From Candidatus Oxydemutatoraceae bacterium (GTDB lineage Bacteria; Pseudomonadota; Gammaproteobacteria; Poriferisulfidales; Oxydemutatoraceae): a stretch of DNA of 64,000 nt. Where the stretch lies: positions 352,001 to 416,000 of the forward strand of contig CBDCOZ010000003.1 in NCBI GenBank assembly GCA_965220085.1, read 5' to 3'. A program made the position numbers and the translations under genes. This document shows, piece by piece, positions 1-64,000 of the stretch (its first letter is position 1; every line of letters starts with the position of its first letter). Below the pieces are notes generated by a model, which saw nothing but the letters and a program-made list of their open reading frames with translations, had not been told where the DNA came from and ran no database searches.

Positions 1-304
1 ACGGGAACACTTCCCCTTTCTCGACAAAATTGCCGACTTGCCAACACAGGCTTCCTTTCGGGTGAAGCAAGTCTATCAACTTTGGGACAATCGTTTCTTG
101 CCACTCCATGTAAGATTGTAAGCGCTGTTTCTTTTCATACGCTTTGCCGACATTGTAAGGAGGCGAAGTAATGATTAACCGAAAAAAGTTTTTTGGCAAC
201 GCAACGGACAGTTTGAGAATATCTCCCGTTGCAATGACATTGCTCTTTTTGTCAAAGCGGCTGGATAAAGCGATGTCTTTTTTCAAAAGTCTTTTCTGAC
301 ACAT
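1..304 (-). CDS. N4/N6 DNA methyltransferase (beta class), 5' part; runs off the window start
   Basis: Manual translation from ATG at 304 (a TTG near 286 is also possible): ...NVIATGDILKLSVALPKNFFRLIITSPPYNVGKAYEKKQRLQSYMEWQETIVPKLIDLLHPKGSLCWQVGNFVEKGEVFP; catalytic SPPY motif near the N-terminus. Not in the ORF track. Confidence 0.85.
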   Translation of the reverse strand, partial: MCQKRLLKKDIALSSRFDKKSNVIATGDILKLSVALPKNFFRLIITSPPYNVGKAYEKKQRLQSYMEWQETIVPKLIDLLHPKGSLCWQVGNFVEKGEVFP

Positions 305-325
305 AGCATCGTCGGCAAATCTAAA

Positions 326-401
326 TGGTGGAGCCGAGGGGAGTCGAACCCCTGACCTCGACATTGCGAACGTCGCGCTCTCCCAACTGAGCTACGGCCC
401 C
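326..401 (-). tRNA. tRNA-Ala (CGC)
   Basis: Reverse complement GGGGCCGTAGCTCAGTTGGGAGAGCGCGACGTTCGCAATGTCGAGGTCAGGGGTTCGACTCCCCTCGGCTCCACCA; 76 nt cloverleaf, G3:U70 pair, CCA end. Confidence 0.97.
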
Positions 402-528
402 TTTGCCCGTGTTGCGCCAAATAACGCGCCTTTGCCGGTACGGTTAAGCGCATATGATACACCGCATTGCGCCATTTTGTCGGCATAGCGGCAAGCGCTG
501 AGACTATTTTCCTATATAATCCGAACAA

Positions 529-1479
529 ATGCGCACCTTATATCCGCCAATAGAACCGTATAACACCCTTTCTCTGTCGGTTGACGCGCGGCACACCCTG
601 TATGTCGAAGAGAGCGGCGACCCCGACGGTTTGCCCTTCGTCTTCTTGCACGGCGGCCCGGGCGCGGGCTGCGAGGCGCATCACCGCCGGCTTTTCAATC
701 CCGATGTCTGCCGCATTGTCTTGTTTGATCAGCGCGGCTGCGGCCGCTCAACGCCGTTTGCGGATCTCACCGACAATACGACGCAACACCTCGTTGCCGA
801 CATGGAAGCGATACGCGAGTCTCTGGGCATAGAGTCGTGGATTGTCTTCGGCGGGTCGTGGGGTTCTGCTCTGGCTCTTGCGTATGCGCAAACGCACCCC
901 GAACGTTGTCTCGGGCTGATAGTTCGCGGGGTATTTTTGTGTCGGCAACGCGACATCCGATGGTTCTATCAGGACGGCGCGCGGTTTTTGTTTCCCGATT
1001 TGTGGGAAGACTTTGCCGCCCTGATTCCGCAAGACGAGCGCGATGACATGGTCGCCGCCTTTTATCGCCGTCTCACCGGCGACGATGCGGATGTTCGCCG
1101 GCGGGCGGCGCTGGCGTGGTCAATCTGGGAAGGGAAAACCGCGACATTGCTGCCAAACGCTGCGGTGATTGCGTTCTTTTCCGACCCGCGGGTTGCGATG
1201 AGTCTGGCGCGGATTGAATGCCACTTCTTTCACAATCAGATTTTCCTGCGCGACGGGCAACTGCTCGATGATGCGGAGCGGCTGTCCGATATTCCGGGCA
1301 TTATCATACACGGGCGCTACGATGTCGTGTGCCCGCCCGAGCAGGCGTATTTGCTGCACCAAAGGTGGCCCCGAAGCGAGTTGCACATTGTCGCCGCCGC
1401 GGGGCATGCGGCATTTGAGCCCGGCATCATCCATCACTTGGTGGATGCGACCGATGATATGGCGGAGCGTTACACGTAA
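529..1479 (+). CDS. pip: Proline iminopeptidase
   Basis: HGGPG, FDQRGCGRS, GGSWG nucleophile, GRYD and AGH catalytic motifs. Confidence 0.96.
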   Translation: MRTLYPPIEPYNTLSLSVDARHTLYVEESGDPDGLPFVFLHGGPGAGCEAHHRRLFNPDVCRIVLFDQRGCGRSTPFADLTDNTTQHLVADMEAIRESLGIESWIVFGGSWGSALALAYAQTHPERCLGLIVRGVFLCRQRDIRWFYQDGARFLFPDLWEDFAALIPQDERDDMVAAFYRRLTGDDADVRRRAALAWSIWEGKTATLLPNAAVIAFFSDPRVAMSLARIECHFFHNQIFLRDGQLLDDAERLSDIPGIIIHGRYDVVCPPEQAYLLHQRWPRSELHIVAAAGHAAFEPGIIHHLVDATDDMAERYT

Positions 1480-2282
1480 AGATGATCGCATTGCTGCAAC
1501 GGGCGCTGCATGCAAAGGTGCGCGCGGAGGATGAAACCATCGCAGCGATCGGCGCCGGCTTGCTCGCATACATCGCGGGGCATGCGGCATTTGAGCCCGG
1601 CATCATCCATCACTTGGTGGATGCGACCGATGATATGGCGGAGCGTTACACGCAAAGATGATCGCATTGCTGCAACGGGCGCTGCATGCAAAGGTGCGCG
1701 CGGAGGATGAAACCATCGCAGCGATCGGCGCCGGCTTGCTCGCATACATCGCGGGGCATGCGGCATTTGAGCCCGGCATCATCCGCCATCTGGCGGATGC
1801 GACCGATGATATGGCGGAGCGTTACACGTAAAGATGATCGCATTGCTGCAACGGGCGCTGCATGCAAAGGTGCGCGCGGAGGATGAAACCATCGCAGCGA
1901 TCGGCGCCGGCTTGCTCGCATACATCGCGGGGCATGCGGCATTTGAGCCCGGCATCATCCGCCATCTGGCGGATGCGACCGATGATATGGCGGAGCGTTA
2001 CGCGTAACGATGATCGCATTGCTGCAACGGGCGCTGCATGCAAAAGCGCGCGCGGAGGAGGAAACCATCGCAACGATCGGCGCCGGCTTGCTCGCATACA
2101 TCGCGGGGCATGCGGCATTTGAGCCCGGCATCATCCGCCATCTGGCGGATGCGACCGATGATATGGCAGAGCGTTACGCGCAAAGATGATCGCATTGCTG
2201 CAACGGGTGCTGCATGCAAAAGTGCGCGCGGAGGAGGAAACCATCGCAACAATCGGCGCCGGCTTGCTCGCATACATCGCGG
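1398..2282 (+). repeat. Tandem array, 5 x 176 bp; unit = last ~80 nt of pip + first ~95 nt of dtd
   Basis: dtd-type ATGATCGCATTG recurs at 1482, 1658, 1834, 2010, 2186; junction microhomology CGCGG(G/T)GCA at 1398 and 2278. Confidence 0.97.
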
Positions 2283-2623
2283 TGCAACCCGACGATGATG
2301 CGCGCGCCGCAAACCGTCTCGCCGAGCGGATCGTCGCTTACCGCATATTCGCCGATGCCGCCGGCAAAGCAAACCTCAGTGTCGGCGACAGCGGCGGGGA
2401 GATACTGCTCGTTTCTCAGTTTACGCTGGCGGCGGACACCCGCAAAGGGCTGCGCCCGAGTTTCTCCGCCGCCGCCCCTCCCGAATACGCCCGCGAAATG
2501 TTTGACATATTCGCAGCACAAGTGCGGGCGCGTCATGCAAAGGTAGCGCGCGGGCGGTTTCAAGCGCACATGCGGGTCGAATCGGTCAACGACGGGCCGA
2601 CAAATTTCCTCTTATCCGCATGA
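2186..2623 (+). CDS. dtd: D-aminoacyl-tRNA deacylase
   Basis: MIALLQRV start, SQFTL motif, RPSF, NDGP. Confidence 0.95.
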   Translation: MIALLQRVLHAKVRAEEETIATIGAGLLAYIAVQPDDDARAANRLAERIVAYRIFADAAGKANLSVGDSGGEILLVSQFTLAADTRKGLRPSFSAAAPPEYAREMFDIFAAQVRARHAKVARGRFQAHMRVESVNDGPTNFLLSA

Positions 2624-2711
2624 TGGCGCAAGGGCATAACCGCGCTTTCGCGCAGAGGGCGGCAACGAATGCCGATTTCCGTATAATAACCGTTCGTTTA
2701 CCCGAAGCAAT

Positions 2712-3305
2712 ATGAATGCCCGCAGCGCCAGCATCAGCCGCCACACATCCGAGACGCAGATAGATATCCGGCTCGGTCTGGACAAACCCGGCGCATGCCG
2801 CATTGAAATCGGCATTCCCTTTCTGCAGCACATGCTCGAGCAAGTCTGCAAACACGGTTGCTTTGACATGGAGATCAAAGCGCAAGGCGATCTGGAAGTC
2901 GATTTTCACCATACGGTCGAAGATGTCGGCATTGCGCTTGGCCAATGCTTTGCCAAGGCGCTGGGCGACAAGAAAGGCATCAGGCGTTACGGCTCGGCCT
3001 ATGTGCCGCTGGACGAAGCCCTGTCCCGCGTGGTGATAGATTTTTCCGGGCGTCCGGGTTTGCAATACCACGTGAATTACCCGCGCGTGCGCATCGGCAA
3101 TTTTGATGTGGACCTCATCGGCGAATTTTTTCACGGCTTCGTCAATCACTCGCAGACCACCCTGCACATCGATTGTTTGCGCGGGGCAAACAGCCACCAC
3201 ATCGCGGAGACGGTGTTCAAAGCCTTTGGCAGGGCGTGTCGCATGGCGGTGGAGATGGACCCGATGATGGGAGATGCAACCCCTTCGACCAAAGGAACTC
3301 TCTGA
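2712..3305 (+). CDS. hisB: Imidazoleglycerol-phosphate dehydratase
   Basis: [16 protein letters not shown] and PSTKG motifs. Confidence 0.97.
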
Positions 3306-3334
3306 TAGAACCGGTCTTCATCGGCCTGTCTGAA

Positions 3335-3994
3335 ATGGTAGAAACAATCGCACTGGTTGACTACGGCATGGGCAACCTCAACTCGGTTGAACAGGCGTTG
3401 CGTCACGTCTGCGGCGGCAATCGGCGCGTGGTCATCGCCACCGCCGCCGAGACGATTCGCGACGCCGACAAGGTCGTATTTCCGGGACAAGGCGCTGCCG
3501 GCGCATCGATGCGGGAAATTACCGCAAAAGGTCTCGGCCCCGCTCTGGTCGCCGCCTCGCGCGAGAAACCGTTTCTGGGCATCTGCATGGGCTTGCAAAT
3601 ACTGATGACGCACAGCGAAGAGAACGACGGGGTGTCGTGTCTTGACATCTTTGCCGGCGAAGTCACGCGCCTGAATACGGGAGGCGCCGCAAAACCCGGC
3701 CACAAAATCCCGCACATGGGTTGGAACCGGGTGCGACAAGCAAAGGCACACCCGTTGTGGGAGCGGATAGATGACGATGCGTTTTTCTATTTTGCGCACA
3801 GCTACCGCACCCGCCCCGACAAAGACGACGTCATTGCCGCGACCAGCGAATACGGCGGCAAGTTTGCGTGCGCATTAGCGCGCGATTTTGTTTTTGCGGC
3901 ACAGTTTCACCCCGAGAAAAGCGCCGCCGCGGGATTGCGCTTGCTCAAAAACTTCGCTTTTTGGAATGGAAGCGGGCAAACACAAGGTTCCTGA
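3335..3994 (+). CDS. hisH: Imidazole glycerol phosphate synthase, glutaminase subunit
   Basis: DYGMGNL, PGQG, GICMG, PHMGWN, QFHPEKS; start taken at ATG 3335 (MVETIALVD). Confidence 0.96.
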   Translation: MVETIALVDYGMGNLNSVEQALRHVCGGNRRVVIATAAETIRDADKVVFPGQGAAGASMREITAKGLGPALVAASREKPFLGICMGLQILMTHSEENDGVSCLDIFAGEVTRLNTGGAAKPGHKIPHMGWNRVRQAKAHPLWERIDDDAFFYFAHSYRTRPDKDDVIAATSEYGGKFACALARDFVFAAQFHPEKSAAAGLRLLKNFAFWNGSGQTQGS

Positions 3995-4301
3995 ACGGCG
4001 GGGAGAATCCGACATGAGCGGGAATACGGCATCGTCCGAGCGCTATCAGAATCCCCGCCGGCTGCGGGCAATCTCCCGATTTTTGGCGGCAAACGGCGTT
4101 AAAAGGCGGATAAATGCCGCTTTGAAGCGCTCGGCCCTGCGGGAGGAAGTCGGGTTTTGCCCCGACAAGGCCGTTGCCGTCCCCCTTTTTAGCGGCATGA
4201 TTTCTCAATTTAAGGTAAGATTGCGTACTTGAGTATATAGTCATGGCTATATTTGCTGTTACAAACTCCGATAATTCTCCGGACAATCCGCAGAGATTCT
4301 T

Positions 4302-5045
4302 GTGCTTTTAATCCCCGCAATAGATTTGCAAAACAACAAATGTGTGCGCCTGAAGCAAGGTCGCTTCGGCGATACGACTGTGTTTTCCGAAGACCCGGTC
4401 AGCGTTGCGGCGAAGTGGCGCGAGCTCGGCGCCAAGCGTCTGCACATCATCGACCTGGACGGCGCCAAGAAGGGCGAGCCGCAGCACTACCGCATGGTCG
4501 AGCAAATTGCAAAACAGACGCAAGGGTTGCCGATTCAAGTCGGCGGCGGCATTCGCACGATGGATGCCATTCAGCAATATCTCGACTGCGGCGCGCAATA
4601 CGTGATTCTCGGCACCAGCGCGGCGAGCCAACCGCACTTTGTCAAAGAAGCGTGTCTTGAATTTCAAGGGCACATTATCATCGGCCTTGATGTCAAGGAC
4701 GGCAAGGTCGCGACCGACGGCTGGTCGAAGCTGTCCCAGCACGACCCGACCGATTTGATGCAACACTTTGAAACCGACGGCATCAGCGCCGTGTTGCACA
4801 CCGATATCAAGCGCGACGGGATGCTGTGCGGCCCGAACTTTCAAAGCTCGGCCGCGCTGGCCGGCGAATTGCGCGTGCCGATGATTATCGCCGGCGGCTT
4901 TGCCACGCTGGATGATATTCGGCGCCTGTGCGAGATAGAGGAGGAAAGGCTTCAGGCCGCCGTTCTGGGGCGCGCCTTATACGAAGGGACGATTGACTTT
5001 AGCGAAGCGCTAAAGCTCGTTGAGCGGATGCGCCCCGGCGGGTAA
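4302..5045 (+). CDS. hisA: ProFAR isomerase
   Basis: IPAIDL, VRLKQG, LHIIDLDGA, QVGGGIR, TDIKRDG. Confidence 0.96.
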   Translation: MLLIPAIDLQNNKCVRLKQGRFGDTTVFSEDPVSVAAKWRELGAKRLHIIDLDGAKKGEPQHYRMVEQIAKQTQGLPIQVGGGIRTMDAIQQYLDCGAQYVILGTSAASQPHFVKEACLEFQGHIIIGLDVKDGKVATDGWSKLSQHDPTDLMQHFETDGISAVLHTDIKRDGMLCGPNFQSSAALAGELRVPMIIAGGFATLDDIRRLCEIEEERLQAAVLGRALYEGTIDFSEALKLVERMRPGG

Positions 5046-5822
5046 ATGGCTCTTGCGAACCGCATCATCCCCTGTCTGGATGTCGACCGCGGGCGGGTTG
5101 TCAAAGGCATTCGATTTGAAAACATCGCCGATGCCGGCGATCCGGTTGAAGTCGCCAAGCGGTATAACGAAGAGGGCGCCGACGAGATCACATTTCTGGA
5201 CATCACCGCAAGCTCCGACGAGCGCGACATCCTGCCGCATCTGGTCAGGCACGTTGCGGCGGAGGTGTTCATTCCGATGACCGTCGGCGGCGGGGTGCGC
5301 AGCGCCGAGGACATTTGCCGCTTGCACCGCGCGGGCGCCGACAAAGTAGCCATCAACACCGCGGCGGTGAAGCGGCCGGATTTGATCAAGCAAGCGGCGG
5401 ATGCGGTCGGGTCGCAGTGTGTCGTCGTTGCGATCGATGCGCGCCAGCGCGAAGGCGAGGCCAAGTGGAATGTCTATACGCACGGCGGGCGCACCCCGCA
5501 TAATCTGGACGCCGTTGAATGGGCGCAACAAGCGCAGGAATATGGCGCCGGCGAGATTTTGCTGACCAGCATGGACCGCGACGGCACCAAGCTGGGGTTT
5601 GACCTTGCGCTGACCCGTCGTGTCAGCGAGAGTGTCGGCATACCGGTCATCGCCTCCGGCGGCGTCGGCGAGCTCGGTCATCTGGCCGCGGGCATCACCC
5701 AAGGGCTCGCCGATGCGGTGCTCGCCGCGAGCATATTTCATTTCCGCGAATACACCATCCGCGAAGCCAAGCGGCACATGCGGGAGAAGGGCATCAATGT
5801 CCGGCTTGAAGCCGCCTGCTGA
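5046..5822 (+). CDS. hisF: Imidazole glycerol phosphate synthase, cyclase subunit
   Basis: [33 protein letters not shown]. Confidence 0.97.
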
Positions 5823-5885
5823 TGTCGCGTCTTGGCAGATTGAAGCGAATGATATATTGTGCAAATATGCTTTACACTTGTTGCG

Positions 5886-6224
5886 ATGGATAAGACAGAT
5901 TCAAACCCCGATGTGCTGCTTCGCCTTGAGAACATTCTCAAGCAACGCAAGCAAGCCTCCGCCGAAACCTCCTATGTCGCATCGCTCTATCAAGGCGAGC
6001 ACCCCGCGATGGCAGAGAAGATTACCGAGGAGGCCGCCGAACTGATAGAGGCGGCGTTGTCCGACGACAAGGCGCATACGGTGCGTGAAGCGGCTGATTT
6101 GTTGTTTCATTGTCAGGTGCTCCTCGCGTATAAAGGCATTTCAATCAACGCAGTGCTGAATGAGTTGGAACGCCGCATAGGCGTGTCCGGACACGATGAG
6201 AAACGCCGCCGCAGCGAGCGATAG
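5886..6224 (+). CDS. hisE: Phosphoribosyl-ATP pyrophosphatase
   Basis: SYVASL, KITEEAAE, EAADLLFH; standalone HisE with no adjacent hisI. Confidence 0.93.
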   Translation: MDKTDSNPDVLLRLENILKQRKQASAETSYVASLYQGEHPAMAEKITEEAAELIEAALSDDKAHTVREAADLLFHCQVLLAYKGISINAVLNELERRIGVSGHDEKRRRSER

Positions 6225-6293
6225 GGCGAGGGGATAAGCAAAAGTGGTAACATATAGCGCAATGCGGAACGATACGCCGCGAGGAGATTTTCT

Positions 6294-6485
6294 ATGACTT
6301 GGGGACCTTTACAGATTCTGTTAATTTTGCTAATCGTCATTCTTTTGTTTGGCACCAAAAAACTTCGCAGCCTGGGTTCGGATTTGGGAGGCGCGATAAA
6401 GAGCTTCAAAAAATCCATGAGCGACGAAGAAAAGAAGCCGGCCAGTCTTGATTCAAAAGGAGAGAATACTTCCGACAAGAAGTAG
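6294..6485 (+). CDS. tatA: Twin-arginine translocase TatA
   Basis: TM helix then [22 protein letters not shown]; GAGGAG RBS. Confidence 0.95.
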
Positions 6486-6495
6486 TCGATAGCCA

Positions 6496-6867
6496 ATGTC
6501 TGATTTTGGCTTCTGGGAATTAACCCTGATTGCGCTCATCGCGTTGCTGGTTGTCGGGCCGGCGCGCTTGCCGCAACTGGCGCAGACCGCCGGTTACTGG
6601 ATGCGCAGACTGAGACAGATGGCGATGGTCTTCAAAAGCGAATTCATGTATGAGGCGGACAAGTCCGGAGTAAACAAAATTCTTGGCGACACCCGCGATG
6701 CCGTGCGCGATGCCGAGAGAGAGATCGGACACCTAGACCCCCTCGCCAAAGCGATAGACGAGCAAATCGAATCCGGCCGCTTTGAGAAAGACCGCGCGGC
6801 AGAAGGGGACAAACGGGAAAATTCTGATGCGCCGCAAGCAACAACAGACAAGCCCAAACAACGATGA
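6496..6867 (+). CDS. tatB: Twin-arginine translocase TatB
   Basis: DFGFWEL...LVVGPARLP. Confidence 0.93.
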   Translation: MSDFGFWELTLIALIALLVVGPARLPQLAQTAGYWMRRLRQMAMVFKSEFMYEADKSGVNKILGDTRDAVRDAEREIGHLDPLAKAIDEQIESGRFEKDRAAEGDKRENSDAPQATTDKPKQR

Positions 6868-7606
6868 CACCGACCAATCTCTGGTTTCGCACCTGATTGA
6901 GTTACGCAGCCGGCTGCTCAAAATCATACTGTCGGTCGCGGTCGTCTTTATCGTCCTGTTTCCGTTTGCCAACCCAATTTATGAGACCCTGTCGGCGCCG
7001 TTGCTCGAGCGCTTGCCGCAGGGCAGTTCGATGGTCGCGATAGATGTCGCCTCGCCGTTTCTGACCCCGTTCAAGATGGTGATATTGCTCGCGCTGGCGC
7101 TTGCGGTGCCGGTTATTTTCTATCACCTGTGGGCGTTTGTATCGCCCGGGCTCTACCACAACGAGCGGCGGCTCGCCTTTCCGCTGTTGGCGCTGAGCGC
7201 CGTGCTTTTTTATGCCGGCATGGCGTTCGCTTATTTTGTCGCCTTCCCGCTGATGTTCGCCTTTTTCAACGCGGTGGCGCCGGACAATGTGACGGTGATG
7301 ACCGACATCGGACGCTATCTGGATTTTGTCGTCAAAATTTTCTTTGCCTTCGGGCTGGCGTTTGAAGTTCCCATCGTCACCCTGTTGCTCGTCATGAGCG
7401 GCGCGACCACGCCCGAATCGCTGGCGCGCAAGCGTCCGTATATCATCGTCGGCGCGTTTTTTATCGGCATGGTCCTGACTCCGCCCGATGTCCTCTCACA
7501 AATCCTGCTGGCAGTGCCGGTGTGGTTGCTGTTTGAGACAGGGTTGCTGATTTCGCGCGTGATAGCGAAGAACAAACAAGATGCCCAAGCGTCGGCGCAG
7601 GAGTAA
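6827..7606 (+). CDS. tatC: Twin-arginine translocase TatC
   Basis: SHLIELRSRL, AFVSPGLY, FGLAFEVP, LTPPD; start uncertain (ATG 6827 overlaps tatB). Confidence 0.95.
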   Translation: MRRKQQQTSPNNDDTDQSLVSHLIELRSRLLKIILSVAVVFIVLFPFANPIYETLSAPLLERLPQGSSMVAIDVASPFLTPFKMVILLALALAVPVIFYHLWAFVSPGLYHNERRLAFPLLALSAVLFYAGMAFAYFVAFPLMFAFFNAVAPDNVTVMTDIGRYLDFVVKIFFAFGLAFEVPIVTLLLVMSGATTPESLARKRPYIIVGAFFIGMVLTPPDVLSQILLAVPVWLLFETGLLISRVIAKNKQDAQASAQE

Positions 7607-7617
7607 GCCGCGGCTAT

Positions 7618-7794
7618 GGACTCCCGGCACCAGCGCGAGTTGTCATGAGCAATGCCAGAAACATTGCGGACACCCGGCACCAACACGAGTTGTCATGAAT
7701 CATGCCGGAAACATTGCGGACACCCGGCACCAGCGCGAGTTGTCATGAATCATGCCGGAGACATTGCGGGACACCCGGCTCCGGCACGAGTTGT
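7618..7794 (+). repeat. Tandem array, ~3.5 x 50 bp, built from a degenerate IS left end
   Basis: CCCGGC at 7623, 7673, 7723, 7774; AATGCCAGAAACATT (7651-7665) is identical to IS left-end sequence 10185-10199. Confidence 0.85.
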
Positions 7795-7876
7795 TGCAAT
7801 ATCAACACCTCAGCCGCTCATCACGCTATGCGTGGCGGCACAAATATCCGTGCGATGGCATGAACGGCTTAACCGG
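7641..7876 (+). mobile_element. Degenerate left-half remnant of the IS481-like element
   Basis: Colinear matches to the intact IS: left end, TGCAATATCAACAC (cf. 10236), and CGCTATGCGTGGCGG..ATGGCATGAACGGCTTAA (cf. ~10408-10458). Confidence 0.75.
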
Positions 7877-7903
7877 CGCTGTCCCCCGCGCCGCCCGCCG
7901 CCT

Positions 7904-7975
7904 CTGCGCCTGCGCCTTTTCCTTCAAGACCCTTGCAATAATGCGAGTATCCTGCGGCGGAGAAGGGGAGTATTG
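7904..7975 (+). pseudogene. Relic 3' end of a fifth LRLRLFLEG-tailed surface protein gene
   Basis: CTGCGCCTGCGCCTTTTCCTTCAAGAC (LRLRLFLQD) followed by GCGAGTATCCTGCGGCGGAGAAGGGGAGTATT, matching 10066-10137. Confidence 0.8.
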
Positions 7976-8014
7976 TGAGGTCACACAAGGGGTTGAGACA
8001 GGCTACAAAAAGGA

Positions 8015-8196
8015 GCTTGCAAATGATTTGCTTTATGGTATAGTGCGACATTCCTTGTAAATTGCGTTTGCTAAACACAGGAGGTACTGGTATTTGCAAA
8101 TGACTCGCACTTTGTGATAGAACACGGTGCTAAGAGTATGGCGCTCATTGAACAACTGTGTTCGCGAGGTGCGGATTAGACATCGGGAGTAAAACC
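8015..8196 (+). promoter_or_regulatory. Upstream regulatory region of surface protein 1; near-identical copy at 11264-11445
   Basis: ~180 bp direct repeat at offset 3249; sigma70-like TTGCAA-N16-TATAGT; GGGAG RBS before ATG 8197. Confidence 0.7.
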
Positions 8197-10104
8197 ATGA
8201 AAATAATGAAACATATGAAACGACAAATTTTTAATACCATGCCCCCCTCCCCCCCCCCCCCCCCCCCCCGCTATATAAATAAGGGGATTGCGGTCGCTTG
8301 GCTGTATCGCCTCGCCGCCCGCTTTCTGAAAGTACTCCGCTCCTTCCCCCGCTGGCGGGCAACGATGATGCGGCGTAGCCTCCGGTTGTTGGTCCTGTGT
8401 CTGGCATTGGGCGCGACACAGGCCAACGCTCAAGCCGCGGACACCAGCGTTAATATTGTCCTTGGCAACGGCGATTATACTTTTCTACCGACCGACTTCC
8501 CCGGCTTCACAGGCAGCGCCGCCCTGTACATTGATAGCTTGCCTGAGCGTGGCACCCTTTTCTTTGAGTTTAACGGCGTTCCCGACAGTCTCGTCGGCAA
8601 GACCGGTCGTGATAACCTTGATGCTCAGTCATTCTTCCCATCGGATTTTTTATCTGCCAGTTCCCACAGGCTCAAATACACCCCGCCAACTGGCGTCATC
8701 TCTTCTGCCACCGTTGCCAGTTTTGACTTCACTATTGAAGCATCAGGTGTTGTTACCACCGCCACCATGACCATCAACTTGGTGGGGGCATTCGTTGATG
8801 TTGACTTTGGCGGCGGCGCTTATACTTTTCTACCGACCGACTTCCCCGGCTTCACAGGCAGCGCCGTCCTGTACATTGATAGCTTGCCTGAGCGTGGCAC
8901 CCTTTTCTTTGAGTTTAACGGCGTTCCCGACAGTCTCGTCGGCAAGACCGGTCGTGATAACCTTGATGCTCAGTCATTCTTCCCATCGGATTTTTTATCT
9001 GCCAGTTCCCACAGGCTCAAATACACCCCGCCAACTGATGTCATCTCTGTCACGACTACCAGTTTTGACTTCAGTATTGAAGCATCAAGTGTTGTTACCA
9101 CCGCCACCATGACCATCAATCTGGTGGGAGCATCCACGCAGATGGCCGCCAGCGGTGCGCCCACGGTAGATGCCGCCATGGGCACAGCCTATAACACCAA
9201 TGTGCCGCTGACCGCATCCATCACCGGTGTGACGGAGCGCAACGGCATCAATGTAAGCACCCTAGTCTGGAAGTGGCAACAGGCCGACGCCCCCGCCAGC
9301 GGCGCCCCTGCAACCAGTGCTTACAGCGACATAGCGGGTGCTACGGCAACTGGTGTTACTTCCTCCGACTTCACGCCGCTTGCCGCACAGGCGGGCAAGT
9401 ACCTGCGGGTTTGCGCTTCGTTCATGGATCAGTTCTCAACCCCCGCATCGGGCGAGCGATGCAGTGCCGGCAGTTTGGTAGCCAATGCGCCTTTCTTTGG
9501 CGATGCATCAGTGGATGACCAGTTCTGGGTGCTTGGCACCGCACTCAATCTGGTATTGCCCGAGGCCACAGGCGGCAATGGCGCTATCACCTACAGCCTG
9601 ACTCCCTTGACACTACCCACGGGAATCAGTTTCACCGCCTCATCCCGCATCCTCAGCGGTACGCCTACGGCGGCAAAGGTGGCGGCCACCTATACTTACA
9701 CCGCCACCGACACCGACGGCGATACGGCTACGCTGACCTTCCGCATAGAGACGGGCGCGGATGCGGCGCCGGCTTTTGCCGCCAATGCCGCCAATGCCGC
9801 CATCGCCGAACAGACTTGGCTTACCGGCACCGCCATAACCGACCTGACCCTGCCTGCGGCTACCGGCGGCAATGGTGCGCTGACCTATGCCCTGACCCCG
9901 GAACTGCCTGAGGGCCTGAGTCTGGATCCCGCCACCCGCACCATCAGCGGTATCCCCACGGCGGCGCCGCAGAGCAACTATACCTGGACAGTAGCGGATG
10001 CCGACAACAACACTGCAAGCGGCGATACGGCCAGCCTGACCTTCAGCGTCATCTCAAATCTGCGCTTGCGCTTGCGCCTCTTTCTTGAGGGGTCGTTGCG
10101 ATAG
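8197..10104 (+). CDS. Secreted Ig/cadherin-like surface protein 1 with LRLRLRLFLEGSLR tail
   Basis: Signal peptide ending ATQANA-Q; duplicated 115 aa N-terminal domain; two putative-Ig (He_PIG-like) repeats LP.ATGGNGA.TY.LTP.LP.G.S....R..SG.PT; C21 tract at 8249-8269 in frame. Confidence 0.85.
   Translation: MKIMKHMKRQIFNTMPPSPPPPPPRYINKGIAVAWLYRLAARFLKVLRSFPRWRATMMRRSLRLLVLCLALGATQANAQAADTSVNIVLGNGDYTFLPTDFPGFTGSAALYIDSLPERGTLFFEFNGVPDSLVGKTGRDNLDAQSFFPSDFLSASSHRLKYTPPTGVISSATVASFDFTIEASGVVTTATMTINLVGAFVDVDFGGGAYTFLPTDFPGFTGSAVLYIDSLPERGTLFFEFNGVPDSLVGKTGRDNLDAQSFFPSDFLSASSHRLKYTPPTDVISVTTTSFDFSIEASSVVTTATMTINLVGASTQMAASGAPTVDAAMGTAYNTNVPLTASITGVTERNGINVSTLVWKWQQADAPASGAPATSAYSDIAGATATGVTSSDFTPLAAQAGKYLRVCASFMDQFSTPASGERCSAGSLVANAPFFGDASVDDQFWVLGTALNLVLPEATGGNGAITYSLTPLTLPTGISFTASSRILSGTPTAAKVAATYTYTATDTDGDTATLTFRIETGADAAPAFAANAANAAIAEQTWLTGTAITDLTLPAATGGNGALTYALTPELPEGLSLDPATRTISGIPTAAPQSNYTWTVADADNNTASGDTASLTFSVISNLRLRLRLFLEGSLR
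8476..9130 (+). repeat. Intragenic tandem duplication, 2 x 345 bp, near-identical
   Basis: TATACTTTTCTACCGACCGAC at 8476 and 8821; YTFLPTDFPGF...TTATMTINLVGA occurs twice. Confidence 0.95.
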
Positions 10105-10179
10105 CGCGAGTAACCTGCGGCGGAGCAGGGGAGTATTACGGGGCGCAGACAAGGGGAGCGAGGCAGGATATACAGGCGC

Positions 10180-11260
10180 TGCATAATGCCAGAAACATTC
10201 TGGATTCTTGGCTTCAACAACAAACGTAGCCGACATGCAATATCAACACATCGGCCACGGCATCAAAGGTTTCTATAAAATAGCTGCTTTTTCAATAGAC
10301 GAGGCAACTATGAGCTATAAAGCAAAACAGAAACTTGAAGCCCTTATATTATGGGAGAACCACAACATAAAAGCCAGCATGGACGCTTACCACATCAGCA
10401 AATCATCGCTCTATGAGTGGCGGAGACAATATCGGCTTTATGGCATTAACGGCTTAATCAATCAGAGCACTTGCCCGCGCCAGCCACGCCGGCGCGACTG
10501 GCCTGAGGAGATTATCGACGAGATTCGGCGACACCGCGAAAACTATCCCTACGGCGCACCCAAGATATACCTGCTGATTCAACCGTGGTGTGACGAGCGC
10601 GGCTTGCGTTGTCCCAAGCCGCGCACCATCGCGCGACTGATTGCCGGCGAAGCCGATAAGATGCGCTGGGTGCCCGCAAAACCGCGTCGGCAACGCACAA
10701 CGCAAAGCAAGCGCAAGCACCGTCTTAAAAAGGGTTCCAAGGCCACGTATCCCGGGTATTGCATCGCTATGGATACCGTGCAACGATTTATTCAAGGTCA
10801 TCGCCGTTATCTGTTCACGGCCGTAGATTTGTATAGCCGGTTTGGTTTTGCTATCGGCGTCCCACGTGGCAACAGCATCGCTGCCGAGTTCTTTATGAAG
10901 TTGGTGATGCAAGTGTTTCCCGCCAAGATAGAGCAAGTGCTCACCGACAACGGCTCCGAATTCTGCGGCGCGTTTGATCGCTGCTTGCAAGAGCAGGGCA
11001 TCCGGCACTGCTACACGTATCCCAAATGTCCGAAGATGAACGCATTCAACGAACGCTTTAACCGCACACTCCAGGAAGAGTTTGTGGAGTTTGAAGAGGG
11101 TTTGTTGCTGACCGATATTCAGGCATTCAATGATCGTATGATAGACTATCTGTCATGGTTTAATACCCAACGACCACACTATGGATTGAGGCTCCAAACA
11201 CCTATGAAACAAATTGCACAACATTTGCCCAAAGTTTCCAATATGTACTGGCATCATACA
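10180..11260 (+). mobile_element. IS481-family-like insertion sequence with 5 bp target duplication GGCGC
   Basis: Imperfect terminal IRs TGCATAATGCCAG / CTGGCATCATACA; GGCGC at 10175-10179 and 11261-11265. Confidence 0.85.
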
Positions 11261-11275
11261 GGCGCTTGCAAATGA
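10235..11275 (+). CDS. DDE transposase (integrase core domain)
   Basis: N-terminal HTH; MDT...VLTDNGSEF...NERFNRTLQEE...RPH; stop codon lies outside the right IR. Confidence 0.93.
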   Translation: MQYQHIGHGIKGFYKIAAFSIDEATMSYKAKQKLEALILWENHNIKASMDAYHISKSSLYEWRRQYRLYGINGLINQSTCPRQPRRRDWPEEIIDEIRRHRENYPYGAPKIYLLIQPWCDERGLRCPKPRTIARLIAGEADKMRWVPAKPRRQRTTQSKRKHRLKKGSKATYPGYCIAMDTVQRFIQGHRRYLFTAVDLYSRFGFAIGVPRGNSIAAEFFMKLVMQVFPAKIEQVLTDNGSEFCGAFDRCLQEQGIRHCYTYPKCPKMNAFNERFNRTLQEEFVEFEEGLLLTDIQAFNDRMIDYLSWFNTQRPHYGLRLQTPMKQIAQHLPKVSNMYWHHTGACK

Positions 11276-11445
11276 TTTGCTTTATGGTATAGTGCGACAT
11301 TCCTTGTAAATTGCGTTTGCTAAACACAGGAGGTACCGGTATTTGCAAATGACTCGCACTTTGTGATAGAACGCGGCGCTAAGAGTACGGCGCTCATTGA
11401 ACAACTGTGTTTTCGAGGTGCGGATTAAACATCGGGAGTAAAACC

Positions 11446-13108
11446 ATGAAAACCATGAAACCTATGAAGCGAAAAATATTTAATACTACCACTTTAATAC
11501 TGACCCCCCCCCCCCCCCCCGCCGCGCTATGTAAGTAAGGGGATTGCGGTCGCCCGGCTGTATCGCCTCGCCACCCGTTTTCTGCCACCATCATATTACA
11601 GATTTGCCACCCGCCGCAGTGCGGTTGCGTTGTCTGGTTGCGCCGGGCTACGGCTTGCGCTGTGGCGACGGCTTGTCGCGCTCTTCGCGCCCGCACTGGC
11701 GGCACCGCCGACTGATAGGGTTGCGACCGGGGCCGCCACGCTCTGCCTGCTGACCCTGGCATTGGGCGCGACACAGGCCAACGCTCAAGCCGCGGACACC
11801 AGCGTTGATGTTGCTATTGGAAGCAGTGGATATGCACTCAAGAAAACAGACTTCGGCGGTTTTGCCAGCCAATCGCTGGTGGTCTACAACCAACCCACTC
11901 ATGGCAGGCTGTTTGATACCACTCTTAGGGAAGACGTGAGGGTGCGAGCGGCAGGGTTTCAATTTAGTGATTTATCTGTATATTTCGCGATCAGTTTCGC
12001 CGATGGAGCCGGGCCTGTCGAATACAGGCCCCCGGCCACTGCCATCTCTGTCGTCAACGGTTATGACAGCTTCATCTTTGAGTTACACGATTCCAACGGC
12101 GATACCACCACGGCCACCATGACCATCGATCTGGTGGGAGCATCCACGCAGATGGCCGCTGGCGGTGCGCCCACAGTGACGGCCGCCATGGGCACCACCG
12201 CCTATAACACTGGCGTGCCGCTCACGGCATCCATAACCGGTGTGACAGACCCCAACGGCATCGATGTCGCCACCCTGAAATGGCAGTGGAAGCAGGCCGA
12301 TGTTACAGGCATTGGCGCCAATGCAATCAGCGCCTACAGCGATATAGCGGGCGCCACTGCCACAGGTGTCACTTCCTCAGGGTTCACGCCGCTTGCCGCA
12401 CAGGCGGGCAAGTACCTGCGGGTTTGCGCTTCGTTCATGGATCAGTTTTCCACCCCCGCATCCGCGGTGCGATGCAGCACTGGCGTGCTGGTGACCAATG
12501 TGCCTTTCTTTGGCGATGCCTCGGTAGATAATCAGGTTTGGGTGACTGGCACGGCCATCACCGACCTGATTCTGCCTGCGGCGACCGGCGGCAATGGCGC
12601 TGTCACCTACAGCCTGACTCCGTCCCTGCCCGCGGGCCTCAGTTTCACCGCAGCCACCCGCACCATCAGCGGTGCCCCTGCCGCTACGGTCGCCAAGACC
12701 ACCTACACCTACGCCGCCACCGATACCGACGGCGATACGAATACGCTGACCTTCCGCATAGAGGCCGCCGTCAATGCGGTACCAGCCTTTGCCGCCAATG
12801 CCGCCATCGCCGAGCAGACTTGGCTTACCGGCACAGCCATCACCGCCCTGACCCTGCCTGCGGCTACCGGCGGCAATGGCACTTTGACCTATGCCCTGAC
12901 CCCGGCGCTGCCTGCGGGCCTAAGTCTTGATGCCGCCACCCGCACCATCAGCGGCACACCTACGGCAGCGCCGCAGAGCAACTATACCTGGACGGTAGCG
13001 GATGCCGACAACAACACTGCGGACACCGATGCGGCCAGCCTGACTTTCAGCGTCATCTCAAATCTGCGCTTGCGGTTGCGCCTCTTTCTTGAGGGCCCGC
13101 TACGATAG
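11446..13108 (+). CDS. Secreted Ig-like surface protein 2 with LRLRLRLFLEGPLR tail; frameshifted (OFF) at a C17 tract
   Basis: ATG 11446 is homologous to ATG 8197; C17 at 11504-11520 leads to TAA at 11536-11538; the paralog-like frame (PRYVSKGIAV...) resumes at 11522 and continues into ORF 11630-13108. Confidence 0.82.
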
Positions 13109-13165
13109 CGCGGGTGACCTGCGGAGCAGGGGAGTGTCGCGGGGCGCAAGGGGGTGAGGATACAA

Positions 13166-13383
13166 ATGAACGCATTCAATGAACGCTTGTCACCTCTTCG
13201 GGAAGCGTTTGTGGAATTGAAGCGGGTGTGTTGCTGACGACCTGCGGACATTCCGCGATCGTCGGGAGACTATCCGCTATGGTTTGACACCCCCGCGAGG
13301 GGATTACACTGCCAAAGCTCCCAGCGCCCGTGACACGGCACAACATCTGCCCCCGTGTCCGCTATGTCTTGGCTCCTGCGACA
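13166..13383 (+). mobile_element. Degenerate right-half remnant of the IS481-like element
   Basis: ATGAACGCATTCAATGAACGCTT, GTTTGTGGA, TGTTGCTGAC, GACTATC, GCACAACAT(C/T)TGCCC and TCC..TATGT..TGGC are colinear with 11036-11260. Confidence 0.8.
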
Positions 13384-13446
13384 CCTTGTATAAGCGGATA
13401 AATCGGGTACACTTTGCTCTTGATACTCGCCTCGTGCAACCATATT

Positions 13447-14973
13447 GTGAACAACCGCGTTAAAAAAACATTGCTGATTATTGTGGACGGTTTCGGCATC
13501 AGCCCCGGCAAGACGAACAATGCGGCTTATCTCGCCGACACGCCGAATCTGGACAAACTATTCGCGCACTATTCGCATACCCAACTCGAGGCTTCGGGCA
13601 CGGCGGTCGGTCTGCCGCCCGGACAGATTGGCAACTCCGAAGTCGGGCACATCACGATGGGTTGCGGTTGCGTGATTGAGCAGGATTTGATGCGGATAAA
13701 CCGGGCGATAGAAGACGGTCGCTTTTTTGATAACCCTTCGCTGACGTTTACGATTAAGAATGCGAAAGAAAGCGACCGTCCGGTTCACTTGCTCGGGCTG
13801 GTCTCCGACGGCGGCGTGCATTCTCATGTCCGCCACTTGCTGGCGCTGATTGAGTTGGTGCGACAACACGGCTGCCGCCCGCTGCTGCACATGATTACCG
13901 ACGGGCGCGATACCCCTCCGCGATGCGCGCGGCAATTCGTTGAACAGGTCGAACCGGCGCTGGCGCAAGCCGGCGGCGGTATCGCAACGATATGCGGGCG
14001 CTATTATGCGATGGATCGCGATCACAGATGGGAGCGAACCGAGAAGGTGTGGCGGGTGTTGGCGCGCGGCGAGGGCGAGCGGGCGGCCTCTGCGACAGCG
14101 GCGATTGAACGATCGTATGCCGCCGATACCGGCGATGAATTTATTCTGCCGACGGTGTTGCCCGCGGCGCAGGCCCTGCGCGGGGACGATCAGGTCATCC
14201 TGTTTAACTTCCGCAATGATCGCCCGCGTCAGTTGGTAAAGGCCTTGACGGTGAGCGCGTTTGACGAGTTTGACCAGGGGGGATGGGACACGGTTCGGGT
14301 GACGACGATGACAGAGATCGACGGCAAGTTTCCTTGTCTGATCGCTTTTGCTCCGGTGCGCCCTAAAACCACGCTGGCGAAAGTCATAAGCGATGCCGGG
14401 CTGAAGCAGTTCCATTGTTCGGAGACCGAGAAATATCCGCATATCACCTTCTTTTTCAACGGCGGCATGGAAGAGCCGTTGCCCGGCGAACAACGCAAAC
14501 TGATACCGTCGCCGAAGGTCGCAACCTATGACCTTGCGCCGGAAATGAGCGCGGCGGAGGTGGCCGATGCCGTGATCGGCGCGTTGCAAGATACGACCAT
14601 GTCTTTTGTCGTGACCAACTTTGCCAATGCCGATATGGTCGGGCATACCGCCGTGCCCGATCCGATTATCAAAGCGGTTGAGACGGTGGACACCCAAGTC
14701 GGGCGAGTGGTCGAGGCCGCTCTTGCGCACGGTTGGACGACGCTGTTGACCGCCGACCATGGCAACTGCGATGAGATGCTGGATCCTGTGACGCAGCAAC
14801 CGAATACCTGCCACACGTCAAACCCGGTGCCGTGCCTGATTATCAGCGAAGAGAAAGTGCCGCCTCTTGCAAGCGGCTACAACATCGGCAGTGTCGCCCC
14901 GACCGTGCTGGACTTGATGGGGCTGGATATTCCGCAGGAAATGGAAGCGCCGTCGGTGCTCGTTGCCGAGTGA
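13447..14973 (+). CDS. gpmI: 2,3-bisphosphoglycerate-independent phosphoglycerate mutase
   Basis: DGFG, GNSEVGH, SDGGVHSH, TDGRD, GRYYAMDRD, ETEKYPH, DMVGHT, TADHGN. Confidence 0.97.
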   Translation: MNNRVKKTLLIIVDGFGISPGKTNNAAYLADTPNLDKLFAHYSHTQLEASGTAVGLPPGQIGNSEVGHITMGCGCVIEQDLMRINRAIEDGRFFDNPSLTFTIKNAKESDRPVHLLGLVSDGGVHSHVRHLLALIELVRQHGCRPLLHMITDGRDTPPRCARQFVEQVEPALAQAGGGIATICGRYYAMDRDHRWERTEKVWRVLARGEGERAASATAAIERSYAADTGDEFILPTVLPAAQALRGDDQVILFNFRNDRPRQLVKALTVSAFDEFDQGGWDTVRVTTMTEIDGKFPCLIAFAPVRPKTTLAKVISDAGLKQFHCSETEKYPHITFFFNGGMEEPLPGEQRKLIPSPKVATYDLAPEMSAAEVADAVIGALQDTTMSFVVTNFANADMVGHTAVPDPIIKAVETVDTQVGRVVEAALAHGWTTLLTADHGNCDEMLDPVTQQPNTCHTSNPVPCLIISEEKVPPLASGYNIGSVAPTVLDLMGLDIPQEMEAPSVLVAE

Positions 14974-15572
14974 GCCCGCTTTATCTGCGCTATTGTGCCG
15001 AGGCTTTGCGGATATGGCGGCGCAACTCTGTGCTGATGCGGCTTAGCGGATAGCCTTTGCGGATGGGAATCAGGGCCTCGCCTTTGGTGACTGTTGCTTG
15101 GTAGGCCCTGCGTAACCGCCTTCTCGTTGCGGGGGGATATTCCGCAGGAAATGGAAGCGCCGTCGGCGCTCGTTGCCGAGTGAGCCTGCGCTTTATCTGT
15201 GCAATCTATTGTGCCGAGGCTTTGCGGATATGGCGGCGCAGTTCTGTGCTGATGCGGCTTAGCGGATAGCCTTTGCGGATGGGAATCAAGGCCTCGCCTT
15301 TGGTGACTGTTGCTTTGTAGGCCCTTTGCAACCGCCTTCTCGTTGCGGGAGGATATTCCGCAGGAAATGGAAGCGCCGTCGGCGCTCGTTGCCGAGTGAG
15401 CCCGCTTTATCTGTGCAATCTATTGTGCCGAGGCTTTGCGGATATGGCGGCGCAGTTCTGTGCTGATGCGGCTTAGCGGATAGCCCTTGCGGATGGGAAT
15501 CAGGGCCTTGCCTTTGGTGACTGTTGCTTGGTAGGCCGCTCGCAACCGCCTTCTCGTTGCGGGAGGATATTC
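14925..15572. repeat. Tandem array, 3 x 210-216 bp; unit = gpmI 3' end + 3' end of the convergent gene
   Basis: GGATATTC at 14925, 15135, 15351, 15565; this 8 bp microhomology is present in both parent genes. Confidence 0.95.
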
Positions 15573-16106
15573 TTTGAAGTCGTCGAGCAGTTTCCGCTTG
15601 ATGTTGCCTTCTACTTCGATTCCCCGTTGTCCGAAACCCAAGAATTCTCTGTTCACGTCTGTTATCTCTAGATCGCGAAAGTAAATTCGGTGTTTCACTT
15701 CGGGGCAAATTTCTCTGCGCGTTTCTATCTTGTGCGCATCCGCCTGTATGCATAGCGCGTCCGTATAGCCGAGCCAGGCGGCGGTCAATTCTTTGTCGCG
15801 CCCTTCGACCGCCGCTTTGAGCAGCGTGCGTTCTTGCTTGCGCTCGTCGGCTTCTTTGTCCCGCCTGCGGTCGGGCATCGCATCGTAGGCCCGATAGCGC
15901 GAAGCGTCGCCCGCTCCCGCGCCGGAAGCCTCTTTGCACAGCGCTGTGACTTGCCCGCGGGTCAGGCCCTTTTGCAGGTAGTAATTGACATCGGCGCGAG
16001 AACATTTTGCTTGGGCGGTTGCGCACAGCGCGAGCAAACCCGCAAGCAGCAGGGCGGCGGAGATTATTTTCAAAGTGTTATATCGGGAAAGCATGACCAT
16101 ATTCAT
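15420..16106 (-). CDS. Hypothetical exported protein
   Basis: Signal peptide (IISAALLLAGLLALCATAQA-K), Cys pairs; family not recognised; start uncertain. Confidence 0.7.
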   Translation of the reverse strand: MNMVMLSRYNTLKIISAALLLAGLLALCATAQAKCSRADVNYYLQKGLTRGQVTALCKEASGAGAGDASRYRAYDAMPDRRRDKEADERKQERTLLKAAVEGRDKELTAAWLGYTDALCIQADAHKIETRREICPEVKHRIYFRDLEITDVNREFLGFGQRGIEVEGNIKRKLLDDFKEYPPATRRRLRAAYQATVTKGKALIPIRKGYPLSRISTELRRHIRKASAQ

Positions 16107-16288
16107 TCGCAACGGAAACGGTATTTTACTCCAGTCTGCGCCATTTGCCTTGCTTTGCAAGGTCGTTTCTCCGCCGCTGGCAGGGGGGGCGGGCGGGCGC
16201 GTAATCTCCCGCGCCCGAAGCGGTGTTTCTTTGCCGCTGGCGCACGGGGCGGGCTATGTCATACAATAAGAGCGGAGTTTTATCCGAT

Positions 16289-17407
16289 ATGATGAGCATC
16301 AAACAAACTTGGAAACAAACTCGGCGGAGTCTCGGCGCTATCGCGATTGGCGTTTTCTGCGCACTGCCGGTTGTCGCGCAACCGCCGGGCGTCAAAGGCG
16401 GGAAGATGCCGGCGGTGTCGGTGATAGTCGCCGATGTTGCCGAGAGCGATGTGCGGGGGCGGGTGTGGTATAGCGGCAGTTTGCAAAGCCGCAATGAAGC
16501 GACGCTGGCGTCGGAGAGCGACGGCGCTATCGTGGATATCGCCGAAGTCGGGGATTATTTCTCCGCGGGCGAGGTGATCGCGCAGTTGGACGATGTCCTG
16601 ATGCGGCATACGCTGGCGGAATATTATTCCGATATAAAACAGAGCGAGGCAAAGATAAAGTTTCTGCGAGACGAGGCCGCGCGTCTGAAGCAGTTGGCCA
16701 AACAAAATAATATCGCGCGCAGCGAGTTTGAGCAGGCCGAATCCGATCGGGATGCGGAGATGGCACAACTGGAGGCGGCGCAAGCGCGCGCCGCTCTGAT
16801 GGAAGAGAAGATCAAACGCATGCAGATTAAAGCGCCGTTTGAAGGCGTGATCAGCACGCGCCACGCCAGCAAAGGCGAGTGGCTCGGCGCGGGTGATCCG
16901 GCGCTCGATCTCGTCAGCCTGCGACAACTGGAGGCGGTGGTCAGAATATCGGCGGACGAACTGCCTTTTGTGTCGCGGGGGAATGCGCTCAATCTGACGA
17001 TAAACAATGTGCAAGACCCGATGTCCGATGTGACGCAGGCGACTGTGCGCACGGTCGTGCCGGTCGGCGACAGACAGTCGCGGTTGTTTGAGGTGCGTCT
17101 TGACCCGCCCGCGGGCTTTGGTTTGCCCGGTCAGGCGGTGCGGGCGGAAGTGCCGGTCTCCGAGCCGCGCACCAAACTCACCGTGCCGGAAGATGCGCTC
17201 GTCATTCGCGGTTCCGGTATCAGCGTGTTTCGGGTGGATGACTCTATGACGGCGCGCCGGATTCCGGTGCGCACCGGCGCATCGTATCAGGGGCGGGTGG
17301 AGGTAAACGGCACCCTGAAGCCCGGGGATAAAGTCGTTGTCAGAGGCGGCGAGCGGTTGCGCGACGGCTTGCCGGTGCGTCTGACACAGCCGCGCAAGCC
17401 GCAGTGA
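16289..17407 (+). CDS. RND efflux periplasmic adaptor (MFP) subunit
   Basis: Lipoyl/hairpin architecture, IKAPFEGVI, VPEDAL, GDKVVVRG; GTGA overlap with the RND gene. Confidence 0.92.
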   Translation: MMSIKQTWKQTRRSLGAIAIGVFCALPVVAQPPGVKGGKMPAVSVIVADVAESDVRGRVWYSGSLQSRNEATLASESDGAIVDIAEVGDYFSAGEVIAQLDDVLMRHTLAEYYSDIKQSEAKIKFLRDEAARLKQLAKQNNIARSEFEQAESDRDAEMAQLEAAQARAALMEEKIKRMQIKAPFEGVISTRHASKGEWLGAGDPALDLVSLRQLEAVVRISADELPFVSRGNALNLTINNVQDPMSDVTQATVRTVVPVGDRQSRLFEVRLDPPAGFGLPGQAVRAEVPVSEPRTKLTVPEDALVIRGSGISVFRVDDSMTARRIPVRTGASYQGRVEVNGTLKPGDKVVVRGGERLRDGLPVRLTQPRKPQ

Positions 17408-20400
17408 AGTTAGCCGCCGCTTTTCTTGAAAACCGGGTCGCGGCGTACTCCTGCATCCTGCTGGTTCTGATCTTTGGTTCTATCACGCTGTATAAATTGC
17501 CGGTGCAACTGACGCCGGAGGTGCAGAAGCCGGAGATTACGGTCACGACGAATTGGCGGGCGGCGAACCCCGAAGAGATTGAATCCGAGATCGTGGAGCC
17601 GCAGGAGGATGCGCTCAAAGGTTTGCCCGGGATGACGCGCATGGTGTCGACGTCGCAGCGCGGCAGCGGCACAATCAACCTCAGTTTTGACCTTGATATC
17701 AGCGTGGATCGGGCGCTGATAGAGGTGGTGAACCGCTTAAACCGGGTGCCGTCTTATCCGACCGATGCCGATAATCCGATCCTGAGCAATGTCGGCGAAT
17801 CGGCGCGACCGATCGCCTGGTTCATCATCCGTCCGGCGCCCGGCAACGACAGCGACATCACGGCGTACCGCCGCATGATCGAGGAAACCGTGCAGCGGCG
17901 GTTTGAGCGCGTCTATGGCGTCGCGTTGTCGGAAGTGCGCGGCGCGATGGAGCGCGAGTTGCGGATTACGGTAGACCCGTATCTCGCCGCCGCCCGCGGC
18001 ATCGTGTTGCCCGCGGCGGTGGAAAAGGTCGCGGGCATGGCGGATATTTCCGGCGGCGACAAGGACATCGGCAAGCGCAGTTACAGCATCCGCTTCCGCG
18101 GCAAATACGACCCGCGCGAACTCGGCGATATGGTGCTCGACTGGCGCGATGAGAAGCCGGTCAAGTTGCGCGACATCGCCCGAGTGGAAGTGCTTCCGCA
18201 AGACTCCAATACGTTTGTGATTACCAAGACCGGCACCTCGCTTGCGGTCAATGCGTATCGCGAATCCGGCGTCAATGTCATCACGACGATGAACAAACTC
18301 AAGCAGGCGATGGACGAATTGGCGAGGGGGCCGCTGGCGCAGGCCGGGCTGACGGCGGAGCATGTTTTTGACGAGACGATCTACATCAAGGAGGCGATTA
18401 CCTTGTTGTTCGGCAATCTGGCGATCGGCATTTTTCTTGCCGGCATCGTGCTGTGGTGGTTCACCCGCCGCCTGCGGCCGATGTTCATCGTCAGTGTCAG
18501 CATTCCGGTATCGTTGTTTGCCGCGTTGGTCGTGTTGGAACTGACCGGGCGCACGCTCAACACGATCTCGCTTGCCGCGCTCGCTTTGTCGGTCGGGATG
18601 ATACTGGATGCGTCTATCATCGTGGTTGAGAATATTCTGCGCTTGCGCGGGCAGGGCAAGCCGATAGCCGAGGCGGCGTTGCAGGGGATGACGCAGACGA
18701 GGATGGCGCTCATCGCATCGGTGACGACGACCGTCGCTATCTTTCTGCCGATCGTGTGGATGGAAAACGAGGCCGGGCAGCTGTTTGCCGATCTGGCGGT
18801 CGCGCTGTCGGGGGGGATTATCATGTCGTTGCTCACCGCGCTGTTTTTGGTGCCGAGTTTTGGCAACCGCTGGCTGGGCGATAAGCAGATCGTTGATCCG
18901 TATAAAGAAACTTGGCTGCGCTTGGCGCGGCGGCTGATGCGGCTGACCGCAACGCCGGCGCGCCGGCGCGCGCTGATCGCGGGATTGTTGTCCGTGCCTT
19001 TGGTCATCACCGTGTTGGCGATGCCGAAGGCGGATTACCTGCCGACCGGCAATCGCAATCTCGTCTTTTCAATCCTGCTGCCGCCGCCGGGGATGAATAT
19101 TGAGACGATGAAGACCGAGATAGGGGATGTGATCGCCGAGAAACTGCGACCGCATGTCAGAGGGGAGGTCTTCCCGCAGGTCAAGCATTACTTTTTTGTC
19201 GCGTTTACCGGACAGGCTTTTATGGGCGCGCGGGCGGCGAATCCTGAGGACTCGGACGCCTTGGTTCCCCTGCTGAATAACTTGTTCCGTGACTTTCCCG
19301 ATGTCCTCGCCTTTGCCCGCCGCGCATCGTTGTTCAGCCAGGGCAATATCCGCTCCATCGACATTGACATACAAGGGCAGGATATTGAGTCCTTGCTCAA
19401 CGCCGCCCGCGCCGGTTACGGGGCGATCATGCAAGCGCTTCCGGGCGCGCGGGTACAGCCGCGTCCGGGTCTGGAGCTTTCCGACCCGCAGTTGACGCTC
19501 AAGCCGAATGAGGAACGGCTTGCCGAAGTCAGTTGGGACCGCGCTTCGCTCGGCATGATTTCGCGCGCCGTCGGCGACGGCTTGTTTGTGACGGATTATT
19601 TTGACGGTCAGAAGAAAATTGATGTCATAGCGCGCATAGAGGGGTGGGACACGCCCGATGAGTTGGCGTCTCTGCCGCTGGTCACGCCGAACGGCGCGCT
19701 CTCGCCGCTGGGACAATTGGTGCGCATTGAACGCACGGCGGGGCCGGATAAAATCCGCCGCCTCAACCGTCTGCGCACGGTGACTCTGGAAGTCACGCCG
19801 CCGCCGACGTTGCCTTTGCAACAGGCCATATCCGTTTTGCGCGAGAAGGTCGAGCCGGTGTTGCGCAGCCAACTGCCGCCCAATACGGCGGTCGGTTATG
19901 GCGGCAGCGCGAGCGACCTCGATGTCGCGTTGGCCAATATGGCGGGTATCTTCGCGCTGGCGATCATCATTTTGTATCTTTTGATATCGGTCATATTCCG
20001 TTCTTTCAAAGACGGCACATTGATCGTGATCAGTTTGCCGCTTGCGACTTTCGGCAGCGTGCTATTGCTGTCGGGCATGAACCTGTTCGTATTCCAGCCG
20101 CTTGATCTTTTGACCATGATAGGGTTTGTCATCATGCTCGGTTTGGTGGTCAACAATGCCATCCTGCTTGTGCATCAGGCGCGCGAAGCGGAGCGCGCGG
20201 GGCTCGATCGCGCCGCTGCGGTCGAGCAGGCATTGCAGATACGCCTGCGCCCGATCGCCATCAGCACATTGACCAGCCTGTTCGGCATGTTGCCGCTGCT
20301 GCTTTCCCCGGGCGCCGGCGCCGAGCTCTATCGGGGCTTGGCGGCGGTCATCGTCGGCGGGCTTGCGGTCAGCGCGATATTTACCGTGGTGCTGTTGCCC

Positions 20401-20457
20401 GCGTTGTTGCGTATCGGCGAAAAGCCGCAAGCGAGCGGCGCGGTTGCGGACGGCTAG
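17404..20457 (+). CDS. RND efflux permease (AcrB/AcrD/AcrF family)
   Basis: 1017 aa; [34 protein letters not shown]. Confidence 0.95.
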
Positions 20458-20564
20458 GGGTTGCCCGCCCGCCGCCGTGTTCGGTCGCGCGCCATCGTCT
20501 TGCCGATAAAAGCGGCACAACTTGGTATAATTACGGTCTTGTTCGTCAAGTAAGAGGTGTGCAG

Positions 20565-21722
20565 ATGCCGGAAAAAATTCCAGCCGATTCGGTCGGCATA
20601 GTAGAGCCCCAAGCGCGGCGTTTTGCTCAAAGCCTGACCCTTGAATGCGGAGCGACCCTTCCCGAGTTTGCGCTTGCCTACGAAACCTACGGCGAGTTGA
20701 ATGCCGATAAGTCCAACGCCATACTGATATGCCACGCTTTGTCGAGCGATCAGCACGCGGCGGGCTATCACGATATGCGCGATCGCAAACCGGGCTGGTG
20801 GGAAGTGTGCATAGGCCCGGGCAAACCTTTTGACACCGACAAGTTCTTTGTCATCTGCCCGAACAATATCGGCGGCTGCAAGGGCAGCACCGGCCCCAAT
20901 ACGATCGACCCGGTCACCGGCCGACACTACGCCGGCAAGTTTCCGATCGTGACCGTCAAGGACTGGATCAAGAGCCAGAGTATGCTCGCCGACGCGTTTG
21001 GCATTGAGCGTTGGGCGGCGGTTATCGGCGGCAGCCTCGGCGGCATGCAGGCGATGCAGTGGGCGATTGACTTCCCCGACCGTCTGCGCCATGCGGTGGT
21101 GATTGCCGCCGCCCCCAAACTGTCGGCGCAGAATATCGCTTTTAATGAGGTCGCGCGGCAGGCTATCGTATCCGACCCCGATTTTATGGACGGCAATTTC
21201 TATGGCCGACCGGCGCCGCGCAAGGGCATGATGCTCGCGCGTATGCTGGGACACATCACCTATCTTTCGGAGGATGAGATGCGCGATAAATTCGGGCGCG
21301 AATTGAAACAGCAGGGGGAACAGCCGGGCTTTAGTTTTGATGTCGAGTTTCAGGTTGAGAGTTATCTGCGTTATCAGGGCGAGTCCTTCGTCGACCGCTT
21401 TGATGCCAACACCTATCTGCGCATGACCAAGGCGCTGGATTATTTTGATCCCGCCGCCGGCTTTGACGGGGATTTGACCGCCGCGTTCGCCGCCGCCAAG
21501 GCAAAATTCTTGGTCGTATCGTTTACGACCGACTGGCGTTTTGCGCCGTCGCGGTCGGAGGAGATCGTCAACGCATTGTTGCAGGCCGGCCGGTCGGTCA
21601 GTTACTGCGAGGTCAAATCGTCGTCGGGACACGATGCGTTTCTCAAATACGACCGCCAGTATATCGCGTTGCTCCATGCGCACATGAATCAAATTTTGCG
21701 GGATATTTCCGATGCGCCTTGA
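20565..21722 (+). CDS. metX: Homoserine O-succinyl/acetyltransferase
   Basis: [31 protein letters not shown]; followed by metW. Confidence 0.95.
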
Positions 21723-22305
21723 TTTTGAGATTATTTCAAACTGGATCAGCCCCGGCAGCAAAGTGCTCGATCTCGGTTGCGGCGACGGCGAGTTGCTGTA
21801 TCAACTGATAACCAACCGGGGGGTGACCGGTTTGGGGCTTGAAATAGACGACGACAATATCGTCCGCTGCATAGAGCGCGGCGTGCCCGTATTGCAAACA
21901 GACCTTGACAAGGGGTTGCGCAACCTGATTCACGACGGCAGTTTTGATTATGTGCTGATGACGCAGACTCTGCAGGCGATTCGCCGTCCCGATGAGTTGT
22001 TGCGGGAAATGTTGCGGGTCGGCAACGAGGCGATCGTGACCTTTCCGAATATGGGCTTTTGGCAAAGCCGTCTGAAGTTGTTGCTGGGGCGGATGCCGAT
22101 TACCCGCGCCCTGCCTTCGCAGTGGTACGACACCGAGAATATTCATCTGTGTACGGTGGCCGATTTTGAAGCCTTATGCGCCGATAAAGGGTTTTATTGC
22201 GTCCATCGGGAGGTCGTCAATAACGCCTACCGGGCATCTCGCATCATCAACAAATGGCCCAACCTGATGGGCGAGACCGCGCTCTATCGCTTGCAGTACA
22301 AATAA
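21712..22305 (+). CDS. metW: Methionine biosynthesis protein MetW
   Basis: [25 protein letters not shown]. Confidence 0.95.
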
Positions 22306-22374
22306 CTTGCGCAGGCGCTTGTGCCGGCAAGCGTCGCGGGAGCGCGAGGAGCGCGATGCAAAATGCGCAAGCGC

Positions 22375-22683
22375 TTATGCCGGCAGGCGTCGCGATATGT
22401 AACGACCGGAATCGGACTCTTTGAAGTACACCCGAACCAGCGGGTGGTTTATCGTGTGTGTCGAGCACGCCTCAAGGTTGCGCTCGGCGACATACGTTTC
22501 TATGTCCTGATTGTCGACCAGTATGTGATACCAAGGCCGGTCTTTGGGCGGCCGGGTTTGGGCGACTGTCTCGTACCACTCGTCGTTGCCCATAAAAACG
22601 GCATCGGCATCGTAAATGACCCCGTGATATCCGAATATTTTGTGTTTGATTACGTCTCCGATTGAAAATAAAGCTCCGCTCAT
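22375..22683 (-). CDS. hspQ: Heat shock protein HspQ (YccV-like)
   Basis: FSIGDVIKHKIFGYHGVI, PWYHILVD, TYVAERNL. Confidence 0.9.
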   Translation of the reverse strand: MSGALFSIGDVIKHKIFGYHGVIYDADAVFMGNDEWYETVAQTRPPKDRPWYHILVDNQDIETYVAERNLEACSTHTINHPLVRVYFKESDSGRYISRRLPA

Positions 22684-23012
22684 TGGACGATCGCCTCCCT
22701 TTTGATGGTCCGTTACTCGCGCAACGGACAGATAAAATAATATCCCAATATACCAGCCATAGCGGCGATGTCCATATATTTGTCAAACATTGTTTGCGAA
22801 CATGCGGATAAACCGAGCACAAACGCGCGACCCGTTCGGGAGACGCCGGCAAACGCTATATAATTACGGGTGCGAGGGGAAGCGGGCGATACGATGTTCG
22901 GCGCGGTCGCGAGGGCGCGGAGAACGCCCGTATCTGACGCCGACGGACTGTCGGCAGCGCTGTTTGCGCCTGCTCGCGCGATGATTTGCAGCAACAACAA
23001 AGTGAGAGAGAT

Positions 23013-23423
23013 ATGGGGAAAGTCATTCCGATCAAACCTGACAAGAGCGTCAAGATGACGCCTGAGACCAAGTGCGGTTTCTGTACCAACAGCAAGTGCT
23101 GTACCTATGTAACGCAGGCGATAGAGGGGCCGCGCAGCAAATACGACTTTGAGCATTTGCTGTGGCAGGTGTCGCACGATCATGTCAGCGCGTACAGAGA
23201 CAGCGACGGGTGGTGTTTGGTGTACGACACCCGATGCGCGCACCTTTTGCCGGACGGGCAATGCGGCATCTATGAGACGCGCCCGCAGATTTGTCGCGAC
23301 CATTCAAATGACTATTGCGAATACGATGCCGCCGCCGAGGAGGGGTTTGACCTCTATTTCCCGGACTATGACTCGTTGCTGAAGTATTGCAAGAAACGCT
23401 TTAAGAAATGGGAGCGCGGCTGA
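23013..23423 (+). CDS. YkgJ family cysteine-cluster protein
   Basis: CxxC...CC and C.HL....CGIYETRPQICR. Confidence 0.85.
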   Translation: MGKVIPIKPDKSVKMTPETKCGFCTNSKCCTYVTQAIEGPRSKYDFEHLLWQVSHDHVSAYRDSDGWCLVYDTRCAHLLPDGQCGIYETRPQICRDHSNDYCEYDAAAEEGFDLYFPDYDSLLKYCKKRFKKWERG

Positions 23424-24250
23424 TGCACGACCCCTTGGCGCCGGCGAGTTTGCTGGAGGATGTTTGCGATCTGTCCTGTCGGGCGGGCGGCAAAATCATG
23501 GAGATATATCGCGGCGACGCGTTTAACGTTCAATACAAGGGGGACAAATCGCCGGTCACCGATGCCGATCTGGCGTCCGACCGATTGATCGTGCGGGGGT
23601 TGCGCGAACTGACGCCGGACTGGCCGGTGTTGTCGGAGGAAAGTTCCGATGCGTTTCCTTTTGCGCAACGTTGCCGGTGGTCTGTTTATTGGCTGGTTGA
23701 TCCGCTCGACGGCACCAAGGGCTTTATCAAACGCAACGGATATTTCACAGTGAATGTCGCGCTGGTTGTTAATCACAAAGTCACGCTCGGCGTCATCTAT
23801 ATGCCGGACAGCCGCAAGTTGTATTACGCCGCCAGCGGCTTCGGCGCGCATCGCCGCATTGACGACGGCCCGGCACAGGCGATCACCGTGTGCCGGACGC
23901 TGCGCGAAAGGCCGATTGTCGTTGCCAGCCGCGCGCATATCAATGTCCCGACCCGCCGCTTGCTTGAAAAGATCGGCGAGCACGAGTTGGCGCATGCCGA
24001 CAGCTCGCTGAAATGCTGTTTGGTGGCGGATGGCAGCGCCGACCTCTATCTGCGTGTCGGCCCGACCTGCGAGTGGGATACCGCCGCCGGGCAATGTATC
24101 GTCGAGGAGGCCGGCGGTTATTTGACCGATACTTCTGGGGCGCCGCTTGAATACAACCGCAAGGACTCTTTAATCAACCCGCCTTTTGTCGTGCATACGC
24201 CGTCGTCGCCGGAGTGGAAGGAGTTCATGGCGTCCGTCGCCGCATCCTAG
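23423..24250 (+). CDS. cysQ: 3'(2'),5'-bisphosphate nucleotidase
   Basis: SPVTDAD, LSEE, WLVDPLDGTK, SSLK, EWDTAAG. Confidence 0.93.
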   Translation: MHDPLAPASLLEDVCDLSCRAGGKIMEIYRGDAFNVQYKGDKSPVTDADLASDRLIVRGLRELTPDWPVLSEESSDAFPFAQRCRWSVYWLVDPLDGTKGFIKRNGYFTVNVALVVNHKVTLGVIYMPDSRKLYYAASGFGAHRRIDDGPAQAITVCRTLRERPIVVASRAHINVPTRRLLEKIGEHELAHADSSLKCCLVADGSADLYLRVGPTCEWDTAAGQCIVEEAGGYLTDTSGAPLEYNRKDSLINPPFVVHTPSSPEWKEFMASVAAS

Positions 24251-24256
24251 CGGCAA

Positions 24257-24895
24257 TCAGCGCATCTTGCCGCGTAGCCAGATTTCATCGAGCGGTTTGC
24301 GTTGCGAGGGCGCCTCGCCGGATTTGGCGTTCTCGGGCAAGCGGTCGGGCGTATCTATGCAGCCGAGCGCAAAACCGCAAATCACCTCATAATCGTCTGC
24401 GGGGATGTTGAGTTGCTTATAGACTTCTTCGCGGCGGATGCCCCCCATGCCGTGGGTGTACAGGCCGAACTTGCGCGCTTGCAGAGTCATCGCCATCCAC
24501 GCCGCGCCGCAGTCAAACGCCGCCAAGCCGTTGGGCTTGTCGTTGTGCGAGAAGCGCCGGCTCGCGATGATGAAACCGAGCAGCGAGACGTCTTTCGCCC
24601 ATGTTTGATTGCCCTCGACCAGCAAGCCGACAAACTTGGCGAAGGCGTCTTTATCGTCGGCGCTTGCGGTGATGAAGATCCACGGTTGCTCGTTGTGGCA
24701 CGACGGCGACCAACGCGCCGCATCAAAGATTGCCGCGAGTACGGATTCCGGCAAGGCGACCGGTTTGAAGGCGCGCGGCGACCACCGCCGGTAAAACAGT
24801 TCGTCAACCCCGGCAACGGGGTCGCGGCGGCTGTAATCAACCGCATAGGGCGCGGGAAACTTATCATTCATTGCGTTATCCTCTGTTGTATTCAA
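24257..24895 (-). CDS. Nitroreductase family protein
   Basis: RRWSPRAF, AARWSPSCHNEQPW, HGMGG. Confidence 0.92.
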   Translation of the reverse strand: MNTTEDNAMNDKFPAPYAVDYSRRDPVAGVDELFYRRWSPRAFKPVALPESVLAAIFDAARWSPSCHNEQPWIFITASADDKDAFAKFVGLLVEGNQTWAKDVSLLGFIIASRRFSHNDKPNGLAAFDCGAAWMAMTLQARKFGLYTHGMGGIRREEVYKQLNIPADDYEVICGFALGCIDTPDRLPENAKSGEAPSQRKPLDEIWLRGKMR

Positions 24896-25009
24896 TAAAA
24901 CTGACCGTGAAAGACAATGATTATATTACGAAATGCGCTTTGCTATTCCCATCGGCGGGTTTCTAATATAGTATGTATATGCAAATCATGACTTTGAGGA
25001 GATGAAAAC

Positions 25010-25828
25010 ATGAAAAGATTCGTATTATTTCTGATGTTGCTGTTTGCATTCGGCAACATCCATGCGGCAAAAGTGACAGAGGGGTTTGTGTGGCCGGAAT
25101 CGGTCGCGGAAGGCCCCGACGGGCTCATCTATGTGTCTGAAATCGGAGCGCGCGACACCGACGGCGACGGCAAGATAAGCAAAATTGACAGCGACGGCAA
25201 GAGGGTTGTGGTCGCAAAAGGTTTGAATGATCCCAAGGGGATTGTGTTTTACAAAAAGCATCTCTATGTGACCGACCGCGATGTCGTTTTGAAAGTCAGC
25301 CTTGACGGCGCATGGAAAGTGTTCGCCGCCGCCGATGCGTTTCCGCAAAAGCCGGTTTTTCTAAATGACATAGAGGTCTCGCCTGCCGGAGATTTTTATA
25401 TATCGGATACCGGCGACTTTAAGTCCGGCGGGGCGGTTTTTATGATGGACTCGGCGGGCAAGGTCGGGCTTCTCTTTGGCGACGATGGGAAATATGTCAG
25501 GGCTCCGAACGGGCTGCTTTGGAGCGAAGATTCCATGTTGCTGATCGTGGATTGGGGCGGCGACTTGCTCAAAGCCGACCCGGTTTCAAAGAGAATCAAT
25601 AAGATCGGCGCCGGGTTTGACGGCGGCGACGGGCTGGCGGCGGCCGATGCATCAATCTATATCACGAGTTGGACCGAAGGCAAGCTTTACGCGTACAAGC
25701 TCGGGAAGGTGCAGGTTATCGCCGACGGCTTTGAAGCGGCGGCGGATCTCGCTTTGAGCAGAGACAAGACCAAGATCATCGTGCCCGACATGAAAGCGGG
25801 GACGGTTTCTATCCTGCCGGTGCGCTAG
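25010..25828 (+). CDS. Exported SMP-30/gluconolactonase-like beta-propeller protein
   Basis: Signal peptide; PES, PKG, FLND, PNGL, GDG, AAD motifs; GAGGAG RBS. Confidence 0.85.
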   Translation: MKRFVLFLMLLFAFGNIHAAKVTEGFVWPESVAEGPDGLIYVSEIGARDTDGDGKISKIDSDGKRVVVAKGLNDPKGIVFYKKHLYVTDRDVVLKVSLDGAWKVFAAADAFPQKPVFLNDIEVSPAGDFYISDTGDFKSGGAVFMMDSAGKVGLLFGDDGKYVRAPNGLLWSEDSMLLIVDWGGDLLKADPVSKRINKIGAGFDGGDGLAAADASIYITSWTEGKLYAYKLGKVQVIADGFEAAADLALSRDKTKIIVPDMKAGTVSILPVR

Positions 25829-26236
25829 TCCGCCGCCCGCTTTGTGCGCGGAAGTTGCATCGGCAAGCGCACCCCCGACATGAAAGCGGGGACGGTTTCT
25901 ATCCTCCCGGTGCGCTCCTCCGCCGCCCGCTTTGTGCGCGGAAGTTGCATCGGCAAGCGCACCCCCGACATGAAAGCGGGGACGGTTTCTATCCTCCCGG
26001 TGCGCTAGTCTGTCGCCTCCGCTTTGTGCGCGGAAGTTGCATCGGCAAGCGCACCCCCGACATGAAAGCGGGGACGGTTTCTATCCTCCCGGTGCGCTCC
26101 TCTGTCGCCTCCGCTTTGTGCGCGGAAGTTGCATCGGCAAGCGCACCCCCGACATGAAAGCGGGGACGGTTTCTATCCTCCCGGTGCGCTCCTCCGCCGC
26201 CCCGCTTTGTGCGCGGAAGTTGCATCGGCAAGCGCA
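25784..26236 (+). repeat. Tandem array, 5 x 90-92 bp; unit = last 45 nt of the SMP-30-like gene + downstream DNA
   Basis: CCCGACATGAAAGCGGGGACGG at 25784, 25874, 25964, 26056, 26148. Confidence 0.96.
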
Positions 26237-26250
26237 TTCCGTTCGGGCGC

Positions 26251-27384
26251 TCACTCGGGATCAAAGCACGCAAGATACTTGCGATAGATATAAGCCTTGC
26301 CGCGCCTGCTTTTGCTCTCTGCCGGCTCAAGGATTCCGAGATTGACAAAATTGTCAATAACCCCGTTTGCTCCGGCGCGGGTAAAGCCCGTCCACTGCAT
26401 CACTTGAGCGGATGTGACGAGCGGTTGCGCAAACAAGCGGGTCAGCACCTTGGTACCGCTTTCGGCCGGTTTTTTCGCCAGCGCTTGCATCTTCTTCATG
26501 TCCTCGTCGTACACAACCCTGATCGCTTTGGATATCTCGATAGCCTCCCGCGCGGTTTCAATCACGCCGTCCAGAAAGAAATGCAGCCATTCCTCAATGC
26601 CGCCTTTGCGATAAGCATCCAAATTGTCATAGTAGGTTTGCTGATGCTTCTTAAAGTAGGAGGATAAAAACAGCGTCGGCTTTTCCAACAATTTTTTCTG
26701 ATGCAACATCAGCGCGATCAAAAGGCGTCCTACCCTCCCGTTGCCGTCAAGGAACGGGTGTATGGTCTCAAATTGGGCGTGTGCGAGCCCGATTTGCAGC
26801 AGCGGCAATATCGAATCTTGGTGCAGAAATGTTTCAAGGTCGCTCATCGCCCGTTGCATCTCGGTTGCGGGCGGCGGCACAAACCGCGCATTGCCGGGGC
26901 TTGTGCCGCCGATCCAATTTTGTCCGGCGCGAAATTCTCCGGGGGCGGAGTAGTGGCTTGAACGGGCATCCTTCATCAGCGCCCGATGTATTCCCTTGAT
27001 AAAACGCAGAGAAAGGGGCAAGGTTTTCATCAGTTCCAGTCCGTGATACAAAGCCGCCACATAGCGAACGATGTCATCGGCATCGGTGTCTTTGGCGGCA
27101 ACGCCCGCTTTCATTTCAATCGCATCGATGAACGTTGCTTGGGTGCCCTCGATTTGAGCCGATGGTGTCGCGTCTTTAAAGACGAACATAGCGAGAAAGA
27201 AATCGACAGCGGGCAAAACATGTGTGATGCCATTCAGATCACCCACCAACCCTCGGGCGCTATCGGTCTTGTAAAGGAGCTCATGCGGAATTCCTTTGAG
27301 TAGTTTTTTGGGCGGGAAGGGCAACGGTATAAATGCCGAGAAGCCATCCCGTTGTTGTACTTGTTTGCCGAGTTCAATATTCAT
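26251..27384 (-). CDS. Fic family protein with C-terminal wHTH
   Basis: HPFLDGNGRVGR Fic motif; N-terminal SAQIEG inhibitory-like motif; start uncertain. Confidence 0.93.
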   Translation of the reverse strand: MNIELGKQVQQRDGFSAFIPLPFPPKKLLKGIPHELLYKTDSARGLVGDLNGITHVLPAVDFFLAMFVFKDATPSAQIEGTQATFIDAIEMKAGVAAKDTDADDIVRYVAALYHGLELMKTLPLSLRFIKGIHRALMKDARSSHYSAPGEFRAGQNWIGGTSPGNARFVPPPATEMQRAMSDLETFLHQDSILPLLQIGLAHAQFETIHPFLDGNGRVGRLLIALMLHQKKLLEKPTLFLSSYFKKHQQTYYDNLDAYRKGGIEEWLHFFLDGVIETAREAIEISKAIRVVYDEDMKKMQALAKKPAESGTKVLTRLFAQPLVTSAQVMQWTGFTRAGANGVIDNFVNLGILEPAESKSRRGKAYIYRKYLACFDPE

Positions 27385-27427
27385 AGAAGCGGTTACCGTT
27401 CTGTTAGCAAGAGATACTGTTTCCAAT

Positions 27428-27677
27428 TCCAGTATCTTTTGTATTAAAAGATACTATATCACGATTTGGTATCCCTTTCCGAGAAAAGAGATACCAGATT
27501 GCAGAAATCTCTCTGAGCCCTTTGAACTAAAGGGTTCTTAAGGTGCTTGTCTGTTCCCGACTCCAGTATCTTTTGTCTTATAAGATACTATATCGAGATT
27601 TGGTATCTCTTTTGAAAAAAAGAGATACCAGAATGCAGAAATCTCTCTGAGCCCTTTGAACTAAAGGGTTTTTAAGG
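27428..27677. repeat. Direct duplication (2 x ~116 bp, period ~134) rich in palindromes, upstream of fic
   Basis: Each copy has AGTATCTT..AAGATACT, TGGTATC..GATACCA and CCCTTT..AAAGGG inverted repeats. Confidence 0.88.
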
Positions 27678-27762
27678 CATTCGTCCGGCGGGTGGTACCG
27701 CCTTTGCCAGAGGAGGGGTCGCTTTCCTGTTTGGTTGGAGATGGGCTTAAGTGCGGCGCAGG

Positions 27763-27838
27763 TGGTGGCCAGAGGTGGAATCGAACCACCGACACGAGGA
27801 TTTTCAGTCCACTGCTCTACCGACTGAGCTATCTGGCC
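27763..27838 (-). tRNA. tRNA-Phe (GAA)
   Basis: Reverse complement GGCCAGATAGCTCAGTCGGTAGAGCAGTGGACTGAAAATCCTCGTGTCGGTGGTTCGATTCCACCTCTGGCCACCA. Confidence 0.97.
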
Positions 27839-27884
27839 ATGTAAGCAAATGATGGCAGCGCCATCGATGAATTCCGTCGGGCAA

Positions 27885-28151
27885 TTATGCCGGCGGCGTA
27901 AATTCTTTCGGTTTCTCCGCACCCCCTTCAAAGAAAAACTTTTCCATCTCTTCTTCAAGAAACTTGCGCGCCTTGGGATCGACCGGAGTCAGGCGGTATT
28001 CGTTTATCAACATCGTTTGGTGTTTGAGCCACTCATCCCACGCCTGCTTGCTGACATTCTCGTAAATTTTTTCGCCGAGCTCCCCGGGATAAGGCCTATA
28101 GTCCAGCCCTTCCGCTTCCTCGCCCAGCTTCACACATTTGACTGTTCGCAT
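27885..28151 (-). CDS. yggX: Fe(II)-trafficking / oxidative damage protection protein
   Basis: [32 protein letters not shown]; downstream of mutY. Confidence 0.95.
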
Positions 28152-29215
28152 TGTTTTCTCTCCGTGCTATGTTTATCTTCCAATTGTTTCAGCAGCCGCT
28201 TGACCAACGCGGGGGCGCCGCCTGAGACAGCGCTAATTTTACACCAAACGAAGCGCTTATCGTCCGCAATCGACAGCGGCAACTTCCTCAGTCGCAGACA
28301 GAGCGGCGTGACCGACAGGCGCAGGTGGGTCAGATTATAAGTCACTTCCGGCCATGTTTCGCTGGCGGAAAACCCCCCGCAATGCCGCCTGCACCAGCTT
28401 TTTGCCTGCCCGACGCTGTCGGCTTCGGGGAAGCTCAGAAGCCCGCCCCAGATGCCTTGCGGCGGGCGCCGTTCGAGCAATACCTTCTCCTCGCGCGCGA
28501 CCATGACGACGACAAATTCGCGCACCGGACGCGTCCGCTTTTTGCGCTGCGTCGGGCGCATAGCGACGACATCACGGCGATACGCTTTGCAATCGCGCGC
28601 TACGGGACAAGTCTCGCACTTCGGCTTGACCGTCGTGCAGACCAGCGCGCCCATGTCCATCAGCGCCTGATTGTAACGGCCCGCCTCCCGTTGCGGCAGC
28701 CGTTGTTCGGCAAGCTCCCACAGAATCCGTTTGCTGCGGCTGTCTCCGTGCCGGCCGTCAATATCGGCGTGCCGCGCAAGCACCCGCCTTGCGTTGGCAT
28801 CCATGATCGCATGGCGTTGTCCGCAAGCCAGCGACAAGATCGCGCCCGCTGTCGAATGCCCGATACCGGGCAGTTTGACCAACATCTCCTTCGTGCGCGG
28901 CAAGCGCCCGCGGTGCTCGTCACGCACCGTTTGCGCCGCCTGGTGCAACGAACGCGCGCGCGCGTAGTAGCCCAGCCCGGCCCACAGCGCGAGCGCCTCA
29001 TCGACATCGGCTTCGGCCAAGCGTTTGATGCCGGGGAAGCGGCGCATGAAGCGGCGGTAATACGGGATGACTGTTTGCACTTGGGTCTGTTGCAGCATAA
29101 TCTCGGAAACCCAGACGCGGTAGGGGGTCGGGTTGCGTTGCCACGGCAGGTCGTGGCGCCCATGGCGTTTGTGCCAGTCAAGCAGGCGTTGCGCAAAGGA
29201 GGGTTCGGCCGCCAT
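28130..29215 (-). CDS. mutY: A/G-specific adenine glycosylase
   Basis: [29 protein letters not shown] HhH motif, C-terminal Fe-S cysteine cluster. Confidence 0.96.
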
Positions 29216-29247
29216 GGTTCCGTCGCTGCCGCTATGCCATGGGCGGC

Positions 29248-29826
29248 TCAGTTTGCGGCGGCTTTTTTGACAGCGGGGAAGTCGTCGATGGTGAACAATG
29301 CGTTTACACCGCAACCGTACTTCCTGCCGAGTGTCTGTGCGCCGCCCGCCAGCCTGTCAACCACAGCCAGGATGCCGCTGATTTTGTAGCCGGCTTCTAT
29401 CAGGCAGTCGCATGCTTTGGCGGTCGCGCTGCCGGTGGTAATCACATCATCGACCACGACGACCGGCGTTCCTTTGCCGATGTCATTTTCTATGTGATTT
29501 TGCGAGCCGTATTTTTTCGGTTCTTTTCTGACGATGCACCCGTTGATTCCCAGATTGCGCTCGTGTGCCCTGACGATCACGCCGCATATCAGCGGGTCCG
29601 CCCCGAGCGTCAGGCCGGATATTGCGACCGCTTCCGAAGTCAGCGACCGCATTTCGTCGATCAACAGGTCGGAGATAATCGCAAGCATCTCTCCGTTGAG
29701 GGTCGCTCGCTTGCAGTCAAAGTAGAAGTTCGTCGTAGTTCCGGCGCTGAGCGTGAAGTGTCCGCTCAGCAAGCAGTTGCGGTTCATGAAGTTCCGGAGT
29801 TTTTCTTTGCGGGCATCGTTTGTCAT
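29248..29826 (-). CDS. pyrE: Orotate phosphoribosyltransferase
   Basis: FTLSAG...FYFDCK, VRKEPKKYG, PRPP motif VVVDDVITTG. Confidence 0.9.
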   Translation of the reverse strand: MTNDARKEKLRNFMNRNCLLSGHFTLSAGTTTNFYFDCKRATLNGEMLAIISDLLIDEMRSLTSEAVAISGLTLGADPLICGVIVRAHERNLGINGCIVRKEPKKYGSQNHIENDIGKGTPVVVVDDVITTGSATAKACDCLIEAGYKISGILAVVDRLAGGAQTLGRKYGCGVNALFTIDDFPAVKKAAAN

Positions 29827-29894
29827 TGGGCTCGGCTGTAAAAAAGTTTTGAGATTATCGCCATAGTATATATGAGGGGTTTGACAGGGCGGCG

Positions 29895-30644
29895 CTATGA
29901 GGTTTTCAGTTCCAGCACGGATAAGGTCTGTTTGACTTTGTCCCCTTTCCGCCATTCGACTTTGACCGGCAAGAAATGGTGCGCGCTGCTCAGCCAAAAC
30001 ATGCGATCCGCCGTCCCCCGCTTGCGCCGCTCGACTTTGATCGTATCCAAAGCGCCGAGCGCTGTCGCGAGTTGCTCTCTGCCGACAGCGGCAAAATGCC
30101 GTTGCTTGATCCGCCCGCGCGTCAGTATCCGATAGGTCTTGTCAAAGCGCGTGCCGAGCGCGCCGACCTCTTCGGCCAACCGGAGCAGCAAAATGTTTTC
30201 ATCCGTCACATCATCCGTCAGCGCCACCGTGTCTTCCTCGCCCTCGTGTCGCAACAGCGCCTGCTTTTGCGCCCAGTCAAAGCGGTAACTCCGGTTCCTG
30301 CCGGGCTGTTTTGCCACCGCATAGTCGCAGCGCAATGGCAGCAAGATGCCGCGGTCATTGCGCCGCGCGGCGCTGCGGCTGGCAATCTCGCCCGCGAACA
30401 GTTTCCCCGCCAACCCGCCGCCGGTAATCTTGCTATCATATGTCACGATACCGCTGTCGTTTGTGACCCGCACGGTCATGGCGGCGGACGGAAAATCCAA
30501 TGCATACACGGCGGAGAATGACGGCGCGCCGTGATGTGTTTGCGCATGGACAGCCGTCATGACGAATGCAAACAGCGCGATGAAAAGCGCGCCGGAGTCA
30601 CGATTATGCCCGAAGAGAAATTGAATATATGGCAAGTGCTGCAC
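29895..30644 (-). CDS. Exported protein, DUF3108-like
   Basis: Hydrophobic N-terminus, FDW, LATALGALDTIKV..R, FWLS...FLPVK; start uncertain. Confidence 0.65.
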   Translation of the reverse strand: MQHLPYIQFLFGHNRDSGALFIALFAFVMTAVHAQTHHGAPSFSAVYALDFPSAAMTVRVTNDSGIVTYDSKITGGGLAGKLFAGEIASRSAARRNDRGILLPLRCDYAVAKQPGRNRSYRFDWAQKQALLRHEGEEDTVALTDDVTDENILLLRLAEEVGALGTRFDKTYRILTRGRIKQRHFAAVGREQLATALGALDTIKVERRKRGTADRMFWLSSAHHFLPVKVEWRKGDKVKQTLSVLELKTS

Positions 30645-30806
30645 AGTGTGTCGGCAAGTTTTTTCGGCGTTCAAAGCAACGCCCGCCGCCATCGTGATTT
30701 TAGTCGCGGACGACCGCATCAGTTCATCATCGTCGGTCTTGTCTTAACCGCTTTGTTCATCTTCGCCGTGTGGGGGCTGGCGCAAGCCGTCTTGTTGCTC
30801 GTCTAA
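30606..30806 (+). CDS. DUF2970 family small membrane protein
   Basis: SVSASFFGVQS...RDF..G.P..FIIVG pattern. Confidence 0.8.
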   Translation: MPEEKLNIWQVLHSVSASFFGVQSNARRHRDFSRGRPHQFIIVGLVLTALFIFAVWGLAQAVLLLV

Positions 30807-33641
30807 GGCCTGCCAGACAGGGCGCCGACAGAGGCCTTGCCAATCGCAGTATTGGCAGGCTGTTTTTTCATTGCCCCACGCCGGCAACGGTTTTCTGTCC
30901 ATGTAATCGGAATAGATTTCTTCCAGCCGCAGTCGCGCCTGTCGGCAGTAGTCCGCCAGTTCCTCGTCTTTTATCGGCTTTCGCTCGGGGTTTTTGCCGT
31001 CGTCTTTCAGGGCCAGATAAAGCGCCTGCTCGGTATCCTCTGTCAACAAGGCATAGCACGCCAGTTGCACATCTTCGCCGCTCAGAATCATCTTCGTTGC
31101 CGGCACATGGCCGGTCTTATAGTCGGCGATGGATTTTTTGCCGCCGCAATCCATCATCAGGTCTATCGTTCCCGTCAGCGTCAGCCTGTCCTTGATCGCT
31201 TTCGTCTTTTTGGTTTCGCATTCGACGGCGGCAATATCTTTTTCGGCGCTCAAGTTTACAAACCAATCGATGTAGATTGCGGCGAGCGTCCGCGCCTGAT
31301 CAAGCCAGTAGGTATTGGCATAATTCGTATCCGCCGCCGCGCGGAACTTTGCCTCGATGATCTCCTCCGCGACAGTCCGGATGCGGCCGGCATTCTCCGC
31401 GCTCCACCGCGCGCCGGTCTCGGACATATGCGCGTGTAATTCTTGCAGGCATTTGTGCATACGGGTGCCGAACTCTGCCTTGCTCCAGTATTCGCCCGGC
31501 GGCTGTTGCGCGCGCAACTTGAGGCAATATTGCACGAAGAAACGATACGGGCAATCTATCAAAGTCTGGTGTGCGCTCGCGCTGATTTGTTCCGGCCACC
31601 TGCTGCGGGGCGCGGCGGGCGCGGGCATCGTCGGCGCCCGCGGGGTTTTGCCGACACTCTTGTGCTCCGCCAGCGCATGACAGCGCCGGGCTCGTTGCGC
31701 GAGTTCGTCATCTGCCAGACTCTCGTTGTAGGCGAGTTGGTGAAAATCCATGATCGCCCGCAGCCACGGCGACGGCATCATCTGTTGGCTGTCGGATTGG
31801 CGCTGGCAAGTCAGCAACACTCGCGGCGCGCTCTCAAGCAACGCCAGAAACGACAGAAACTGCTCGGCGGTTTTCTGTTCTTGCGTCTCAAGCCCCAACT
31901 CGCAGCGGATTTTTTCGTTCATCAACGGAGTCTGCAAGGCCGGCCAGCGCTTGCCGTCCAGCGCCGCAAAGACCAGCGCATCCGCTCGCCACAGCCGCGC
32001 CTGCCGCGGCGTCATCAGGAGGATGCCGCGGGCGGACGGCGGCAGCACATAGTTGTCGTGTTCAAGGCTGTGCATCAGCCACCCGCGCCAGAAATAAAAG
32101 CCGCCCTCCAGGCGCTCTTCGGCGGCGGCGGTTTGCATATGCCCGAGCATATCGAGCAACTTTTTGCCGGCGGCATCAACGGCCAGGCGTTTGCGCATGC
32201 CGGTCTCTTCCATCGCTTCAAACAACGTCGAGAAATAATGCGTCAACGGCTGTTTGCTTTGGGTCGCGAGCGCTTGCAACTTGGCAAGAACTTCGATGAT
32301 GCGCTGTCCGACCTCCCGCGCATAAGTGATATCGTCATCCGGCAGCGCCCGCAGCAACTCCTCCGCCGTTTGCGGCAACTGCGGCAATTTGGCCAGACAT
32401 CTCTCCAGACTGCCGACCGCGCGCAGCCGTTGATTGGAGGTGATGTCAAACGAAAAGAAAGGCGAACGCATCAGAGTGATCAGCGCGGCGCTGTCAAACT
32501 GCCCCCTTTCGTCGGGCAGCAACTTATACAACGCCGCGGCGGCGCTGGTCGTCGACAGTTCCCATCCGGAGTAGTCTTGCAAGACGAGACCATAGCGGTC
32601 AAACGCCGCCAACATCCTGCGCGTCAGTTTGCGGTCAAGGCTGACGATGCCGATTTTTTCGCAACCTTGCTCCATCCAATCCTTTATCGCCAGATAAGCC
32701 CCCCACGCGTGTTGCTCAAAAGACGCCGGCTGAAACACCCGCAGGCGACCGGCGGCGGGGCTATCCGGCGTTGCTGCGGCAAACGCTTTGGCGCGCGTTT
32801 GCAGCGGCTCGGCTCGGTCGGCAAAAACCGCCTCAAAAAAGCGCGAGAAGTCGCCGCTCGCCGCGGGCGGTGTGATGTCCTCGCCGCAGATATTCATCGC
32901 CGTTTGGCGCGCCGGGTTGGGGTAACGCAACGGCTGTTTGGTATCTTGCAGCAGCAGCGTCAGGCGATTTTGCGCATACAACTTCCGCGCCCAGCGCGTC
33001 TGACACGGGGTCAGCTTGTCCGTCCCGCACAGATAGATATGCTCGTCTTCGGCGGTCAGCGCATCCTCGATGAACGCCATGCGCTCAAGCCGATGCGGGT
33101 CGTCGTCGCCGTCGCTGATCAAGTCTTTCCACACTTTCCACAGCGCCAGAAACATGTTGCTATCGTCGTTCCACACATCCTGCTTGAGGTTGCGCAAGTC
33201 CCGCTCCAGCATCGCGATGTCATACTCGCCGCTGTCGCTCAATTCGCTGATCTCATTGAACAGGCTCAGCAATGCATCGGTCGCTTGCCACGGGCTCTGG
33301 TTGGGAAACAGGTCGGGGTGTTCGGCCAGAGCGTGTGCGAACGCCAGTTGCTCGCGCCGCGCCGTGACTTCGGTTTTTGAACTTGCCAGACAGCGGTCGA
33401 CAAACAAGCCGCGCACGGTCGTAATCGTCGGCGGGATGACAGCGCCGTAGCCCCTTTGTTGTGCGCAGGCGAGTATTTCGGAGCGCAACACGACAAATTG
33501 CGCTTTGATTCGGCGCAGCGCATCGGGCAACAGGATGACCGCGCCGCTTAAGTCGGGCAGGCGCTCCTCAAAATCGGCGACGACCGTCTCGCCGCACTTG
33601 GCAATCAGATTATCCTCAAAGGGGATGGCGTAGCGGGCCAC
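30744..33641 (-). CDS. AddB-like helicase/nuclease subunit (PD-(D/E)XK)
   Basis: C-terminal CPYRFF...GTIDL...ADYKTG...QL..Y...CQYCDWQGLC Fe-S staple nuclease; 965 aa. Confidence 0.85.
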   Translation of the reverse strand: MARYAIPFEDNLIAKCGETVVADFEERLPDLSGAVILLPDALRRIKAQFVVLRSEILACAQQRGYGAVIPPTITTVRGLFVDRCLASSKTEVTARREQLAFAHALAEHPDLFPNQSPWQATDALLSLFNEISELSDSGEYDIAMLERDLRNLKQDVWNDDSNMFLALWKVWKDLISDGDDDPHRLERMAFIEDALTAEDEHIYLCGTDKLTPCQTRWARKLYAQNRLTLLLQDTKQPLRYPNPARQTAMNICGEDITPPAASGDFSRFFEAVFADRAEPLQTRAKAFAAATPDSPAAGRLRVFQPASFEQHAWGAYLAIKDWMEQGCEKIGIVSLDRKLTRRMLAAFDRYGLVLQDYSGWELSTTSAAAALYKLLPDERGQFDSAALITLMRSPFFSFDITSNQRLRAVGSLERCLAKLPQLPQTAEELLRALPDDDITYAREVGQRIIEVLAKLQALATQSKQPLTHYFSTLFEAMEETGMRKRLAVDAAGKKLLDMLGHMQTAAAEERLEGGFYFWRGWLMHSLEHDNYVLPPSARGILLMTPRQARLWRADALVFAALDGKRWPALQTPLMNEKIRCELGLETQEQKTAEQFLSFLALLESAPRVLLTCQRQSDSQQMMPSPWLRAIMDFHQLAYNESLADDELAQRARRCHALAEHKSVGKTPRAPTMPAPAAPRSRWPEQISASAHQTLIDCPYRFFVQYCLKLRAQQPPGEYWSKAEFGTRMHKCLQELHAHMSETGARWSAENAGRIRTVAEEIIEAKFRAAADTNYANTYWLDQARTLAAIYIDWFVNLSAEKDIAAVECETKKTKAIKDRLTLTGTIDLMMDCGGKKSIADYKTGHVPATKMILSGEDVQLACYALLTEDTEQALYLALKDDGKNPERKPIKDEELADYCRQARLRLEEIYSDYMDRKPLPAWGNEKTACQYCDWQGLCRRPVWQALDEQQDGLRQPPHGEDEQSG

Positions 33642-33647
33642 GGAGTG

Positions 33648-33971
33648 TCAGCGTTCCAGCAGTTTCAACTTGTCCGGTTTCCCTTTCCACGCATCGGCAT
33701 CGGGGGGAGCGTCTTTCTTGACTGTGATCACCGGCCACTGCAAAGACAAGTCCGCATTCAGTCGCAAGAAAGGTTTCTGTTCGTCCTTGAGGTCGTCTTC
33801 CGACAGGATGGCATCGATCGGGCATTCCGGTTCGCACAGCGAGCAGTCGATACACTCTTCGGGGTCGATCACCAAAAAGTTCGGCCCCTCGTGAAAGCAA
33901 TCGACCGGGCAGACCTCGACACAATCTGTGTATTTGCACTTGATGCAGTTTTCGGTAACGACAAAAGTCAT
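33648..33971 (-). CDS. fdxA: 7Fe ferredoxin
   Basis: [26 protein letters not shown]...[12 protein letters not shown]. Confidence 0.96.
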
Positions 33972-34234
33972 GATTCATAAAGACGAACGCGCCTATTGTA
34001 TATAGAATGGCGCGCGCTTCCAACTGCCGGAGCGTATCGCGGGCTCTGTGCCCGGCCTTCTCGCTGCTCCTGCGGATATGGCGGGGGTGTGGCGTATGGC
34101 GCAAGGGAACGCCGATAGAAGGGGGAATATATGCTTGACTCCGCCTAGCCGACGAGGGGCATTGTTGCAAAAGGGCTTGTCTGCGGTAGAATAACCGCTG
34201 ACTTATTTTACATACTGCTATCAAGAACAATACT

Positions 34235-35749
34235 ATGAGTTATCGGATGCCTTCTCCCAGCCGTCGCGCAAGCGGCCTCTGGTTGTTTCTTCTGTTTGTG
34301 TTGTGCGGTCAAGCACAAGCACAGAACATTGCCGCTACCGGCGAACCCGGCGTCACAGCGGCCGACAACACCAACCTGACTACGATGGGCCCCAAAGAGG
34401 ACAGTGTGCTGACCGCAGTTCGAGGCAGCATTAACGATGACAATGACTTAACCACTTTCACGCCGACTTGGCAATGGAGCATAGCCGACACCAGTGACGG
34501 CGCCTACGCCGACATCAGCACGGCGACCGCCGCCACCTTCACGCCCTTGCAGGAGCATGTCGGCAAGTTCGTCCGCGCCTGTGCCACCTTCAACGATGAC
34601 GACAACAACCGCGAGACCCGTTGCTGGACCTCCGTCGCCGCCGTCGTCAATGTCAATGATGCCCCGGTTGCATCGAACAACACCATCTTTGTGCCAGTGG
34701 GCGGCACTTATACCTTCTCGGCGGGCGACTTCCCGTTCACCGATGAAGATGGCGATGCGCTGTCGCAGGTAATCTTCGGCACTGTTGGTGCGGGCAGCAC
34801 AACTCTATCGGGCAGCGATGTTAACCCAATTGGAAATGCATCAGATGGAGTTCTAGCGTCGGGTATTGTGGGATATGCACCCGCAACCGGTGCCACCACA
34901 GTCATGGCACCTTACACCACCTTTACCTTCAGCGTATCCGCAGGGGGCATAACGGGTGGCGACGCCAGTGCCAATGTCACCATGACCATAGACCTGGTGG
35001 CGGCCACGCAAGCGGCGGCAACCGGCGCGCCGACTGTGACAGCAGCATCGGGCAGCACAGCCTACAACGAGGATGTGGAACTGACCGCATCCGTCACCGG
35101 CGTCACCGATGCCAACGGCATAGTCACCCACACCCGCAACTGGCAATGGCAATCCGCCGCCGCTCAGGCCAGCACCTACACCGCCATCGCCGGGGCCGCC
35201 GCCGCCAAATTCACACCCGAGTCGGAACATGTCGGCCGATACATCCGCGTCTGTCTCAGTTTCACCGACGGCATAGGCACCAACGAGGGCCCGTTGTGCT
35301 CCGTCGGCACCGTCATCGCCGCTACCAATGATGCCCCTGCCAGTGGCGACAGTTCGGTGGATGTGCCGCTCACCGCCACCGCAGCCGATCCCTACGTCTT
35401 TCAGGCCTCCGACTTCCCGTTCATGGACGAGGAGGATGGTACCACCCTGCACGGCGTAGACATAATCAGCGCCGTCGCAACCGGCAAGGGCACGTTGCGC
35501 TATACAGACATGACCGGCACCCTGAGCGGTAGAGACCTCGAAGACGGCAACCTGACCGCGGCCAAACTATCAGGTCTCACCTATTATCCCCCGGCCACCG
35601 CCGTCGCTGGCCCCAACTTTGCCACTTTCACCTTCAGAGTGAGCGATGCCGACGGCGGCAGAAGCGAGAACCATACGATGACCATCAACCTGATATCTGT
35701 CGATATACGCTTGCGCCTGCGCCTCTTCCTGGAAGGCCCGCTACGATAG
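34235..35749 (+). CDS. Secreted cadherin/Ig-like surface protein 3 with IRLRLRLFLEGPLR tail
   Basis: Signal peptide (GQAQA-Q); two A-B module pairs (WQW...FTP...VGK..R.C..F.D and NDAP...F...DFPF.DED...FTF.VS...MTI.L). Confidence 0.87.
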   Translation: MSYRMPSPSRRASGLWLFLLFVLCGQAQAQNIAATGEPGVTAADNTNLTTMGPKEDSVLTAVRGSINDDNDLTTFTPTWQWSIADTSDGAYADISTATAATFTPLQEHVGKFVRACATFNDDDNNRETRCWTSVAAVVNVNDAPVASNNTIFVPVGGTYTFSAGDFPFTDEDGDALSQVIFGTVGAGSTTLSGSDVNPIGNASDGVLASGIVGYAPATGATTVMAPYTTFTFSVSAGGITGGDASANVTMTIDLVAATQAAATGAPTVTAASGSTAYNEDVELTASVTGVTDANGIVTHTRNWQWQSAAAQASTYTAIAGAAAAKFTPESEHVGRYIRVCLSFTDGIGTNEGPLCSVGTVIAATNDAPASGDSSVDVPLTATAADPYVFQASDFPFMDEEDGTTLHGVDIISAVATGKGTLRYTDMTGTLSGRDLEDGNLTAAKLSGLTYYPPATAVAGPNFATFTFRVSDADGGRSENHTMTINLISVDIRLRLRLFLEGPLR

Positions 35750-35934
35750 CGCAAGCAATCCTCTTGCGGGACTTGCACCGACGCTCCTTGGGGCTGCCTA
35801 GCGGTAGTTTGGCGATAGCTACCCTAAGAAGTCACAAACAATCTAAAAAGCCACAAACAATTAAGTATTGTTTGTGCTCTATAAACTGTTTGTGCTCCTA
35901 TTACGCGCTCTCTTTCAGTTTGTGCTCCATAACA

Positions 35935-36425
35935 TGCCTCTCGCACTATCCCGCAAGCTCCGGAGAAAAGGTGCGACTGGCGCAACCCCGAAGCTTTCTG
36001 GCCCATCGCTTGTGGCTCGGCTTTTGCGCCTCCCGCAAGGAGCGTGTCGCCAGCGCAACCCCGAAACCCTCCTATCGCACTATCCCGCAAGCGCCGGAGA
36101 GAAGGTGCGACTGATGCAACCCCGAAGTTCTCCGCCTATCGCCTGATGGCTCGGCCTTTGCGACTCCTGTGAGGGGAGTGTGTCGCCGGTGCAAGCATGA
36201 AACTTTCTGCCTATCGCCTGTGGCTCGGCCTTTGCGACTCCCGCGAGGGGAGTGTCGCCGGTGCAAGCATGAAACTTTCTGCCCATCGCCTGATGGCTCG
36301 GCTTTTGCGCCTCCTGCGAGAGGGGCGTGTCGCCAGCGCAACCCGAAACCCTCCGCCCATCGCCTGTGGCTTGGCCTTTGCGACTCCTGCGAGGAGGGCG
36401 TGTAGCCGGCGCAACCCCAAAACTT
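35935..36425. repeat. Composite hairpin-rich repeat block (REP/BIME-like, ~72-74 bp units) downstream of surface protein 3
   Basis: Recurring GGCTCGGCCTTTGCGACTCC..GGAGTG(TG)TCGC and TCGCACTATCCCGCAAGC.CCGGAGA.AAGGTGCGA; 36001-36280 resembles 37790-38075. Confidence 0.85.
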
Positions 36426-36462
36426 GCGTTTGGGGGATAGGTGTGTATAATGCGGGTTTTAT

Positions 36463-36612
36463 TGGAGATGGTCGCACCGTCGGCACAGCGTAACCCAACG
36501 GAATGGGATGTGTGCATGGTGTGGGCTTTGCCAGAGATGACTGGCACCATCGGCATAGTGGAACCCAACAGAATGGGATGTGTGTGTATGGTGCGGGCTT
36601 TGCCGGAGATGG
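36463..36612. repeat. Degenerate tandem repeat, ~2 x 70 bp, upstream of surface protein 4
   Basis: GAGATG..GCACC.TCGGCA..AACCCAAC.GAATGGGATGTGTG..ATGGTG.GGGCTTTGCC occurs twice. Confidence 0.75.
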
Positions 36613-36692
36613 CTGCGCTTGCTTGCAGGGCGTATGCGAATCGTTTATATCGTATGTTTGATGCAAGATACTTTTTAAGGAGGATTAAAATA

Positions 36693-37757
36693 ATGTTTAT
36701 AGCAAATTTTAACACTAAAAATACCCCCCCCCCCCCCTATGCAACATTAAGCAGGCGTAGCCTCTGGTCGCTTCTGTTGTTCGCTCTGTTTACCGTCTGC
36801 GGTCAAGCGCAAGCACAACAGAACGCCACTGGCGCACCGGCGGTCACGGCGGCGGACAGGGCCGCCCGGCGCCCGCAGCGCATCATCTTATGCTTATCCA
36901 ATTCCCCGGCATTTTTCGCCGCAACCCACAGCACCCCGCCCGCCGCAGGCCCCGGCCTCATGCGGACGATGATCCTCCGCGGCTTCTTGCCGCTGATCCT
37001 GCTCCCCCTCGTCATCGCCTGCGGCGAGCTGCAGGCGCAGGACAACGCCACCGGCATGCCCGCCGTCACCTACGCCAGCGGCATAACCGTTCCCACTGAG
37101 GGCTCCGCCATCACCGCAACCCAAGGCACCATAGAAGACCCGGACAATACGCCAACCACCGGCCTCGGTTCCATACAGTGGATATGGAGCCAGGCCGATA
37201 CCAATGGCGGCACCTACACTCCCGTTCACCTCGCAGCCACTTTCACCCCGTTGCAGGCCCATGTCGGCAAGTTTCTGCGGATCTGCGTGAGCTTTCGAGA
37301 CAACACCAACAATGACGAGGAGCGATGCCTGCAGATAGCCACCGCTGTGGCCGCTAATGATGCGCCCACCAGTGACGATGCCTTTGTGAATGCGCTGGCC
37401 ACCGCAACCGCAGACTCGCCATATGCATTCAAGATCGGCGATTTCCCATTCATGGACGAGGACACCGGCGCAGCTCTGACCAGCATAACCATAGTTGAGA
37501 CTATAGCATCCGGCACCGGCACACTCCGCGACGGCAGCACCGCAGTGGCCGATGGCACCACAGTGATGGCCGCCAATCTGAGTGGCCTCACATACTATCC
37601 CCCGGCCAACGCCACCCCCGCCGCCAACTTTGCCAGCTTCACTTTCACCGTCAGCGATGGCGCCGCAGACAGCGCAGATGACTACACCATGACCATCAAT
37701 CTGGTGGAGCATCTGCGCTTGCGGTTGCGCCTCTTTCTGGAAGGCCCGCTGCGATAG
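36693..37757 (+). CDS. Secreted cadherin/Ig-like surface protein 4 with LRLRLRLFLEGPLR tail
   Basis: AAGGAGGA RBS, ATG 36693, C14 tract at 36724-36737 in frame; two successive signal-peptide-like segments; one A-B module pair. Confidence 0.82.
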   Translation: MFIANFNTKNTPPPPYATLSRRSLWSLLLFALFTVCGQAQAQQNATGAPAVTAADRAARRPQRIILCLSNSPAFFAATHSTPPAAGPGLMRTMILRGFLPLILLPLVIACGELQAQDNATGMPAVTYASGITVPTEGSAITATQGTIEDPDNTPTTGLGSIQWIWSQADTNGGTYTPVHLAATFTPLQAHVGKFLRICVSFRDNTNNDEERCLQIATAVAANDAPTSDDAFVNALATATADSPYAFKIGDFPFMDEDTGAALTSITIVETIASGTGTLRDGSTAVADGTTVMAANLSGLTYYPPANATPAANFASFTFTVSDGAADSADDYTMTINLVEHLRLRLRLFLEGPLR

Positions 37758-37789
37758 CGCGAACCATCTCCTTGCGGGACTTGCGCTAC

Positions 37790-38290
37790 GCCCATCGCTT
37801 GTGGCTCGGCCTTTGCGCCTCCCGCAAGGAGGGCGTGTAGTTGGCGCAACCCCGAAACTCTCCTATCGCACTATCCCGCAAGCGCCGGAGAAAAGGTGCG
37901 ACTGATGCAACCCCGAAGTTCTCCGCCTATCGCCTGATGGCTCGGCCTTTGCGACTCCTGTGAGGGGAGTGTGTCGCCGGTGCAAGCATGAAACTTTCTG
38001 CCTATCGCCTGTGGCTCGGCCTTTGCGACTCCTGTGAGGGGAGTGTGTCGCCGGTGCAAGCATGAAACTTTCTGCCTATCGCCTGTGGCTCGGCCTTTGC
38101 GACTCCCGCGAGGGGAGTGTGTCGCCGGTGCAAGCATGAAACTTTCTGCCTATCGCCTGTGGCTCGGCCTTTGCGACTCCTGTGAGGGGAGTGTGTCGCT
38201 GGCGCAGGCACGAAGTTCGCCGCCTATCGTCTGCGGCTCGGTCTTTGCGACTCCTGCGAACGTGTCGCCGGCGCCGCCGCGAAACGTTCT
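37790..38290. repeat. Tandem array, ~5 x 74 bp, plus degenerate units, downstream of surface protein 4
   Basis: GGCTCGG at 37939, 38013, 38087, 38161, 38235; no unique spacers. Confidence 0.92.
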
Positions 38291-38411
38291 CACTCTATGC
38301 GGCGACAAGCATATAGCCGATAGGAGGCAATCTGTTTGACGGATACCTTGGGAAAGGTGAAAATAGCCGTCGGCGGGCACCCGTCTGCCAGATTGCAATG
38401 GGCGTGAGACT

Positions 38412-39035
38412 TTGAACAAGGGACAAATTTTTGTATTTTCCGGGCCGTCGGGCGCCGGCAAGACGAGCTTGTTGCGCAAGTTGCTGGCGAATATTGACCG
38501 GCTGAAGTTATCGACTTCATATACCACGCGTCCGTTGCGCAACGGCGAGAAGAACGGATGCGAGTATCACTTTGTCGATGAGGCGACCTTCGCGCAAATG
38601 ATCGGCGCCGATGATTTTTTGGAATACGCGCGTGTCTTTGATGCCATGTACGGAACCGCAAAGCGGACTGTCGCCGATATCATCGGCGGCGGGGACAGCG
38701 TCGTCTTGGAGTTGGATTGGCAGGGCGCGAAAGCGGTGCGGGAGTGTTTTGACGATGTCGTCTCGGTCTTTATTTTGCCGCCTTCAAAGGCGCATCTGCG
38801 GCGGCGGCTTGAGGAGCGCAAACGGGATTCAAGCGAGGTGATTAACAGCAGGATGAGTCGGGCGATGGACGAGATGGGGCACCACGATGAGTTTGATTAT
38901 GTCGTGGTCAATGACGATTTTGAGAAGACCCACGGTGCGCTGGAGACGATTGTGCGCGACGGCGCGCAAGACGATGCGTCCGTTGCGCACAGCCGCGAGG
39001 TTATCCGCAGTTTGGGTCTTGGGGGAGCGCGATGA
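38412..39035 (+). CDS. gmk: Guanylate kinase
   Basis: SGPSGAGKTS, STSYTTRPLR.GE, YGT, LDWQGA, FILPPS. Confidence 0.96.
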   Translation: MNKGQIFVFSGPSGAGKTSLLRKLLANIDRLKLSTSYTTRPLRNGEKNGCEYHFVDEATFAQMIGADDFLEYARVFDAMYGTAKRTVADIIGGGDSVVLELDWQGAKAVRECFDDVVSVFILPPSKAHLRRRLEERKRDSSEVINSRMSRAMDEMGHHDEFDYVVVNDDFEKTHGALETIVRDGAQDDASVAHSREVIRSLGLGGAR

Positions 39036-39364
39036 AGCCGGGTGAGTCGCCGATTAAGCTGACAGCGGCTGCGGCTGCGCAGATGAAGAAGTCGTCGGAG
39101 CTGAGCGAGTCGCAGGGGTGGCCGCTTCGTATCGCCGCGCGGCGCGATGAGTCGGAGACCTTTCAATATGCGATGGGCTTTGACGCGCAGAGCTACGAGG
39201 ACGACATCAGTTTCAAGAGCGAGGGGGTTGATCTTGTCATCCGCGCCGGGATGCTGACTTTGCTCAAGGGCATGGAGGTGGATTATGTGGAGATCGAAAA
39301 GGGGCGGCACAGTTTTATCTTCCTAAACCCGAACGATGCGTCGTATGTCGCGCCGCGTGAGTGA
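39032..39364 (+). CDS. HesB/IscA-fold protein lacking cysteines
   Basis: IKLTAAAA..., LRIA, Y.MGFD, L.G.EVDY, F.F.NPN; no Cys residues. Confidence 0.8.
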   Translation: MKPGESPIKLTAAAAAQMKKSSELSESQGWPLRIAARRDESETFQYAMGFDAQSYEDDISFKSEGVDLVIRAGMLTLLKGMEVDYVEIEKGRHSFIFLNPNDASYVAPRE

Positions 39365-39956
39365 GCGCGGGGGTCGATCTTGTCATCCGCGCCGGGATGC
39401 TGACTTTGCTCAAGGGCATGGAGGCGGATTATGCGGAGATTGAGAAGGGGCGGCATAGTTTTATCTTCCTAAACCCCAACGATGCGTCGTATGTCGCGCT
39501 GCGTGAGTGAGCGCGGGGGTCGATCTTGTCATCCGCGCCGGGATGCTGACTTTGCTCAAGGGCATGGAGGCGGATTATGCGGAGATTGAAAAGGGACGGC
39601 ACAGTTTTATCTTCCTAAACCCGAACGATGAGTCGTATGTCGCGCCGCGCGAGTGAGCGCGGGGGTCGATCTTGTCATCCGCGCCGGGATGCTGACTTTG
39701 CTCAAGGGCATGGAGGCGGATTATGCGGAGATTGAAAAGGGACGGCACAGTTTTATCTTCCTAAACCCGAACGATGAGTCGTATGTCGCGCCGCGCGAGT
39801 GAGCGCGGGGGCCGATCTTGTCATCCGCGCCGGGATGCTGACTTTGCTCAAGGGCATGGAGGCGGATTATGCGGAGATTGAAAAGGGACGGCACAGTTTT
39901 ATCTTCCTAAACCCGAACGATGAGTCGTATGTCGCGCCGCGCGAGTGAGCGCGGGG
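39217..39956 (+). repeat. Tandem array, 5 x 146 bp; unit = 3' half of the HesB-like gene
   Basis: GAGCG(A/C)GGGG at 39217, 39363, 39509, 39655, 39801, 39947. Confidence 0.97.
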
Positions 39957-39962
39957 CGCGTC

Positions 39963-40364
39963 TTAAATGTAGAGTTTGCGGTCGCGCCTGCGCGTGCCGC
40001 CGCGCTGTATGATCAGCCCTCTGATCGCTTGCGTGTGGGTGATTTCAACGGTCGGGTAGCCGGCGCTGAGCGGCTTGAGAAATTGCCGCCCCTCTTTGAT
40101 GACGAATTGGCGAAAGATGTATTCGCCGTTTACTTCCGCAAGCACATAGGCGCCGTTGGGCGCCAGGCTTTGCGGTTCTATGATGACGATGCACCCGTCG
40201 GGAAACTCCGGTTCCATGCTGTCGCCTAACACGCGCAAGGCGAAGGGTTCGCTCGCGGCACACCCCGCATCGCCCAACTCTTTTATGTCCGCTTCGTCCG
40301 TCACCGTGTCGTTCTCACTTAAAGGCGACCCAAGTCGTGGCGATATACTTTGCGCCGTTTTCAA
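39963..40364 (-). CDS. S24 family peptidase-like protein without HTH
   Basis: FALRVLGDSMEPEF.DG..VII.P; start uncertain. Confidence 0.8.
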   Translation of the reverse strand: MKTAQSISPRLGSPLSENDTVTDEADIKELGDAGCAASEPFALRVLGDSMEPEFPDGCIVIIEPQSLAPNGAYVLAEVNGEYIFRQFVIKEGRQFLKPLSAGYPTVEITHTQAIRGLIIQRGGTRRRDRKLYI

Positions 40365-40920
40365 GCGTCGTGCCGCGGTGCGGATGGGTCCAGAACGGCG
40401 GGAACAATAGCAACTTGCCGCGTTCGGGCTTGACCCGCACGTCTTGGAAAAGAAATTCGGTTTCGCCGCCGGGGCCGTCGACCTCGTTGAGGTACCAGAT
40501 CGCGACCAGTTGGCGGTCGCTGAGCGCGCGGCTGTCGCCGTCGATGTGCCAGTGATAGAACTCGCCCGTCCGGGTGCGCTGGAGGTTGTAGCCGACGTCT
40601 TTGAACGCTCCTCTGAAGTATGGAAATGCCACGCACAACTCCCGCAGCGCCTCCGTCAGCGAGCGAAAGAGCGCCGCATCCGTGTCCTTCCAGTTGTCTT
40701 TGTTGCTGATGAATAGGTCGGTCGAGCGTTTGAGGGCGGGGTTTTCTATCCGGCCTTGTCCGACATATCCGGGATGGTGTTCGTCGCCGGCGGCTTCAAA
40801 CCGGCGCACGATGTCATCGCATAGGTCGGCGGCGATCGCGTCGTCTTTCTCAAAGATAAAGCTATGCGGTTTGACCTCGCGCACTGTTTGCAGCAACTCG
40901 GAGTAATTCTGTTTACGCAT
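40315..40920 (-). CDS. 2OG-Fe(II) oxygenase
   Basis: YHWHID (HxD), WYLN, GGET.F, FPPFWTHPHRG, KYIATTW. Confidence 0.9.
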   Translation of the reverse strand: MRKQNYSELLQTVREVKPHSFIFEKDDAIAADLCDDIVRRFEAAGDEHHPGYVGQGRIENPALKRSTDLFISNKDNWKDTDAALFRSLTEALRELCVAFPYFRGAFKDVGYNLQRTRTGEFYHWHIDGDSRALSDRQLVAIWYLNEVDGPGGETEFLFQDVRVKPERGKLLLFPPFWTHPHRGTTLENGAKYIATTWVAFK

Positions 40921-40967
40921 GGGCGTATGATAACATTTATAACAAAGCCGATGGCTCGGATTTTTTA

Positions 40968-41519
40968 ATGGTACGGATACGAACAAAGTGGAATAAGAAC
41001 AAGCCCGCTCGCAACTTTGGCGATACTGCGAGCGGTTTGTGCGTGAGCATCTGGCGCATGGCCTGCGAGTGCGTGTTGAATTTGGAGAACGAGGGCTTTG
41101 AGACCGACACCAACGCGCAGCGTCTTGATATTATTGCGGAGTTTTCGGTCTTTGCGATTCACTTGTTGGATCGTTTTGCATACGCGCATCTGGATACGCA
41201 AAGCCGTGCCGGCTTGATTACCGCAACCGCCCGCCGCTTTGCCGAAATCATGCAGGACAACCGCATCGATACCGATGGCGGAGGGCGCCACGAGGAAGCC
41301 TTCATTGCGCTGCTCAATCGGCGCGCGGACGAGTATGCCGAATGTTCGTGCGGCGAGTGCGGAGAGCCGGGCTTTAGCATGCGGCGGGTGCTCGGCGAGC
41401 ATGTGCGAGACCTGATGGGGGAGAAGCATCGGCAATGGGTTCCGGATTATGTGATAGACAAAGAGGCTCCGGATTTGTATCGGTCTTTGCGCCGCGCCGG
41501 ACAGTTGGTGTTCGCGTGA
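40968..41519 (+). CDS. Hypothetical protein
   Basis: Long ORF with plausible composition, followed directly by the sulfotransferase; family not recognised. Confidence 0.7.
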   Translation: MVRIRTKWNKNKPARNFGDTASGLCVSIWRMACECVLNLENEGFETDTNAQRLDIIAEFSVFAIHLLDRFAYAHLDTQSRAGLITATARRFAEIMQDNRIDTDGGGRHEEAFIALLNRRADEYAECSCGECGEPGFSMRRVLGEHVRDLMGEKHRQWVPDYVIDKEAPDLYRSLRRAGQLVFA

Positions 41520-41520
41520 T

Positions 41521-42288
41521 ATGTCCGGCGGGCTGAGTAACAAGACCCAGCGCTGCCTTGCGCCGCGCGATTGCGCGCGGGCTGTTTTGGTGTCTTCGCT
41601 GAGCATGGCGTGGGAGTCGATTGCCGGTCGGGAGCGGGGGCCGTACATTTCTCATAAGCACAAGTTTGTCTATTATGATGTGCCCAAGGCGGCATGCACT
41701 ACGGTCAAGTTATGGATGGCGGAGGCGGATGGCATAGCGGTGAAAAACAGCATCCACTCTGCCGACATTCCCCGCGCCTTCTATCATAGGGCCGCTTCCA
41801 AATACAAAGATTATTTTCATTTCTCTTTTGTCAGGAACCCGTGGGACCGGCTCGTGTCTTGCTACTACAACAAAGTTCGCGACCCGGCAGGCGGAGGCGT
41901 TCGCAACGCGGTTATTATTGACGGCGAATACAAAGGTTTTGCCGACAGATACGGCAAAGGGCATTTTAAGCGCATGACATTTGCCGATTTTGTGCGCTTT
42001 GTGTGCGGGATTCCCGACTGGATGTGCGATGTGCATTTCCGGCCGCAGGATACCTTCCTCAACATGGCGGCGATGGACTTTGTCGGTCGCTTTGAGGATT
42101 TTCGCCCGGACTTCCGCTATGTGATGGAGGAGGTCGGTGCCGCAGATTCCGCGGCTAAGTTCCTGAGCCAAAAGTCGATGGCAAGCTCCTATGAGGGCGG
42201 ATACAGGGCACTGTATGACGATGAGACCAAAGTGCTCGTTGCGCGCAAATACGCGAGAGAAATAGAACGCTTTGGCTATGCTTTTTGA
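41521..42288 (+). CDS. Sulfotransferase family 2 protein
   Basis: PAPS-binding VPKAACTT, FVRNPWDRLVSCY, HFRPQ, DFVGRFE, FGY. Confidence 0.9.
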   Translation: MSGGLSNKTQRCLAPRDCARAVLVSSLSMAWESIAGRERGPYISHKHKFVYYDVPKAACTTVKLWMAEADGIAVKNSIHSADIPRAFYHRAASKYKDYFHFSFVRNPWDRLVSCYYNKVRDPAGGGVRNAVIIDGEYKGFADRYGKGHFKRMTFADFVRFVCGIPDWMCDVHFRPQDTFLNMAAMDFVGRFEDFRPDFRYVMEEVGAADSAAKFLSQKSMASSYEGGYRALYDDETKVLVARKYAREIERFGYAF

Positions 42289-42449
42289 TTTCCGCGCGGG
42301 CTTGCGCAAACCGTATGCGCGGGCGCTGGCGGCGGCGCAAGATAATAGGCGAGGACTAGCGAGAGCATAGCTTGCGCAACGTATGCGCCCGCGCATCGGC
42401 GGCGGCTCGCAAGCGGCGGGTATAATTGAACCTGCGACACATCGCATAC

Positions 42450-42542
42450 GGAGAGGTACCGAAGTGGTCATAACGGCGCTGACTCGAAATCAGATGGTCG
42501 GTGTATGCCGGCACGTGGGTTCGAATCCCACCCTCTCCGCCA
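42450..42542 (+). tRNA. tRNA-Ser (CGA)
   Basis: GGAGAGGTACCGAAGTGGTCATAACGGCGCTGACTCGAAATCAG...long variable arm...GGTTCGAATCCCACCCTCTCCGCCA. Confidence 0.96.
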
Positions 42543-42665
42543 ATTCCGACTTTTGCCCGTGCGGGCGGTGTTTTTGGAAGAAGTTTGAGTGAAAACTATG
42601 GTGGCAAAAGCAATAACGATTTTTCTGGTTGATGGCGAACGGGCTTAAAATATCATGGATAACAC

Positions 42666-43682
42666 ATGGATAACAGGAAAGGAAAAAAGTTTAAATTTAT
42701 AGATCTATTCGCTGGAATTGGAGGAATGCGGATTGCTTTTGAGCGAGCGGGCGGTAAATGCGTTTTTACATCTGAATGGGATGGTCCATGCCAAGTTATG
42801 TATGAAGCAAATTTCGGCGAGAAGCCTTTCGGCGACATCACGGAACTGAGCGCCGAAGATGTGCCGAATCATGATATTTTGGTCGGCGGCTTTCCGTGCC
42901 AAGCGTTTAGCATCATTGGCAACAAGTTGGGGTTTGCCGATACCAGAGGCACTTTGTTTTTTGACATTGAGCGAATACTGAAAGCCAAACAGCCAAAAGC
43001 ATTTTTGCTTGAAAATGTGAAACAACTGACCACCCACGACGGGGGACGAACATTCGGCGTTATTTTGCAGTGCTTGGAAAAGTTGGGGTACTTTGTTCAC
43101 TACAAAGTGCTGAATGGGTTGGATTTCGGCGTTCCGCAAAAAAGGGAGCGAATTATTATCGTCGGATTCAAGAAAAGTTATCCTTTTAGATTCCCTAAAA
43201 GCAAAAGCAAGACAAAACCGCTTGCGGATATTTTGGAAGCGGAATATGAGGTAGACAAGAAGCATTTTTTGAGTGATTACTTCCGACAGAAACTGCAGCG
43301 GAAATTGAAAGAGCAAGGCAAGGAAATAACCGCTCGTCCGGCGGTTGTTCACGAGAATAAGGGCGGTAATTTGGGGATACACCCTTTCTCCGCTGCATTG
43401 CGCGCCAACGGCTCATACAATTACGTCACGCTCAATGCCGAACGTCGCCTTACTCCCAGAGAGATGCTGAGACTGCAAGGCTATCCGGATACATTTAAAA
43501 TAGTCGTCCCCGATACGCAGGTTAGAAAACAAGCCGGGAACAGCGTTGTAATCCCGAAAATAGAAGCTGTGGCGCATGCCATGACAAAAGCCATGAGCGA
43601 AAAGCCGCAAAACATGCCGGCACAGTTTGATTTACTGGATGCCGATAAAGAGCCACAGAGAATCTATGCCGCCAAACCATAA
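42666..43682 (+). CDS. C5 DNA cytosine methyltransferase (M.HaeII-like)
   Basis: FIDLFAGIGG, GFPCQAFS, ENV, QKRERI, RLTPRE, QAGNSV; TRD HENKGGN..ALRANGSYNY. Confidence 0.93.
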   Translation: MDNRKGKKFKFIDLFAGIGGMRIAFERAGGKCVFTSEWDGPCQVMYEANFGEKPFGDITELSAEDVPNHDILVGGFPCQAFSIIGNKLGFADTRGTLFFDIERILKAKQPKAFLLENVKQLTTHDGGRTFGVILQCLEKLGYFVHYKVLNGLDFGVPQKRERIIIVGFKKSYPFRFPKSKSKTKPLADILEAEYEVDKKHFLSDYFRQKLQRKLKEQGKEITARPAVVHENKGGNLGIHPFSAALRANGSYNYVTLNAERRLTPREMLRLQGYPDTFKIVVPDTQVRKQAGNSVVIPKIEAVAHAMTKAMSEKPQNMPAQFDLLDADKEPQRIYAAKP

Positions 43683-43790
43683 AAGACCGCGAAAGAAGCC
43701 CTTGATACTGTGATTCGAGAATCACGCATACATTTGATTGATTGGATGCCTTATGTGGCAAAGCGGTAGGCAAATGGTTGACTTATAAGA
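43666..43790 (+). pseudogene. Truncated remnant of a HaeII-like restriction endonuclease
   Basis: Manual translation TAKEALDTVIRESRIHL resembles, from recall, the N-terminus of HaeII-family REases; no long ORF remains. Confidence 0.5.
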
Positions 43791-43828
43791 GACTGGTTTC
43801 TTAGTCTCTGTTATTGTCGGGATGTGTT

Positions 43829-44383
43829 TTATCTGCTTGGGTTTAATTCAACACCCATGCCCTTTAAGATAAAATCCCGCAAAGAAATGCCAAGCACGGT
43901 ATCAAAGATGATAGCCGTTTCCGCCCCCTCGCCAAAAGCCACATCTTCAATAGACTTTTTTTCTTGTGAGGTTAATAAATCGGGCAATTCTTCAAGCGCA
44001 AAGTCAAAACATTTCTCTTGAATAGAGTAAGCGCTTTCATTTTCTTCTGTCTTCACATGCGAAGCATATTTTTTAGCCAATTCATCAGCCTCAATGAGAC
44101 CGGTCACTTTTATGCCCATATCATTTAATCCGGCAGGGCTTGCAGAGTCAGAGAATTCACGACGGCGCATAGCCATCATGCCGCTTTTCAAAAAATCCGC
44201 ATCATTCGCTATAGCGTCAACCTTAGCGAGAAGGTGGTTCCAGCCCTCTTTAAAAGGTTTTAACCCTCTGAGAAAGTCGACCAGTCCGCGCAACTTATAA
44301 CCGCCATAAAAGATTATTAAAAGCAGAATGACAACCGCGACGATAACGCTAAGCCAATTATCTAAGAAAAGAGCCATGCCCAT
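43829..44383 (-). CDS. Hypothetical membrane-anchored protein
   Basis: N-terminal TM segment, 184 aa ORF in the AT-rich island. Confidence 0.65.
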   Translation of the reverse strand: MGMALFLDNWLSVIVAVVILLLIIFYGGYKLRGLVDFLRGLKPFKEGWNHLLAKVDAIANDADFLKSGMMAMRRREFSDSASPAGLNDMGIKVTGLIEADELAKKYASHVKTEENESAYSIQEKCFDFALEELPDLLTSQEKKSIEDVAFGEGAETAIIFDTVLGISLRDFILKGMGVELNPSR

Positions 44384-44789
44384 TTATTTAACCTTTTGAA
44401 AACATTTTGTTTTATGACCGCATGGTTTTGCGACCAACCCCAACCATTGTCATGGCATTATAACGACAATCATGCTTTTACCCGAAAGGGACGGTCTGAC
44501 AGCCTTTTAGGGCCTTGTCACCCCGCTGCTAATAATCATTTCCGCTCCATGCAGGCAAACAGAAACTCCCGAGCGGCGCATCCGTGTGCCCCCAGCCGCA
44601 CATCTTGAACTCAATGGTTTTGGGACTCGCTTATAAAGCGAGCGACCATTGCGAGCTTCGGTTTCAACGGCATCCGTGTCAACCTTGCTATTTCATTCAA
44701 GCGGCGCATGAATCTCAGCCTTTGATTCCGATATATCAGAGATCGCGGGCGGATCCGCTTTTGTTAAAAGCTTGTCGCCGGTTCTTATT

Positions 44790-44935
44790 TACCAGCGGGT
44801 TTTGTCCCACATTTCGGGGTTGCTCCAGAAGCGGCTTGTGTTCGCGCCATCTTTGATTAGATCTTTGTAATTGATCTGCAATCCCATACCGAGAAAAGCG
44901 GCGGCGATTTGTGTCAAAGGTCGGCAATTCCACCG
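44790..44935 (-). pseudogene. Deleted duplicate of the 50619-51945 region (fragments of the DUF6231-like gene and rnd)
   Basis: Three colinear matches: TACCAGCGGG..GAAGCGGCT (50619), TTGTGTTCGCGCCAT (51539), CTTTGAT..GGCAATTCCACCG (51860-51945). Confidence 0.85.
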
Positions 44936-45155
44936 CACCTCGGGTGCGCTCCCTTTGTTGCGCATGCAAAACCAAAAATTTCCTTACCCTTAGAAATCGG
45001 CGGGGGTGCGGGAGGAGCCGCAAAAAATTGAAAGGAAATTTTATGGTTTTACTTTCGCCGCTTCCTTTGCAAAATTGAGACAAATTTCTATAATTCAGAT
45101 GTAAATATTTTATGTTTTACATTGTGATTTATATATCATGTTATAAAACACCGCT

Positions 45156-45353
45156 ATGAGCATTGCGAATAATTTAAAAAAGATACGGGCTGAAATGGGC
45201 TATTCTCTCGAAAAGGTTGCCCGCCTTGCAGATTTATCTCTCAATACTGTTGTCAAAATTGAGAACGGTGCGAACAAAAATCCGACGATTGATACCTTTT
45301 CCAAAATCGCCAAAGCGCCTGAGGTCGGTGTTGATGATTTAATACGGGAATAG
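45156..45353 (+). CDS. XRE-family HTH protein, probable R-M controller (C protein)
   Basis: 65 aa: LKKIRAEMGYSLEKVA...IENG..KNPT; lies immediately upstream of the putative REase. Confidence 0.88.
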   Translation: MSIANNLKKIRAEMGYSLEKVARLADLSLNTVVKIENGANKNPTIDTFSKIAKAPEVGVDDLIRE

Positions 45354-45355
45354 TT

Positions 45356-46329
45356 ATGAAAGACTTAATAATTCACCAAGTCAATATTTCTCACTATCGC
45401 CTGATAGAGTTGGCTAAGTTGGCAGACCAAGCCAAACCTTTTTATGATTGGGCGGAGAAGAAGGCAAAGCATGTTACAAACTCGCATAAAACGCTCAACG
45501 AAATATTACTTCATGCCGACAAAAGCCGGCTGAAAGAAATAATTGTCTCTTGTTATAACGCAACAGAGGAAGAAACCCCCATGCTGTTTGATGGTATTGG
45601 CAGAGTTTATACTCACTCAAAAGCGTGTTTCTACTTTTTTGCTTGGATTATCAGAGATGCTCCGCGACAGAGATTAGCGCCTCTAATTTCGAGAATGAGA
45701 AAAATTGAAGACATTGAAAAATAACAGCCGAAACTGATTCTCTGGTTGAGCTTATCCATGAATATCGTTCGCTTGTTAAAAGTTTTGAATGGCAAGCTGT
45801 GAGAGAGATAGTTATTGACAGGCTTGAAGGATCAAGACGCAGCATTAAAGGACATCATCTTGAGGCGGATATCAGAACGGCTCTTGTTACGGCTTTCCAA
45901 AATTATTACTCCATACACTCGGACTATGGAAAATGTAAGAAAGTAGAGATTGCGAAAAAACAAATCAAAATCGGAAATCATACCGTCGATGTGTCGGCAA
46001 AGTTGCTCTCTAAAAACGGACAACCAAACTACAAGCTTCTAATTCCAATAAAGACAAGAGAGACAGAGGGCGGCGGTCACGCGCACATCTTTACCAGAGA
46101 TATAGTGGCGGCAATTCGAGATTTAAAAGATAGTGATTCCGCCTATCATATTGTTGCGGTAATTGTTGCCCGGAATTGGTCGCCTGCTGAGATTAGTAAC
46201 ATTGACGACCGGATAGATCTCATTTTCCATTTCAATATGAGCCCAAACAAGTTTGATGGTTTTGACGAAGATTCTCAGATTAGATTAAACCAGTATATTC
46301 AAAAAATACTCAATCGGCATGAAGAATAA
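45356..46329 (+). pseudogene. Putative type II restriction endonuclease, frameshifted at an A5 run (45717-45721)
   Basis: ORF 45356-45724 and the frame of ORF 45799-46329 (open from 45721) join if one A is added; VD...IPIKTRE nuclease-like motif; lies between C protein and MTase. Confidence 0.72.
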
Positions 46330-47212
46330 AAAACTGAAAGACAAAATAATATTGGGAGATGTTCGAAAAGCGCACAGGCAAATACCCGACAGCGGCTTTC
46401 AGTGCATCGTTACAAGCCCTCCGTATTTTGGACACAGGAAATATTCCGGAGACGATTCCAGTCCGGATGAAGTCGGAAGAGAAACAAACCCGCAAGATTA
46501 CATCTCCAATCTGGCGGAATGTTTTGGCGTGTTAAAAAGCAAACTTCAAGATGACGGTCTTTTGTGGCTGAACTTGGGCGATACCTATCGAAACAAAAGT
46601 CTTTTGGGCATGCCTTGGAGAGTCGCATTTGCGCTTCAAGATGACGGTTGGATACTGAGAAGCGATATTATTTGGCATAAACCAAACGCAATGCCATCTT
46701 CGGCAAAAGACAGACTGACAATCGATCATGAATATATTTTCCTCTTTTCGAAAACAGCCGATTATTTTTATAACGCGGATGCGATCAGAGAACCCCATGT
46801 TACTTTTTCTGAAAAATCAAAAATGAAGGGAGGGAGAAATCACTTTGGCAAAAGAGACGGCACACCGGAAAACGGTAAAAATGGCGGGAATGCAAATCTG
46901 CATAACGGAAGATGGGATCAGGCTTTCCATCCCAAAGGGAGAAACAAAAGGACTGTATGGGAAATACCTCTTGGCAAGTTTCGCGGCACACACTTTGCGG
47001 TATACCCGGAGAAGCTGGTTGAGACTTGCATATTGGCTTCCACAAACGAAGGGGATTGTATTTTGGATCCTTTTGCGGGCTCGGGAACAACCGGTGTTGT
47101 TGCCAAAAAGCATGGCAGAGATTTTATTGGTATTGAGTTGGTGGAAACATATCAAAAAATGGCGCAAGAAAGAATTGACAAAGAGAAACAACAACTTGCC
47201 TTATCGAGTTAG
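46319..47212 (+). CDS. N4-cytosine/N6-adenine DNA methyltransferase (beta class)
   Basis: TSPPY, IIWHKPNAMP, HFAVYP, LDPFAGSGTT. Confidence 0.95.
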   Translation: MKNKKLKDKIILGDVRKAHRQIPDSGFQCIVTSPPYFGHRKYSGDDSSPDEVGRETNPQDYISNLAECFGVLKSKLQDDGLLWLNLGDTYRNKSLLGMPWRVAFALQDDGWILRSDIIWHKPNAMPSSAKDRLTIDHEYIFLFSKTADYFYNADAIREPHVTFSEKSKMKGGRNHFGKRDGTPENGKNGGNANLHNGRWDQAFHPKGRNKRTVWEIPLGKFRGTHFAVYPEKLVETCILASTNEGDCILDPFAGSGTTGVVAKKHGRDFIGIELVETYQKMAQERIDKEKQQLALSS

Positions 47213-47215
47213 CTT

Positions 47216-48433
47216 ATGAAAGGTCAATTGAACACAACCGAGCTAAAAGACATTGTGCAGGATTGCAACATAAATTTCCTGCTTGGTTCTGGCATGTCTA
47301 TGCCATATCTCTCAACATTTGGAAAAATTGAGCAATTTTTGACTGAACTTACAGCGAAAAAAGAAAAAGGAGAAGTTACTGATGAGCAAGAGAAAATCAT
47401 CCGTGTTTCGCTGTATAAAAAATTTTTTGACGGCGCAATTTTGAAGAATCTTGAAATTCTGAGAAGTAGCACTGGTGCGAGTGATGTTTTGGAAAACTAC
47501 AAAGTTTTTCTAAAAATACTCAACTCAATTCTACTCAATCGCAAAAGCACAATTTTGAATAAGCAAGTAAATTTGTTTACGACAAATGTAGATGTGTTTT
47601 TGGAGAAAGCTTTGGAGAGTACCAGTGTGGAGTATAACGACGGCTTTAGCGGTCGTTTTGATCCATTGTTTAATCTCACGAACTTTAAGAAGTCATTTTT
47701 TAAAACAAGTTTGCATTACGACAACACTTCTGAATTACCAGTATTTAATTTAATGAAAATACATGGCTCTCTTACTTGGTATAAAAAAGAGAATGAGGAT
47801 ATTGCCTTTTCTCTTGATTTAGGGCTTGCTGAGAAAATAAAGTCTAAAACTATTTCTGATGATAAGTTGATCGAAATTGATGACGAAAAAACTATTGACG
47901 ATTTAGTTAGCGTAGCAAACGGCAAAACCCCCGATGATTCAATCGATGAATTTACTACTGAATATGAAAAATTGGCAATTGTGAATCCGACAAAAGAAAA
48001 ATTTAGAGAAACAGTTTTGAACAGAAACTATTATGAACTTTTGCGGATTTATTCCAATGAGCTTGAAAAAGAAAATACAGTTTTGTTTGTTGCAGGATTT
48101 TCTTTTGCTGATGAGCATATTCGTGATGTGACGATACGAGTTGCAAATTCCAATCCAACACTCAAGATTTATATCTTTTCGCACTCAAGTAATCTTGACG
48201 AAGGTGTGCAAAAGGTCAAAGAAGCTTCTAATAATAACAATATTGAAATTGTGGTTCCGCCTCAAAAAGAAAATGGAGACGGAGAAATGGATGATGAATT
48301 CAAATACGACTTCAAAACCATAAACGACAAAGTGTTCGGTGAGTTACTGAAGAAAATTGGCGAAAAGGAAGAGGTAACAGATTTTAATTTTTACAATGAA
48401 CGACAAGCAAACATTAAAAGACTCAATTTTTAA
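47216..48433 (+). CDS. SIR2-like NADase (Sir2-HerA defence system)
   Basis: NFLLGSGMS, FTTNVD, KIHGS, GFSFADEHI. Confidence 0.9.
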   Translation: MKGQLNTTELKDIVQDCNINFLLGSGMSMPYLSTFGKIEQFLTELTAKKEKGEVTDEQEKIIRVSLYKKFFDGAILKNLEILRSSTGASDVLENYKVFLKILNSILLNRKSTILNKQVNLFTTNVDVFLEKALESTSVEYNDGFSGRFDPLFNLTNFKKSFFKTSLHYDNTSELPVFNLMKIHGSLTWYKKENEDIAFSLDLGLAEKIKSKTISDDKLIEIDDEKTIDDLVSVANGKTPDDSIDEFTTEYEKLAIVNPTKEKFRETVLNRNYYELLRIYSNELEKENTVLFVAGFSFADEHIRDVTIRVANSNPTLKIYIFSHSSNLDEGVQKVKEASNNNNIEIVVPPQKENGDGEMDDEFKYDFKTINDKVFGELLKKIGEKEEVTDFNFYNERQANIKRLNF

Positions 48434-50255
48434 AATTGGCAGAGTTATATCTGTCGATGGTCGTCTTGTAAAAGTAAAAGTTGATAAAACAAAAAACACT
48501 TCTCACTTACTCTACAAAGGCGAGCTACTAAAAAATATCTCTGTTGGCGGCTACATAAAAATAGTGAAAGGATTTGCAAAAATTATCGGGAAAGTTGAGG
48601 GAGAATCTATCCACGAGGAGAAAGGAGTTTCTAACAAAGAATATACCAGTGACAAGCAAAAGATAAGTCGTGTATTGGATGTAAGCCTGCTCGGTTTTTT
48701 TGGCGAGAAAGGTTTTGAGAAAGGAATAAAAGAGTTGCCGTTGTTAGACAATGAGTGTTTTTTGTTAGAAAACGAAGAATTTAGCGAGGTGTACCATTTT
48801 GTCAAAAAGGGAGACGAACCAATAACTATCGGCACGCTATCTCTTGAAAAAGGGCAGGAAATCAAAATCGGAATCAATAGCTTGTTTGCAAGTCACATTG
48901 GTATATTTGGAAATACTGGAAGTGGAAAATCTTACACGCTTGCAAAAATTTATCGTGAGCTATTTAAGAAATATGAGAACGGAGAGAACTTTAAAAGCAA
49001 CGGAATGTTTTTGCTATTTGATTTTAACGGAGAATACGCTGATGAAAAATGTATTGTAGAGGGAAAGAAGATTTACAATCTCACCACAAGAAAAGAACTT
49101 CAAGATATAAATAATGATGAAAAATTTCCACTAAACGAAAATGACTTAATAGACATTGAACTTATTTCTATTTTGGCAAACGCAACTGAGAAAACACAAC
49201 GACCATTTTTATCTCGTTCGTTGGAATTTTACAAGAGAGTAAATATTGAGGATGATACCTTAGGTTTTTTCAAAAACATTTTGAGAAAGCGTATAAAAGA
49301 AGTCTTGAAAATGACCGACAAAGATAAGGTATATATCTTAATTGACTACTTAAAAAACATATTGGAAACTCCCAAATTAGATATAAGTGAACAATTATTT
49401 GCACGAATTGAGTGGAATAACACACATCATCATTTTATGCCCAGAAACGGGCAAAGTAGAGAGTTGAGCGATGTCGAAATAGAAGATACGGTTTTGTATA
49501 CTTCTGCTGATAGTTACCAGTTTCCACAAAATGTCTTAACAAAAGTTATTCATTTCCTGTACTTGCAGTTGGTTTTTGATGTTTATAACGATAAGGCCAA
49601 AAACGAGCATATTGCTCCTGCGATCAACAAGCTAAGAAGCAAGAGAAAAGATATTGAAAAAGTATTAGATACGAACAGTGCGCAACATGACTTTTTTAAT
49701 GAAAGTAATTTTGTAGTTTTAAATTTGAAAGATGTAAATCTTGAAATGAAAAAAACGCTTCCTCTTTTGCTCTCAAAAAAAGTCTACACGGAACATAAAC
49801 ACAGACATAATCAAGATGAGAAAAAATTTCTCAATATTATCGTTGATGAAGCGCACAATATTTTGTCAAAAGAATCTTTCCGCGAAGCGGAAAGTTGGAA
49901 AGACTATCGTTTAGAGACATTTGAAGAAGTAATCAAAGAAGGTCGCAAATTTGGAGTATTTTTGACTATAGCGAGCCAACGTCCACATGACATTTCTGCG
50001 ACTATCATTTCTCAACTACACAATTATTTCTTGCACAGATTGATAAATAATCACGATATCACTGCCGTTGAAAGAACTATTGCTTATCTTGATAGGTTGT
50101 CTGTTGAATATTTGTCTATACTACCAACAGGTACATGCGTACTTGCTGGACTGCTTGCACAAGTGCCAGTAGTTGTTGATATTGGAAAAATTGAACCTAA
50201 AGAGCATGAACCAGACAACAAAACAATTGACTTGGTTAAAAACTGGAAGGGTTAA
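48396..50255 (+). CDS. HerA-like ATPase (Sir2-HerA defence system)
   Basis: N-terminal HAS barrel, Walker A GNTGSGKS, Walker B IIVDEAH, KEGRKFG, SQRP. Confidence 0.92.
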   Translation: MNDKQTLKDSIFKIGRVISVDGRLVKVKVDKTKNTSHLLYKGELLKNISVGGYIKIVKGFAKIIGKVEGESIHEEKGVSNKEYTSDKQKISRVLDVSLLGFFGEKGFEKGIKELPLLDNECFLLENEEFSEVYHFVKKGDEPITIGTLSLEKGQEIKIGINSLFASHIGIFGNTGSGKSYTLAKIYRELFKKYENGENFKSNGMFLLFDFNGEYADEKCIVEGKKIYNLTTRKELQDINNDEKFPLNENDLIDIELISILANATEKTQRPFLSRSLEFYKRVNIEDDTLGFFKNILRKRIKEVLKMTDKDKVYILIDYLKNILETPKLDISEQLFARIEWNNTHHHFMPRNGQSRELSDVEIEDTVLYTSADSYQFPQNVLTKVIHFLYLQLVFDVYNDKAKNEHIAPAINKLRSKRKDIEKVLDTNSAQHDFFNESNFVVLNLKDVNLEMKKTLPLLLSKKVYTEHKHRHNQDEKKFLNIIVDEAHNILSKESFREAESWKDYRLETFEEVIKEGRKFGVFLTIASQRPHDISATIISQLHNYFLHRLINNHDITAVERTIAYLDRLSVEYLSILPTGTCVLAGLLAQVPVVVDIGKIEPKEHEPDNKTIDLVKNWKG

Positions 50256-50431
50256 AGGGGTTCCGCTTGCGCGCACATGGGCGGGTTTCGGCAATCGCAG
50301 TATGGTTTGCTTATGCCATTAATCCGAACTTTGTTCAAAAAACATCGCCAACTTTCAATTTTGGCATAATTATGTCGGTCAATAATCTATTACCAGAATA
50401 GCCATAATCAAAGCAGATTTTTAAAAGGAAT

Positions 50432-50604
50432 ATCTTGACAGAACCATCTGTGGAAATATTGTTGATGTTATGAGAAAAATGCTGGATGGTTCGGTAGATT
50501 TGATTGTTACCTCACCGCTATCCAACCTCAAAAACTCAACTGGCAATGGCATGAAAGACAGTCGCGGAGGCAAGTAGCCCAATGCCGCACTTCAAAACGG
50601 ATAG
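50432..50604 (+). pseudogene. Remnant N-terminus of another DNA methyltransferase
   Basis: Manual translation TICGNIVDVMRKMLDGSVDLIVTSPLSNLKNSTGNGMKDSRGGK*PNAALQNG*; degenerate SPPY motif and premature stops. Confidence 0.7.
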
Positions 50605-50617
50605 TATTACTTTACCG

Positions 50618-51130
50618 CTACCAGCGGGCTTTGTCCCACATTTCGGGGTTGCTCCAGAAGCGGCTGTTGAGCCAGTCGGGGACATCTTTGTAGTTAAAGA
50701 TATCAAAGTAATATAGGTGCTCCCCGTTGTCCTGTGGTTGGCCGGAGCTTGTCTGTAGTCGTTTGAATCCGAGTGCGCGAATATGCGCGTCGTCATCAAA
50801 TGCCGTTTGGGGGTCTGCTATTTTGTTGCGGCAGAGGTAGACCCTTTCGCACAGGCTGTCGCGCATCTGTGATACCAGTTGGTTATACGAACGATTGTCC
50901 GCCTCTTCGTCCAGACAGATGATGCCGATTGCAAACCGCCCCGCATCGCTGTTTTGTCGCACTTCTTGCAGTGTATCGCTGATGGTCAGGTGAACGCCGT
51001 CAAGCGCTTCCAGTTCGCGGTTGAAGTCGTGGCAGGCGCTGAGGACGAGGATGTTGCCGCCTTGTTTTTCTTTGACAACCTTTAGCAAGTGGTCCCGTAG
51101 CGAGCGGGTGGGGAATGTATCCGCAGTCAT
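50618..51130 (-). CDS. Conserved hypothetical protein (DUF6231-like)
   Basis: C-terminal FDIFNYK.VPDWLNSRFWSNPEMWDK.RW pattern. Confidence 0.75.
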   Translation of the reverse strand: MTADTFPTRSLRDHLLKVVKEKQGGNILVLSACHDFNRELEALDGVHLTISDTLQEVRQNSDAGRFAIGIICLDEEADNRSYNQLVSQMRDSLCERVYLCRNKIADPQTAFDDDAHIRALGFKRLQTSSGQPQDNGEHLYYFDIFNYKDVPDWLNSRFWSNPEMWDKARW

Positions 51131-51133
51131 TGC

Positions 51134-52234
51134 TTACAATGCCGGCAAGTGGTTTCGGGTGACGGTCTTGCGCCAGCCGCTGTTGAGCAGTTCGTGTATT
51201 TCTGCATCGCTCTTTAATACCAATCGCGTGATTTGTTTGCGGTTTGTAATCAGCGAGGCGGCGATGTTGTGTTCTTCCGCCGATTTTCTGATAGCGCTGA
51301 GTATCTTTTCTACCTGATTTTTCTGTTGCTGGCTCGGCCCGGTCTTTTTCACTTCGCTGCCGTCGTCGCTGATACCGCCGAGGATGTTTGCTATCTCTTT
51401 GCTCCATTCTCGTATGTGTCGGGCGGGGCAGGTCTTGATGGTTTTTTCTATCTGCGATAGCGACAGCTCGCGTTGCGCCAGTTTGATCAGCGTGTTGTCG
51501 GGCAATAGCCAGCGACGGGGTTTGTCCAATTGCCGGGCTTTGTGTTCGCGCCATACGGCGAGCGCTCGCAGTTTGTCGTGTTCGGCGGCGCGGGTGAGCG
51601 GGCCGCTGCCGGACACTTTGATCGACATGGCATCGGGGGGTTGTGCGAGCGTATGTCTGGTTTTTTGCAGGATTCTTTCGCTTTCCTCGCGAAACCAACT
51701 CAGCTTGTTTTCCCGTGCCAAGCTATCGCGCAGTATGTGATGCGCTTTGAGCAGGTGGATGACATCGTTGGCGGCATATTCTTGCTGCTTTGACGACAGC
51801 GGACGCCGCAGCCAGTCGGAACGCGCGCAATCTTTTTCAAGATGGATGTTGAGACATTCTTTGATCAGAGCCTTGTAGCTGATCTGCGCTCCCATGCCGA
51901 GAAAGGCGGCGGCGATCTGTGTGTCAAAGGTCGGCAATTCCACCGTGCAGCCGAGGCGATCCAATATGTGATGGTCTTGGTCGGCGGCGTGTATGACTTT
52001 GGTAATCTTCTTGTTACCGAGCAGTTGGCACAGGGGGCCGTAGTCGGAGATGGCGGTGAGGTCGATGAGGAAGACGTCGTTTTCAATCGCAATCTGTGCC
52101 AGCGACAGCGCCGGGTAGTATGTGCGTTCGCGCACACATTCGGTGTCGATTGCGAAGGCGGCTTTTTTGTCTATGGCGGAGCATATGTTTGCGAGCGCTT
52201 GTGTGTCGTCAATCCACAGAAATGGTTTTGTCAT
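51134..52234 (-). CDS. rnd: Ribonuclease D
   Basis: AIDTE..RERTYYP.L.L.QI, FDTQIAA, SDW..RPL, YAANDV, HRDC region. Confidence 0.95.
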   Translation of the reverse strand: MTKPFLWIDDTQALANICSAIDKKAAFAIDTECVRERTYYPALSLAQIAIENDVFLIDLTAISDYGPLCQLLGNKKITKVIHAADQDHHILDRLGCTVELPTFDTQIAAAFLGMGAQISYKALIKECLNIHLEKDCARSDWLRRPLSSKQQEYAANDVIHLLKAHHILRDSLARENKLSWFREESERILQKTRHTLAQPPDAMSIKVSGSGPLTRAAEHDKLRALAVWREHKARQLDKPRRWLLPDNTLIKLAQRELSLSQIEKTIKTCPARHIREWSKEIANILGGISDDGSEVKKTGPSQQQKNQVEKILSAIRKSAEEHNIAASLITNRKQITRLVLKSDAEIHELLNSGWRKTVTRNHLPAL

Positions 52235-52429
52235 CTGTCTTTCCTTGGTAACCGCCGGTCTTTGTCAGTGTTGTATATGATACAAGAAGGGATGCGATTT
52301 TGTATGGCACGGGTCGGGATAGGACGGGATATTCGCGGCATTTTCGCTGCGGCTGTTTGCGGGTTTGCCCCGCTTGCATACCGATTGCATATAGAATGGC
52401 GGGTACGGTAATTGAGCGGAGCAAAGCGT

Positions 52430-52816
52430 ATGAACAAGCGAGACGACAAGTTCTGGAAAGAAAAACTTTCTCCGGAGCAATACAGGGTGACCCGGGAAAA
52501 GGGAACAGAAGCGCCTTTTTCAGGTGCTTATTACAAGCTGAGCAGCGCGGGGGAATATCACTGTATTTGCTGCGATGAGAAACTTTTTTCCTCTGCTGAA
52601 AAGTATGATTCGGGAACAGGCTGGCCCAGTTTCTGGGCGAGCGTTGGCGATATTGATTGCAAGGAAGACTGCTCCCTTTTCATGAAAAGAACCGAGGTGC
52701 TTTGTAAAAACTGCGGGGCGCATCTGGGGCATGTCTTTGATGACGGCCCCGAACCTACGGGGAAAAGATATTGCATCAACTCTTGTGCTCTGAACTTCAG
52801 AGGGAAGGTCGAATAA
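52430..52816 (+). CDS. msrB: Peptide-methionine (R)-S-oxide reductase
   Basis: [30 protein letters not shown]. Confidence 0.97.
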
Positions 52817-52850
52817 ATTTTTATTTTCCTGCAAAATAGATGAGATACTC

Positions 52851-54125
52851 ATGGCGTTTTCGTTGAAATCACCACCTTTGTTTCGCGGCTGGTCAAAGTC
52901 ATCGCTGTCTTGGGCTGTTTATGACTGGGGCAATTCGGCGTTTGCAACGGTTGTTCTTTCCGGTATTTTCCCGATTTTTTATCGTGACCAGTGGGCGCAG
53001 GATATGTCCGAGGGGGATATCAGCCTTTCGCTTGGGTTGATTAATTCCGCATCGGGTTTGTTGCTAATGCTGTGCGCGCCGTTGCTCGGTGCGATTGCCG
53101 ATGCTTCGCATATTAAAAAGCCGTTGGTGGTTATTTGTGCGGTACTCGGTGCGGTACTCACGGCTTTATTTGCATTCGTTCCGTCGGGTGAATGGCAGTT
53201 TGCCGCTGTCTGTTATGTGCTGGCGGTGTTTTTCTTTATGGCCGGCAATATTTCTTATGATGCGCTATTGGTTGATGTCTGTGCCCCGCGCGATTACGAG
53301 CGGGTGTCGGCGGCGGGTTTTGCGATCGGTTATCTTGGCGGCGGTGTGTTATTGGCCTTTATTGTCTGGATGATTTTGAACGCATCATCGTTTGCTACGA
53401 GTGAGTACGACATGATGCGCATAGGCTTTATTCTGGTCGGTTGCTGGTGGGTCATATTCACCTGGCCGCTGTTTCGTTACGTGCGTGAGAAGCGCAAAGA
53501 CAGGGGTAACATTCGTCAGGGGATAAGACGGTTTATGGAGACGATTCGTCTGGTGCGCGCTTATCCGGTTGCCGGTTGGTTCCTGCTTGCATACTGGTTG
53601 TATATAGATGCGGTGGATACGGTAATCAGGATGGCGGTGAACTATGGGCAGGTCATCGGCTTTACGTCAACCGACTTGATTGCGGCGCTTTTGCTGGTGC
53701 AGTTCGTCGGTTTTCCCGCGACATTGGTTTATGGGCGGTTGGCCGAGCGTTTTGGCAGCGGTCCGCTTATCGTCGCCGGCGTATTGGGTTATGTCGTCGT
53801 TTGTTTGTGGGGGGCGGTGATTGATTCGCTGTTGGATTTTTACCTGTTGGCGGTGCTGGTTGCTTTGTTGCAGGGCGGTTTACAGGCGCAGAGCCGCGCT
53901 TTCTATGCGCACTTGATTCCGGCACAAAACGCCGGGCAGTTCTTCGGTTTGTATAACTTGCTGGGCCGTTTTGCGGTGGTTATAGGGCCGCTGATACTGG
54001 GCGTGGTCGGCAGTGTCAGTGGTGATCTGCGGATCGGGTTGGCCTCGGTCAGCGTGTTGTTAGTTCTCGGCCTGATTGTTTTCTGGTTGCGGGTATTGCC
54101 GCATGTGTCCGGGCGTTCCGCTTAA
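52851..54125 (+). CDS. MFS transporter (UMF1/Atg22-like)
   Basis: WAVYDWGNSAF, GAIAD, YDALL, GYLGG, FFGLY; many TM segments. Confidence 0.9.
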   Translation: MAFSLKSPPLFRGWSKSSLSWAVYDWGNSAFATVVLSGIFPIFYRDQWAQDMSEGDISLSLGLINSASGLLLMLCAPLLGAIADASHIKKPLVVICAVLGAVLTALFAFVPSGEWQFAAVCYVLAVFFFMAGNISYDALLVDVCAPRDYERVSAAGFAIGYLGGGVLLAFIVWMILNASSFATSEYDMMRIGFILVGCWWVIFTWPLFRYVREKRKDRGNIRQGIRRFMETIRLVRAYPVAGWFLLAYWLYIDAVDTVIRMAVNYGQVIGFTSTDLIAALLLVQFVGFPATLVYGRLAERFGSGPLIVAGVLGYVVVCLWGAVIDSLLDFYLLAVLVALLQGGLQAQSRAFYAHLIPAQNAGQFFGLYNLLGRFAVVIGPLILGVVGSVSGDLRIGLASVSVLLVLGLIVFWLRVLPHVSGRSA

Positions 54126-54781
54126 TTGTCTGTCGTTGCGGGTAGCGGTTGGAGCGCGCCGGCATCGGATAAATAGTATCGCTGTCCCTGCTCTAATTCT
54201 CCGGCACAAAACAATGCGACGACCGCAGGGTAGAGTTTATGTTCCTGTGACAATACCCGTGCCGCGAGCTCGGCGCAGGTGTCTTTGCCGGGGAATACTT
54301 TCACTTTGGCTTGGGCAATGAGCGGACCGGCATCGAGTTCGGCGGTGACGAAGTGGATGCTGCAACCGTGTTCGGTCGCACCGGCGTCAAGGACTCTTTG
54401 ATGCGTGTTGAGGCCGCGGTATGCGGGTAGCAAGGATGGGTGGATGTTCATAATCGGACACCGCATGCGGGCAACGAAGGTCGCACTCAATATGTGCATG
54501 AAGCCGGCGAGAACGATGAGGTCGGGTTTGGCGGCGGTAATCCTGTCGGCTAGCGCGGCTTCAAAGGATTGTTTGTCCGCATAGGTATTGATGTCAACGG
54601 TATCGGTCGGGACACCGCGTGCGGCTGCTTTTTTGCCGCCTTCGGTGTCACTGCGGTTGCTGATGACCAGCGTAATCTCTCCTGCGATGCGCCCGTCTTC
54701 CATTGCGTCCAACAGGGCGAGCATATTGCTGCCACGCCCCGATATCAGTGCGACGATGCGTTTGGGTCGGTCAGTCGGCAT
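54122..54781 (-). CDS. purN: Phosphoribosylglycinamide formyltransferase
   Basis: LISGRGSN, LAGFM, NIHPSLLP, LDAGP, EH. Confidence 0.96.
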   Translation of the reverse strand: MPTDRPKRIVALISGRGSNMLALLDAMEDGRIAGEITLVISNRSDTEGGKKAAARGVPTDTVDINTYADKQSFEAALADRITAAKPDLIVLAGFMHILSATFVARMRCPIMNIHPSLLPAYRGLNTHQRVLDAGATEHGCSIHFVTAELDAGPLIAQAKVKVFPGKDTCAELAARVLSQEHKLYPAVVALFCAGELEQGQRYYLSDAGALQPLPATTDN

Positions 54782-54791
54782 GCAAACTCGT

Positions 54792-55835
54792 TTATCGGTA
54801 CACCACGCAAGGTTCGTCTTTGTCGTGCCGTCGTATCTCGCCGATTTTCCGTGCGTCAAGCTTTTGTTTTGCGAGGTGTCGGATGATCATGTCGCTTTGC
54901 TCTGCCGCGGCGACTATGCACATGCCGATGCCGCAGTTAAAGACTTTGAGCATTTCCATGTCTTCGACATTTGCTTGTTGCTGAATCCAGTCAAAGATGT
55001 CGGGTCGTTGCCACGCTTGTGTGTCAATCTGCGCACAGTGTCCGGCGGGGAGAACCCGCGGCAGGTTTTCGGTGATGCCGCCGCCGGTGATGTGTGCGAG
55101 GGCGCGAACACGCCGTTGCTCAATTAGCGGCAGTATCTGCCGCACATAGATTTTGGTCTGTGTCAGCAGTGTCTCGCCCAGAGTCTTGCCGTCAAAAGGC
55201 GTATTGAGATTGACCCGGTTAGTGTTGATGATGTGATTGATCAACGAGAAGCCATTGGAGTGCACACCGCTTGAAGCGACGCCGATGACAATGTCGCCTG
55301 CGCTGACATTTGCCGGTAGCAATGCATCTTTTTCCGCAAGGCCGATGGCAAAGCCCGCGAGGTCGTAGTTGCCGGGTTGGTAGCAGCCCGGCATCTCCGC
55401 GGTCTCGCCTCCGATGAGACCCGCGCCCGCCTCGCGACAAGCGCGCGCGATGCCGGCGATGACAGCGCAGGCCTGTTTGGCGTCCAGTTTGTCGCACGAG
55501 TAATAGTCAAGGAAAGCGACGGGTTTGCCGCCGTGCGCCAGAATGTCGTTGACACACATGGCGACCAGATCGGCGCCGATGGTGTCGTAACGCCCGAGCA
55601 CTTTTGTCAGGTGCAACTTGGTGCCGACGCCGTCGGTTGCGCCGAGCATAACCGGGTTGCGGTAGTCGTTGCTCGGCAATTCAAACAGCCCGGCGAAACC
55701 GCCGCGGTTTTTGATGATATTGGGGTGGGATGCCCGCTCGCATACGGGCTTGATTGCCTCCATGAGGGTGTTCGCTGCGGCGATGTCAACCCCCGCATCT
55801 TGATATGTCGTGTGCTGCGCTTTTTTATCCAGCAT
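54792..55835 (-). CDS. purM: AIR synthetase
   Basis: Y..AGVDI, TDGVGTK, GGETAEMPG, HSNGFS, HITGGG, FNCGIG. Confidence 0.97.
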   Translation of the reverse strand: MLDKKAQHTTYQDAGVDIAAANTLMEAIKPVCERASHPNIIKNRGGFAGLFELPSNDYRNPVMLGATDGVGTKLHLTKVLGRYDTIGADLVAMCVNDILAHGGKPVAFLDYYSCDKLDAKQACAVIAGIARACREAGAGLIGGETAEMPGCYQPGNYDLAGFAIGLAEKDALLPANVSAGDIVIGVASSGVHSNGFSLINHIINTNRVNLNTPFDGKTLGETLLTQTKIYVRQILPLIEQRRVRALAHITGGGITENLPRVLPAGHCAQIDTQAWQRPDIFDWIQQQANVEDMEMLKVFNCGIGMCIVAAAEQSDMIIRHLAKQKLDARKIGEIRRHDKDEPCVVYR

Positions 55836-55940
55836 GGATATAATGAATAGGTCAAATTGGATTATATGACTATTTTACACGGTACCGCTTTAATTTGTCG
55901 TCATTGAGGGATGCTATTTAAGTTTGGGCGCCGGTTTGTG

Positions 55941-56504
55941 ATGAAGAAACAAAATATTCCCAACATAATCACAGGGTTTCGTCTTATCTTTACCCCCGTA
56001 TTGCTATGGTGCATCGTCGCCGAGGACTTCGCCGCCGCCTTTGTGTTGGCGTGTCTTATGTCTCTGTCGGATGCTGTCGATGGTTGGTTGGCCAAGGGTT
56101 GCGGCTGGGAAACTCGTTTTGGCCGATTCTTTGATCCGCTGGCCGATAAGGTGATGGTGGTCAGCAGCTTTATCGTTTTGGGCGTGTCGGGTCTTTTGCC
56201 GCTTTGGTTAGTCGTGATCGTGGCGGCGAGCAGCATCGCCCTCGTTGCGGGCGGCGCGGTTTTTTATTTCCGGTTTCGTGACTTGTACATGAAACCGCCC
56301 AAGATCAGCAAGATCAACACGCTGCTTCAGTTGTTGTTGATTATATTGATACTTTTTGCTCGCTCCGGCTTTAGCGCAGAGCCTTCGATCGTGTTGTCGG
56401 CGGCGGATTGGCTGGTTTATGTGGTTTTTGTCACTACCATGTTGAGTTTTCTGGTATATCTTTTCACCTGGCAAAAATGTCGCGCACACCTCAAGTCGCG
56501 GTAG
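55941..56504 (+). CDS. CDP-alcohol phosphatidyltransferase
   Basis: NIPNIIT..R; DAVDGWLAK...G.FFDPLADK. Confidence 0.92.
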   Translation: MKKQNIPNIITGFRLIFTPVLLWCIVAEDFAAAFVLACLMSLSDAVDGWLAKGCGWETRFGRFFDPLADKVMVVSSFIVLGVSGLLPLWLVVIVAASSIALVAGGAVFYFRFRDLYMKPPKISKINTLLQLLLIILILFARSGFSAEPSIVLSAADWLVYVVFVTTMLSFLVYLFTWQKCRAHLKSR

Positions 56505-57570
56505 GGAGTATTGTGAAAGCAAATCAAACCTTCCCTGTCGCCGCGTTGCTGGTTTTTGTCGTATTGCTGGCATTGTTGCATTGGCTGACTACCACTGTCA
56601 GTATATCGTTCATTTTGGGTTTCCTGCTCGCATACCTGTGTTTGCCGTTGGTCAATCGCCTGACCCGTAGCGGTTGCAATCCGAGTCTGGCATCTTTTCT
56701 GGTTCTGCTGGCGGTCGTTACGTGCTGGCGGTCGTTACGGTTATCGCGCTTATTATGCTGTTGCCATTGCCGTTAGTTGAGCGGCAGCTCGGTTGGTTGC
56801 TGATACGCTTGCCGTCTATCTTGCAGACATTGGAAGACTGGCTTAATCCGGTGTTGCAATTATTTGAACAACAGCAGTCCGGAATTGGCGAGATGCTGTT
56901 TGCGAACTGGCAAGATGCGGGGCAGTTTGCGCGCATCACTCTCGGCTGGTTGCTCGAGTCGGGTGGCACGCTGGCCGGCTTTGTTGTCGTTTTGTTCCTG
57001 ACCCCGTTGCTGATGTTCTATTTGATGCGTGATTGGGACCGTGTGTTTGCCGGTTTGTATCGGCTATTGCCGGGGCGGATTGCTCCTGCGGTGTCCGTCT
57101 GCGTATGTGAAGCCGACCGTGTGCTGGGCACCTTTTTGCGCGGGCAGTTGCTGGTAATCGTGTTGCTGGGTGCTCTTTACAGTATCGGTTTGTGGCTGGT
57201 GGGACTTGAGCTTGCATTGGTCATCGGCGTGTTTGCGGGCGTGTTCAGCTTAATCCCGTATCTCGGCACGGTGGTCGGTATCGTGCTGGCGTCGTTGGCA
57301 AGTTTTCTGCAAGGCGGAGATTGGTCGCAGTTCGGATATGTACTGTCCGTATTTGTTGTTGTGCAGTTGCTTGAGTCATTTGTTTTGGTTCCCTATCTGA
57401 TTGGCGACCGCCTCGGCTTGCATCCGCTGGCGGTGCTGTTTACATTGATCATAGGCGGCAGTTTGTTTGGTCTTGCGGGCGCTTTGTTCGCGCTTCCGGT
57501 ACTGGCCATAGTGGTGGCATTGATTCATCACGCATTGCAATCGCCTCCGGTAGCTGACCGGAACAATTGA
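56477..57570 (+). pseudogene. AI-2E family transporter (PerM-like), frameshifted by a 17 bp tandem duplication
   Basis: TGCTGGCGGTCGTTACG at 56706-56722 and 56723-56739; removing one copy fuses the two ORFs (LAYL..PLV..L; RGQ; IPYLG; GLHP). Confidence 0.88.
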
Positions 57571-58277
57571 TGGCAAGCAGACAATCCTTGATGAAGTTCG
57601 CCCCGGAGGCGGAGAACACCTTCAAGAACTTTGTTGAAGGGGGCAACGAAGAGACGGTCGGCTGTTTGCGTTTGTTGTGCGTCGATGACAATCCGGTCAA
57701 TCAGATTTATCTGTCGGGGGCGAGCGCCAGCGGCAAGAGCCATCTGTTGCAGGCCGTATGCCACTATGCGACGGAGGCAAAGCAACGCGCGATCTATTTG
57801 CCGATGCGACAGGTATCGGAGTACGGCGCCGATGTGCTCGGCGGTCTGGAGGCGATGGACGTGATCTGTATTGACGATGTGGATGCGCTGGCCGGGCGGA
57901 TGGCGTGGGAAGAGGCCTTGTTTAACCTGATTAACCGCATCCGCTCGGGGCGCGGATGTCTGCTGCTGGCGGCGGCCGATGTGCCGCGCAATGCGGGCTT
58001 TCAACTGGCCGATCTGTCTTCGCGTTTGGTCTGGGGCGGCGTATATCGTCTTGCGGCTTTGGCGGATGACGCCAAGGCGCGCGCGATTAAACTGCGTACG
58101 CGCACAAAGGGATATGAGCTTTCGGAAGAAGTGGTTGGCTGGTTGTTAGCGCATTGTTCGCGCGATATGAATTACCTGATCGATGCGACCGCAAAACTGG
58201 AGGAGGCGAGCCTGCTCAATCGCCGGCGTATTACGGTGCCGTTCGCCCGCTCTGTTCTCGGCGACGACAATTCCTAG
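57570..58277 (+). CDS. hda: DnaA regulatory inactivator Hda
   Basis: TFKNFV.G.N, SGKSHLLQA, CIDDV, WEEALFNL.N, DLSSRL.WG; purM/perM context. Confidence 0.93.
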   Translation: MASRQSLMKFAPEAENTFKNFVEGGNEETVGCLRLLCVDDNPVNQIYLSGASASGKSHLLQAVCHYATEAKQRAIYLPMRQVSEYGADVLGGLEAMDVICIDDVDALAGRMAWEEALFNLINRIRSGRGCLLLAAADVPRNAGFQLADLSSRLVWGGVYRLAALADDAKARAIKLRTRTKGYELSEEVVGWLLAHCSRDMNYLIDATAKLEEASLLNRRRITVPFARSVLGDDNS

Positions 58278-58630
58278 CGCGCGATAAACTTGATGCTCAA
58301 GGCGGAACCCGCAAACAGAGCGGCGCTGCCGAGTGTTTGCAACCAGCCGTAAACGCGGGCGCCTCCCGCGATATTGGCGATGCCAAGGGCGAGATAAACA
58401 AGCGCCAGCAGACACGCCGCATGATAGCTGTCCGACTTGTTGCGTAACAGGCCGCGCAGGATGAGCAGCAATGGCAGGCCGAGCGCGAGGAGGGCGAGCG
58501 CGCGAGGGTAAGCCTGCGGGGGCGCGATCCAGGAGTTCCAGACGGTTACGACCGCGATCAGGAATAAGTGAGATGTAAGCGCCAGCCACGAAGCGCGGCG
58601 AAACATGGGATGGATTGTTTTCTCCGCCAA
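58274..58630 (-). CDS. DUF2069-like membrane protein
   Basis: Four hydrophobic segments, LPLLL.LRGLL; downstream of wrbA. Confidence 0.75.
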   Translation of the reverse strand: MAEKTIHPMFRRASWLALTSHLFLIAVVTVWNSWIAPPQAYPRALALLALGLPLLLILRGLLRNKSDSYHAACLLALVYLALGIANIAGGARVYGWLQTLGSAALFAGSALSIKFIAR

Positions 58631-58634
58631 TGTT

Positions 58635-59267
<633 letters not shown>

Positions 59268-59321
59268 TTATACTTTGCATGCCGGAGCCGGGTTGCTACG
59301 CGCAAAACGCTATGACTGCTG

Positions 59322-59336
59322 TATCATATTATGATA
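59322..59336. promoter_or_regulatory. Perfect 7-1-7 palindrome in the divergent wrbA/fmdB intergenic region; candidate operator
   Basis: TATCATA-T-TATGATA. Confidence 0.35.
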
Positions 59337-59407
59337 TTGCATGCCGCAACAACGGCGATAAACCCGATATTATGACAAATATGATTAAGCAATGAACGGA
59401 GGATGTT

Positions 59408-59725
59408 ATGCCGATTTATGAGTATCAGTGCGATGCTTGCGGGCATCAGACGGAGGTCTTGCAGTCGGCTAACGAGCCTGCGCTGGAGAAGTGCCCCGCC
59501 TGCGGCGAGTTGCGGATGCGCAAATTAATATCGGCGGCGGGTTTCAGGTTGTCCGGCAGCGGCTGGTATGAGACCGATTTCAAATCCGCCAATAAGCGTA
59601 ATCTGTCCGGTGATGCGGCGGATACCAAGAAGTCCGACGCGGGTGAGAAATCCGGCGGCGAAAAGAAAGCCGATAAATCCGCCGCCGCGACAACGACGAA
59701 ATCCGCAAATGAAAAAACAACATAG
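59408..59725 (+). CDS. FmdB family zinc ribbon protein
   Basis: MPIYEYQCDACG...CPACG...F.LSGSGWYETDF. Confidence 0.93.
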   Translation: MPIYEYQCDACGHQTEVLQSANEPALEKCPACGELRMRKLISAAGFRLSGSGWYETDFKSANKRNLSGDAADTKKSDAGEKSGGEKKADKSAAATTTKSANEKTT

Positions 59726-59772
59726 GCGGTTGGCGCAAACCGATTAACCCGAACTCTGTAAACTTATAAAAG

Positions 59773-61560
59773 ATGTCTTCCGTATCCCGTACGCACTACT
59801 GCGGCCAAGTCGATGATGCTATGAAAGGCCGCGAGGTGACCGTCTGCGGCTGGGTCAATAGACGGCGTGATCACGGCGGCGTGATATTTCTTGATCTGCG
59901 CGATTGCGAGGGCTTGGTGCAACTGGTCGCCGATCCCGATACCCCGCAGGTGTTCGCATTGGCCGACAAGGTGCGCAACGAATTTGTGTTGCGCGCTCGC
60001 GGCACGGTGCGCGAGCGTCCCGAAGGCACCAAAAACCCCGCGCTTGCCACCGGCGCAGTGGAGATTGTCTGCGCATCGCTGGAGATCATCGGCGCGTCCA
60101 AAACCCCGCCATTTCAACTTGACGATGAGGGTGTCAATGAGGAATTGCGGCTGCGGTATCGCTATATCGATCTGCGCAAACCCGAGATGCTGCAACGCCT
60201 GCGTACGCGCGCGGCGATCGTGCGCTGCATTCGCTCCTTCCTTGACGGCAACGGCTTTATCGATGTTGAGACGCCGATGTTGACGAAGGCGACCCCGGAA
60301 GGAGCGCGTGATTATCTGGTGCCGAGTCGCACCCAACCGCATGCGTTTTTTGCCTTGCCCCAATCGCCGCAATTGTTTAAGCAGTTGTTAATGATGAGCG
60401 GGTTTGATCGCTACTATCAGATTACGCGGTGTTTTCGCGATGAGGATTTGCGCGCCGATCGCCAACCCGAGTTTACCCAGTTGGATGCGGAGACCTCGTT
60501 TATGGACGAGGAGGCAATCATGGGATTGATGGAAGAGATGGTCAGAACGCTGTTTCGCGAGGTGATACGGGTTGAGTTGCCGCAGAAGTTTGAGCGGATG
60601 AGCTATGCCGATGCGATGCGGCTCTACGGTTGCGACCGACCGGATCTGCGGATACCGCTGAAGTTGACCGAATTGACCGGCCTGATGCGCGCGGTTGAGT
60701 TCAAAGTGTTTGCGCAGCCCGCGGCATCCGAGAACGGGCGGGTGGCCGCTTTGCGCGTGCCGGGAGGCGGCAAGCTCACGCGCGGCGAGATTGACGGCTA
60801 CACCGAGTTTGTCGGTCGCTACGGCGCCAAAGGGCTTGCCTATATCAAGTGCGATTCGGTCGCGCAAGGCGCGGCCGGCTTGCAGTCGCCGATTTTGAAG
60901 TTTCTTGCCGATGATGTGGTGCGGGAAATTCTGACGCGCACAGGCGCCGCAGATGGCGATATGATTTTCTTCGGCGCGGGCGGCGCGCGGGCGGTCAACG
61001 ATTCGTTGTCGGCGTTGCGCGAGCGGTTGGGGCGCGATCTCAAATTGTGCGAGGACGGTTGGCAACCGTTGTGGATCACGGACTTTCCGTTGTTTGAGTT
61101 TGACGATGCGCAAAAGGGTTGGACTTCGATCCACCACCCGTTTACCGCCCCCCGCGCTGCCGACCCCGACGAAGTGCGTCGCCACCCGGGCAAGTGTTTG
61201 TCGCGGGCTTATGATCTGGTCCTCAACGGCACCGAGCTCGGCGGCGGGTCGGTGCGTATTCACCGCCGGGAAATGCAACAAGCCGTGTTTGAGGTATTGG
61301 GCCTTGACGGCAAAGAAGTCGCCGAGCGGTTCGGTTTCTTTTTGCGCGCGCTGGAGTACGGCTGTCCGTTTCACGGCGGCATTGCTTTCGGCATCGATCG
61401 CATCGCGATGATGATGACCGGCAGCGCCTCCATCCGCGATGTCATTGCTTTTCCCAAGACACAGATTGCCTCGTGTCCTTTAACCGCGGCGCCGATGGCG
61501 GTGTCGGATGCCAGACTGGCAGAGCTGTCTCTGAAGTTGAGAGAACGGGACGATGACTGA
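59773..61560 (+). CDS. aspS: Aspartate--tRNA ligase (probably non-discriminating)
   Basis: [50 protein letters not shown]. Confidence 0.98.
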
Positions 61561-62668
61561 GGAAATGACGGGGCAAAAGCCGGAAGTCACCGTGCTGATG
61601 CCCGTTTACAACGGTCGGCGCTTTCTTCCCGCCGCCATTGAATCGGTTCTGCATCAGAGCTTTGATGATTTTGAGTTATTGATCATAGATGACGGGTCGC
61701 GCGACGATTCGCTTGCGATCGTGCGCGGCTATGCCGACCGCGACGCGCGGCTACGCGTGATATCGCGCGAAAACCGGGGGCTTGTCGAGACCCTGAACGA
61801 GGGCATCGAGGCGGCGCGCGGCAAGTGGCTGGCGCGGCTTGATTGCGATGACATCAGCTTGCCCGATCGTCTTGCGGCACAAGTCGGTTTTCTTCGCGAC
61901 CATCCCGATTATGTTTTCTGCGCCTGCGATGCGCACATCATCAGCCAATACGGTCGCCGCCTCAGACCCTGGCCCAATCTCGGCCACAGCCATGAGGAGT
62001 TAGGCGCCAGTTTGCGCTTCACCGCCGCCTTTCCGCATTCCAGCGTGTGCTTTAACCTGTCGCTTTTGCATAAATACGGCCTGCGTTACAGCGCGCAATA
62101 CCCGCAAGCCGAAGACTTTGATTTGTGGCAACGGATCGTCAAAGACTATCCGTGCTGTGTGATTCGCCGGCCGCTGGCGGAGTGGCGCGCGCATTCCGGC
62201 AGTGTCAATTATCGCCACCGCCTGCAACAACTGCGGCAGACGACATTAATCGCAGAAAAGCATTTTCGCGCGCTGAACGAGGACCTGCCCGACGGGTTTT
62301 TGCATCACTTCTTGGATGAGAGAAACGGCATATCCAATCAGGATTGCGCCCGCCTGCGCGAGGTTTTTCTCAAGATGCTCAAGTCGATCAACGCGGAGTC
62401 GCCCGCTACCCGGCACTTTTCGCGCCAGGCTTTTTCTATTCTGCTCAGCCGTATCTTCGTGGAATTCGGTTGCTTGCGCGGGTTTGACGATACCGATCGC
62501 GTGTTCGGTTGCGCGCCGCTGCAAAAGATGTTGGCGCGCAGGGCGTATCTGTTATTTCTCTTGTCCCGGGTGTTTTCTTCGCACTGGGTCAGGCGGCTTG
62601 ATTATCTGGCCTCGTATGCGTATGCGAAATTTGCCAATCTCAGTTCTCGTTTCCGCCGCGGTAACTGA
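61553..62668 (+). CDS. Glycosyltransferase family 2
   Basis: VLMPVYN, IDDGSRD, ARLDCDD, AEDFDLW. Confidence 0.93.
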
Positions 62669-63512
62669 CGAAGCCGACAATGCGTCCGGCTGCGGACACC
62701 AGATAGCGTCCCACTTGATGCGGGCGCAGCGATATCAGCGAGCCGATAGAACCGCCAAGCGGCATGGAAACAGAGCGCAGCAGTTGCGCCAAGGCCCAAG
62801 CCGGCTTCATCCGAAAGTGTTTGCGCAACAGCGCGCCGCGGCCGAGTCCGTAATGGTAGTGCTTGCGCAGCCACGCTTTTGAACTCATCGCTTTGGGGCT
62901 GGTGCGCGGGTGCAGGGTCACGTAATCCGAGTCGTACGCCACTTTGTGCTCGGCCTCAAGCAGGCGCAGTATCAGGTCGGTCTCTTCGCTGCCGCCGAAG
63001 TGGGTGCCCGTTCCCAAGCTCTCATCCAGCAAACCGAGCTCCAGAGCTATGCGCCTTTTCACGACCATCGCCGAGCCGAGGCAACAATCAAAATTGCCGA
63101 AGCCGACGGCCTTCGCGCGCCGGTTTGCATGGGCGTATCTTGAGAAAGGTTTGTTGTCTTCGATATTGCGTATCAATCCGCACAGGCACGCATGGTCGGG
63201 GTATAGATCGATCACCCGATCGAGGTCGGCAAGGCACGACGGCTTGATATCGGCATCGTCATCCAGCAGCACGAGATAATCGCCGCGCGCTTTGCGGATT
63301 GCATTATTGCGCGATTGCGAGGAGCCGCGCTTGTCGTCCGGCAGATAGCGGAATTCGCCCTTTGCCGGCGGCTGGAAGGTCGTTTTTTCATCGGACTGGT
63401 CATTGACGATAATCTCAAAATGTTCGTCATAAGTTTGCTCGCCGATTGCAAACAGCAACTTCTGCAAACTCTTGCGGCGGTTGCGGGTCGGTATGATGAT
63501 GGAAAATTTCAC
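62640..63512 (-). CDS. Glycosyltransferase family 2
   Basis: SIIIPTRNR, SRN, LDDD, GSEETDL. Confidence 0.92.
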   Translation of the reverse strand: MKFSIIIPTRNRRKSLQKLLFAIGEQTYDEHFEIIVNDQSDEKTTFQPPAKGEFRYLPDDKRGSSQSRNNAIRKARGDYLVLLDDDADIKPSCLADLDRVIDLYPDHACLCGLIRNIEDNKPFSRYAHANRRAKAVGFGNFDCCLGSAMVVKRRIALELGLLDESLGTGTHFGGSEETDLILRLLEAEHKVAYDSDYVTLHPRTSPKAMSSKAWLRKHYHYGLGRGALLRKHFRMKPAWALAQLLRSVSMPLGGSIGSLISLRPHQVGRYLVSAAGRIVGFVSYRGGNEN

Positions 63513-63593
63513 GTTGCAATATTATGCGTATTCCCCTATTTTGCAAAGTTATTTAAGGTATTTTGTGACGCATCCGTAATATAATGGACAGCC

Positions 63594-64000
63594 ATGCAAT
63601 ACAAACGCCCCGAATCGGTCTTGGTTTTGGTTTATACGCCGCGCCATCAAGTCCTTGTTTTACGCCGCTTAAAACCCGATTATTTTTGGCAATCGGTCGC
63701 CGGCAGCCTTGAGTGGGGCGAATCGCCGCTCGCCGCCGCCGAGCGCGAGCTGTTTGAAGAGACCGGGCTCGGTGTCGGCGGTATGATTGATTGTCAACTG
63801 CAAAATCGCTTTTTGATTTATCCGATGTGGCGGCAGCGTTACGGGCCGAAGGTGATCGAGAACACCGAGCATGTTTTTCGGCTGGAGTCGGAAGAAGCGC
63901 GCGCCGTGACTTTGGATGCGAAGGAGCACAGCGAGTTTTGCTGGATGGATGCGCGCGCTGCGGCGTTGCGTGTCAGTTCGCATACGAACCGTGTCGCCAT
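63594..64000 (+). CDS. nudB: Dihydroneopterin triphosphate diphosphatase (Nudix), runs off the window end
   Basis: Manual translation MQYKRPESVLVLVY...FWQSVAGSLEWGESPLAAAERELFEETG...NTEHVF. Confidence 0.92.
   Translation, partial: MQYKRPESVLVLVYTPRHQVLVLRRLKPDYFWQSVAGSLEWGESPLAAAERELFEETGLGVGGMIDCQLQNRFLIYPMWRQRYGPKVIENTEHVFRLESEEARAVTLDAKEHSEFCWMDARAAALRVSSHTNRVA

Follow-up and report, generated by a model that had tools for sequence, protein, structure and literature searches.

To our knowledge, the C-terminal sorting tags described in bacteria comprise either a membrane helix that is cut by a dedicated protease or a whole folded domain. The tags known as PEP-CTERM (exosortase), LPXTG (sortase) and MYXO-CTERM (myxosortase) are short and common to many otherwise unrelated surface proteins, and the tail described below shares this 'choice-of-anchor' logic. 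For the GlyGly-CTERM/rhombosortase system of Vibrio cholerae, the available portion of one report states that VesB lacking its GlyGly-CTERM is released via the type II secretion machinery and loses its surface retention (PMC6219818). Secretion of VesB requires the PDZ domain of EpsC, and the PDZ-dependent signal resides in the Ig fold and not in the tail, according to the accessible part of a second report (PMC12369372). Herein we describe a recurrent C-terminal tail that we tentatively judge to be a protein-level surface-sorting tag of new architecture, wherein no membrane helix is present and type II export would be followed by retention on the surface.

Tail-bearing genes in the window

The window is the whole 64-kb stretch of DNA that was analysed. 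The sequence-only reading had claimed that four ORFs therein share the terminal sequence (L/I)RLRLRLFLEG(P/S)LR followed by a stop codon, and that a relic of a fifth copy lies at position 7904; all were recovered where it had placed them. ORF starts given below are the first start codons, and the earlier gene starts of 8197, 11446 and 36693 differ from these.

7904..7941, + strand: decayed tail relic, reading LRLRLFLQDP...
8158..10104, + strand: tail-bearing ORF 1, 648 aa counted from the first start codon
10060-10101, + strand: ORF 1 tail, with its TAG stop at 10102-10104
10105..10207, + strand: conserved element of ~100 nt, directly 3' of the tail 1 stop
10208..11275, + strand: putative transposase-like ORF of 355 aa, lying between ORFs 1 and 2
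11630..13108, + strand: tail-bearing ORF 2, 492 aa, He_PIG paralogue of ORF 1
13064-13105, + strand: ORF 2 tail, then TAG stop
34235..35749, + strand: tail-bearing ORF 3, 504 aa, Ig/cadherin-like modules
35705-35746, + strand: ORF 3 tail, then TAG stop
36441..37757, + strand: tail-bearing ORF 4, a partial paralogue of ORF 3, 438 aa counted from the first start codon
37713-37754, + strand: ORF 4 tail, then TAG stop

The C-termini, each ending at the stop codon, are NLRLRLRLFLEGSLR (ORF 1), NLRLRLRLFLEGPLR (ORF 2), DIRLRLRLFLEGPLR (ORF 3) and HLRLRLRLFLEGPLR (ORF 4). In the first protein, two Ig-like domains of the He_PIG type are accompanied by a signal-peptide-like stretch that ends in ...ALGATQANAQA, and the assignment of He_PIG to proteins 1 and 2 is borne out by Pfam (E = 1.6e-17 and 1.6e-19). 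The description of proteins 3 and 4 as cadherin-like finds only weak backing: all of their Pfam matches fall under the cut-off, and one paralogue passes for Cadherin_4 (26.5 bits versus a cut-off of 25.1). Foldseek comparisons for this protein type gave weak Ig, cadherin and adhesin matches, with none at E <= 0.001. ORF 3 has 109 matching stretches across its own genome.

The relic has lost one base and has no upstream ORF, and the ~40 nt on its 3' side are the same as those found after tails 1 and 2. The element that follows tail 1 yields 39 blastn matches in the genome, 13 of which begin right after a tail stop, and it may be the end of the adjoining insertion sequence. The ORF located there, which appears transposase-like from a reading of its sequence, is represented by nine near-full-length genomic copies and 98 fragments of at least 50 nt.

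Conservation, portability and distribution of the tail

The tail terminates 216 ORFs in the whole 2.49 Mb genome, and such ORFs occupy ~18.5% of its bases. Matches to RLRxFLEGPLR, written as a degenerate DNA pattern, number 215 in this genome, as against none when the pattern is read backwards, and chance is excluded. A stop codon directly follows the motif in 216 of 222 copies (TAG 136, TAA 52, TGA 28) and only two of the 222 read through. Of the 216 tails, 215 finish in Arg and one in Gln. These tails are encoded by 199 distinct 42-nt sequences, yet only nine peptides are found over the last 11 residues, and the differences among them are overwhelmingly synonymous (802 versus 72 non-synonymous). 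Thus, the tail is selected at the protein level. Nucleotide diversity at codon positions 1, 2 and 3 is 0.22, 0.04 and 0.36, compared with ~0.7 on either flank (14 codons upstream, 42 nt downstream). In 132 of 173 called tail genes, the N-terminus includes a hydrophobic stretch that typically ends in ...CAQAQAQ.

Many of the properties ascribed to the tail from the window were upheld at the genome scale, beginning with the view that it is a portable module. Thirteen unrelated classes of C-terminal segment precede it (62, 42, 34, 20, 15 and 2 members, plus seven singletons), and the Pfam content of tail proteins is He_PIG, cadherin-like domains or no match. Three proteins carry the motif near the N-terminus; an N-motif protein has domains of the DVUA0089/FxDxF type, from NCBIfam families that are named as PEP-CTERM proteins. 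The tail also falls outside known families, as had been proposed: a scan of the four full proteins and a 34-residue tail piece against NCBIfam and Pfam left it unmatched at E values up to 1, a setting in which short models are hard to match, and a literature search found its sequence in no paper.

An AlphaFold2 model of one segment class agrees with the claim that the tail is not the final strand of the preceding domain. This domain is complete without the tail, with its last strand at residues 126-133, and the tail (137-150) is predicted as coil at low confidence (pLDDT ~52-68). The amphipathic beta pattern noted previously proved extreme, with a hydrophobic moment of 3.3 at 180 degrees versus 0.79 at 100 degrees. 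When 16,613 windows of nine residues were taken from these proteins, only 0.012% had a moment as high. One face of the strand would be entirely Leu and the other Arg/Arg/Arg/Phe/Glu. With 14 residues and at most three consecutive hydrophobic ones, the tail has no membrane helix, and a genome screen for hydrophobic 15-residue C-terminal windows retrieved other proteins but no tail proteins.

One sister genus has a diverged form of the tail, RL[KR]x[FY]LGGxxR-stop (12 copies in genome G004, 44 in G009 and 2 in G013), and the backwards control of this pattern gave zero. Examination of 37 other relatives revealed neither form, and neither exceeds chance among 400 sampled members of the class. In outside data, proteins with ~33% or no similarity beyond the tail carry it, and the three outside proteins end in Gln in place of Arg. 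Thus, the tail extends beyond recent paralogues, which the sequence-only reading had named as a limit that could undo its proposal. The two tail-bearing genera are not mutually closest by GspC or rhombosortase identity. Their common core is L-R-[LF]-[RKH]-x-[FY]-L-x-G-x-x-R at a free C-terminus, and both keep the glycine that lies four residues from the end (FLEG, FLGG, YLGG).

Secretion machinery and candidate functions

The genome (G000) encodes a complete type II operon (gspC-D-A-B-E-F-G-H-I-J-K), TolC, and a rhombosortase that scores 96 bits against a model cut-off of 84 and has intact catalytic Ser and His motifs. Each of the 18 family relatives encodes a type II system, and 15 of these genomes are tail-less; rhombosortase is present in 17 of 18, tail-less ones included. 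Therefore neither co-varies with the tail. Exosortase was not found in any of the 19 family genomes.

Four trypsin-like homologues offer a comparison of termini. They share 36-41% identity over ~450 residues and the motifs TAYHC, GDYALL and GGSSG. The G004 protein ends in VRLKVYLGGAVR, whereas two from G005 have, at the same position, a Gly run, a hydrophobic helix and terminal basic residues. The NCBIfam GlyGly-CTERM model does not match these G005 tails, and therefore we assign them to the GlyGly-CTERM type by inspection. The G000 homologue has no C-terminal tag and carries the motif after its signal peptide. As judged from these sequences, the tail takes the slot of a GlyGly-CTERM-type anchor.

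Under our tentative proposal, the tail would direct a range of Sec-exported proteins to the cell surface, namely Ig-like, cadherin-like, PPC, protease and giant repeat proteins. These proteins would probably cross the outer membrane via the type II system, and the tail would then hold them on the surface, by analogy with the action of GlyGly-CTERM on VesB. The likeliest means would be a cationic amphipathic beta-strand held by non-covalent contacts to lipopolysaccharide, to anionic lipid or to some abundant component of the outer membrane. However, the near-invariance of FLEGPLR and the selection for an exact end fit better with one specific protein recogniser than with loose lipid binding. 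Further points count against the proposal: neither the type II system nor rhombosortase co-varies with the tail, the two tail-bearing genera are not closest to each other by the measures above, proteins of 13,000-15,000 residues would need to pass the secretin, and the three copies near the N-terminus would gain a free carboxyl end only through cleavage.

It is also conceivable, if unlikely, that the tail is an export signal that addresses rather than anchors its cargo, and that it is read in the periplasm by the GspC PDZ domain, secretin N-domains or an undescribed translocon. Selection for an exact free C-terminus suits domains that bind C-terminal peptides, the C-terminal region of GspC looks PDZ-like from its sequence, and a linear signal would benefit more than 200 structurally different cargoes. 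The dependence of VesB secretion on the EpsC PDZ domain lends this idea a precedent, but the signal concerned is located in the Ig fold, as given in the same accessible part of that report (PMC12369372). Moreover, all 18 family relatives have GspC, yet 15 of them do not have the tail, and the VesB precedent, by analogy and as far as the available portion of its report extends, is for a C-terminal signal in retention and not transport (PMC6219818).

We consider it improbable that the tail acts as a GlyGly-type signal in miniature (x-G, two residues, R), which rhombosortase would cut at its invariant glycine before attachment of a lipid-like moiety, as for VesB. The constancy of that glycine in both genera, the order of glycine, hydrophobic and basic residues that mirrors a three-part signal, and the intact rhombosortase are all consistent with this view. 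Furthermore, the four tail-bearing genomes give the lowest rhombosortase scores of 18 (93.7 and 115.8-125.8 versus 127-149 bits), a weak ranking that involves two lineages only and that for G000 partly reflects a 22-residue insertion. However, with no membrane helix, nothing would bring the site into an intramembrane protease. Two ordinary Gly-run/helix/basic tails are also retained in G000, one adjoining the rhombosortase gene, and these suffice to explain why the enzyme is kept. The G000 enzyme is no nearer to the g5 enzymes (28-30% identity) than to others (30-41%).

The sequence-only reading had instead proposed that the tail strand docks the adhesins on a dedicated outer-membrane partner. 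In this view the strand would pair with, for example, the seam of a barrel or a protein of the Omp85 type, and this partner would hold or translocate the adhesins. A strand of 9-10 residues with an all-leucine face and a polar face does resemble a transmembrane strand of a barrel, and its strong invariance suggests a single protein receptor. Regardless, this idea has a low probability in our estimation, since the search for a dedicated outer-membrane partner or peptidase found none that is specific to tail-bearing genomes. Every candidate tested also occurs in tail-less relatives, including two outer-membrane-like proteins of no known family, and the others are ordinary porins, TonB-dependent receptors, BamA, FadL-like proteins and CopB. 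In addition, the autotransporter beta-domain PF03797 has no whole-genome match at E <= 0.001, a one-to-one receptor would need extreme abundance, and a tail at the N-terminus would have to cross the membrane in the direction opposite to that of a tail at the C-terminus.

Peptides of alternating Leu and Arg are typical self-assembling beta-formers, and all cargoes carry the same tail, such that the tails of adjacent proteins might pair into an intermolecular beta-sheet that would link ~200 protein species together as a surface coat. We judge this very unlikely because the arginine faces would repel without a polyanion and the conserved EGPLR end is left unexplained. Finally, the arrangement of 172 of the 216 tail genes in same-strand arrays, their construction as module mosaics and the insertion-sequence-related element often found 3' of the stop could indicate that the conserved 3' end only serves paralogues as a DNA homology handle when they recombine, or belongs to a mobile element, and that the peptide it encodes is functionless; however, the codon pattern, with almost entirely synonymous variation (802 versus 72) and 199 DNA versions among 216 tails, contradicts this reading, as do the many unrelated classes of downstream sequence and the retention of a diverged peptide of the same pattern in another genus and on otherwise unrelated proteins, and we give it almost no weight.

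Comparison with known sorting systems

Returning to the surface-sorting proposal, it is possible, albeit doubtful, that the tail represents an undescribed class of signal: a helix-free, amphipathic 12-residue Arg/Leu strand at the free C-terminus that retains or addresses type II cargo, and through which a small symbiont genome would display ~200 interchangeable adhesin-like proteins with either no dedicated enzyme or a re-purposed rhombosortase. If so, a helix-free tag of 12-14 residues would be a new solution for the surface retention of secreted proteins in diderm bacteria. The tag would offer a sequence handle for finding the surface proteome of uncultured symbionts and for studying the display of a huge, recombining adhesin repertoire, whose tagged genes make up nearly a fifth of the genome. 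Surface-display constructs might also be possible, if the tag works in other hosts.

Several known systems were compared with the tail. A chaperone-usher donor strand, which works with an usher and a periplasmic chaperone, completes an Ig fold that is otherwise incomplete; the single tail-bearing domain that was modelled is whole by itself. Type I secretion of the RTX type proceeds through TolC, an ABC transporter and a membrane fusion protein and involves no Sec signal peptide, whereas a signal-peptide-like N-terminus is found in 132 of 173 tail genes, and a type Va autotransporter is not indicated, as PF03797 is unmatched in the genome at the threshold above. The BAM beta-signal is likewise a C-terminal amphipathic beta-strand with alternating hydrophobic residues, but it ends in an aromatic residue as the last barrel strand, whereas the tail ends in Arg (Gln in the outside proteins) after soluble Ig-like domains. 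The type IX secretion signal is a folded beta-sandwich domain of ~70-100 residues in Bacteroidota. Like the tail, it is a C-terminal signal on many large surface-bound adhesins and enzymes, but the tail is conserved over only 12-14 residues, is modelled by AlphaFold2 as coil and follows 13 unrelated segments. The Limulus anti-LPS factor loop is an amphipathic, cationic, lipopolysaccharide-binding beta-strand in which basic and hydrophobic residues alternate in a beta pattern, as they do in the tail. This comparison concerns the sequence pattern alone, and such strands are hairpins within folded host-defence proteins, whereas the tail is a tag at the end of bacterial proteins.

The three-part signals (LPXTG, PEP-CTERM, GlyGly-CTERM and MYXO-CTERM) consist of a signature motif, a membrane helix of ~15-20 residues and a basic cluster, an order that the tail does not have. 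Of these, GlyGly-CTERM resembles it in standing at the very C-terminal end of proteins exported by Sec; their exit by type II secretion is described for VesB in the available portion of its report (PMC6219818) and is probable for the tail proteins. The two occupy the same position in the trypsin-like homologues of sister genera, and both include a glycine and a basic end. The tail differs in its length of 12-14 residues, in having no hydrophobic helix and in matching none of the NCBIfam models, and the cleavage and lipid attachment that are features of the VesB signal are not seen for it. Within the same genome, 216 copies of the tail stand beside two ordinary Gly-run tails.

Copies of the tail and what is conserved in them

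The assembly containing the window comprises 2,492,841 bases in three contigs. A six-frame scan of the whole genome for R[LIVM]F[LIVM][EQ]G returned 222 copies, of which 216 are directly followed by a stop codon (TAG 136, TAA 52, TGA 28) and 186 are preceded by an open frame of 150 codons or more, and a degenerate DNA pattern for the tail gave 215 matches forwards and none backwards. Taken from a plausible start, the 216 tail ORFs encode 153,557 residues (18.5% of the genome), and 173 of the 1,848 members of a non-overlapping ORF set carry the tail. Same-strand arrays of at least two account for 172 of the 216 tails, the largest array holding 16. The tail is a real, very large feature of this genome. 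For 24 tails the upstream stretch is shorter than 60 codons; these, 11 of which lie no more than 400 nt from another tail, are relics or tandem duplications. At G000:C3:1303600-1303950, C3:908950-909500 and C3:513700-514250 (G000 being the window's own genome), the final ~120-170 nt of tail genes occur in tandem repeats, which produce chains of short ORFs with the tail closing each.

In the window, the sequence-only reading had described four ORFs that share the tail at the stop codon, and all four are indeed open, with the ends NLRLRLRLFLEGSLR, NLRLRLRLFLEGPLR, DIRLRLRLFLEGPLR and HLRLRLRLFLEGPLR, with TAG coming immediately after each. A fifth relic claimed at 7904 also proved to be present as a degenerate copy (LRLRLFLQDP...) that has one base missing and is not preceded by an ORF; the ~40 nt 3' of this copy are the same as those 3' of tails 1 and 2. 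Directly upstream of the relic lies an ORF (window 6782-7606) that is TatC-like by reading only and has no evident tie to the tail. Tail 1 is succeeded by the following feature:

Window 10105-11275: repeated element and transposase-like ORF, the ORF starting ~100 nt 3' of the tail 1 stop codon

The element between this stop and the ORF has 39 blastn matches in the genome, 13 of which begin right after a tail stop, and the same ~100-nt element lies 3' of tail 2, where a fragment of the transposase 3' part follows. The ORF itself is represented by nine near-full-length copies and 98 fragments, and the insertion sequence or its miniature derivatives may insert preferentially at the conserved end of tail genes. 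Elsewhere in the window, positions 44001-50000 have a GC content of 0.34-0.43 against ~0.58 for the remainder, and are possibly acquired DNA.

The 216 tails comprise 199 distinct 42-nt sequences, and yet their last 11 residues form only nine peptides (RLRLFLEGPLR 149, RLRIFLEGPLR 35, RLRVFLEGPLR 26 and six singletons). Compared with the consensus codons, 802 differences are synonymous and 72 non-synonymous, with Leu/Ile/Val alternation making up 61 of the latter. Diversity at codon positions 1, 2 and 3 is 0.22, 0.04 and 0.36, respectively, compared with values near 0.7 in both flanks (14 codons upstream, 42 nt downstream). The exact end is also maintained: despite the use of TAG, TAA and TGA alike, read-through (into W... 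or Q...) is limited to two copies. Because variation is dominated by synonymous changes and the end is kept, a pure DNA repeat, a mobile-element end or a recombination handle is excluded as the whole story. Stop-codon read-through or recoding was rejected on the basis of the three stop codons in use and the unrelated downstream sequences. The Tat motif has the form RRxFLK, and a Tat-like role for RLRLFLE was rejected given its lack of adjacent arginines and its C-terminal position.

Preceding domains, export and distribution

The proposal that the tail behaves as a portable module is upheld by the 110 residues that precede it, which fall into 13 BLAST-unrelated classes (62, 42, 34, 20, 15 and 2 members, and seven singletons) among the 182 tail proteins of at least 130 residues. 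The tail proteins are mosaics of common modules, such that a single-linkage cluster takes in 170 of them and window protein 3 has 109 matching stretches in this genome. Of the domains originally assigned in the window, He_PIG was recovered by Pfam in proteins 1 and 2, but the cadherin-like assignment of proteins 3 and 4 is reduced to sub-threshold Ig/cadherin-type matches in Pfam and NCBIfam. One paralogue does pass a cadherin-like model, and Foldseek returned adhesin and cadherin matches that are weak only.

When the C-terminal 150 residues of window protein 3 are modelled with AlphaFold2 (12-row alignment, mean pLDDT 71.9), the final domain strand spans residues 126-133, and residues 137-150 are left as coil with pLDDT ~52-68. 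The first nine tail residues have a hydrophobic moment of 3.3 as a beta strand versus 0.79 as a helix, and among 16,613 stretches of nine residues taken from these proteins only 0.012% attain the former value. By sequence, most tail proteins look Sec-exported: in 132 of 173 the N-terminus includes a hydrophobic stretch, often with ...CAQAQAQ at its end. The tail is a conserved, portable peptide tag on exported proteins that ends exactly at the stop codon.

Searches with Pfam and NCBIfam placed nothing on the tail, in agreement with the earlier view of it as a candidate undescribed signal. The strings FLEGPLR, FLEGPL, RLRLFLEG, RLRVFLEG and RLRIFLEG are absent from the full-text literature searched, and a topical literature search yielded nothing relevant to the tail. 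The exact pattern has no locus in two large collections of genome and metagenome contigs, a search that possibly did not include the window's own genome. A 34-position tail profile gave 68 matches at E <= 0.001 among 1.84 billion representative proteins. This profile and a word-index search together yielded 75 proteins, of which 69 are from this genome and the other six are three true tails and three repeat artefacts. All three outside tails end FLEGPLQ; one of these proteins is ~33% identical to the local family, and the other two share the tail only and contain a 'GTEYT' stretch that is FN3-like by reading.

The exact form occurs in none of the 40 relatives searched; homologues in genus g5 carry a diverged form (...ELRLKVFLGGMVR, ...IRLRLKAYLGGATR, ...VRLKVYLGGAVR). 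A looser pattern (R-L-[RK..]-x-[FY]-L-x-G-x-x-R-stop) matches 215 times in G000 and 12, 44 and 2 times in the g5 genomes G004, G009 and G013, with no match in the other 37 relatives or in the backwards control. A sample of 400 additional class members (321 genera) yielded one match in one genome, which we consider chance level given that the backwards control gave single matches in two genomes. When the g5-type tail was used in a word-index search, all proteins recovered were attributable to G004 and G009. When the G000 and g5 forms are compared, the common core is L-R-[LF]-[RKH]-x-[FY]-L-x-G-x-x-R at the C-terminus. In G009:C1:276000-432000 and 2440000-2540000, copies of the diverged tail stand 10-13 kb apart on a single strand, a spacing that points to arrays of giant genes, each closed by the tail; two such proteins contain GLUG and FN3 Pfam domains.

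Natural exchange with GlyGly-CTERM-like ends

Three G000 proteins, two with PPC repeats and one trypsin-like, carry a copy of the tail motif near the N-terminus (L[RK]LRLRVFLEGPLR then GGS), preceded by a common signal peptide and ~22 conserved residues. In NCBIfam, one of the PPC proteins matches the DVUA0089 family at 89 bits and has a weak match to an FxDxF family whose members are named there as PEP-CTERM proteins. The AlphaFold2 model of a 547-residue protein with this N-terminal motif (4-row alignment) has an unusably low mean pLDDT of 47.7 (~25-37 over the motif). Around the genes with the N-terminal motif lie Fic, HicB, Cache and metallo-beta-lactamase-like genes, and no machinery is evident there.

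Homologues of the trypsin-like protein are 36-41% identical over ~450 residues and keep the TAYHC, GDYALL and GGSSG motifs. The G004 homologue, which has a weak Trypsin_2 match (E 3.2e-4, below cut-off), ends in the RL tail. Two homologues from the tail-less relative G005 close, at the same alignment position, with a run of glycines followed by a hydrophobic helix and basic residues, and the G000 protein lacks any tag at its C-terminus. The tail is evolutionarily interchangeable with a known type of surface-anchoring signal. The G005 ends resemble GlyGly-CTERM by appearance, although the NCBIfam GlyGly-CTERM model does not match them; the whole-genome search with this model (TIGR03501) had no match anywhere, controls included, and is hence uninformative. 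Two ordinary tails of the Gly-run/helix/basic kind persist in G000: a 1,369-residue protein adjoining the rhombosortase gene carries one, and the other lies two genes away from an N-terminal-motif protein. In 18 of the 19 genomes of the family, G000 among them, rhombosortase scores above its curated cut-off, and the search for exosortase found none in any of the 19.

Possible routes to the cell surface

We propose that tail proteins would exit through the type II system, whose operon is complete in G000, and that the tail would then hold them on the surface. Binding of its cationic amphipathic strand to lipopolysaccharide, to anionic lipid or to some abundant component of the outer membrane would be the likeliest mechanism. 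Given that the near-invariance and kept free end of the tail favour a specific protein reader, three other explanations are retained.

Alternatively, GspC or the secretin could read the tail as an export signal, which we regard as unlikely. GspC is present in all 18 family relatives, 15 of which are tail-less, the type II system occurs in tail-less relatives too, and a complex prediction for the GspC periplasmic part with a 34-residue tail piece (score 0.00) carries no weight either way.

A miniature GlyGly-type signal cut at its constant glycine by rhombosortase seems to us improbable. The enzyme of G000 is as follows:

G000:C3:474930-475604 (L083:4930-5604): rhombosortase, with a 22-residue insertion after the helix bearing the catalytic serine

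In its favour, the four tail-bearing genomes have the four lowest rhombosortase model scores of 18. However, this ranking represents two lineages only, the low G000 score is owed partly to the insertion (present in none of 17 aligned relatives), and the alignment reveals no special kinship of the G000 and g5 enzymes, the former being no nearer to the latter than to the others. Rhombosortase is also present in tail-less relatives. The arginine of its conserved WR motif is missing in three g5 enzymes.

Docking onto an outer-membrane protein is likewise doubtful: the dedicated partner originally envisaged was not found, and each candidate tested, including two outer-membrane-like proteins without a family assignment (L028, L032) and an O-antigen-ligase/TPR protein adjoining gspC, occurs in tail-less relatives too. 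The autotransporter domain PF03797 has no match in the genome. An out-of-frame stretch behind a tail-less family member (G000:C3:835474-836034; L048:74-634) ends ...LQARVRW, with an aromatic last residue like an outer-membrane barrel; this frame has no Pfam match (E <= 0.01) and one chance-level NCBIfam match at E <= 0.1 (E 0.042, 12 bits versus a cut-off of 792). Apart from the tail family, the large paralogue families of the genome comprise methylases, ABC ATPases, TPR, Sel1, pentapeptide, Fic, IS1595 transposase and a trypsin-like protease family. At G000:C3:189880-221028 and 330328-337636 there are ten paralogous, tail-less secreted proteins of 276-351 residues with a weak Trypsin_2 match and His, Asp and GxSGG motifs, and a third rhomboid-like ORF (209224-210012) lies among them.

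Surface retention by the tail would have a parallel in Vibrio cholerae, where a published study (PMC6219818) states that surface localisation of VesB needs GlyGly-CTERM, rhombosortase and the type II system, and that VesB lacking the GlyGly-CTERM signal is released into the medium. Within the established concept of C-terminal sorting tags, the tail is best classed as a new architecture.
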